From Fidelibacterota bacterium (GTDB lineage Bacteria > Fidelibacterota > Marinisomatia > Marinisomatales > JABMOV01), in contig JBHHUC010000032.1 in assembly GCA_046861395.1 (NCBI GenBank), positions 1 through 22,942 of the forward strand: a DNA stretch of 22,942 nt. Reading direction: 5' to 3'. The stretch's first letter is position 1. Each line of letters opens with the position of its first letter. Below the pieces are notes generated by a model. It ran no database searches. It was not told the DNA's origin and was given only the letters and a program-made list of their open reading frames with translations. The translations under genes and the position numbers were made by a program. This document shows positions 1 to 22,942 of the stretch, piece after piece.

Positions 1-2
1 CC

Positions 3-983
3 CACCGCCAGTCCCGGCTGACTCGTACCGCGCATGGATTTTCCACCGTTGGCCGAACAATTTTCAAGGGGACCAGTCCCCAGGTTGATGAAATCCGGTT
101 TGAGGTGGGCCTCCGATACGATTTTCTGGAAATTTCCCAGGATGATATTTTTTCGTTTAACATTTCTCCCGGGACCGACGAAACACTGGATTATCTTCGT
201 CCGGTACGCTACCGTTACGATACCAATTCCACCAAACGAATCGGGATGCAGATTTCGGGAAAAACCACGCGGCTGTCGTATGAATTGTTTATCAATCAGG
301 GCAACAACCATCGTTCACCCACTTTGATGGATTATTTCCGGTTTTCCTATGTGAACCCTGATATTCAGGTTGATTCCCTGTTGGGGAAGGAATATTTAAA
401 CACCACAGAAATCAATATTTCAGCCTCTCAGACCGATTTACATCTAACCTTGCCCATAAGCGAAATTGAAATTGATGCCGGCCTGTTCCGTAATAATTAC
501 ACCGATAAAATTGCCTACCTGTTTACGGAGGACAATACACCCATTCCCTACAATGCACCTCAGGCCGATATATCGGGACTGGAAGGAAGTCTAACTCTGC
601 ATTTCGGTGAAGAACGGCTCCTGTTGAAACTGGCCTCCACCTGGCTGAATATCAGTTCCCCTCTCGTCTTTCCCAACCGTCCCGAAACCCAGACCATGGT
701 GAACCTAGAATACCGTCAGGGACCGGTTACCATTAGTTATGATCAATTTTATTATGGTAAACGCTATATTTACATTCCCGGCATCGGCGAAGGATTTTAT
801 GACCCCACCGTCACTGCGAATCTTGCCGTGACCTTAAGGAAAAAACTATTCCATATGTCCTGGTATCTGAATTATACCATCCGAAACCTCATGTCCGACC
901 CGGCTCCGCCCATCACGGAAAATCCGACCTTCAATTACTTTGAACAGTATCGTCATATCGTTACGCTGATGGCGGAATTATGA
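3..983 (+). CDS. Outer-membrane beta-barrel, TonB-dependent-receptor-like C-terminal part (5' truncated by window edge)
   Basis: The frame is open from position 3, so the ORF-track start at 105 is not the true start. Alternating aromatic/amphipathic strands, FPNRP motif and a terminal 'IRNL...YRHIVTLMAEL' barrel-like ending. Stop overlaps the next ATG (ATGA). Confidence 0.55.
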   Translation, partial: HRQSRLTRTAHGFSTVGRTIFKGTSPQVDEIRFEVGLRYDFLEISQDDIFSFNISPGTDETLDYLRPVRYRYDTNSTKRIGMQISGKTTRLSYELFINQGNNHRSPTLMDYFRFSYVNPDIQVDSLLGKEYLNTTEINISASQTDLHLTLPISEIEIDAGLFRNNYTDKIAYLFTEDNTPIPYNAPQADISGLEGSLTLHFGEERLLLKLASTWLNISSPLVFPNRPETQTMVNLEYRQGPVTISYDQFYYGKRYIYIPGIGEGFYDPTVTANLAVTLRKKLFHMSWYLNYTIRNLMSDPAPPITENPTFNYFEQYRHIVTLMAEL

Positions 984-2455
984 AAATTTCAGTAGCAGGT
1001 ATAATACTTTTCCTGTTGTTTGGTGGGTGTGAAATCCCCACCAGACCCTCAGCCTCCAATGATGCCTTTTCCCTGTCCTATTCCCTGACTACCACTACCA
1101 TCAAACGCCAGATTCCCATCACAATTACCTGGTCGGAGATTACGATAAGCCGTTTCAAGCAATTCGAAATCGAGCGGGCTAAGATTGTTGGGGATACATA
1201 TCAATGGATGATACGCGGTATCGTAACCGATTCACTGGCTACGACATTTATCGATACCATCGATGATGATGTTACATTCCAGTACCGGGTTCGCATCGTG
1301 GACCAGAATAATCAATACAAAGTTTCACTGGCTGAACCATTTACCATCCCAACCGTACGGTCCGTGACGATTCCCATAGATTATTCCTCCATCCAGGAAG
1401 CCTTTGAAACGAATTTCATCGATGAAGGTGATTCCATTCGCGTACTGCAAGGGTCGTATCCCTGCTCCCTGAATATCGTGGATAAACCGATTTCTCTTTA
1501 CGCTCCGGATGGACCAGACCGGACCTTCCTGTTCGGGATTGCGCAGGCCATGAAACCGGTTGTTACCATAAATTGTGGTGATATAAACGCGTTTACCATC
1601 ACCGGCGGAAAGGCCTTTTACGGAGGCGGGGTCCTGGCGGAAGGCAATGCGGTGGTCCGTAACTGCGTCATCAGCAATAATGAAGCCCGTGAAGACCCAA
1701 ACCAGAACCTACCCACTTTCCCCATCGGATGGGGTGGCGGTGTCCATGCCCGCGGGGAAGCCCTGATTATTGATTGTGAAATTTCAAACAACCTCGCCAT
1801 GCGGGGCGGCGGCGGTATCGTACTGGAAGAAAATGCTCAATTCATCCGTGGCTTGGTTAAAAGTAATCGATCCCGTATTCTGGGCGGTGGAATTTATTTT
1901 CATCTCAATTATACCGGAGACCTGACCCTATGCCGGATCATAAATAATAAAACCATGTACAACATTACCGGATTGGGTGGCGGGATTTATTCCAGTCGTG
2001 GTGATTTGACTATCTCGAACACGGTATTGGCTAAGAATTCTGCTGGGGTCTATGGCGGAGGTATATACTCCGATGAAGCAAATTCCATCCGATTTATCAA
2101 CTGCGTTTTTTTCAGGAATTCCGCCCTGAATCGTGAGAAACGCAGCGGTGCCATCGGTGGTTCCAATCCCTATCAGATCATGAATTCCATTGTTTATAAG
2201 AATTCCGGCCCTATTGAAAACCGTCTGTTCGGCAATGTGCTTTCCTGGTCACTGACGGATCAAATGTCTTTTGCCATTGGGGAAGGAAACCTGATTGGTG
2301 ATCCCGGATTTATCAATACACGCGCTAATAATTACGGTTTGATCACCACATCACCCTGCATCGATGCCGGCAATCCCGATTCTCAGTATAATGATCCGGA
2401 CGGTACCCGCAATGATATGGGTATCTTCGGCGGACCCGGAGCGGTCAATCCTTGA
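980..2455 (+). CDS. Lipoprotein with FN3-like region and right-handed parallel beta-helix (pectin-lyase-like) repeats
   Basis: Lipobox-like LLFGG-C, repeated GGG(I/V)Y...N.A motifs, and C-terminal SPCIDAGNP...DPDGTRNDMGIFGGP typical of this surface-protein class. Confidence 0.75.
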   Translation: MKISVAGIILFLLFGGCEIPTRPSASNDAFSLSYSLTTTTIKRQIPITITWSEITISRFKQFEIERAKIVGDTYQWMIRGIVTDSLATTFIDTIDDDVTFQYRVRIVDQNNQYKVSLAEPFTIPTVRSVTIPIDYSSIQEAFETNFIDEGDSIRVLQGSYPCSLNIVDKPISLYAPDGPDRTFLFGIAQAMKPVVTINCGDINAFTITGGKAFYGGGVLAEGNAVVRNCVISNNEAREDPNQNLPTFPIGWGGGVHARGEALIIDCEISNNLAMRGGGGIVLEENAQFIRGLVKSNRSRILGGGIYFHLNYTGDLTLCRIINNKTMYNITGLGGGIYSSRGDLTISNTVLAKNSAGVYGGGIYSDEANSIRFINCVFFRNSALNREKRSGAIGGSNPYQIMNSIVYKNSGPIENRLFGNVLSWSLTDQMSFAIGEGNLIGDPGFINTRANNYGLITTSPCIDAGNPDSQYNDPDGTRNDMGIFGGPGAVNP

Positions 2456-2855
2456 TGATTCCCCAGGTATAGAGAGTCGTCAAGCTATGGAGCCCTATGA
2501 CATCGGAGCGCAAGCGAATGGGATAGACGCTGTTGGCGTCGATATAAAACATGACATATTGATTGAAACCCAGGGTGTCCCCCGCTTCCAACGGGGCATC
2601 GTAATCAAAGAAAACACCGGTATACTGTAAGGAGTCCGACGTCACCAGGGAAACCTTTACTTCCCAGCCATCAACGGGATGGTCAGAAGTATTCATAATA
2701 TCCCAATCGAATTTGATCAGTCCGTCGTAGCCCTCCAATTCTATATGTCTGATGGCGGATTCAATCGGGACAGTGGAGTGGACTTCACCAGTCTTTTTTT
2801 CACAGGCTGTGATGAACAAGATTAGAGTTGGAATCAATAATTTGATGCTGGACAT
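2445..2855 (-). CDS. Hypothetical lipoprotein
   Basis: 136 aa with a hydrophobic leader ending LFITA-C. Its 3' end overlaps the convergent gene by 11 nt. Confidence 0.6.
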   Translation of the reverse strand: MSSIKLLIPTLILFITACEKKTGEVHSTVPIESAIRHIELEGYDGLIKFDWDIMNTSDHPVDGWEVKVSLVTSDSLQYTGVFFDYDAPLEAGDTLGFNQYVMFYIDANSVYPIRLRSDVIGLHSLTTLYTWGIIKD

Positions 2856-2945
2856 GGGATGAACCTAAACAGGGCAAGGGCGGGAAATCCAGTCTCATTG
2901 ATCGATAATTCCGTACACTTGCACATTACCGTTTACTACCCGGCC

Positions 2946-2961
2946 TGTCCGGTGTCGGACA
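2946..2961 (+). promoter_or_regulatory. Crp/Fnr-family (CooA-box-like) site TGTCC-GGTGTC-GGACA upstream of the selenoprotein gene
   Basis: Perfect 5-6-5 palindrome in an intergenic region. A -10-like TATGTT at 2984-2989 lies 22 nt downstream. The same motif occurs at three other intergenic sites. Confidence 0.75.
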
Positions 2962-3012
2962 ATTTCAATCCCCATTTTTCCTCTATGTTTACATGCAACG
3001 AAAGTCCATCCT

Positions 3013-5001
3013 ATGTCAAAGATCATCACGCTTACCATTCTTTCCCTTACGCTGCTCAGCGCGGAAAATCTTTCCCTGACCTACCGTGGTACGTTGAGCA
3101 ATCATGAATTGCTGGACGTCTATATTGACGGAAACTGGGCCTATGTTCCGGCCGGATTGGGCGGACTGAATATTGTCGATTTATCGGCACCAGGCAATCC
3201 CGAAGTCATTGGACAATATGACGCCGATGGCTGTGCCTGGGGCCGTCTCTATGCCTGGGCTACCCGGGGGACCTATGCCTATGGTACCGGCCGTGATTGC
3301 GGTATTCATATTGTCTCCGTATCACCGGAAGGCATTCCCACTTTCATGAACACCTACATTGATCAGTCGCGTGCCAGTGTACGTTATGAACATCCCGAAA
3401 CATCCAATGATCTCCTATTTGCTTCCCGACATCAGGACGGCGTGGAAATTCTTTCTCTCAGCGATCCAATTCATCCCTACCAGTTATCCGTCATCCCTAC
3501 GGGAAATGCCTGGGCCACCCTGGCCAGCGATTCCATCCTCTATATCGCCGACGGTGGTTACGGCATTGCAGTTGTCGATATCACCGACCCGGAAACACCC
3601 ATCATATTGTCCACTATGGAGACATCGGGAACGGCCAAGGATCTGGCGCTGGTAAATCAATCCTTATTTGTCGCCGTTGGTGCCTACGGTGTGGATATGA
3701 TCAACGTACAAAACCCGGCAACTCCAGAATTCATAGCCAATTACAATACAACCGGATACGCCTCCCGTGTCGCAGCCAATGACAGTCTGGTGGCTGTTTC
3801 CGATTGGGACGATGTGGAAGTTTTACGCCACGGAACATTCGGTTTGGCTCTGGCCGGTTATAAAAATACCGGCGGCCGCGTCATGGCAATTAATATGATT
3901 GGCGATCACATCATTTCTGCCGAATGGAATTTATTCTCTGTTTTCCGTTTTGAAAATCAAACCGGTGCAGATATGGATTTATCCGTACACAAACTATCCT
4001 TTCCCCGAACCGCCAGTCCGAGCACGTCCACTCTCCCCCTTCAGATGACCAATTCAGGCAATTCGGTATTGTCGATTGCCGGCTATCAAATCAGTAATTC
4101 GGACTTTAGTATTACCATCCCTCAATTATCGCTGAACCCGGGACAAAGTCAGGAAATTGCCGTGCATTATACGCCTCAGGGCGGTACCTGGTACGGAACG
4201 CTGACCTTTCACACCAACGATCCCGATGAAGAGACGGTGGATGTCCGCGTTACGGGTAATTTTCCCTATGGTCCCATGGTGGGAGATCCGGCTCCGGGAT
4301 TTTCTCTACCTCTGGTTAATGGAAACGGGTATATGGGGTTGGAGGATTTAGCCGGGCAGCCTGCTGTGATTGCCTTTTTTACAGGGTGGTGACCCGTGTG
4401 TGCTCCGGAGTTTTCGGATTTGGAAATATCAATTTGGCAGGAATATCAGGCGCAAGGTTTGCAGGTCATCGGCATTTCGAATGAGCCATTAACCGTAATT
4501 GAAAATTTTATCGAGGATCAGGGCGTGACTTTTCCCGTCCTGCGAGATAATCAAAATGTTTACAGCGCCTATAATATTCCCGGTGGTCCATCTCCCTATC
4601 CCCGTGATTTTATCATCGATGCCGACGGTGTTGTTCATCTGGCGAAAACCGAATATGATCCCGGAGAAATGATCAATGTTATTGAAACTTTGCTGGGGAA
4701 TACCGCTGCCAGTGAAGACAATGATGTTCTGCCCCAATCGTTTTCACTTTCGGTCTATCCCAATCCCTTTAACTTTGCCACCACCTTTCACGTTACTGTA
4801 GCCAGTTCCGGTTATATGACTCTCACAATCATGGACCTCCTTGGGAAGGTGGTGGCAATACCGTTTACCGGGAATCTTCCCGCCGGATCAAACCGGGTGG
4901 AGTGGAACACACGAAACCGGGGGTTGTCTTCCGGTGTTTACTTTGCAGTGCTTGAATCGGATCAGGCTATATGGTCAATAAAGTTTATCCTACTAAAATA
5001 A
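3013..5001 (+). CDS. Secreted multidomain selenoprotein: signal peptide, LVIVD repeats, Ig-like (ASH/choice-of-anchor D) domain, AhpC/TSA-TlpA redoxin with UxxC, T9SS-type C-terminal sorting domain (662 aa, Sec460)
   Basis: ORFs 3013-4392 and 4396-5001 share a frame and are separated by one TGA (4390-4392). Read-through gives VIAFFTGW-U-PVC-APE, the W-C-x-x-C active site of a redoxin whose N-part (VGDPAPGFSL) and C-part (VIGIS...FPVLRD...YPRDFIID) flank the TGA. A SECIS-like hairpin follows, and the protein ends in a VYPNPFN...SSGVYF...K domain. Confidence 0.9.
4404..4418 (+). other. Bacterial SECIS-like hairpin TCCGGA-GTT-TTCGGA
   Basis: 6-bp stem (one G-U pair) with a loop beginning GU. 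It starts after an 11-nt spacer following the in-frame TGA, which matches the known bacterial SECIS geometry. Confidence 0.75.
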
Positions 5002-5010
5002 TCGCACAGC

Positions 5011-5026
5011 TCTCCGACCGGGGAGA
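5011..5026. terminator. Short hairpin between convergent genes (possible weak terminator)
   Basis: TCTCC-GACCGG-GGAGA, only a 5-bp stem and no adjacent U-tract. Confidence 0.25.
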
Positions 5027-5044
5027 ACCCAAAGAATTTTTACT

Positions 5045-5923
5045 TTATTGCGGCATCCAGGTCAGATTCAGGGCAAGATTACTTTGCCGCATGTCCAATC
5101 CAGGAATGCCGGTGATGAGAGGTCCACGCAAGGTCAGGGTAAACACCATTTCATCATGGCGATAATCCAATCCGGCCGAACCGAACAGATACCACCCCTT
5201 TACCGAGGGGCGGTAATCGCGGCGAAACGATAATTGCAGGGAGGGAAATATCCGCTGCCGAACAAATCTCTGGTCACGCTGATAGATGGAAACCTGCATT
5301 ATGGTTTCATTGAAACGATAGGCGCTGCGCGATACAGGGACATCCAGAAGCCACTGCATTCCAAGAATATATTTGGTTTCCTGAAAACGCCAGCCGTCCA
5401 GTGCTATCCGATGCAGGGCCCTTCCATCGGTAGCCAGTCCGCTTGATTCAGTTTCCGGTGCCACCCGGGACTTCTCAGGTAGAATTACACCGTTTGTCAG
5501 GTGAAAATTTCCTCGTTTCCAGGCTGGAATCATGCTGCGGAGAAGAATAGCCACTTCACCGGCTTTCCAACGATTGTCTGCTCCTCGGGTCCAGGGAACT
5601 GCCAACGTCAGTTCGGCCGCCGGATGGGGACGCATCGTCATCGACAGGGACAGGATTTCCCGGAAATCGCGACGATTGACGGAAATAAAATTGATTTTCT
5701 TGGTATGGACGCGGACCTGATTATAGGTGACCGATAAAAAGAAATTTTGCTCCCCCGGAAGGATGGTTTGGCCGGAAATTGTCAGAGGTTGAAACGATCC
5801 GGTGTTGGCTGTAGTGGATAATTGATTCCCTCCCACGGAAGGTGGTGGTGTCATTCAAGCCGTGCACTGTGCCTGCAACCAACTCGAAGAAATCAGGATC
5901 AATCCGCATATTACCCGGATCAT
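5045..5923 (-). CDS. Putative exported / outer-membrane beta-barrel selenoprotein with N-terminal CxxU (292 aa, Sec23)
   Basis: The ATG at 5923 overlaps the nnrE stop (ATGA) and encodes a signal peptide MIRVICGLILISSSWLQA-QCTA. An in-frame TGA (5857-5855) then leads into the 269-aa ORF starting 5854. A SECIS-like hairpin follows. Downstream sequence has amphipathic beta strands and an aromatic residue near the C-terminus. Confidence 0.8.
5828..5842 (-). other. Bacterial SECIS-like hairpin CCTTCC-GTG-GGAGGG
   Basis: 6-bp stem (one U-G pair) with a loop beginning GU, 12 nt after the in-frame TGA. Same size and geometry as the 4404-4418 element. Confidence 0.7.
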
Positions 5924-6657
5924 GGCAATCTCAGGATTGGCCCTGGAGCAAAAAGACTTGGGCAGGAATGTCCGATGGCGGTTAAAATATCATCGGGGAC
6001 ACCAATATCAGCCAGAAAAAGTTGACCCGTCTTTACCCGGGCAGGCGGCGTAAGTAAACCTTTTTTGGGCAGGGCCAATGTCAGTGTGGCCTGGGCCGAA
6101 ATTACGTTTCCGGTTATGGCTCCTGCTGTGGTATCCAAACCAGTGGGAGCATCCAGGGCCAGGATAAATGCCGGCCTTCCCGACTTGACCCGGGGCAGAT
6201 ATTTGGCAACCGATCCCCGCACCGGTCCCTGCAGACCGTATCCGATCACGGCGTCCAATAAAAAGGATCGGGACAAAACATCTTCTTCAGGCAGTGACGG
6301 GAGACAGGTGACATTTTTCATTCGGCGCAGGGTCTGCCAACGTTCGGCGGGAACCGGTTTCAACCGGGCTGAATCTCCGATTAGATATGCCGAAACAAGA
6401 TAGCCACGATTTGCCAGATGACGCGCGGCGGTCATACCACCGCCGCCGTTATTGCCTGTCCCGGCACAGACGCAAATCGGTACAGTCTTATCATCAATGA
6501 GGATTTCGGTCAAATCCGCCAGGTTGCGTCCGGCCAGCTCCATCATCTGGGATAGACGAATACCGTACTCCTCCATCATTAAACGGTCGACTTCAACCAT
6601 TTCGGCGGTGGTAATGGCCGGGACTGGATTCCTACAAATAGGAAAAGAATATTTCAT
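5920..6657 (-). CDS. nnrE: Stand-alone NAD(P)H-hydrate epimerase (YjeF N-terminal domain)
   Basis: Motifs MMELAG, GTGNNGGGG, DAVIGYG, LALDAPTG, TLTLALPK and LADIGVP. Confidence 0.9.
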   Translation of the reverse strand: MKYSFPICRNPVPAITTAEMVEVDRLMMEEYGIRLSQMMELAGRNLADLTEILIDDKTVPICVCAGTGNNGGGGMTAARHLANRGYLVSAYLIGDSARLKPVPAERWQTLRRMKNVTCLPSLPEEDVLSRSFLLDAVIGYGLQGPVRGSVAKYLPRVKSGRPAFILALDAPTGLDTTAGAITGNVISAQATLTLALPKKGLLTPPARVKTGQLFLADIGVPDDILTAIGHSCPSLFAPGPILRLP

Positions 6658-6689
6658 GTTTCAATTTACAGTGAAGGGACCCAATTCAG

Positions 6690-6705
6690 TGTCAGGCGCC
6701 GGACA
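6690..6705 (-). promoter_or_regulatory. Crp/Fnr-family site (plus strand TGTCA-GGCGCC-GGACA) upstream of nnrE and the CxxU gene
   Basis: Intergenic 5-6-5 palindrome. A -10-like TAAATT at 6668-6663 lies 21 nt downstream on the minus strand. Confidence 0.75.
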
Positions 6706-6720
6706 GCATTTTCGACCCGG

Positions 6721-7425
6721 TTACCAAGGAATGGGTTGGCGATCGCGGAAAAATTGCCCGTTGGGTCCGTCGTCCGGTAAAGTTGCTAGCCATACGGCCG
6801 TGTCAGCACCTTGGGCCGGAGTCCGCGGCGCATTTTCACCACCCATATCAGTATGGACCCAGCCGGGGCACATGGAATTGATCAGAACGTTTTTCCCTTG
6901 AACTTCAGCCGCTAAGAATCGCGTTACGGCATTCAAAGCCGTCTTGGAGATACGATAACCCGGATAACCGGAGGACATTTCGGACAATTGCCCCATGCCG
7001 CTGGATAGATTGACAATACGACCGTAATTCCTATAAATCATTCCCGGCAGAAACATCTGACAGAGACGCAACGGTCCGTAGACATTGGCTTCCATGGTGA
7101 TACGAATCGTTTCTATCGACGCTTCGAGAGTTGAACCCGGCGGGTCCAGCAATACACCGGCATTGTTGACCAAGATGTCCAGCCGTCCTTCTTTTTCCAG
7201 CAATGTATCGCGGGCATCACTGATAATGGATTCATTGGTGACATCAAGATGGAGCAATTGTACCTGCACATCTCGTTCAGCCAGATTTGCAACAGCATCC
7301 ATGCCATTTTCCACATCCCGGACACCCATATAAACGCGGGTGCCACGTGTTGCCAACTGATAACAAATTTCATATCCGATTCCCCGATTACCACCGGTGA
7401 CCAGGGCAATGTTGCTTTCCGACAT
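6721..7425 (-). CDS. SDR family oxidoreductase (carbonyl-reductase-like)
   Basis: TGGNRGIG, NNAG, YRISK and CPGWVHTDMG motifs. Start moved to ATG 7425, which follows AGGAGG. Confidence 0.9.
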   Translation of the reverse strand: MSESNIALVTGGNRGIGYEICYQLATRGTRVYMGVRDVENGMDAVANLAERDVQVQLLHLDVTNESIISDARDTLLEKEGRLDILVNNAGVLLDPPGSTLEASIETIRITMEANVYGPLRLCQMFLPGMIYRNYGRIVNLSSGMGQLSEMSSGYPGYRISKTALNAVTRFLAAEVQGKNVLINSMCPGWVHTDMGGENAPRTPAQGADTAVWLATLPDDGPNGQFFRDRQPIPW

Positions 7426-7596
7426 CCTTTTCCTCCTAAACCGACCCGTTTTGTAGAGATAAAATTCATAAATAATGTCCATTAAGACCAGTTATTTATT
7501 GGTTTTATGGTTTTTCGATATATTTCGTAAGCGCTCACGATGGTTTTCCCTGAGCTTTGTTCCCGGGACTGACCGGCATTCATTTCAATCGCATGA

Positions 7597-8511
7597 TCAG
7601 GGAAAGCGAATCGCTGTCCCCACCGAGATTCTCAGTCGTGGTTCGCTGCCCGGTGGGATATTACCGGAACTGGACTGAGTATAGACTGGAATCTTGATTG
7701 CCACACCGCCATCCCGGAATTGATTCCGTTTAAATAACAGGTTTATCTTTGCGTATATCGTGGTAATCCAACGGTCTCCTGACGGAATATCTAGGAAGGT
7801 ATCCGGTGTTTTTAAATGCCGAATATCCAGAGCAAGACCCGGTTTTATATACACCATACGGTTCAGATCGTACCTGCCCCCCAGTTCGGCACTCAGTGAT
7901 TCATCATAAACAACATCTCTCACCTCCCTGACATTCTGCTGCCAGGCCAATGCCAACGATAGTTGATGCAGTCCGGTGAAGCGGGTTATCCCGACCGGAA
8001 GTAAGATGGATCGGTTCACAGCCAGTGCTACCATGGCAGTACTCGGTGTTTTGAACGGAAATCCCTGACGGGAATAGTGACGGTGCTCTGTTGCTTTGTA
8101 TTGTATTTCGACTATCATACCATTGAACCAATGCCGGTAGCCCAACCGCAAACCGCTGGCAGTGATGTCGGTTGACCATTGTTCAAAGGAAATTCTTTCC
8201 TCGATTTGGGTACGGTTTACGCCGGCTTGAACAAAGAACACGGAAGTGGGACGGAAAGAGCGGGACCATTCCAGAAATAGATTTCCGGTTGTTCCGTACC
8301 GTATCGAGCTCCCTCCGTTTCCCGTCTGATCACCCTGGATTCCCACCATAATCTGATCCTTGTGGGCTAGCCCTAGGGGTGAAGGACGATGCCACAGGGA
8401 TGTTAGGGTCGCATTTCCTGTCCCACTAGTCGTTGATCCGTTTAAGGAACAACATAGTTGTGCCGTTCCCATCTGCAGGAATAGCGGAAATAATACCAGC
8501 GCACGAATCAT
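7597..8511 (-). CDS. Putative outer-membrane beta-barrel ('transporter'-like) protein with N-terminal Cys pair
   Basis: Signal peptide MIRALVLFPLFLQMGTA-QLCC, amphipathic strands, and C-terminal ...IRFP. ATGA overlap with the upstream gene. Confidence 0.65.
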   Translation of the reverse strand: MIRALVLFPLFLQMGTAQLCCSLNGSTTSGTGNATLTSLWHRPSPLGLAHKDQIMVGIQGDQTGNGGSSIRYGTTGNLFLEWSRSFRPTSVFFVQAGVNRTQIEERISFEQWSTDITASGLRLGYRHWFNGMIVEIQYKATEHRHYSRQGFPFKTPSTAMVALAVNRSILLPVGITRFTGLHQLSLALAWQQNVREVRDVVYDESLSAELGGRYDLNRMVYIKPGLALDIRHLKTPDTFLDIPSGDRWITTIYAKINLLFKRNQFRDGGVAIKIPVYTQSSSGNIPPGSEPRLRISVGTAIRFP

Positions 8512-9542
8512 GGGTTAAGCCGGATATCAGGATAAAAGGCCGCCGCGGCAAACCAGTAGGCAATAAAGGCATCAGCGGCGATAAGGTTTTCCCCACCATT
8601 GTGACTGACTCCCAGGGCATCCCAGGACAATTCTGAATTCCTCTCCTTCAGGCGGATTGTGCCGGCGATTGTATCCCATTGATCGATCAATAAATCACGG
8701 GTGGTCTGGAATGCGATGGCCAGATTATCTGCCGCGGATATGATTATACGATAGCTCACACCGCCGATTTCTTTTTCCACCAGGGTGGGCATGACAGAAT
8801 TCCTGATGGGAAAAGCCCATTGTTCTGTTTCAGTTGCAATCGTTAATACCCGTTCTTTGGCCGGAAGGCGGTCATCGAAATGAATCAGGGAAAAATAAAT
8901 GTAGTCTCCGCAAGAAGCTGAGTTACAGGTTTTATAATTCCCATAGGGATAAGAACCGTAATTGCGACTGTATCCGGTTTCCGTGGTGAGAACTTTTGAA
9001 TCGGGATACAATTTGCGCCAAGTTGCCCAGGTGGTTTCCAGCAGTGGTTTTAATTCCAGGGTCCTGCCACGTTTCGTCCCGGCCGCCGAAGCCAGGAGTA
9101 ATTGGGGCCAATAGCTTTCAGTACCGCGATCATACATGATCAGGTTGCTGTTATACAACATTCCCGAAACACCGAATTCTCCTTCTGTAACGGCATGAAG
9201 GGCCGATCCGGTTAGGGGGCAGTAGGAAATCATGTAGCCGGACTCATTTACCACTTCATGCCAATCCAGGATCGGGTGGGGATAGGCCACATATTCACTG
9301 CCGTTATACATCCCCACCACCAGATCACTCTCCTGCAGATAGGTATGAGCGGGGTCCGTAGTGATAGCATAGTGGGGATTGTCGATACTGGGAATACAAT
9401 CACGGCCGGCGTAACATCCCTGTTGCACGAATTCTGTATCAATGTCCCATTGTTCCTGATTCAGATTTCCTCCCAGAATATTGTCCTCCTGACAGGATAT
9501 CAGGACCAGCAACAGAATCAAAACCGAACGCTGCATAGGCAT
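8508..9542 (-). CDS. DUF3179 family lipoprotein
   Basis: Lipobox LLVLIS-C, plus family motifs DCIPSIDNP, AYPHPILDWHEVVN, SYCPLTGS, FGVSGMLYNSNLIMYDRGTESYWPQ and YWFA...FYP. Confidence 0.85.
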   Translation of the reverse strand: MPMQRSVLILLLVLISCQEDNILGGNLNQEQWDIDTEFVQQGCYAGRDCIPSIDNPHYAITTDPAHTYLQESDLVVGMYNGSEYVAYPHPILDWHEVVNESGYMISYCPLTGSALHAVTEGEFGVSGMLYNSNLIMYDRGTESYWPQLLLASAAGTKRGRTLELKPLLETTWATWRKLYPDSKVLTTETGYSRNYGSYPYGNYKTCNSASCGDYIYFSLIHFDDRLPAKERVLTIATETEQWAFPIRNSVMPTLVEKEIGGVSYRIIISAADNLAIAFQTTRDLLIDQWDTIAGTIRLKERNSELSWDALGVSHNGGENLIAADAFIAYWFAAAAFYPDIRLNP

Positions 9543-9581
9543 CCTCTTTTTCTGAAGTTACATCGTTCTGACGCTATTCGG

Positions 9582-9597
9582 TGTCCAGCAGCTGACA
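9582..9597 (-). promoter_or_regulatory. Crp/Fnr-family site (plus strand TGTCC-AGCAGC-TGACA) upstream of the DUF3179 operon
   Basis: Intergenic 5-6-5 palindrome. A -10-like TAACTT at 9560-9555 lies 21 nt downstream on the minus strand. Confidence 0.75.
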
Positions 9598-9774
9598 CTT
9601 CAGACAATCGTATTCATTTTGCTAACTATAATAATGTTATTGTTTTATTACTACATTATTCATCGTAGTTTTTCATGTTATTATCAGGAAGGAATTTGCT
9701 ACTTACTTCTCTCTTTTGAGTCGCTGTGTTCAACTCCTGTCTGATATTCTATCCAATTGATTTCAGGAGACACA

Positions 9775-10239
9775 ATGAACATTCAAGACAATAGTGTAGT
9801 CACTATTCATTACACTCTGACCGATGACCAGGGGACACAACTCGATTCCTCTGAGAACCACGGCCCGCTGAATTATCTGCATGGCGCACACAACATTATC
9901 CCCGGGCTGGAAAACGCCCTGACCGGAAAAAAAGTTGGCGATTCCCTTGAGGTGGAAGTTTCACCGAAAGATGGTTATGGTCTGGTTGATCCGGCTAAGA
10001 TTCAGGATATTCCCTTATCCGCATTTGATGGCGTGGAAACAGTTAAGCCCGGGATGCAGTTCCAGGCCCAGGATTCCAGCGGAAATGTACAGAATATTAC
10101 CGTCAACGATGTGAAAGACGATATTGTTACCGTAGATGCCAACCATCCCCTGGCCGGTAAAGTACTACATTTTGCGGTCACCATCGAGAATATACGACAC
10201 GCCACACCGGAAGAAATCAGCCACGGACATATTCATTAA
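9775..10239 (+). CDS. slyD: FKBP-type peptidyl-prolyl isomerase SlyD
   Basis: VVTIHYTL, YLHGAHNIIPGLENAL, DANHPLAGK.LHF and ATPEEISHGHIH motifs. Start is ATG 9775 after AGGAG. Metal-binding tail is short. Confidence 0.93.
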   Translation: MNIQDNSVVTIHYTLTDDQGTQLDSSENHGPLNYLHGAHNIIPGLENALTGKKVGDSLEVEVSPKDGYGLVDPAKIQDIPLSAFDGVETVKPGMQFQAQDSSGNVQNITVNDVKDDIVTVDANHPLAGKVLHFAVTIENIRHATPEEISHGHIH

Positions 10240-10276
10240 GGATTGAATATCCATTGTCGCTTGGCGGTGGCCTTGC

Positions 10277-11368
10277 TTATAATTCTTCCCGCAATCGTTT
10301 GCGTCGCCGGGAATCGATAGTATCCACGGCCCGTACGGCATATTCCTGGGCCGTATAAATTTGTTTCATCACCGGTTCCGTTCGGCGCTTGGTGGCATCG
10401 CCGACAACAAAAAAGCCCCTGACGGACGTTTCGCCCTTATGATCGATATAGATGTGGCGTTTTTCCACCGCTTCCTGTTCATCGGCCAGCTCGGTGCCAA
10501 CCTTGATCGCCAGATCATTATAGACCCGATACAGCCCCAGGGAAACCAAGGCAAACCTGACCATAACATCCTCATGCCGGTCAAAAGTAAATCCCCGGAG
10601 TTGTTTTACACCGTCACTGATGATATTGGTAATCTGATCCGGGACGATTTCAATTTCATAGGCCTGTAGGATGTGTCGGCGCTTCGATGAAATCCCAAGT
10701 GGCAACCCATTGCCCAGTATAACCACCCGGATACCATATCGTTCGTGCAGCATCATAGCTAGTTCGGCCGCCGTATTACTGTTTCCCAGCACGGCAACCG
10801 CATCCTGTTTTGTCAGATGTCCCTCACAGCGAATACAATAGAGTACCTGTTCCCGGTTGGCAAAAGGATATATCCATTTTTCACTGGCTAAGGGCGCACC
10901 AGTTCTGTCGGGTTTCAGAATAACTGGTTGTTCGTCCATCACGCCGGTACACAGAACCACTGATTCTGCTTTTTTTTCTGTGCCAACGGAAGAAAGAGTA
11001 AAAACGCCGTCCGATAAATTCAAGTCGGTGACCGATTCTGAAATAATGTCCACGGCGGGATAATCCGCCCGGATGCGGTCTATGGTATTCTGGATGATCA
11101 TGCGGTTATTGATATGAAAATGTTGTCCCGCCAGGGACTCTGCTGCTTCATGAAACTTGTTTTTCCGCAGTACGGCCAGGACCTGATTTTTTACAATATC
11201 ATCGTGGAGACCAATCATATTGTCAATATTGGCAACCCATTGGGAGCGACTCCGTTTCCGTGTTCGTTTATCACCCAGAAACCATACCGTATCCAGCCCG
11301 TTTTGTGCCGCCCGCAGGGCAGTGGCGGAACCGGCGATCCCTCCGCCAATAACAGCAACATGCTTCAT
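10277..11368 (-). CDS. Thioredoxin-reductase-like NAD(P)/FAD-dependent oxidoreductase
   Basis: GGGIAG dinucleotide fold, YCIRCEGH CxxC, and ETSVRGFFVVGD. ATGA overlap with the upstream gene. Confidence 0.8.
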   Translation of the reverse strand: MKHVAVIGGGIAGSATALRAAQNGLDTVWFLGDKRTRKRSRSQWVANIDNMIGLHDDIVKNQVLAVLRKNKFHEAAESLAGQHFHINNRMIIQNTIDRIRADYPAVDIISESVTDLNLSDGVFTLSSVGTEKKAESVVLCTGVMDEQPVILKPDRTGAPLASEKWIYPFANREQVLYCIRCEGHLTKQDAVAVLGNSNTAAELAMMLHERYGIRVVILGNGLPLGISSKRRHILQAYEIEIVPDQITNIISDGVKQLRGFTFDRHEDVMVRFALVSLGLYRVYNDLAIKVGTELADEQEAVEKRHIYIDHKGETSVRGFFVVGDATKRRTEPVMKQIYTAQEYAVRAVDTIDSRRRKRLREEL

Positions 11369-11901
11369 ATCAATTCCTTTCCATTGATAAATCGTTCTAT
11401 GGTTTCCAGTGGCAGATGATCCCCGATATGTCGGCCGTAATAGGCCACCGCGATAATCCCCTGCTCATCAATCAGGAAATCCGCCGGCACAATGGCAATA
11501 TCACCCTCCATTTTTCCCGGCAAAAATCCCTTTGCCATTCCCTGCAGAACGGGTATGGCCCCACGAATAAATTTCAACCAGGATGATTCAACACCGAATT
11601 GCCGGTACACGTCACGGCCGGGATCGGGAATCAGGGGAAAGGGGCGTTGTTCTCGTCCTACTCGTTTTTGAATACTCTCCCGGTCAGATTCGAATACTGC
11701 CAGGAGCCGAAAACCGGTCTCCTGCCAGCGGGGAGCCTGTTCACTGAGGGTATGAATCCGCAAGTTACATAGGGGACAACCGGCATAGCGGTAGAATGAT
11801 ATGAGCCAGCGTCTGCCGCGTAAATCACGGCTATCGATTTTTTCACCGCTAGTATCAGTCATGACAAATGTCGGGACCGGATCGCCCCGTCTTATTTTCA
11901 T
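11365..11901 (-). CDS. AhpC/TSA (peroxiredoxin-like) redoxin
   Basis: GDPVPTF, FYRYAGCPLC, FPLIPDP and PADFLIDEQG motifs. Start moved to ATG 11901 (ATGA overlap with the upstream stop). Confidence 0.85.
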   Translation of the reverse strand: MKIRRGDPVPTFVMTDTSGEKIDSRDLRGRRWLISFYRYAGCPLCNLRIHTLSEQAPRWQETGFRLLAVFESDRESIQKRVGREQRPFPLIPDPGRDVYRQFGVESSWLKFIRGAIPVLQGMAKGFLPGKMEGDIAIVPADFLIDEQGIIAVAYYGRHIGDHLPLETIERFINGKELI

Positions 11902-12575
11902 TTCATCCTTCTTTCCGATCCCAGGAGAGTTTCGATCCAATCCGCCAGATGATGAGCCGAATCGGTGCGTAATTCCCTCAGTCCGTCTACTATCCCTCCT
12001 AAATCTTTCCAATGATCTACATCAGCCATCACGGGCAGTAACATGGGTTTCAAATCCTCGGGCAATTCACGCAAGAGCACATTCAATGTGTCGGATGTAC
12101 TATAAGGAATACGGTTCCAGAATGAAGCCTCCAGGGGTTCGCGACCGGCAAACAGATAAAACCCTCCGTCCGAGGCCGGCCCGATGACAACGGGTGACGA
12201 TTCTAGCAGTGTGATCGCCCGGAGAATATGTTCTTCTGATAAATGCGGAGAATCGGCTCCAATGAAAACCACGGCGTCGAATTCGGCAATCAATATGGAA
12301 TACACCTGATGCAACCGTTCACCCAAACTGCCGGACCCCTGGTACACGATGGGGAAAGAATGCCAATACCCATTGCCTTCACCTTCCGGTTCGGCAACAG
12401 CCCAGAGGGGTGTTATGTGCGGCTGCCGGGCCAGGGATTCCATCAAATCCTGAATACAGGCCACGCTCATGGTATAAAACCGACGGGCGTTATTTGTCCC
12501 AATGGTAGCGGCAAGTCGGGTTTTTACCGGGGATAATTCCGGTGTCTTCACAAAAGTGGCCAGAGCAACATTCAC
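11898..12575 (-). CDS. TIGR04282/DUF2064-like (CofC-related) arsenosugar-cluster transferase
   Basis: FVKTP...VKTRLA, QGSGSLGERL, IGADSP, GPASDGGFYL and DVDHWKDL motifs. Start moved to GTG 12575 (GTGA overlap). Confidence 0.85.
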   Translation of the reverse strand: MNVALATFVKTPELSPVKTRLAATIGTNNARRFYTMSVACIQDLMESLARQPHITPLWAVAEPEGEGNGYWHSFPIVYQGSGSLGERLHQVYSILIAEFDAVVFIGADSPHLSEEHILRAITLLESSPVVIGPASDGGFYLFAGREPLEASFWNRIPYSTSDTLNVLLRELPEDLKPMLLPVMADVDHWKDLGGIVDGLRELRTDSAHHLADWIETLLGSERRMK

Positions 12576-13258
12576 AAGACACCCCGACTGCGAAGATAAC
12601 GAAAACTTTCGGGGATAACCTGTTTTATCCACAAAAGAAGATATAGCCGCATTAACCGCAGACGGCCGTACTGTTCATACTTCCGGGCACTGGTGGAAAT
12701 GGTTTGTCCGGTACATCGTACTGGGATTCCTTGTTGCCGGGCTCGCCAGGCAAATAGATGGTCTTCGCCATATGGGGCTGTAACCGGAAACCCTCCGATT
12801 CGTAAAAAATTTTTCCGCGAAATAAGAAATCCCTGATCTCCGAACGGGGAAAGGAAAAGGCGAGAACGCAGGCCTGCCCCCCAGGCGTTGATCCGGTACG
12901 ACCGGTGGGTTTGAGAAACAAAGGTTAAATTAAAATAGGACAGGGCATTCAGCATGTTTTTCATGGCAGCCTGGACGCCGCATCGTGCCGGATGGTCCAC
13001 GCGGGTATCGGCATGGAGAAACCAGAAAACATCGCCGCAGGCGGCCTGCGCCCCGGCATTGAGTTGGGAGGCACGCCCTGTTGCAGCCGTAAGACAGCGA
13101 ACGTTGGGAATGGAACGCTTCTTTCCGGCGGGAAAAACACAGATGATTTCTGCCGATCGAAAATGCCGCTTTAGGTCCGACAGCAAATGAACATACTCCC
13201 CTTCTTCCGGTCCCACAGGAACGATAATGGACAGGGTTTGCCAGCGGTCATGGGCCAT
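12572..13258 (-). CDS. TIGR04283-like GT2 glycosyltransferase (arsenosugar cluster)
   Basis: LSIIVP, GRASQLNAGA, WFLHADT, PFGDQG, ED and TSARKY motifs. Confidence 0.85.
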   Translation of the reverse strand: MAHDRWQTLSIIVPVGPEEGEYVHLLSDLKRHFRSAEIICVFPAGKKRSIPNVRCLTAATGRASQLNAGAQAACGDVFWFLHADTRVDHPARCGVQAAMKNMLNALSYFNLTFVSQTHRSYRINAWGAGLRSRLFLSPFGDQGFLISRKNFLRIGGFPVTAPYGEDHLFAWRARQQGIPVRCTGQTISTSARKYEQYGRLRLMRLYLLLWIKQVIPESFRYLRSRGVL

Positions 13259-13263
13259 ACCTG

Positions 13264-14112
13264 CTAGGAATTCAGGACCTTGTAAATGGTTCTATTTTCT
13301 TCCGAAAGGTCGGATACCGGCGTCAGCAGTGCTCCGGCCAGACTGGTCCGACAGGAGCAGGATTTAGTCAGTAGGGGTCGGGACAACAGGGTGGACAACA
13401 TGGCTTTTACTTTGGCTACACTGGCACTGTACCATTCGAATATCTTCTCAACCGATACGTGTAAATCAGGATCTTCCAGCCAACAGTCATAATCCGTAAT
13501 AATGGTTAAAGTAGCGTAACACATTTGGGCTTCACGGGCCAGAAAAACTTCCGGTACATTGGTCATTCCCACCAGATCGGCTTTGACGGCATGCTTCAGA
13601 AAATGGCTTTCCGCCTTTGTCCCCAAACGGGGACCTTCCACACAAGCGTACGTCTTGCCGCTGTGTATTGTATGTCCCTTTTCTGATCCTACGTCGATAA
13701 GAACCTGTGTCAGGTTCGGACACGTGGGTTCAGCGGTGCTCACATGAGCAGCCATGCCCTGACCGAAAAATGTTTTACGGCGTTGACCGGCCGTATGATC
13801 GAAATATTGATTCGGAACAGCGAATTCTCCCGGTTTCAGTTCCAGTTGTAAACTCCCCACCGCCGAGAGTCCGATAATCCGGGTTACTCCTGCTTGTTTC
13901 AGTGCAAAAATATTAGCCCTGTAATTCACTTCATGGGGTAGGAATTGGTGCCGCTCCCCATGTCGTGGCAGGAAAATCACATCCTGGTTCCCCACGCGGC
14001 CTTTCATCAGCGGCCCGGACGGCTCGCCGAAAGGGGTCGCAGGACGTAATTCTTCCAGAAGGGTCAACCCTTCCAGTTGATAAATACCGGTTCCACCAAT
14101 AATGCCTATCAT
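13264..14112 (-). CDS. mtnP: S-methyl-5'-thioadenosine phosphorylase family nucleoside phosphorylase
   Basis: IGIIGGTG, TPFGEPS, FLPRHG, NYRANI, SAVGSL, EGPR, VGMTNVPE..LARE and TDYDCW motifs. GAGG RBS. Confidence 0.9.
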   Translation of the reverse strand: MIGIIGGTGIYQLEGLTLLEELRPATPFGEPSGPLMKGRVGNQDVIFLPRHGERHQFLPHEVNYRANIFALKQAGVTRIIGLSAVGSLQLELKPGEFAVPNQYFDHTAGQRRKTFFGQGMAAHVSTAEPTCPNLTQVLIDVGSEKGHTIHSGKTYACVEGPRLGTKAESHFLKHAVKADLVGMTNVPEVFLAREAQMCYATLTIITDYDCWLEDPDLHVSVEKIFEWYSASVAKVKAMLSTLLSRPLLTKSCSCRTSLAGALLTPVSDLSEENRTIYKVLNS

Positions 14113-14124
14113 ATTGTCCTCACT

Positions 14125-15807
14125 TCAGGTCACGATTTGTTCAAATTTTCGCCGCAAATGGTCCGGACGGTTACGCCATTTCTCTTGGACGATGAAGATT
14201 CCCATCTGCCACCAGCCGAGAGACGAGAAAAAATGTTTACGGTAATTGCCGGTACCACGAAATCCGCCTTTCCGACGGAATAAACGTAAACGAAATTTTG
14301 ACTTGGGTAAATGATTTTTTCCTGCAATAATATCACGAAATACAAAGGGAATCCAATCGGTGCGGGCATATACTTTTTTTATTTTTTCAATCGCCGGTTC
14401 AATTGCTTTCTCATCATCCCCCACTGCATCCAGAATAGCATATATTTCATCCGAGAGACGGTCAAAATCCGGCCATAATCCTCCCACCAGTTTCAGATCA
14501 CGAATTTCTTCCAGATAGCCTTCCCGTGAGCCTCCGGACAGATAACGGAACCGGGCAGTACTCAATTTTAATCCTTCCAGGTAGGCGCCCAACAACCATA
14601 ATACGGAATATAAATGCCACAACTGATAATCGACAAATGATTTGTAGGCATAGGCAATCAGACGGTCATTCGCCCGAATAATGTTTTTCGTCTTGGTCTC
14701 AACCCAGGTAAAGTCCGAACGCTGAAACCGATTTTCGGCATGAGATGTCAGAAGCTGTTGCGCCAGTGCCCCCACACAACTCAAGGATGCATACAGTCCC
14801 TTGGAAAATAACGGATCAATAAATCCGGCCGAATGACCCAGGAGAGCAAATCGGTCACCCACTACCTGCGTGGACGAATACTGAATCCGGTCCGTCCGCA
14901 CCCAGTCCCGCACCGCAATACCATCCTTCATTTGCGCATAGATTGAGGGAAATCGTTTCAAGATGGAAAAGAATTCCTCCTCCGCCGTTCGAGATTCATC
15001 CCGGGGATATAGGCGAGGATCGAGCATGAGACCGACACTACAAAAAGGATTCACCGCCCGTTGGTGGTTGTTGAACGGAATGACCCAGAGCCAGCCGCCG
15101 TGAAATAAATGATGTAGCGTGCCTTCCGAAAAAGAATAGGGCAAACGCAAAGCTCCTTTCCTGCCGGAGATGTCATGGTAAGACGGAATCCTGATCAGAT
15201 GCGAAAAAATACTGCGGGAATGGGTCAATAAATTTGTGTCCCGCAGATCGTACTTTCGAGCCAGCAGGGAATGATAGCCACAGGCATCTACCAGGAACCG
15301 GGATGCAATGACCGCTCCGGAAGCCGTCTGCAATGTGACACCGGAGGCATCCATATCCACCGCCGTCACCTTCGTGTTCTGCAGGACGGTAGCTCCATAT
15401 TTACGGGCTACCGCGAGATAATAAAAATCGGAATCCTGTCGATAAATGTGAAGTTCATGTCCGTACGGCTCTTGCGGGATCACGGCCTGCAGAATTTCCT
15501 GCGGATTTGCCGATTTACTCTGTCGGTGGTAGGTAAAACTGAAATGGCGCTTTACCCCGTGACTGTATCCAATAACCGGGAAGAAATTCTCGGAACTGAA
15601 ATGGGCAATTTCCGGTACATCAAACAACAGGGCCAGGCCCCGCATGATTTCAGACGTTTCGATAATTTGCGATTCCCCGATGGCAAAACGGGGATGAGAC
15701 TTTGCCTCCACCACCAGAACCGACAATCCCTGTCGTGCCAGGATGGACGCCAGTATGGTACCGGCAATCCCGGAACCAATAATGGTTACATCGGATTTAT
15801 AATTCAC
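14125..15807 (-). CDS. Flavin-dependent halogenase, PrnC-like
   Basis: GSGIAG, HPRFAIGES, GVKRHF (Lys86 at the catalytic-Lys position), EGTLHH, GGWLWVIPFNNH, SVGL.LDPR.YP and GFIDPLFSKG motifs. Collinear with PrnC as recalled from memory. Confidence 0.88.
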   Translation of the reverse strand: MNYKSDVTIIGSGIAGTILASILARQGLSVLVVEAKSHPRFAIGESQIIETSEIMRGLALLFDVPEIAHFSSENFFPVIGYSHGVKRHFSFTYHRQSKSANPQEILQAVIPQEPYGHELHIYRQDSDFYYLAVARKYGATVLQNTKVTAVDMDASGVTLQTASGAVIASRFLVDACGYHSLLARKYDLRDTNLLTHSRSIFSHLIRIPSYHDISGRKGALRLPYSFSEGTLHHLFHGGWLWVIPFNNHQRAVNPFCSVGLMLDPRLYPRDESRTAEEEFFSILKRFPSIYAQMKDGIAVRDWVRTDRIQYSSTQVVGDRFALLGHSAGFIDPLFSKGLYASLSCVGALAQQLLTSHAENRFQRSDFTWVETKTKNIIRANDRLIAYAYKSFVDYQLWHLYSVLWLLGAYLEGLKLSTARFRYLSGGSREGYLEEIRDLKLVGGLWPDFDRLSDEIYAILDAVGDDEKAIEPAIEKIKKVYARTDWIPFVFRDIIAGKNHLPKSKFRLRLFRRKGGFRGTGNYRKHFFSSLGWWQMGIFIVQEKWRNRPDHLRRKFEQIVT

Positions 15808-15819
15808 ATCGCGTCCAGC

Positions 15820-16872
15820 TCAGCAACATGCCCCCAGGGATTTTTCTTTGTCAGCATTGGAGAGACTATCACCGCAATCAAAGGGACCGTAATGTATGTC
15901 AAAGTTTCCTTTGACATCAAAATAATTCCGGTACCGGGTTTCACTGAGCATCTTGGCTGTATTGCCGCATACCAGTACAGGTTTCCCCGTCGGAAATCGG
16001 TGATGATCGTCCAGCTTGAATTCATGCGGATTTTCGTGGAGCGTTCCTTTATAATAGGCCACGTGACCATAATCTTCACAGAGGTCTTCCAGGTCCAGTT
16101 TGAAAGCCCGGATCGTCATGGAATAGAATTGGATCATACCGGCCTTGGCAAAGACTTCCTCATCCTCCAAGGCAATATTGGATGTGGACACGATACGATA
16201 ATCCAGACAGTTCTGCCGCCGGAGCATGCGTCGGAAATCTTCAATATACATGGCGCCACCAAGACATTCCCCCAGGAGAACATCGTCTTGCCGTAAGTCT
16301 GCCGGAATGCGACGATCGGAGAAGACATCACTGAAGAACAATTCGCCCCCCGGTTTCAGTACCCTGAATATTTCCCTGAATACCGCTTCCTTCTCGGGAG
16401 ACAGGTTGATTACGCAATTGGAAATCACCACATCAATGGATTCATCCTCCATATCGATCGATTGCAGATCTTCGATGTAACCGTGTTTGAATTCCACATT
16501 AGGGAAAGGATAATGAAATTTAGTCATGTGAAAATCAATATGCCGTCGGGCTACGTCCAATTGCTCTTCGGTCATGTCAACTCCGATTACCTTCCCCATG
16601 GGTCCAACCATCTGAGACAATAGATAACAGTCCCGGCCGGTTCCGCAACCCAGATCCAAAACCGTTTTCCCTTCCAGAGCAATGGGTATCGGTGAACCGC
16701 AGCCATAAAACTTATCCAGAATCTCAGGATGAATATTTTTCAGATATGCCTTGATGTAGGGTGGCATATCATCGGGAATACAGCAGGCACTGGTTTTAAG
16801 GTCATGTTTCGTACTTAGCACCTCACTGTAATAGTTTTTAACACTGACTTTTACTTTATCATTCGGGGTCAT
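15820..16872 (-). CDS. arsM: Arsenite S-adenosylmethionine methyltransferase (ArsM/AS3MT-like)
   Basis: LKTSACC, FYGCGSP, VLDLGCGTGRD, VISNCVINL, GECLGGA, VCGNTA and C-terminal CC. GGAGGA RBS. Confidence 0.88.
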   Translation of the reverse strand: MTPNDKVKVSVKNYYSEVLSTKHDLKTSACCIPDDMPPYIKAYLKNIHPEILDKFYGCGSPIPIALEGKTVLDLGCGTGRDCYLLSQMVGPMGKVIGVDMTEEQLDVARRHIDFHMTKFHYPFPNVEFKHGYIEDLQSIDMEDESIDVVISNCVINLSPEKEAVFREIFRVLKPGGELFFSDVFSDRRIPADLRQDDVLLGECLGGAMYIEDFRRMLRRQNCLDYRIVSTSNIALEDEEVFAKAGMIQFYSMTIRAFKLDLEDLCEDYGHVAYYKGTLHENPHEFKLDDHHRFPTGKPVLVCGNTAKMLSETRYRNYFDVKGNFDIHYGPFDCGDSLSNADKEKSLGACC

Positions 16873-16881
16873 GGTTCCTCC

Positions 16882-17898
16882 TCAAACTTGTAGATCGGTC
16901 GCTAGGGGTTCAAAAGTTTGTTGCTGTTTAATTTGTTTATCCAACACACCGGTGCAAGAGCTTCCGGCCCCGGCCGTACAGCCGAAACAATGGTCCTCAA
17001 ATACAATGGGCTGGTGTATCATGTCCGAAAAGGTATCTATATCCCAAACGGAACGGGCTGAATGACCTGCTGGCAATTCCAGCATCTGATTGAAATCACA
17101 ATCATATAAATACCCGTCCCAACTGATGGATACCAGATCACGGCACATGATACCATCCGCTGCTATGGGATTGAAATTTGACCGGAGCAGTTCCATATAT
17201 TCTTCCAGTCGGTTCTCTCGCTCCAGATAACGGGCAAAGCGATGTATGGGCATATTGGTAATGGTAAACAACGTGTTGAATGTAATGCCGAAATCCTGCT
17301 GCAATATTCGTTTATAATCCCGTTCCAACTGATGTTGGGCCGGTGGCAATGATGGTCCTATGGGATTATAAACCAAGTCCAGTTGCAAACCGGAATTGGG
17401 TTTTCCGTATCCCAGCGAATTCAGCTTCAACAATGCTTCAATACTTTTCCCGAAAACACCTTTCCCCCGTTGCTTTTCCACATTTTCCCGGGAATAACAT
17501 GGCAGGGAACTCACAATCTGAACCTGGTGTTCGGCCATGAATTCCGCCGTATCCTCCTGTCCTGCTTCATACAGTACGGTGAGATTGCAACGGTCAATCA
17601 CCTGAAGCCCCTGCTTTACAGCGGTGCTGACCAACGTGCGGAAAGAAGGATTCAATTCTGGTGCCCCACCGGTCAGATCCACGGTTTCCAGCGACGGTGA
17701 TTGCGTCATGAGTGTAATGATCCGGTTCACGGTCTTTTCGTCCATATTCTCCGTTCGGTTCGGACCGGCATCCACGTGACAGTGCAGACATGCCTGGTTG
17801 CAAAGTTTTCCCAGATTGATCTGGAGAGTCGTGACTGCTTTGCGTTTCAGGTTCAGGTGATAATGGTTTATGGTTTCTTGAAATGATGTTTTTTTCAT
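16882..17898 (-). CDS. arsS: Arsenosugar biosynthesis radical SAM protein ArsS (TIGR04167-type, Cys-rich C-terminus)
   Basis: TLQINLGKLCNQACLHCHVDAGP (CxxxCxxC), DLTGGAPELN, SLPCY, TITNMPI, YDCDFNQML and HCFGCTAGAGSSC motifs. Confidence 0.92.
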   Translation of the reverse strand: MKKTSFQETINHYHLNLKRKAVTTLQINLGKLCNQACLHCHVDAGPNRTENMDEKTVNRIITLMTQSPSLETVDLTGGAPELNPSFRTLVSTAVKQGLQVIDRCNLTVLYEAGQEDTAEFMAEHQVQIVSSLPCYSRENVEKQRGKGVFGKSIEALLKLNSLGYGKPNSGLQLDLVYNPIGPSLPPAQHQLERDYKRILQQDFGITFNTLFTITNMPIHRFARYLERENRLEEYMELLRSNFNPIAADGIMCRDLVSISWDGYLYDCDFNQMLELPAGHSARSVWDIDTFSDMIHQPIVFEDHCFGCTAGAGSSCTGVLDKQIKQQQTFEPLATDLQV

Positions 17899-20033
17899 GA
17901 ACGTCTCCAGGAATGAAATTTATCCAGCCACTTGAGAGCTCCGGAGGGAGCGTGGGCTTTTTTCCAGTTACCGGCGGCAAACTTCGTGGCTTCACTCAGG
18001 GTTGGGTAAGTGTGAATCGTACCCAGGATTTTATTGAGTCCAAGACCGTATTTCATCGCCAGTACATATTCGGCCATGATTTCTCCGGCATGGGGCCCCA
18101 CTATGGTAGTGCCCAAGATTTTATCTTTGTTGGGAACGGTCAGGACCTTTACAAATCCGCGGTTTTCACCGTCGGCAATGGCACGGTCCAGCCCGGCAAA
18201 ATCATATGTGGTCACTTCATAGGGAATATCTTCCCGTTGCGCATCTTTCTCATTCAATCCCACGCGAGCCACTTCCGGATCGGTAAAGGTGGTCCAGGGA
18301 ATGATGCGATAATCGGCTTTGAACTTTTTCAGGGGGCTGAACAGAGCGTTAATGCTCACATACCAGGCCTGATGGGAAGCAAAATGTGTGAACTGGTATG
18401 GTCCGGTAACATCACCGCAAGCATAGATATTGGGATAATTTGTACGCAGAAATGGATCCACATCGATGGTCCCGTTGGGTCGCAATTCTACTCCCAGTTC
18501 TTCCAGTCCGAATCCAGTCACATTGGCCCGGCGTCCCAATGCAAGCAGAATTTCATCACAGTGAATACGGATTTCCTTTCCTTCATGTTCGCATACGACG
18601 ATTTTTTCATCGCCGTCCCGTTCGAATCGTTTGACCATGTGTCCTGTTTTTACGGTGACACCTTCCTGTTCGAACGTTTCCCGGATGAATGCACTCACAT
18701 CGTCATCTTCCCGGTTCAGAATGCCGTCATAACCTTCCACCTGAGTCACGGCACTGCCGAAACGGGCGAAAGCCTGCGTCATTTCACTGCCGATAGGACC
18801 GCCCCCCACTACCACCAGCCGTTTGGGCAGGGTACGAATATCCCAGATGGTATCGCTGGTCAACGGACTGACTTCTTCCAAGCCAGGAATAGGTGGTGCC
18901 AACGGCCGGCTGCCGGTAGCAATCACGATGTTCCTGGTTGTCAATGTATTGCCGTTCACTTCTACCGTGAAAGGATCAATGATTCGGGCTTCCCCGATCA
19001 TGGCGTCCACTCCTAAACTTTGATAGCGTTCTACGGAATCATGAGGTTCAATGTATTTAATGACACTCTGCACCCGTTCCATGACATGGGCAAAGTCGAA
19101 ATCGACGGTCGTGGAACGAAATCCCCAATCGGTAGCCCGGTGGGCATGATGGAGCATCTTGGCGGAGCGCAGCAATGTTTTACTGGGAACACAACCCGTA
19201 TTTAGGCAGTCACCACCCATTTTCGTTTTTTCGATCACGGCAACCTTGGCTTTGAGAACAGCGGCAATATATGCGGCTACCAATCCACCGGATCCGGCCC
19301 CGATCACAATGATATTGTAATCAAAGTGTCGTGGTTTTTTCGTATTTTTATAGATTTTCCTGGCCCTTACAACTGCTACGATACTCTTTGCAATCCATGG
19401 GAATAGTCCCAACAGGGCAAAGGATAAGAGAACGTCCGGGGATATTATGCCGGAGGCCGATTCCAGTTGGGCCAGTTGTGTTCCCGCATTCACGTAAACG
19501 GCTGTTCCGGCCAGCATTCCCAATTGACTGACCCCGTAGAAGGTCCGTGCCGGTATGGGTGTAAGTCCGAATATCAGATTTATCATAAAGAAGGGGAAAA
19601 TGGGGATTAGACGCAATGTAAATAAATAGAAACCGCCATCCTTTTTAATCCCTTCATTAATGACCTGAAGTTTCTTACCGAAGCGGGACTGGACCGGTTC
19701 ACGAAACAGATACCGGGCGACCAGAAATGCCAGTGTTGCGCCAATGGAACTGGCAAAGGAAATCAGGATTACAGCTGGGAAAAAGCCGAAAATGGCGCCG
19801 CCGGCCAGAGTCAGAATGACGGCTCCGGGAAGGGAAATGGCTGTAGCAAAAACGTAAAGGGCAAAATACCCGGCCATCATGGTAAACTGATGCTCCTGGT
19901 AATAGGCCTGGATTTGTGTCTGTTGCCGTTTTAATTCGGTAAAATTTAAATACTGTCCAATATCAAAATATTGATATACAGCCACGGCACCAAAGAATAG
20001 GGCCATAAATGTTAACACTTTTTTTATGTTCAT
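17895..20033 (-). CDS. TVP38/TMEM64 (DedA/SNARE-associated) membrane domain fused to a class-I pyridine nucleotide-disulfide oxidoreductase
   Basis: N-terminal SLPGA.ILTLAGGAIFG and LRLIPIFPF. C-terminal GAGSGG, GGDCLNTGCVPSK, GGGPIG.E, TFTDPEVA and HTYPTLSE. No MerA C-terminal CC. Confidence 0.9.
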   Translation of the reverse strand: MNIKKVLTFMALFFGAVAVYQYFDIGQYLNFTELKRQQTQIQAYYQEHQFTMMAGYFALYVFATAISLPGAVILTLAGGAIFGFFPAVILISFASSIGATLAFLVARYLFREPVQSRFGKKLQVINEGIKKDGGFYLFTLRLIPIFPFFMINLIFGLTPIPARTFYGVSQLGMLAGTAVYVNAGTQLAQLESASGIISPDVLLSFALLGLFPWIAKSIVAVVRARKIYKNTKKPRHFDYNIIVIGAGSGGLVAAYIAAVLKAKVAVIEKTKMGGDCLNTGCVPSKTLLRSAKMLHHAHRATDWGFRSTTVDFDFAHVMERVQSVIKYIEPHDSVERYQSLGVDAMIGEARIIDPFTVEVNGNTLTTRNIVIATGSRPLAPPIPGLEEVSPLTSDTIWDIRTLPKRLVVVGGGPIGSEMTQAFARFGSAVTQVEGYDGILNREDDDVSAFIRETFEQEGVTVKTGHMVKRFERDGDEKIVVCEHEGKEIRIHCDEILLALGRRANVTGFGLEELGVELRPNGTIDVDPFLRTNYPNIYACGDVTGPYQFTHFASHQAWYVSINALFSPLKKFKADYRIIPWTTFTDPEVARVGLNEKDAQREDIPYEVTTYDFAGLDRAIADGENRGFVKVLTVPNKDKILGTTIVGPHAGEIMAEYVLAMKYGLGLNKILGTIHTYPTLSEATKFAAGNWKKAHAPSGALKWLDKFHSWRRS

Positions 20034-20054
20034 TATTTTATTCCTGTTATAAAT

Positions 20055-20741
20055 CTACCGTGGCAAGACGGCGATGTAATCGATAAAAGCAATGGCGGAT
20101 TCGCCGGTATTATCCGAATCGGACATGATGGCCAGGCTGGCAGTGGCAGGCGGATCCTCGCCAAAAGCAGCCCGGTAATCCCGCAATATATCTACTTCCT
20201 CTTCCTGCCAAGTACCAACTGCTGCGGGACCTTCCCGGAGAACAATCATCTGAGCCTGGTTGGTATAGGCATTGGGAATGATCCCTTTTTCATGGGAACG
20301 ATTGGCCCAGATATAATTCAGGCTGGAATGGGGCGGGTATTCACCATAAACGAGGCGGGCCGCTTCATATTTGAGCGCCTGGGCCCAGCCGGCCTCGTCG
20401 GGGTCATACTGAAAAACAATATAGATCCGGACCGGGTAATCATCACCATCTTTGAAGCGGGCATCCCCTTTTGTAAAGACATTGCTGACCATCCAGCGCC
20501 ACCTGATGACCGGCATTTCATAGACATTGAAAGTTTCAGAAAAAATGACTCCGGATGCCGAAGCCCGTGCTTCAGCCTTCAGGACTGACACCGTATCTCT
20601 TTTTTCTATAGAATAGTAGGTATGGTTTTCAATATTCGGAAACGTCAACGGTTTCCAATGATCCAGCGACGAAAAATCTTCTACGATGGGTTCCGTCCCC
20701 CACAGGACAGAAAAAGCATAAACGAATAAAAATTGTTTCAT
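20055..20741 (-). CDS. DUF3047 family exported protein
   Basis: Signal-like N-terminus plus WRW, K.GDDYP.RIYI.F, LNYIWA, DYRAAFG and IMSDSDNT motifs. Confidence 0.85.
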   Translation of the reverse strand: MKQFLFVYAFSVLWGTEPIVEDFSSLDHWKPLTFPNIENHTYYSIEKRDTVSVLKAEARASASGVIFSETFNVYEMPVIRWRWMVSNVFTKGDARFKDGDDYPVRIYIVFQYDPDEAGWAQALKYEAARLVYGEYPPHSSLNYIWANRSHEKGIIPNAYTNQAQMIVLREGPAAVGTWQEEEVDILRDYRAAFGEDPPATASLAIMSDSDNTGESAIAFIDYIAVLPR

Positions 20742-20749
20742 AATACCTC

Positions 20750-20776
20750 AAAAGAGGGGAAACAGGATGTTTCCCC
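20750..20776 (-). terminator. Intrinsic terminator-like hairpin after doxX
   Basis: Minus strand GGGGAAACA-TCC-TGTTTCCCC (perfect 9-bp stem) followed by TCTTTT, directly ahead of the GAGG RBS of the DUF3047 gene. Confidence 0.65.
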
Positions 20777-20794
20777 CCGCATTTACAGTGCTGA

Positions 20795-21199
20795 TTATTC
20801 TTCACCATTTCCTTTGATGAAAAAGGTCAAACCGGTTAAGAGGATTAGCATTTGAAATTCCATACCACCCATGTTATTGGTTCCTTCGCCCCAACCGGCG
20901 GCAAAACTCCAGCCATTGGGCAGATGAACCATCATGATGGCACCCAGCATGACGACAGCCATGATACCACCGGCGACTCTGGTGGCCCAATCCGGTCCCG
21001 CACCGCCCCATAATATGAGCAGACCGGCAACTACTTCAGCGGTGGCCAGCATGTAAATTATTGCAATGGGCATTCCCATCATGTTGGCCATCATACCGGC
21101 CATGGGGAATTTCCCAAATCCATGATACAGAAATGTTACGGCCAGGGTTGCACGTACTAACCAATGTGCATTGGGGGCCAGTTTTTTTAGAAAATCCAT
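20795..21199 (-). CDS. DoxX family membrane protein
   Basis: R..LA..F..HG..K, AE...G, GAI.MVH..NGW and GGMEFQ motifs. Start moved to ATG 21199 after AAGGAG. Confidence 0.88.
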   Translation of the reverse strand: MDFLKKLAPNAHWLVRATLAVTFLYHGFGKFPMAGMMANMMGMPIAIIYMLATAEVVAGLLILWGGAGPDWATRVAGGIMAVVMLGAIMMVHLPNGWSFAAGWGEGTNNMGGMEFQMLILLTGLTFFIKGNGEE

Positions 21200-21213
21200 A
21201 ATAACTCCTTCAT

Positions 21214-21495
21214 TCAATTCGTGTAAGTCAAGACACGGAACTTTTGCCGGAAGCGACGAATATCGAATCCGCCTAAAAACCACAACCGTTCGTTCACCCA
21301 TACGGCCGGTGTTATAAACGGCGTACGGTTGCCCGGATATGTTTTGGCCGTGTCGGCATCAATGATCTCCAAGACAATATTTGGAAAATCAAAGGCTTCG
21401 GCTTCCAGTTCAGACTGAACCTTATCGCACATCCGGCAAGGATGGCGAACGACCAGTTGAACTTTGTATTGTCTCCGCTGTTTCTCGTGTTTCAT
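21214..21495 (-). CDS. Small glutaredoxin/thioredoxin-fold protein
   Basis: 93 aa with CRMC followed by a helix and a TPAVWVN cis-Pro motif. Confidence 0.75.
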   Translation of the reverse strand: MKHEKQRRQYKVQLVVRHPCRMCDKVQSELEAEAFDFPNIVLEIIDADTAKTYPGNRTPFITPAVWVNERLWFLGGFDIRRFRQKFRVLTYTN

Positions 21496-21532
21496 ACGGA
21501 GGTGAAGGTAAGGGAAGAACTATGGGGCGTAC

Positions 21533-21548
21533 TGTCCTTTGGCTGACA
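21533..21548 (-). promoter_or_regulatory. Crp/Fnr-family site (minus strand TGTCA-GCCAAA-GGACA) upstream of grx-doxX
   Basis: Sits 3 nt after the regulator's stop codon. A -10-like TACCTT at 21510-21505 lies 22 nt downstream. Confidence 0.75.
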
Positions 21549-21551
21549 CAG

Positions 21552-22232
21552 CTATGATTCCAGCCAGTCCAGGTCTTTTACATGAAAATAACGGCGGGTA
21601 TAAGCAATTTTTCCTTCTTGGACCAAATCGTTCAGGACAGCATTGACCGTCTGGCGGGCGGTGGCGGTGAGGTTGGCAATTTCCTGGTGGGCGAGGAAGG
21701 GTCTGACACGAATACCATCCACCATTCTTTTACCAAAGGATTTGGCATAACGCTTTAAAAATGCTTCGATGCGTTCCTGGGCATTCTTAAAGACCAAATC
21801 TTCAACCTGGGCCTGAATTTTACGGAGACGAAAACCAATGAATTTGTTAATGGATTCCGTGACAAGTGGGTTTCGTTTCAATAAATCTTCAAACATGTCC
21901 CGATTTATACTGCAGATCACCACATTTTCCACGGCTTCGGCGATGTTGGTATGTTTATCCTGCCCCAGGAGGGCGCTTTCCCCAAAAATTTCTCCCGGAC
22001 CCAATAAATCAAGGGTCGTGGTACGTCCATCCTCGGTGATGCGGGATATTTTGATCTTTCCTTCTTTCAAGAAATAGATGGAATTGCTTGGTTCATCAGG
22101 GAAGTAAATGATTTCCTTTTTTGCATTTTCCTTCATGTGGCTCATTTTGCTCATTTCTTCCATGGATTTTTCATCCATTCTTTCCAGCAAATTGAAATTC
22201 TTCAAATACCACAATTTTGTTTTTTCAGACAT
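21552..22232 (-). CDS. Crp/Fnr family transcriptional regulator with RQT-type recognition helix
   Basis: IYFLKEGKIKI and GPGEIFGE cNMP-binding-like domain, HTH HQEIANLTATARQTVNAVL. GAGGAGG RBS. Confidence 0.93.
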   Translation of the reverse strand: MSEKTKLWYLKNFNLLERMDEKSMEEMSKMSHMKENAKKEIIYFPDEPSNSIYFLKEGKIKISRITEDGRTTTLDLLGPGEIFGESALLGQDKHTNIAEAVENVVICSINRDMFEDLLKRNPLVTESINKFIGFRLRKIQAQVEDLVFKNAQERIEAFLKRYAKSFGKRMVDGIRVRPFLAHQEIANLTATARQTVNAVLNDLVQEGKIAYTRRYFHVKDLDWLES

Positions 22233-22253
22233 TTCTCCTCCTCGAATTATATG

Positions 22254-22502
22254 TTAATCCTTTACCTCCATGGTCGAGATATAGGTCGGTTTCCGTGCCA
22301 TGAAATCTTCATGGTCCAGGACGGCAAACCCGTGTGCGTTTCTGGTTGGACACGAATTACAGGAGGGACGGCCATCCTGTTTATGCTGCAATAATTCAAG
22401 AACCTGGTCGTCCGTGATCTCTTTCTCACTTTCGACAAACCACCGCAAGGTGATCAAATATTTTTTCATTTCTTTTTTTTCCATAGGTGTAACCCTGTTC
22501 AT
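22254..22502 (-). CDS. Small hypothetical CxxC protein (start may be 22484)
   Basis: 76-82 aa ORF containing CNSC, ending 21 nt upstream of the crp gene on the same strand. Confidence 0.55.
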   Translation of the reverse strand: MNRVTPMEKKEMKKYLITLRWFVESEKEITDDQVLELLQHKQDGRPSCNSCPTRNAHGFAVLDHEDFMARKPTYISTMEVKD

Positions 22503-22841
22503 TCCTTATAATTGCTTTTCATATTACTTTAATTCTTCCCTCAGGTGCAAAAGGGAAATGACACAATTCGGGGTGCCGTCAATACGACCTATGAACAATC
22601 TCACCATCCATCAGAACTGAAAAAAACGTCATTTGCATTATCAAAATCAACATTTGTTATAAAATACCTACGGCATTGGGGTTTCTTGCGTAAACATTTG
22701 CTATAGACGTTCGATCCCTACGGAATCGTTTATTGTTTGCAGGATGAATTATTGACGAGTTTGAACAAAATATTTGATCCGTCAGATAATTGGTGATTTC
22801 TTATCCGTTGGTCGATGATCAAATTACGCCGGAGGGGTAAA

Positions 22842-22942
22842 ATGTCTGTAGAAAGCAAATCACAAAAAACCACCAACCTCGTAGAGGTTGAATGTCGATT
22901 GCGATTATTAAATCATCATTTATTATGCAACACCTGACGGCG
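22842..22942 (+). CDS. Possible CxxU selenoprotein, 3' truncated by window edge
   Basis: Strong RBS GGAGGGG (22831-22837) and ATG 22842. Reads MSVESKSQKTTNLVEVECRLRLLNHHLL-CNT-TGA(22935-22937)-R. The SECIS region is outside the window. Confidence 0.5.

Follow-up and report, generated by a model that had tools for sequence, protein, structure and literature searches.

TGTC-N8-GACA boxes as predicted class II operators of a Crp/Fnr-family regulator in Fidelibacterota

Introduction

Marinimicrobia (SAR406, Fidelibacterota) are abundant in the dark ocean, oxygen-minimum zones and vents, and there is almost no genetics for them. The window analyzed here, meaning the whole 22,942-nt stretch of Fidelibacterota bacterium GCA_046861395.1 JBHHUC010000032.1:1-22942 taken on one strand, carries a gene for a Crp/Fnr-family regulator together with several copies of a palindrome in front of selenoprotein, DUF3179 and arsenic-related genes. 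The locus therefore raises the question of which protein, if any, uses these palindromes, and to what effect. The answer that we consider likely is that the TGTC-N8-GACA boxes are operators of the regulator encoded at 21552-22232, which would act on them as a class II activator.

Results

Four palindromic boxes in the window

A pattern search of the window for TGTC(A/C)-N6-(T/G)GACA returned exactly four matches, and the looser TGTC-N8-GACA likewise returned exactly four, at identical positions:

2946..2961, no strand assigned: box 1, TGTCCGGTGTCGGACA
6690..6705, no strand assigned: box 2, TGTCAGGCGCCGGACA
9582..9597, no strand assigned: box 3, TGTCCAGCAGCTGACA
21533..21548, no strand assigned: box 4, TGTCCTTTGGCTGACA, 3 nt past the regulator stop codon

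All four boxes that the first-pass annotation had placed at 2946, 6690, 9582 and 21533 were recovered, and all four lie between ORFs. None of 100 shuffled windows reached four boxes, the mean counts being 0.07 for the stricter and 0.42 for the looser pattern. The 16-bp site is two-fold symmetric, a feature of class II promoters, and box 4 is the core site of the proposed regulon.

One might suppose that no protein binds these boxes, which would then be palindromes arisen by chance, a hairpin terminating the regulator gene, the TTGACA-like half serving as an ordinary -35 box, or mobile-element ends. In the window, two of the four boxes do come after a stop codon, GACA looks like the last part of a TTGACA hexamer, and in genomes G008 and G012 one and the same box sequence is repeated at the ends of contigs, in the manner of insertion-sequence termini. 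This explanation is nevertheless scarcely credible, since it is already contradicted by the shuffles, by the comparison of the four window sites, which have only the half-sites and a downstream hexamer in common, and by conservation across 44 loci, at which the half-sites are kept while the spacers vary. Furthermore, the box lacks a T-run and could form only a 4-bp stem around eight non-complementary loop nucleotides, so it is not a terminator, and a -35 box would have to stand 16-18 nt from the -10, nearer than the 21-22 nt seen here.

The search was extended to the whole genome (2.37 Mb, 136 contigs), which holds 20 TGTC-N8-GACA boxes; the window, 1% of the genome, has four of the 20. On a crude ORF map that assigns 93% of the genome as coding, 8 of the 20 boxes fall wholly within the 6.9% of non-coding DNA (binomial P = 3e-5), compared with 1/18 and 2/29 intergenic copies for swapped-half control motifs, in keeping with the intergenic enrichment for which the first-pass annotation had suggested a genome-wide scan. 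A TAnnnT hexamer at an offset of 21-22 nt accompanies 7 of the 20 boxes, namely the four in the window and those at C1:9463, C59:19148 and C73:16206. The C59:19148 site sits within a coding region, and a Leu-Ser...Arg-His/Gln peptide that is itself conserved can account for the site being kept in four genomes. The 21-22 nt geometry is absent at the intergenic boxes C11:13273 and C100:15524, as well as at the box C73:20195 upstream of merT.

At box position 5, 88 sites across relatives read A 35, T 23, G 20 and C 10 times. The originally proposed motif TGTC(A/C)-N6-(T/G)GACA therefore holds in its TGTC/GACA core, whereas the (A/C) and (T/G) letters at positions 5 and 12 reflect a weak bias among relatives rather than a constraint; the conserved core is TGTC-N8-GACA.

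Promoter geometry downstream of the boxes

Each window box is followed at 21-22 nt, in the direction of the downstream gene, by a TAnnTT hexamer, with the start codon 5-23 nt beyond it:

2984..2989, plus strand: -10-like hexamer TATGTT, 22 nt past box 1, then 23 nt to the ATG at 3013
6663..6668, minus strand: -10-like hexamer TAAATT, 21 nt past box 2, then 5 nt to the ATG at 6657
9555..9560, minus strand: -10-like hexamer TAACTT, 21 nt past box 3, then 12 nt to the ATG at 9542
21505..21510, minus strand: -10-like hexamer TACCTT, 22 nt past box 4, then 9 nt to the ATG at 21495

The fixed box-to-TAnnTT spacing claimed at the outset was thereby reproduced for TATGTT, TAAATT, TAACTT and TACCTT, at offsets 22, 21, 21 and 22. 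A logo of 88 sites displayed no -35 or extended -10 signal, the expected -35 positions reading CAGTTT-like with 1/6 matches to TTGACA, and a sigma-70 promoter scan reported no promoter at the four window sites; a weak or absent -35 hexamer is a feature of class II promoters. From the spacing, the box centre would lie at about -41.5 or -42.5 relative to the predicted start site. A search for RNA runs containing this DNA returned none. The start codon lies 4-10 nt past the hexamer at 49 of 88 sites, which predicts leaderless mRNAs; the box 2 promoter at 6663-6668 likewise predicts one, and several mRNAs of box-preceded genes would be leaderless or nearly so.

The same regulator at the same sites could instead repress, occupying the -35 region and excluding polymerase until an effector releases it, and the box does span about -49 to -34 from the predicted start, where repressors can act. 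We judge repression improbable: promoters with neither a -35 hexamer nor an extended -10 look activator-dependent, the exact 21-22 nt phasing (41/44 loci) fits face-of-helix polymerase contacts that simple occlusion does not need, and repressors of the Crp/Fnr family as a rule bind over the -10 hexamer or the start site.

Genes behind the boxes

The genes that would be activated from the four sites are as follows:

3013..5001, plus strand: secreted selenoprotein with LVIVD repeats, an Ig-like domain, a thioredoxin-fold domain and a T9SS sorting tail (read-through translation, domain search)
5045..5923, minus strand: exported selenoprotein, C-T-A-U motif after the signal peptide, TGA at 5855-5857
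5920..6657, minus strand: stand-alone NAD(P)HX epimerase (NnrE, YjeF_N), PF03853 at 1.1e-32
6721..7482, minus strand: short-chain dehydrogenase (domain search)
7597..8511, minus strand: exported protein outside any known family whose signal peptide is directly followed by a Cys-Cys pair (the 'barrel' of the earlier reading)
8508..9542, minus strand: DUF3179 lipoprotein, PF11376 at 1e-67, Cys form (YCPLT)
21214..21495, minus strand: Grx-like small thioredoxin-fold protein with a CRMC motif, first gene of a long operon
10277..21301, minus strand: presumed rest of the long operon, 11 genes with gaps of <=53 nt: DoxX, DUF3047, VTT-MerA-like reductase, ArsS, ArsM-like, FAD oxidoreductase, MTAP-like, TIGR04283-like and TIGR04282-like glycosyltransferases, SelL-related redoxin and TrxR-like

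Behind box 1, the secreted selenoprotein carries W-U-P-V-C in its thioredoxin-fold domain, with the TGA at 4390-4392. Behind box 2, NnrE reaches 104.4 bits with TIGR00197 (cut-off 88.6), and its stop overlaps the ATG of the exported selenoprotein (ATGA), which has no Pfam match. Behind box 3, the DUF3179 stop is overlapped by the gene for the Cys-pair exported protein, also with no Pfam match, and the short-chain dehydrogenase, after a gap of 114 nt, is possibly the last gene of the same operon. The DUF3179 family, listed with a UxxC/T motif in a table of PMC9312934, also has selenoprotein members; the window copy is the Cys form.

Behind box 4, the Grx-like protein shows weak Thioredoxin_3 and Glrx-like matches (E 0.001-0.005). 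Gene spacing suggests that the remainder, 10277..21301, is co-transcribed with it, and no convincing terminator was found. With respect to the arsenosugar cluster as named in NCBIfam, the ArsS radical SAM protein scores 448.9 bits with TIGR04167 (cut-off 300), whereas the dedicated ArsM and the two glycosyltransferases fall short, AsSugarArsM (109 vs 400), TIGR04282 (128.5 vs 134) and TIGR04283 (154.5 vs 182) being best matches below threshold.

A Crp/Fnr-family regulator with a CooA-like recognition helix

21552..22232, minus strand: Crp/Fnr-family regulator, 226 aa (PF00027, PF13545)

The regulator combines an N-terminal PF00027 beta-barrel domain (82.3 bits, E 2.5e-23, cut-off 27.5) with a C-terminal PF13545 helix-turn-helix (40 bits, E 3.9e-10, cut-off 27), and an AlphaFold2 monomer model (mean pLDDT 81, with 59-63 in this segment) places a helix at residues 122-147 between them, corresponding to the interdomain dimerisation helix of the Crp/Fnr superfamily. 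Its recognition helix, TARQTVNAVL, has R-Q at CRP positions 180/181 and Ala at 185. The RQT reported in the first-pass annotation is confirmed, and R-Q-T is present in 46/46 orthologs, in which position 185 is Q, M, A, T, G, S, L or V and never R or K. In the literature, Gln at CRP position 181 goes together with a C as fourth base of the half-site (PMC545781, PMC2677863). Judging from CRP structures and published mutants, the G of TGTC would be read by Arg at position 180, Gln at 181, a place taken by Glu in CRP, would pair with C instead of G at the fourth base as in CooA, and the absence of Arg or Lys at 185 would explain the free fifth base.

The sensory side differs from well-known family members. 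The regulator passes no NCBIfam equivalog model cut-off. CRP proper was rejected, as the regulator has H-T-N in place of the phosphate-binding Arg-Ser/Thr and scores 72.3 bits with NF008732 (cut-off 266); FNR, the oxygen sensor, was also rejected, since there is no [4Fe-4S]-ligating Cys cluster and the score is 61.9 bits (cut-off 228). The H-T-N aligns with the phosphate-binding R-T-S of GlxR, and with His replacing the Arg, cAMP is an unlikely effector. Because the protein has a single Cys, Cys107, its sensor cannot be an FNR-type iron-sulfur cluster. Cys107 is invariant and His94 present in 96% of the 46 orthologs, the N-terminal 14 residues are highly conserved, and these three elements are candidate sensor elements.

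The box accompanies the regulator across the phylum

An ortholog of the regulator was found in 73/301 sampled genomes of the phylum, covering 32/104 genera. Among 40 relatives, a single box lies just after the regulator stop at 14/14 ortholog loci and beside the gene at 0/5 paralog loci, and a Grx-like gene directly follows the box at 15/15 relatives' loci. At orthologous loci from named MAGs, an exact box occurs <=140 nt after the regulator gene in 44/46 cases (about 0.1 expected), followed by TAnnnT at offset 21-22 in 41 of the 44, at 23 in two and not at all in one, so the conservation in relatives that had been put forward as a check is evident. The N8 spacers differ freely between loci and only the half-sites are held. 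Most loci have no box upstream of the regulator gene itself; autoregulation is therefore not indicated.

The composite motif, box plus hexamer, was then compared with a control motif in 41 genomes. With TAnnTT, 40 copies versus 11 control copies were counted in the 15 regulator-bearing genomes and 17 versus 20 in the other 26; with TAnnnT, the counts were 86 versus 35 and 46 versus 65, respectively. G020 had initially been scored as regulator-less, its regulator gene being cut by a contig end, and its transfer to the regulator-bearing set gave 93 versus 41 (TAnnnT), with 39 versus 59 in the remaining genomes. Excluding 17 regulator-adjacent sites still left 76 versus 41 in regulator-bearing genomes. 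The composite motif thus exceeds its control only where the regulator is present, with the proviso that relatives are not independent, so that P values make the evidence look stronger than it is. Counting all boxes in a genome does not separate regulator-bearing genomes from the others, because most copies are chance matches in coding DNA.

These counts bear on whether the boxes, though real, are bound by another protein, either an unrelated factor or the one other full-length Crp-type protein in the genome (C36, R-E-T-V-S-R), and simply travel with the grx operon. Adjacency alone cannot prove the binder, and the Grx-like gene is always the regulator's neighbour. Such a binder is nonetheless very improbable: the paralog is present in nearly all relatives while the motif excess follows the R-Q regulator, its R-E...R predicts TGTGA half-sites, and a 16-bp two-fold site at -41.5 is a signature of the Crp/Fnr family. 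The link between boxes and local regulator drawn in the first-pass annotation is accordingly strengthened by adjacency (44/46 against 0/5 for paralogs), by the regulator-dependent excess, by the invariant R-Q-T and by the published Gln181-to-C pairing.

Regulon content in relatives and beyond the window

DUF3179 orthologs occur in only six relatives, all regulator-bearing, and a box lies upstream of 7/8 of their operons (G005, G012, G017, G020, G022, G031). The stand-alone 245-aa NnrE is similarly confined to 12 relatives, all regulator-bearing, with a box immediately upstream in G002 and G003 and, in G023 and G035, a box followed by a Trx-like gene and then nnrE. Both DUF3179 and this NnrE mostly have a box in front. 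Boxes also precede VTT-MerA-like genes in G014 and G035 and a UxxC redoxin in G022, and in L101 a box is on the upstream side of the ortholog of selenoprotein gene 3013..5001. ArsS was found in 2/41 related genomes; the first operon carries the arsenosugar genes as local cargo specific to this lineage, so that their proposed membership stands insofar as they are in the box 4 operon, but not as a conserved target. The regulon probably has members outside the window too, those predicted being another secreted UxxC selenoprotein, an outer-membrane barrel with UxxU and a lipoprotein rich in His. Of the four-site, ~20 kb regulon first envisaged, the four sites remain, while the regulon now proposed goes beyond them and beyond this contig.

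Discussion

In our model, the regulon of this genome would comprise the grx-doxX-DUF3047-VTT/MerA-arsS-arsM operon, nnrE with the CxxU exported protein, DUF3179 with the Cys-pair exported protein, and two T9SS-secreted UxxC redoxins, and probably the UxxU outer-membrane barrel and His-rich lipoprotein too.

Tentatively, and with more doubt than confidence, we propose that this Crp-family sensor detects a thiophilic stress or damage product and switches on a SAR406 cell-envelope thiol/selenol defence network. The sensor, with no cAMP-binding Arg but with Cys107, His94 and a conserved N-terminal lid, may respond to As(III), Hg(II), reactive sulfur or selenium species or a heme-bound gas, or to adenosine-type inducers such as MTA, 5'-deoxyadenosine or NAD(P)HX. 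The network may be expressed largely via leaderless transcripts, and may consist of T9SS-secreted UxxC redoxins, outer-membrane proteins tipped with CxxU, UxxU or Cys-Cys, DUF3179, DoxX, DUF3047, a membrane-anchored MerA-like reductase and a dedicated NnrE. If true, the shared operator would provide the first functional link to unite these uncharacterised families in a single pathway.

The rule of TGTC-N8-GACA followed by TAnnnT after 21-22 nt makes co-regulated genes predictable in metagenomes, and groups uncharacterised families (DUF3179, DUF3047, DoxX, the VTT-MerA fusion, Sec-tipped exported proteins and stand-alone NnrE) with selenoproteins and metal(loid) genes in a testable manner. It also offers a natural case of the Gln181-to-C rule in Crp-family DNA recognition, with a non-basic residue 185 alongside a free fifth base.

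Comparison with known systems

The nearest solved structures by sequence are GlxR of Corynebacterium and CRP of Mycobacterium tuberculosis (PDB 4cyd, 4byy, 3d0s; full-length E 6e-25), which have the same domain order but carry R-E-T-V-N-K and R-T-S where the regulator has R-Q-T-V-N-A and H-T-N.

HcpR is a heme/NO-sensing Crp/Fnr regulator of Porphyromonas gingivalis, which belongs to another phylum of the FCB group. Its single predicted site has C and G at operator positions 7 and 8 (PMC2677863). Like the present regulator, HcpR is a local regulator beside its target; however, it controls hcp and was modelled with Ala181/Arg185, and no hcp was seen behind a box here.

At class II CRP/FNR promoters of Escherichia coli, the site is centred at -41.5. 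As here, a 16-bp palindrome ends 21-22 nt before the -10 with no usable -35, but the half-site here is TGTC rather than TGTGA or TTGAT, and the effector would be neither cAMP nor an iron-sulfur cluster.

A parallel in DNA recognition is CooA, the CO-sensing activator of Rhodospirillum rubrum and Desulfovibrio, which shares Arg-Gln at CRP positions 180/181. CooA binds heme through His and N-terminal ligands; in the regulator, conservation was noted at His94, Cys107 and the N-terminus. The CooA site, with the consensus TGTCGGCnnGCCGACA, is a 16-bp two-fold sequence with outer TGTC...GACA like the window boxes (PMC545781), and a CRP variant designed after CooA, with Gln181/Thr185, is reported to activate an operator in which G7 and A8 are changed to C and G (PMC2677863). 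The CooA-type Arg-Gln pair and TGTC...GACA half-sites are both found in the regulator and its boxes, whereas the inner box bases are free and the position-185 residue varies here, CooA structures match the regulator less well (E 1e-17 to 1e-12) than GlxR or M. tuberculosis CRP, and no coo, CO-dehydrogenase or hydrogenase gene lies behind any box examined. Collectively, these comparisons reveal no new kind of mechanism and suggest a class II Crp/Fnr activator, of a mechanistic type already known, that uses a CooA-like half-site in an uncultured phylum.

Results

A palindrome at fixed spacing upstream of four predicted transcription units

The window is one whole contig (C65, 22,942 bp) of a 2.37-Mb source genome (G000) assembled in 136 contigs. 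An exact pattern search of the window returned exactly four matches to TGTC(A/C)-N6-(T/G)GACA, and the looser palindrome TGTC-N8-GACA (hereafter, the box) likewise matched only at 2946, 6690, 9582 and 21533, the positions that the first-pass annotation had given. Shuffled windows contained on average 0.07 strict and 0.42 loose matches, and none of 100 shuffles carried four boxes. All four boxes lie between ORFs, and each is followed toward the next gene by a -10-like TAnnTT hexamer at the fixed spacing that had been claimed (offsets 22, 21, 21 and 22 nt for boxes 1, 2, 3 and 4), with the start codon a further 23, 5, 12 and 9 nt away, respectively. The features are as follows.

Box 1, 2946: ahead of a secreted selenoprotein that combines LVIVD repeats and an Ig-like domain with a W-U-P-V-C-containing thioredoxin fold (TGA at 4390-4392) and carries a T9SS sorting tail
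Box 2, 6690: ahead of a stand-alone NnrE, whose stop codon overlaps (ATGA, 5920-5923) the start of a gene for an exported protein with C-T-A-U directly after the signal peptide (in-frame TGA at 5855-5857)
Box 3, 9582: ahead of a gene for a DUF3179 lipoprotein, a second one for an exported protein carrying a Cys-Cys pair, and perhaps an SDR gene
Regulator, 21552-22232, minus strand: Crp/Fnr-family gene, 226 aa, recognition helix R-Q-T
Box 4, 21533: 3 nt past the regulator stop codon, ahead of a small CxxC thioredoxin-fold (grx-like) gene and 11 more same-strand genes, namely DoxX, DUF3047, a VTT-MerA-like reductase, ArsS, an ArsM-like methyltransferase, an FAD oxidoreductase, an MTAP-like phosphorylase, two glycosyltransferases, a SelL-related redoxin and a TrxR-like protein

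Same-strand genes behind box 4 are separated by at most 53 nt, and a terminator scan found no convincing terminator inside this long operon. ArsS scored 448.9 bits (cut-off 300); both glycosyltransferases had arsenosugar families as their best match, each below cut-off. A sigma-70 scan counted 30 promoter-like sequences versus 29.0 in shuffles. The gene of the C-T-A-U exported protein is shortened by plain ORF calling. On the opposite side of box 3 (window 9598-9760), a divergent SlyD/FKBP-type gene (9757-10239) is preceded by a perfect TATAAT whose distance from the box, 29 nt, is not a class II spacing; an FKBP gene also adjoins grx-doxX genes at two other loci (L067, L068).

Genome-wide, 8 of the 20 boxes were wholly intergenic (binomial P = 3e-5) on a crude ORF map that counts 93% of the genome as coding, compared with 1/18 and 2/29 for two swapped-half controls across the whole genome, so the anticipated intergenic enrichment was borne out. 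A TAnnnT hexamer at offset 21-22 followed 7/20 boxes: those of the window and C1:9463, C59:19148 and C73:16206 on other contigs.

Linkage of the box to the regulator gene in relatives

In related genomes the box stands at the same spacing, is conserved and is linked to the regulator gene. Orthologs (64-83% identity) were found in 14/40 relatives, and all 14 loci, together with a second copy in genome G002, had one box just past the regulator stop codon; none of five paralog loci (~30% identity) had one. A named-genome scan extended this conservation, which the first-pass annotation had proposed as a check, to 44/46 orthologous loci (54-83% identity) with an exact box within 140 nt past the gene, where ~0.1 would be expected. 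The box at L107 had one mismatch, and none was present after the gene at L110, which encodes a 44%-identical Bacteroidia protein. Among the 44 box-bearing loci, TAnnnT occurred at offset 21-22 in 41, at 23 in two and not at all in one. Since the eight spacer bases vary between loci, only the half-sites are conserved. Regulator orthologs were present in 73 of 301 sampled genomes of the phylum.

In 15/15 relatives' loci, a gene for a CxxC thioredoxin-fold protein comes next after the box; the gene beyond it is DoxX or, in a second clade, MTAP-like. That clade (L091, L094-L100, L102-L104, L106 and L112) has the order regulator, box, grx-like, MTAP-like, and NnrE comes next in L091, L094 and L106. 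Because the MTAP-like gene follows the grx-like gene in this clade, which lacks DoxX, the phosphorylase belongs to the first operon even where ArsS is unseen.

The composite motif, a box followed by a hexamer, tracked the regulator across genomes. Box-N21-22-TAnnTT gave 40 matches versus 11 for a reversed control in the 15 genomes with the regulator and 17 versus 20 in the 26 without it; the corresponding values for TAnnnT were 86 versus 35 and 46 versus 65. In genome G020, the grx promoter (L159) lies on a 2,448-bp contig (C185) that ends inside the regulator C-terminus (RQTVNTIL...), and this truncation led the protein search to score G020 as regulator-less. Upon its reassignment, the TAnnnT counts became 93 versus 41 with the regulator and 39 versus 59 without, and 76 versus 41 remained after removal of the 17 regulator-adjacent sites. 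As the relatives are not independent, the rank test (P ~4e-6) is only descriptive. Total TGTC-N8-GACA counts per genome did not separate by regulator presence and equalled the reversed control; it is thus the composite motif and the intergenic position that are informative. In G008 and G012, identical copies of TGTCTATGG(T/G)AAGACA, resembling an insertion sequence terminal repeat, lie ~35 nt from many contig ends and inflate the box counts there. Readings of the box as a terminator hairpin, a -35 box or a mobile-element end were all rejected.

Predicted sites beyond the window

The regulon had been described as comprising four sites; these four stand in the window, and it is predicted to extend to further contigs of the source genome, with sites on C1, C73 and C109. 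C1:9463 lies after a terminator-like hairpin and ahead of a second T9SS-secreted redoxin, with W-U-I-T-C, and C73:16206 stands behind a merT-merA-thioredoxin-DsbD_TM cluster, the exported protein encoded next having U-P-L-U in frame. At C109:7206, a box with one mismatch (ending GATA) and TAAAAT at 21 nt precede a Tat-signal lipoprotein with repeated HxH; its G020 ortholog (L040) has a perfect box and matched no Pfam family. The C73 region (15182-20548, L157) reads merT-HMA, merA, thioredoxin_3 and DsbD_TM, then the box and the U-P-L-U protein; a further exact box (C73:20195) lies ~95 nt ahead of merT but lacks TAnnnT at 21-22 nt and has TATGAT 43 nt off.

The exact box at C59:19148, with TAATTT at 21 nt, falls within the coding sequence for the T9SS tail of an M14 carboxypeptidase, and a C25 peptidase gene lies 99 nt further on. 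The sister genomes G001, G002 and G003 have this box too, with variable spacers, a conservation that may reflect a conserved Leu-Ser...Arg-His/Gln peptide.

Conserved predicted targets and lineage-specific cargo

DUF3179 orthologs occurred in 6/40 relatives, all regulator-bearing after the G020 correction, and 7/8 DUF3179 operons had an upstream box. A 245-aa stand-alone NnrE was present in 12 relatives, again all regulator-bearing, the remaining genomes having only a ~520-aa bifunctional enzyme in its place. A box immediately precedes the gene for this NnrE in G002 and G003; in G023 and G035 a periplasmic thioredoxin-like gene stands between the two, and in several genomes nnrE lies within the grx operon. 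Boxes also precede VTT-MerA-like genes (G014, G035), a UxxC redoxin and a SoxA/TsdA-type cytochrome c (both G022), and a YceI-like gene (G002).

The first-pass annotation had also placed the ars cluster in the regulon. ArsS does lie in the box 4 operon here, but it was found in only 2/41 genomes (G000, G003) and at one further locus (L113), and is not a conserved target. Its rarity marks the arsenosugar genes as lineage-specific passengers of the grx operon and speaks against the view that the conserved purpose is arsenosugar synthesis. SelA scored above cut-off in 39/41 genomes, with or without the regulator, so the regulon is not tied to possession of the Sec machinery.

The regulator and its predicted DNA recognition

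A domain search identified both Crp/Fnr domains in the regulator, and its AlphaFold2 model has a long inter-domain helix. The nearest solved relatives are GlxR and Mycobacterium tuberculosis CRP (E 6e-25); where these have R-E-T-V-N-K and the phosphate-binding R-T-S, the regulator has R-Q-T-V-N-A and H-T-N at the aligned places. No NCBIfam equivalog passed, the best being LdrP (73.5 bits, cut-off 300), and the features tested excluded CRP, FNR and CooA as its identity. The genome's only other full Crp-type protein (C36:3371-4021) has R-E-T-V-S-R, is found in nearly all relatives and is predicted to bind TGTGA-type sites; TGTG-N8-CACA occurs 10 times in the genome, 2/10 intergenic.

In CRP, Arg180, Glu181 and Arg185 contact half-site bases, and a CooA-modelled Gln181/Thr185 variant activates an operator with G7 and A8 changed to C and G (PMC2677863); the CooA consensus is TGTCGGCnnGCCGACA (PMC545781). 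Across 46 orthologs of the regulator, R-Q-T was invariant and the residue at CRP position 185 was Q, M, A, T, G, S, L or V, never basic. A logo of 88 composite sites had only a weak A at the fifth base, and neither a -35 hexamer nor an extended -10; the inner letters (A/C)...(T/G), proposed as a strict rule, were not conserved. We therefore propose that Gln181 would select C at the fourth half-site base, that a non-basic residue at position 185 would free the fifth, and that the regulator would activate from about -41.5 or -42.5. An ATG lay 4-10 nt past the hexamer in 49/88 sites, with a peak at 5 nt, and by this short distance many of the mRNAs are predicted to be leaderless.

Candidate effectors

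cAMP is an unlikely effector because the phosphate-binding Arg is replaced by His in 96% of orthologs, and the protein has just one Cys, which makes an FNR-type cluster impossible. That residue, Cys107, is invariant among the orthologs, whereas His94, His182, Met24 and Met33 are near-invariant; such conservation would allow sensing by modification of a thiol, through heme or by binding of a small ligand. Residues 1-14 (M-x-E-K-T-K-L-W-Y-L-x-N-F-N) are among the best conserved in 41 aligned orthologs; this N-terminus recalls the N-terminal sensor roles in CooA and FNR. Among the predicted targets, proteins with CxxC, UxxC, CxxU and UxxU motifs abound, as do MerA-like and TrxR-like reductases, and DUF3179 appears in a published list of families that include selenoproteins (PMC9312934); together these point to the chemistry of thiols and selenols or to soft metal(loid)s. 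All DNA runs containing the contig carry the label hydrothermal vent metagenome, and no RNA run was listed for positions 20000-22942 of the window.

Discussion

In the literature searched, including term searches of PMC8510549 and PMC3590769, we found neither a description of this regulon or its operator in Marinimicrobia nor a regulator of arsenosugar genes. The finding is solid and should help in the annotation of an uncultured phylum; the mechanism is not new in kind. The regulator would act in the manner of class II Crp/Fnr activators, and it has its half-site type in common with CooA.

Follow-up and report, generated by a model that had tools for sequence, protein, structure and literature searches.

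Does the in-frame TGA codon in front of a hypothetical gene in a Fidelibacterota bacterium encode selenocysteine (Sec), and, if so, what would the complete protein do? We addressed this question in the window, i.e., the whole stretch of 22,942 nucleotides that was analyzed. Gene callers report 5854-5045 alone (269 aa), which lies downstream of the TGA. The initial annotation proposed that translation starts at an in-frame ATG coupled to the stop codon of nnrE and proceeds through a leader and a CxxU motif to a GU-loop hairpin 12 nt past the TGA, and each of these elements was found in the sequence (Table 1). The upstream ATG (5923) precedes the ATG at 5854 by 69 nt and, with the TGA read as Sec (U), opens a frame (5923-5048) of 292 residues with the N terminus MIRVICGLILISSSWLQA followed by QCTAU-MTPPPSVGG. 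Because the start codon shares bases with the stop codon of the YjeF_N gene in an ATGA overlap, which is also present in the G002 and G003 orthologues, we suggest that the selenoprotein gene is translationally coupled to the YjeF_N gene upstream of it. Among 82 family members, the residues at the predicted signal peptidase I cleavage site are G (40), A (35), S (5), T (1), or P (1) at position −1 and A (46), L (35), or T (1) at position −3.

Table 1. Positions in the window of the selenoprotein gene, its predicted parts, and the two adjacent genes
Feature	Position	Strand	Description
Convergent second selenoprotein	3013..5001	+	LVIVD repeats, Ig-like domain, redoxin W-U-P-V-C, T9SS sorting tail
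Selenoprotein precursor CDS	5045..5923	-	292 residues; stop codon 5047-5045; orthologues align from signal peptide to C terminus
Protein body, ~260 residues	5048..5827	-	Predicted COG4313/PF13557-type outer-membrane beta-barrel (hhalign); ends ...LALNLTWMPQ
SECIS-like hairpin CCUUCC-GUG-GGAGGG	5828..5842	-	6 bp, −7.4 kcal/mol; encodes P-S-V-G-G
Mature N terminus Q19-C20-T21-A22-U23 (CxxU motif)	5855..5869	-	Sec codon TGA 5857-5855
Signal peptide, residues 1-18 (MIRVICGLILISSSWLQA)	5870..5923	-	By inspection; predicted signal peptidase I cut before Gln19
ATGA overlap	5920..5923	-	Start codon 5923-5921 overlapping the YjeF_N stop codon TGA 5922-5920
YjeF_N (NAD(P)H-hydrate epimerase-like) gene	5920..6657	-	PF03853, 1.1e-32; TIGR00197, 104 bits (cutoff 88.6)

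Based on comparisons with orthologues, it is highly probable that the in-frame TGA is read as Sec and that the gene encodes a genuine selenoprotein. A competing explanation holds that the TGA is a genuine stop codon, that the 22 codons upstream of it are a chance or leader ORF, and that translation starts at ATG 5854, or that the gene is a nonsense pseudogene. While the codon next to the TGA is an ATG in this genome and every public gene call begins past the TGA, the codon after the TGA in the orthologues encodes Leu, Ile, Asn, or Ser, arguing that there is no start at this position; hence, the Met of MTPPP is not where the homologues begin. Moreover, the TGA is not strain-specific, as it occurs in the same alignment column in seven genomes from five genera. 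Eight of 401 genomes of the phylum contain a full-length orthologue, of which seven have the TGA and one (G048) has Cys. A search of 61 related genomes matched eight, and five of the six full-length non-self matches have one in-frame TGA, while one has none. In the alignment, U or C occupies a single column after Q-C-x-x, such that the motif directly follows the signal peptide as Q-C-x-x-U in seven orthologues and as Q-C-x-x-C in two, i.e., QCAMC in G048 and QCPLC in the metagenome protein P0008. These Cys forms read straight through. At an overall identity of 24-36%, conservation includes the signal peptide, the Q-C-x-x motif, and the TGA column; without a signal peptide, a barrel would not be exportable. 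The TGA is also unchanged in contigs from two sequencing runs, which agree with the window except for a T>G change at 5300; however, these runs probably represent the source sample and provide no independent support, as the four DNA sequencing runs containing the locus are from one study with the source probably among them. Among the runs listed for the locus, none was of RNA.

The genome encodes a full Sec machinery, i.e., tRNA-Sec with a TCA anticodon (67.5 bits; cutoff 47), selA (525.7 bits), selB (302.6 bits; the gene is split over a contig end), and selD (397.8 bits), which carries an in-frame TGA of its own; all four score above the curated cutoffs. The hairpin, too, could be taken to favor the competing explanation, as it is not significant on a single sequence: it is no better than chance when analyzed alone (z = −0.03; 98 of 200 shuffles give a fold that is as good or better), and it is not chosen in a 71-nt single-sequence fold. 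Rather, it is the comparison across orthologues and 33 Sec-form genes that raises it above chance. Across these 33 genes, 92.7% of the hairpin cells are paired compared with 43-59% when the partner is slid. Similarly, covariation, for which the initial annotation had called, is 0.371 versus 0.238 in shuffles, and none of 500 shuffles reaches the score, although the relatedness of the sequences inflates such tests. RNAalifold returned a 5-bp stem with a GGUC loop located 12 nt past the UGA for the same genes. Hairpin pair 33-42, which involves the third positions of Leu and Gly codons, is UA in 15, CG in 11, UG in three, and other in three genes, while pair 32-43 is UA in 26 and CG in six; thus, the compensatory changes fall at synonymous sites. 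Altogether, we consider it very improbable that the TGA is a stop codon or marks a pseudogene.

According to the bSECIS model in PMC13188914, the apical loop is 3-9 nt and the upper stem 4-16 bp (Fig. 2 legend), with G in the first two loop positions, a UGA-to-loop distance of 16-37 nt, and a minimum free energy no higher than −7.5 kcal/mol. The window hairpin consists of a 12-nt spacer after the TGA (5854-5843), CCUUCC (5842-5837), GUG (5836-5834), and GGAGGG (5833-5828), and agrees with this geometry, having a 6-bp stem, a GUG loop, and an apical loop 18 nt from the UGA; its free energy of −7.4 kcal/mol is just short of the limit, and that of the G002 hairpin is −10.1 kcal/mol. In the relatives, a stem of 5-6 bp carries a GGUC loop, which is 17 nt away from the last UGA and 26 nt away from the first. 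A genome-wide search for a TGA followed by this hairpin pattern matched the two family genes alone. A search of the window with Rfam gave no matches. Part of the stem is dictated by the conserved peptide, and the stretch coding for PP[SP]VGG doubles as the SECIS element. A similar stretch, I-P-V-G, is present near the N terminus of one of four canonical PF13557 proteins, which lacks Sec.

The family has escaped annotation. A word-index protein search with the read-through protein returned only the window's own truncated form, and an exhaustive HMMER search returned eight proteins, mostly truncated; all public copies found are cut at the TGA, lack the signal peptide, and are named "hypothetical". 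We found no model for the family in Pfam or NCBIfam and, in the literature searched, no description of this Q-[U/C]-x-x-U barrel family. Among 32 members, there was no match to NF049945 or NF041027 at E ≤ 1, and FilC was the sole recurrent NCBIfam match (7 of 32 members; best E-value 5.6e-5). Nor is the family listed in Table 1 of PMC13188914, which catalogued 119 selenoprotein families in 2026; the supplements of the cited papers might contain further candidates. As far as these resources reach, the suggestion of an undescribed selenoprotein class holds.

The window protein is not an isolated family. Rather, it is a fast-evolving CxxU sister of a larger family of barrels with a Q-U-x-x-U motif (two-Sec family). 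A DNA pattern search for the loci of relatives gave 83 matches, of which 82 were accepted as family; the remaining match (L123, Acidimicrobiia, QWARU) was spurious. The family is distributed over Marinimicrobia/Fidelibacterota, Myxococcota, and Proteobacteria. Using hhalign, the window subfamily (A1) aligned with the two-Sec paralogues (A5) at 99.8% (E 8.5e-29; 276 columns), and the latter aligned with PF13557 proteins (A4) at 97.4% (E 1.1e-11; 283 columns), the A4 profile being built from only four sequences of which two are nearly identical. The family alignment A3 versus A4 gave 97.15%, while A1 compared directly with A4 gave 12% (E 0.0024). PF13557 corresponds to COG4313 (PMC9581022), and, judged by these profiles, the two-Sec family represents a distant branch within the outer-membrane channels of COG4313/PF13557. 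It is likely that the window protein is itself a COG4313-type outer-membrane barrel. Thus, the claim that the motif is carried on a barrel and not on a thioredoxin fold has its support in remote homology through the paralogues. Pfam assigned no family to the window protein at E ≤ 0.01 and no PF13557 match at E ≤ 10, while PF13557 weakly matched eight of 32 relatives (best E-value 6.7e-5). Sequence and profile searches of the PDB found nothing, and a crude scan for hydrophobic alternation gave only ~7 segments, a count on which we do not rely. Pfam and NCBIfam detected neither a Trx-type domain around the motif, which comprises residues 2-5 of the mature chain, nor any known oxidoreductase fold in the protein. 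Searches beyond the family loci added no relatives: an ORF at 7597-8511 in the window (signal peptide followed by AQLCCS), which resembled a paralogue, was unrelated by BLASTP and hhalign; a metagenome scan with the single protein gave seven weak matches (~31% identity over 73 residues; E 2e-4), which we did not take as relatives; and tblastn found none in a plasmid collection.

The COG4313/PF13557 channels, e.g., Pput2725 of Pseudomonas putida F1, TcpY, and SphA, resemble the window protein in size (~270-300 residues) and in having a signal peptide; by eye, they also have in common a C-terminal P-x-W...EGSQL...R-F/W signature, and full-length profile similarity runs through the two-Sec paralogues as described above. 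Pput2725, the one solved member of the family, is described as a 12-stranded barrel in which the N-terminal ~14 residues lie inside the lumen, entered from the periplasmic side (PMC4493636). A short N-terminal segment before the first strand, which fills the lumen in Pput2725 (PMC4493636), is present in both groups. However, a Sec or Cys pair is not mentioned in the available descriptions of known members, the substrates proposed for these are hydrophobic organic molecules rather than metal ions (PMC4493636), and the genetic context here is metal handling instead of aromatic catabolism.

This context is most evident for the two-Sec paralogue in the window's own genome, which closes a true mer operon on contig C73 with the gene order MerR, MerT-HMA (MerTP), MerA, small thioredoxin, DsbD-like (DsbD_TM), and Q-U-P-L-U barrel; this MerA scores 550.9 bits with TIGR02053 (cutoff 454.45). 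Moreover, MerT, MerA, ArsR, or zf_CopZ is located ≤1.2 kb away in 23 of 33 Marinimicrobia-type two-Sec loci, a thioredoxin-like stretch is fused or adjacent in 17 of 24 Myxococcota-type loci, and the Cognaticolwellia family member adjoins MerC. The window-type gene lies in MerT/ArsR clusters in five of eight genomes, where it comes after the two-Sec barrel (G005, G020, G022, and G048) or directly after ArsR (G281). No mer genes were found near the window-type gene within the 22.9-kb window or in G002 and G003; in these three genomes, it is beside YjeF_N and SDR genes. YjeF_N heads the metal islands of relatives (G002, G003, G005, G022, and G048), and, in G005 and G048, the convergent second selenoprotein, with its Sec codon at TGA 4390-4392, is part of the same conserved island. 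A flavoprotein in the window at 17895-20033 scored below the MerA cutoff (392 vs. 454 bits). While ArsR/SmtB and CopZ-type neighbors do not specify mercury, we conclude that the Q-[U/C]-x-x-U proteins, predicted to be barrels, are an uncatalogued selenoprotein family linked to bacterial mercury-handling genes. The idea in the initial annotation of a soft-metal-capturing channel fits this context of mer operons; metal capture itself we infer.

The same observations bear on two other functions. In the first, the Cys-Sec pair would form a redox-active selenylsulfide that gates the channel, or that reduces or captures a chalcogen or metalloid substrate in transit, e.g., selenite, polysulfide, arsenite, organo-arsenic, or hydrophobic thiol-reactive compounds. 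CxxU is well established as a redox motif (Table 1 in PMC13188914), COG4313 channels are described as carrying hydrophobic substrates (PMC4493636), and the window holds, together with the Sec redoxin W-U-P-V-C, further redox/arsenic genes for AhpC/TSA, a thioredoxin-reductase-like flavoprotein, DoxX, ArsS (TIGR04167; 448.9 bits), and an ArsM-like methyltransferase. The His-rich motif HEDxHHR, which the mer-linked paralogues possess, is also absent from the window subfamily, mer genes do not adjoin the gene in G000, G002, and G003, and a redox cycle would equally call for thioredoxin and DsbD partners. However, in five of eight genomes, the gene runs in the same direction as MerT, HMA, and ArsR genes or the mer-linked paralogue, with tight spacing, a member of the sister family is the last gene of a true merR-merTP-merA operon in the window's own genome, and a known oxidoreductase fold is absent based on Pfam and NCBIfam, arguing that this redox function is unlikely. 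In the second, the selenylsulfide, or the diselenide in the paralogues, would be a mere staple for the N-terminal segment without ligand chemistry in an ordinary COG4313-type channel for hydrophobic compounds. The occlusion of the Pput2725 lumen by its N-terminal segment (PMC4493636) would agree with such a staple, as would the observation that Cys-Cys suffices in two orthologues, which occupy different parts of the clade in the tree. Nevertheless, one or two Sec codons together with a SECIS element are kept over several phyla (82 of 83 pattern matches), which is costly for a staple, the dedicated thioredoxin/DsbD-type partners point to a pair that is held reduced, and the metal-gene context would be left unexplained. 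We therefore regard a purely structural role as improbable.

Rather, we lean toward the window protein being a soft-metal (mercury-type) gate, and we suggest that a gate for thiophilic (mercury-type) metals is the most likely function. In this model, translation would begin at the ATG overlapping the YjeF_N stop codon, and SelB and tRNA-Sec would decode UGA-23 as Sec, guided by the minimal SECIS hairpin 12 nt downstream, which is built from Pro-Ser/Pro-Val-Gly-Gly codons. Signal peptidase I would cleave ahead of Gln19, so that the mature protein begins with Q-C-T-A-U, and the remaining ~260 residues would fold as a COG4313/PF13557-type barrel of 12 strands in the outer membrane. By analogy with the N-terminal segment of Pput2725, the Cys/Sec pair would form a thiophilic site inside the channel and capture a soft metal crossing the outer membrane, with Hg(II) as the best candidate. 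The captured metal would be handed to periplasmic and inner-membrane carriers of the MerP/MerT type, while a thioredoxin and DsbD-like relay would keep the pair reduced. We infer selenium insertion, barrel fold, plug position, metal binding, and metal identity, and the full sequence of an exported selenoprotein, a COG4313-type barrel, and a Cys/Sec soft-metal gate is somewhat favored by the balance of the evidence.

Hg(II) is proposed to be handed over between paired thiolates in the MerP/MerT-type relay. To our knowledge, the canonical mer system is without any outer-membrane component, and we know of no account in the classical mer model of how thiophilic metals cross the outer membrane. Like the carriers of the MerP/MerT/MerC relay, the barrel family is encoded in or beside mer operons and has a pair of chalcogen ligands spaced by x-x (cf. 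GMTCxxC in MerP); in the window's own genome, the corresponding motifs are GMTCASC in MerTP and GMTCDSC in MerA. The difference is that a predicted outer-membrane beta-barrel carries Sec here, whereas the relay uses an HMA ferredoxin-like fold or inner-membrane helices. Sec pairs are also present in the mercury- or copper-type carriers NF041115 (UxxU metal-binding (seleno)protein) and NF045683 (MerT/CopZ fusion-like), which are listed in Table 1 of PMC13188914 and likewise have two UGA codons three codons apart and one downstream element. Those carriers are, however, soluble HMA domains or inner-membrane proteins, and none of 32 barrel members matches them at E ≤ 1; the MerTP of the window's own genome matches both models below their cutoffs. 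Finally, the catalogued Sec barrels NF049945 (TonB receptor, FCYXU), a type for which a CxxU motif is also described (PMC13188914), and NF041027 (GSU2204) are similarly Sec-containing outer-membrane beta-barrels, as predicted here. In contrast, those are 22-strand TonB receptors and MtrB/PioB proteins, while Sec is at mature residues 2-5 in the present family.

These features would make the family unusual among selenoproteins, as it would not be a soluble redox enzyme but an outer-membrane channel with Sec at the extreme N-terminal end of the mature protein. A single small hairpin formed by conserved codons serves one UGA or two. The truncation of public copies at the TGA is a systematic annotation error. 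Because the Sec and Cys forms are both natural, the pair is directly comparable for metal capture.

The Fidelibacterota/Marinimicrobia phylum is implicated in marine mercury cycling. Its link to mer operons makes the family a candidate for the step in which thiophilic metals pass through the outer membrane. We tentatively speculate that the Q-[U/C]-x-x-U barrels could be a dedicated selenium-lined outer-membrane entry for mercury, in which the selenolate pair of the plug strips Hg(II) from environmental ligands and relays it to MerP/MerT while a Trx and DsbD path keeps the pair reduced, and in which the CxxU copy is a second gate of other specificity. This CxxU sister gate could admit, e.g., mercury in hydrophobic or organic form or a different soft metal. 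If true, the selenium-lined entry would be a testable route of mercury into the cells of this phylum.

The window gene almost certainly encodes a genuine selenoprotein. Read with TGA as selenocysteine (U), positions 5923-5048 give 292 residues comprising MIRVICGLILISSSWLQA, Q-C-T-A-U, MTPPPSVGGN and the remainder of the body; gene callers report the 269-residue body only, from the ATG at 5854. The initial annotation had described an upstream ATG at the YjeF_N stop, a signal peptide, CxxU and a hairpin 12 nt past the TGA, and every element of this description is correct in the sequence. The related genomes G002 and G003 have the same ATGA overlap at the end of YjeF_N; the G022 start codon overlaps an upstream paralogue's stop, and the one in G048 lies 3 nt past such a stop. 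Thus, YjeF_N and the barrel gene appear to be coupled in translation in the window, G002, and G003. A protein consisting of YjeF_N alone (NAD(P)HX epimerase-like; L059, L060, L061, L062, L063) is the first in the islands of metal and selenoprotein genes of G005, G022, and G048.

Features of the window gene and its neighborhood
Feature	Position	Strand	Remark
LVIVD-redoxin gene	3013-5001	plus	two ORFs joined by one TGA; 662 residues
Joining TGA	4390-4392	plus	
Hairpin, CCUUCC	5842-5837	minus	begins 12 bases past TGA; 6 bp, -7.4 kcal/mol
Hairpin, GUG	5836-5834	minus	
Hairpin, GGAGGG	5833-5828	minus	
In-frame TGA (U) of barrel gene	5857-5855	minus	
Start codon ATG of barrel gene	5923-5921	minus	shares bases with YjeF_N TGA stop (5922-5920)
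YjeF_N/NAD(P)H-hydrate-epimerase-like gene	5920-6657	minus	upstream of barrel gene
Gene for A-Q-L-C-C-S protein	7597-8511	minus	304 residues; overlaps end of DUF3179 gene
DUF3179 gene	8508-9542	minus	
ArsM-like, ArsS and fusion genes	15820-20033	minus	
TGA ending the ArsM-like ORF	15820-15822	minus	
DedA-flavoprotein fusion	17895-20033	minus	712 residues

The genome (2.37 Mb in 136 contigs, 94% complete) holds a tRNA-Sec (67.5 bits versus a cutoff of 47; called tRNA-SeC with anticodon TCA by ARAGORN), selA (525.7 bits), and selB (302.6 bits; the gene is cut by the contig end). Its selD (G000:C70:19789-20718, L018) has one in-frame TGA and, thus, selenophosphate synthetase is itself a selenoprotein in this genome. 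A six-frame search of 61 related genomes gave matches in eight, and among the full-length non-self matches, five of six have exactly one TGA and one has none. A profile search matched 36 of 401 genomes of the phylum and yielded eight full-length orthologues, seven with one TGA and one without. CxxU or CxxC, for which the initial annotation had proposed to look directly after the signal peptide, is present after a Gln in all of those compared, i.e., AQCTAU-MTPPPSVGG (window), PQCSTU-LTPQPSVGG (G002), GQCSTU-IPPPPSVGG (G003), SQCALU-NAPPPPVGG (G022), AQCALU-NAPPPPVGG (G005 and G020), SQCSLU-SSPPPPVGG (G281), and the Cys form SQCAMC-NSPPPPAGG (G048). Only eight proteins came out of an exhaustive HMMER search (1.84 billion representatives), and the majority of them start past the TGA; the full-length P0008 reads AQCPLC, and the PPPxVGG stretch is absent. 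Because the residue after U in the orthologues is Leu, Ile, Asn, or Ser, the window Met at 5854 is incidental. Neither a start of the homologues at this methionine, nor a lack of Cys at the TGA position, nor a strain-specific TGA, all considered in the initial annotation, agrees with these data: the methionine is not conserved, Cys is found in G048 and P0008, and the single TGA is shared by seven orthologues of the phylum.

The codons of P-[SP]-V-G-G very probably serve as the SECIS of the window gene. By itself, the window hairpin is unremarkable, with 98 of 200 shuffles folding as well, and a 71-nt fold favors a different structure. Using an alignment of 75 nt around the Sec codon in 33 Sec-form genes (seven orthologues and 26 paralogues), RNAalifold gave one helix, of 5 bp closing a GGUC loop, that begins 12 nt past the UGA. 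In a 6-pair version, 92.7% of cells are paired versus 43-59% with the partner slid by 1-3 columns. The SECIS covariation that the initial annotation had suggested checking was borne out, with a score of 0.371 versus 0.238±0.023 in shuffles and reached by none of 500, a test that is inflated because the sequences are related. Pair 33-42 is UA in 15, CG in 11, UG in three, and other in three genes; pair 32-43 is UA in 26 and CG in six; and pair 30-45 is AU in eight, GC in seven, GU in five, UA in one, and other in 11. Since the variation in pair 33-42 lies in the third positions of Leu (CUC/CUU) and Gly (GGG/GGA) codons, compensation occurs at synonymous sites; the conserved peptide partly dictates the stem. 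In the window, G002, and G003, the register is shifted by one base (CC(U/C)UCC-GUG-GGAGGG). The window hairpin agrees with the bacterial SECIS model of PMC13188914 (Fig. 2 legend) in the size of the loop, the length of the stem, the G(U/G) with which the loop opens, and the distance of 18 nt from UGA to loop. It is 0.1 short of the energy limit in that legend, -7.5 kcal/mol, and the G002 hairpin is within the limit at -10.1. In the G048 Cys form, the Val codon is replaced by Ala (GCG), the GU loop is lost, and the fold is a different one. Genome-wide, the pattern of TGA, 12 nt, and this hairpin occurs in the window's own genome only in the two family genes.

The second of these genes belongs to a paralogous family of ~290 residues that accounts for the weaker profile matches in the phylum. 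Read upstream through TGA, these paralogues have a signal peptide and then Q-U-P-L-U-SNPTLPVGS. This motif is present in 25 of 26 matches examined (the one in G202 is disrupted), with TGA at both positions in 22 and TGC then TGA in three. The own-genome paralogue, on contig C73, reads MSVLKRSVFLLFLSLVLWGQ-U-PL-U-SNPSLPVGS and has the hairpin CUCCC-GGUC-GGGAG 12 nt past the second TGA. Public copies have 259-271 residues, begin past the TGAs, lack a Pfam domain, and are titled "hypothetical protein". A DNA pattern combining the motif with the hairpin picked out 82 stretches when run on a single genome of each species. Among 83 distinct translations, 82 have a signal peptide, Q-[U/C]-x-x-U, four residues, and [LPS]-[PS]-V-G; L123 was the lone spurious match. 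Record titles name Candidatus Neomarinimicrobiota/Marinimicrobia/Fidelibacterota, Myxococcota, "Deltaproteobacteria", other Proteobacteria, and a Cognaticolwellia. The residues before Gln (-1, G40/A35/S5/T1/P1; -3, A46/L35/T1) fit a signal peptidase I site, which makes the Sec/Cys pair the second and fifth residues after cleavage. Beyond the phylum, public genome contigs (within L072-L151) encode two additional Q-U-x-x-U groups. The Myxococcota type (…NPNLPVGGSAxD) aligns to the barrel profile over its full length; the second type (…DSSLPVGRSEYDAP), of ~250 residues and from Proteobacteria and Myxococcota, aligns by the N-terminal motif only, and its body may therefore have a different fold.

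Based on profile homology, the window protein is very probably a COG4313-type outer-membrane barrel. Pfam and NCBIfam gave no match for it or the own-genome paralogue; a lenient scan of 32 family members found PF13557 (Phenol_MetA_deg) in eight (best 6.7e-5) and OMP_b-brl in three. PF13557 corresponds to COG4313, according to PMC9581022. The two-Sec profile matches one built from four genuine PF13557 proteins of related genomes (probability 97.4%, E 1.1e-11, 283 columns), and the window subfamily matches the two-Sec family (probability 99.8%, E 8.5e-29, 276 columns) strongly and PF13557 weakly (probability 12%, E 0.0024, 203 columns); thus, the barrel assignment in the initial annotation is supported transitively, via the two-Sec family. 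In Pput2725, the only COG4313 structure known, a 12-stranded barrel has ~14 N-terminal residues folded into the lumen from the periplasmic side (PMC4493636); in the paralogues, Gln to Gly-Ser of LPVGS spans 14 residues, exactly the part bearing the two Sec. In a maximum-likelihood tree of 40 rows (the 32 members, four PF13557 and four Myxococcota proteins, none dropped), rooted by midpoint only and with long outgroup branches, the window subfamily groups together (100/100) on a long stem of 1.29, with the two-Sec clade of Marinimicrobia as its sister (97/95), and its two Cys forms fall in different sub-clades.

On C73, the barrel gene is the last in a one-strand mer operon (L071 7186-12576, minus) after genes for MerR, a MerT-HMA fusion (...ASICCVGP... 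and GMTCASC), MerA (TIGR02053, 550.9 bits versus a cutoff of 454.45; N-terminal GMTCDSC, C-terminal CC pair), a small CxxC thioredoxin with no evident signal peptide, and a DsbD_TM membrane protein, the last of these 104 nt upstream of the barrel gene. That a thioredoxin and a DsbD-like protein are encoded between merA and the barrel gene suggests that reductant reaches the periplasm by a dedicated route. In G048, the order is YjeF_N, MerA (543 bits), MerT-HMA, ArsR, two-Sec barrel, and Cys form of the window type, followed by DUF3179, a "QACC" protein, and an LVIVD-redoxin; the islands in G022 and G005 are similar. MerT(-HMA), zf_CopZ, (ArsR), and barrel occur in three genomes (G252, G057, G073). 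In G281 (L080) the window type directly follows MerTP, zf_CopZ, and ArsR, and in G020 (L151) ArsR precedes the barrel pair. Altogether, the window type lies within a MerT/ArsR-type cluster in five of eight genomes; the other three (the window's own, G002, and G003) have it after YjeF_N. In the pattern scan, 23 of 33 Marinimicrobia-type two-Sec loci have MerT, MerA, ArsR, or zf_CopZ within 1.2 kb versus none of 42 Myxococcota/Proteobacteria-type loci with the same queries. A thioredoxin-like WCAPC stretch is fused or adjacent in 17 of 24 "LPVGG" loci (Myxococcota type), and one Cognaticolwellia locus adjoins MerC (E 2e-13).

Among the other proteins encoded in the window, the one of 662 residues combines LVIVD repeats and an Ig-like/DUF1573-like domain with a redoxin (...FFTGW-U-PVC-APEF) and a tail for T9SS sorting, and is apparently a Sec redoxin destined for the cell surface; its W-U-P-V-C junction recurs in the same island in G005 and G048. 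The 304-residue protein has a signal peptide and then A-Q-L-C-C-S, lacks a Pfam or NCBIfam match, and is by hhalign unrelated to both the Sec barrels and PF13557. The G005 and G048 islands hold a matching pair of DUF3179, itself a catalogued Sec family, and a ~320-residue protein starting ...GQACC. Elsewhere, an ArsM-like methyltransferase (under cutoffs) accompanies ArsS, an arsenosugar radical SAM (seleno)protein (TIGR04167, 448.9 bits versus a cutoff of 300), and a fusion of a DedA/VTT membrane domain to a pyridine nucleotide-disulfide oxidoreductase. The ArsM-like ORF ends ...SLGACC-TGA, and the frame continues into the next gene; in all likelihood, this TGA simply terminates a protein with a Cys pair at its end, a C-terminal CCU being the less likely reading.

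Table 1 of a 2026 review (PMC13188914) has 119 prokaryotic selenoprotein families, including a TonB-dependent receptor with FCYXU, an MtrB/PioB-type barrel, MerT, a UxxU HMA protein, DUF3179, and DUF1573; that table has no COG4313-type barrel or Q-U-x-x-U N-terminus, and none of the NCBIfam models it names matched the 32 family members at E<=1. Nor did full-text literature searches, or passages of the GOS paper and a 2022 review, yield a description of the family. Sec decoding and the barrel superfamily are already known; neither the two combined, nor a Sec pair in this position, nor a linkage to mer is catalogued. The interpretation in the initial annotation is supported with two corrections. 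Its undescribed class is not catalogued but is not separate, as the window gene branches off, in CxxU form, from a wider family with UxxU; and the SECIS very probably consists of the codons for P-[SP]-V-G-G.

The initial annotation had also proposed a soft-metal or arsenic-capturing channel. A serious rival to a mercury-type gate is that the CxxU copy acts in redox chemistry or on a metalloid: the window subfamily does not share the HEDxHHR motif with the paralogues; no mer gene was found within the window, where the flavoprotein fusion scores 392 bits, under the MerA cutoff of 454; its neighbors include the redox or arsenic proteins Sec redoxin, AhpC/TSA, ArsS, and the ArsM-like protein; ArsR- and CopZ-type neighbors do not specify the metal; and the COG4313 substrates so far known are hydrophobic. 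Based on gene context and family analogy, we nevertheless lean towards a soft-metal (mercury-type) gate for the window protein. We propose that two selenolates or thiolates, paired within the lumen of the channel, would capture a thiophilic metal (Hg(II) is the most plausible) and hand it on to MerP/MerT, and that a thioredoxin and DsbD-type electron path would hold the pair reduced in the oxidizing periplasm.
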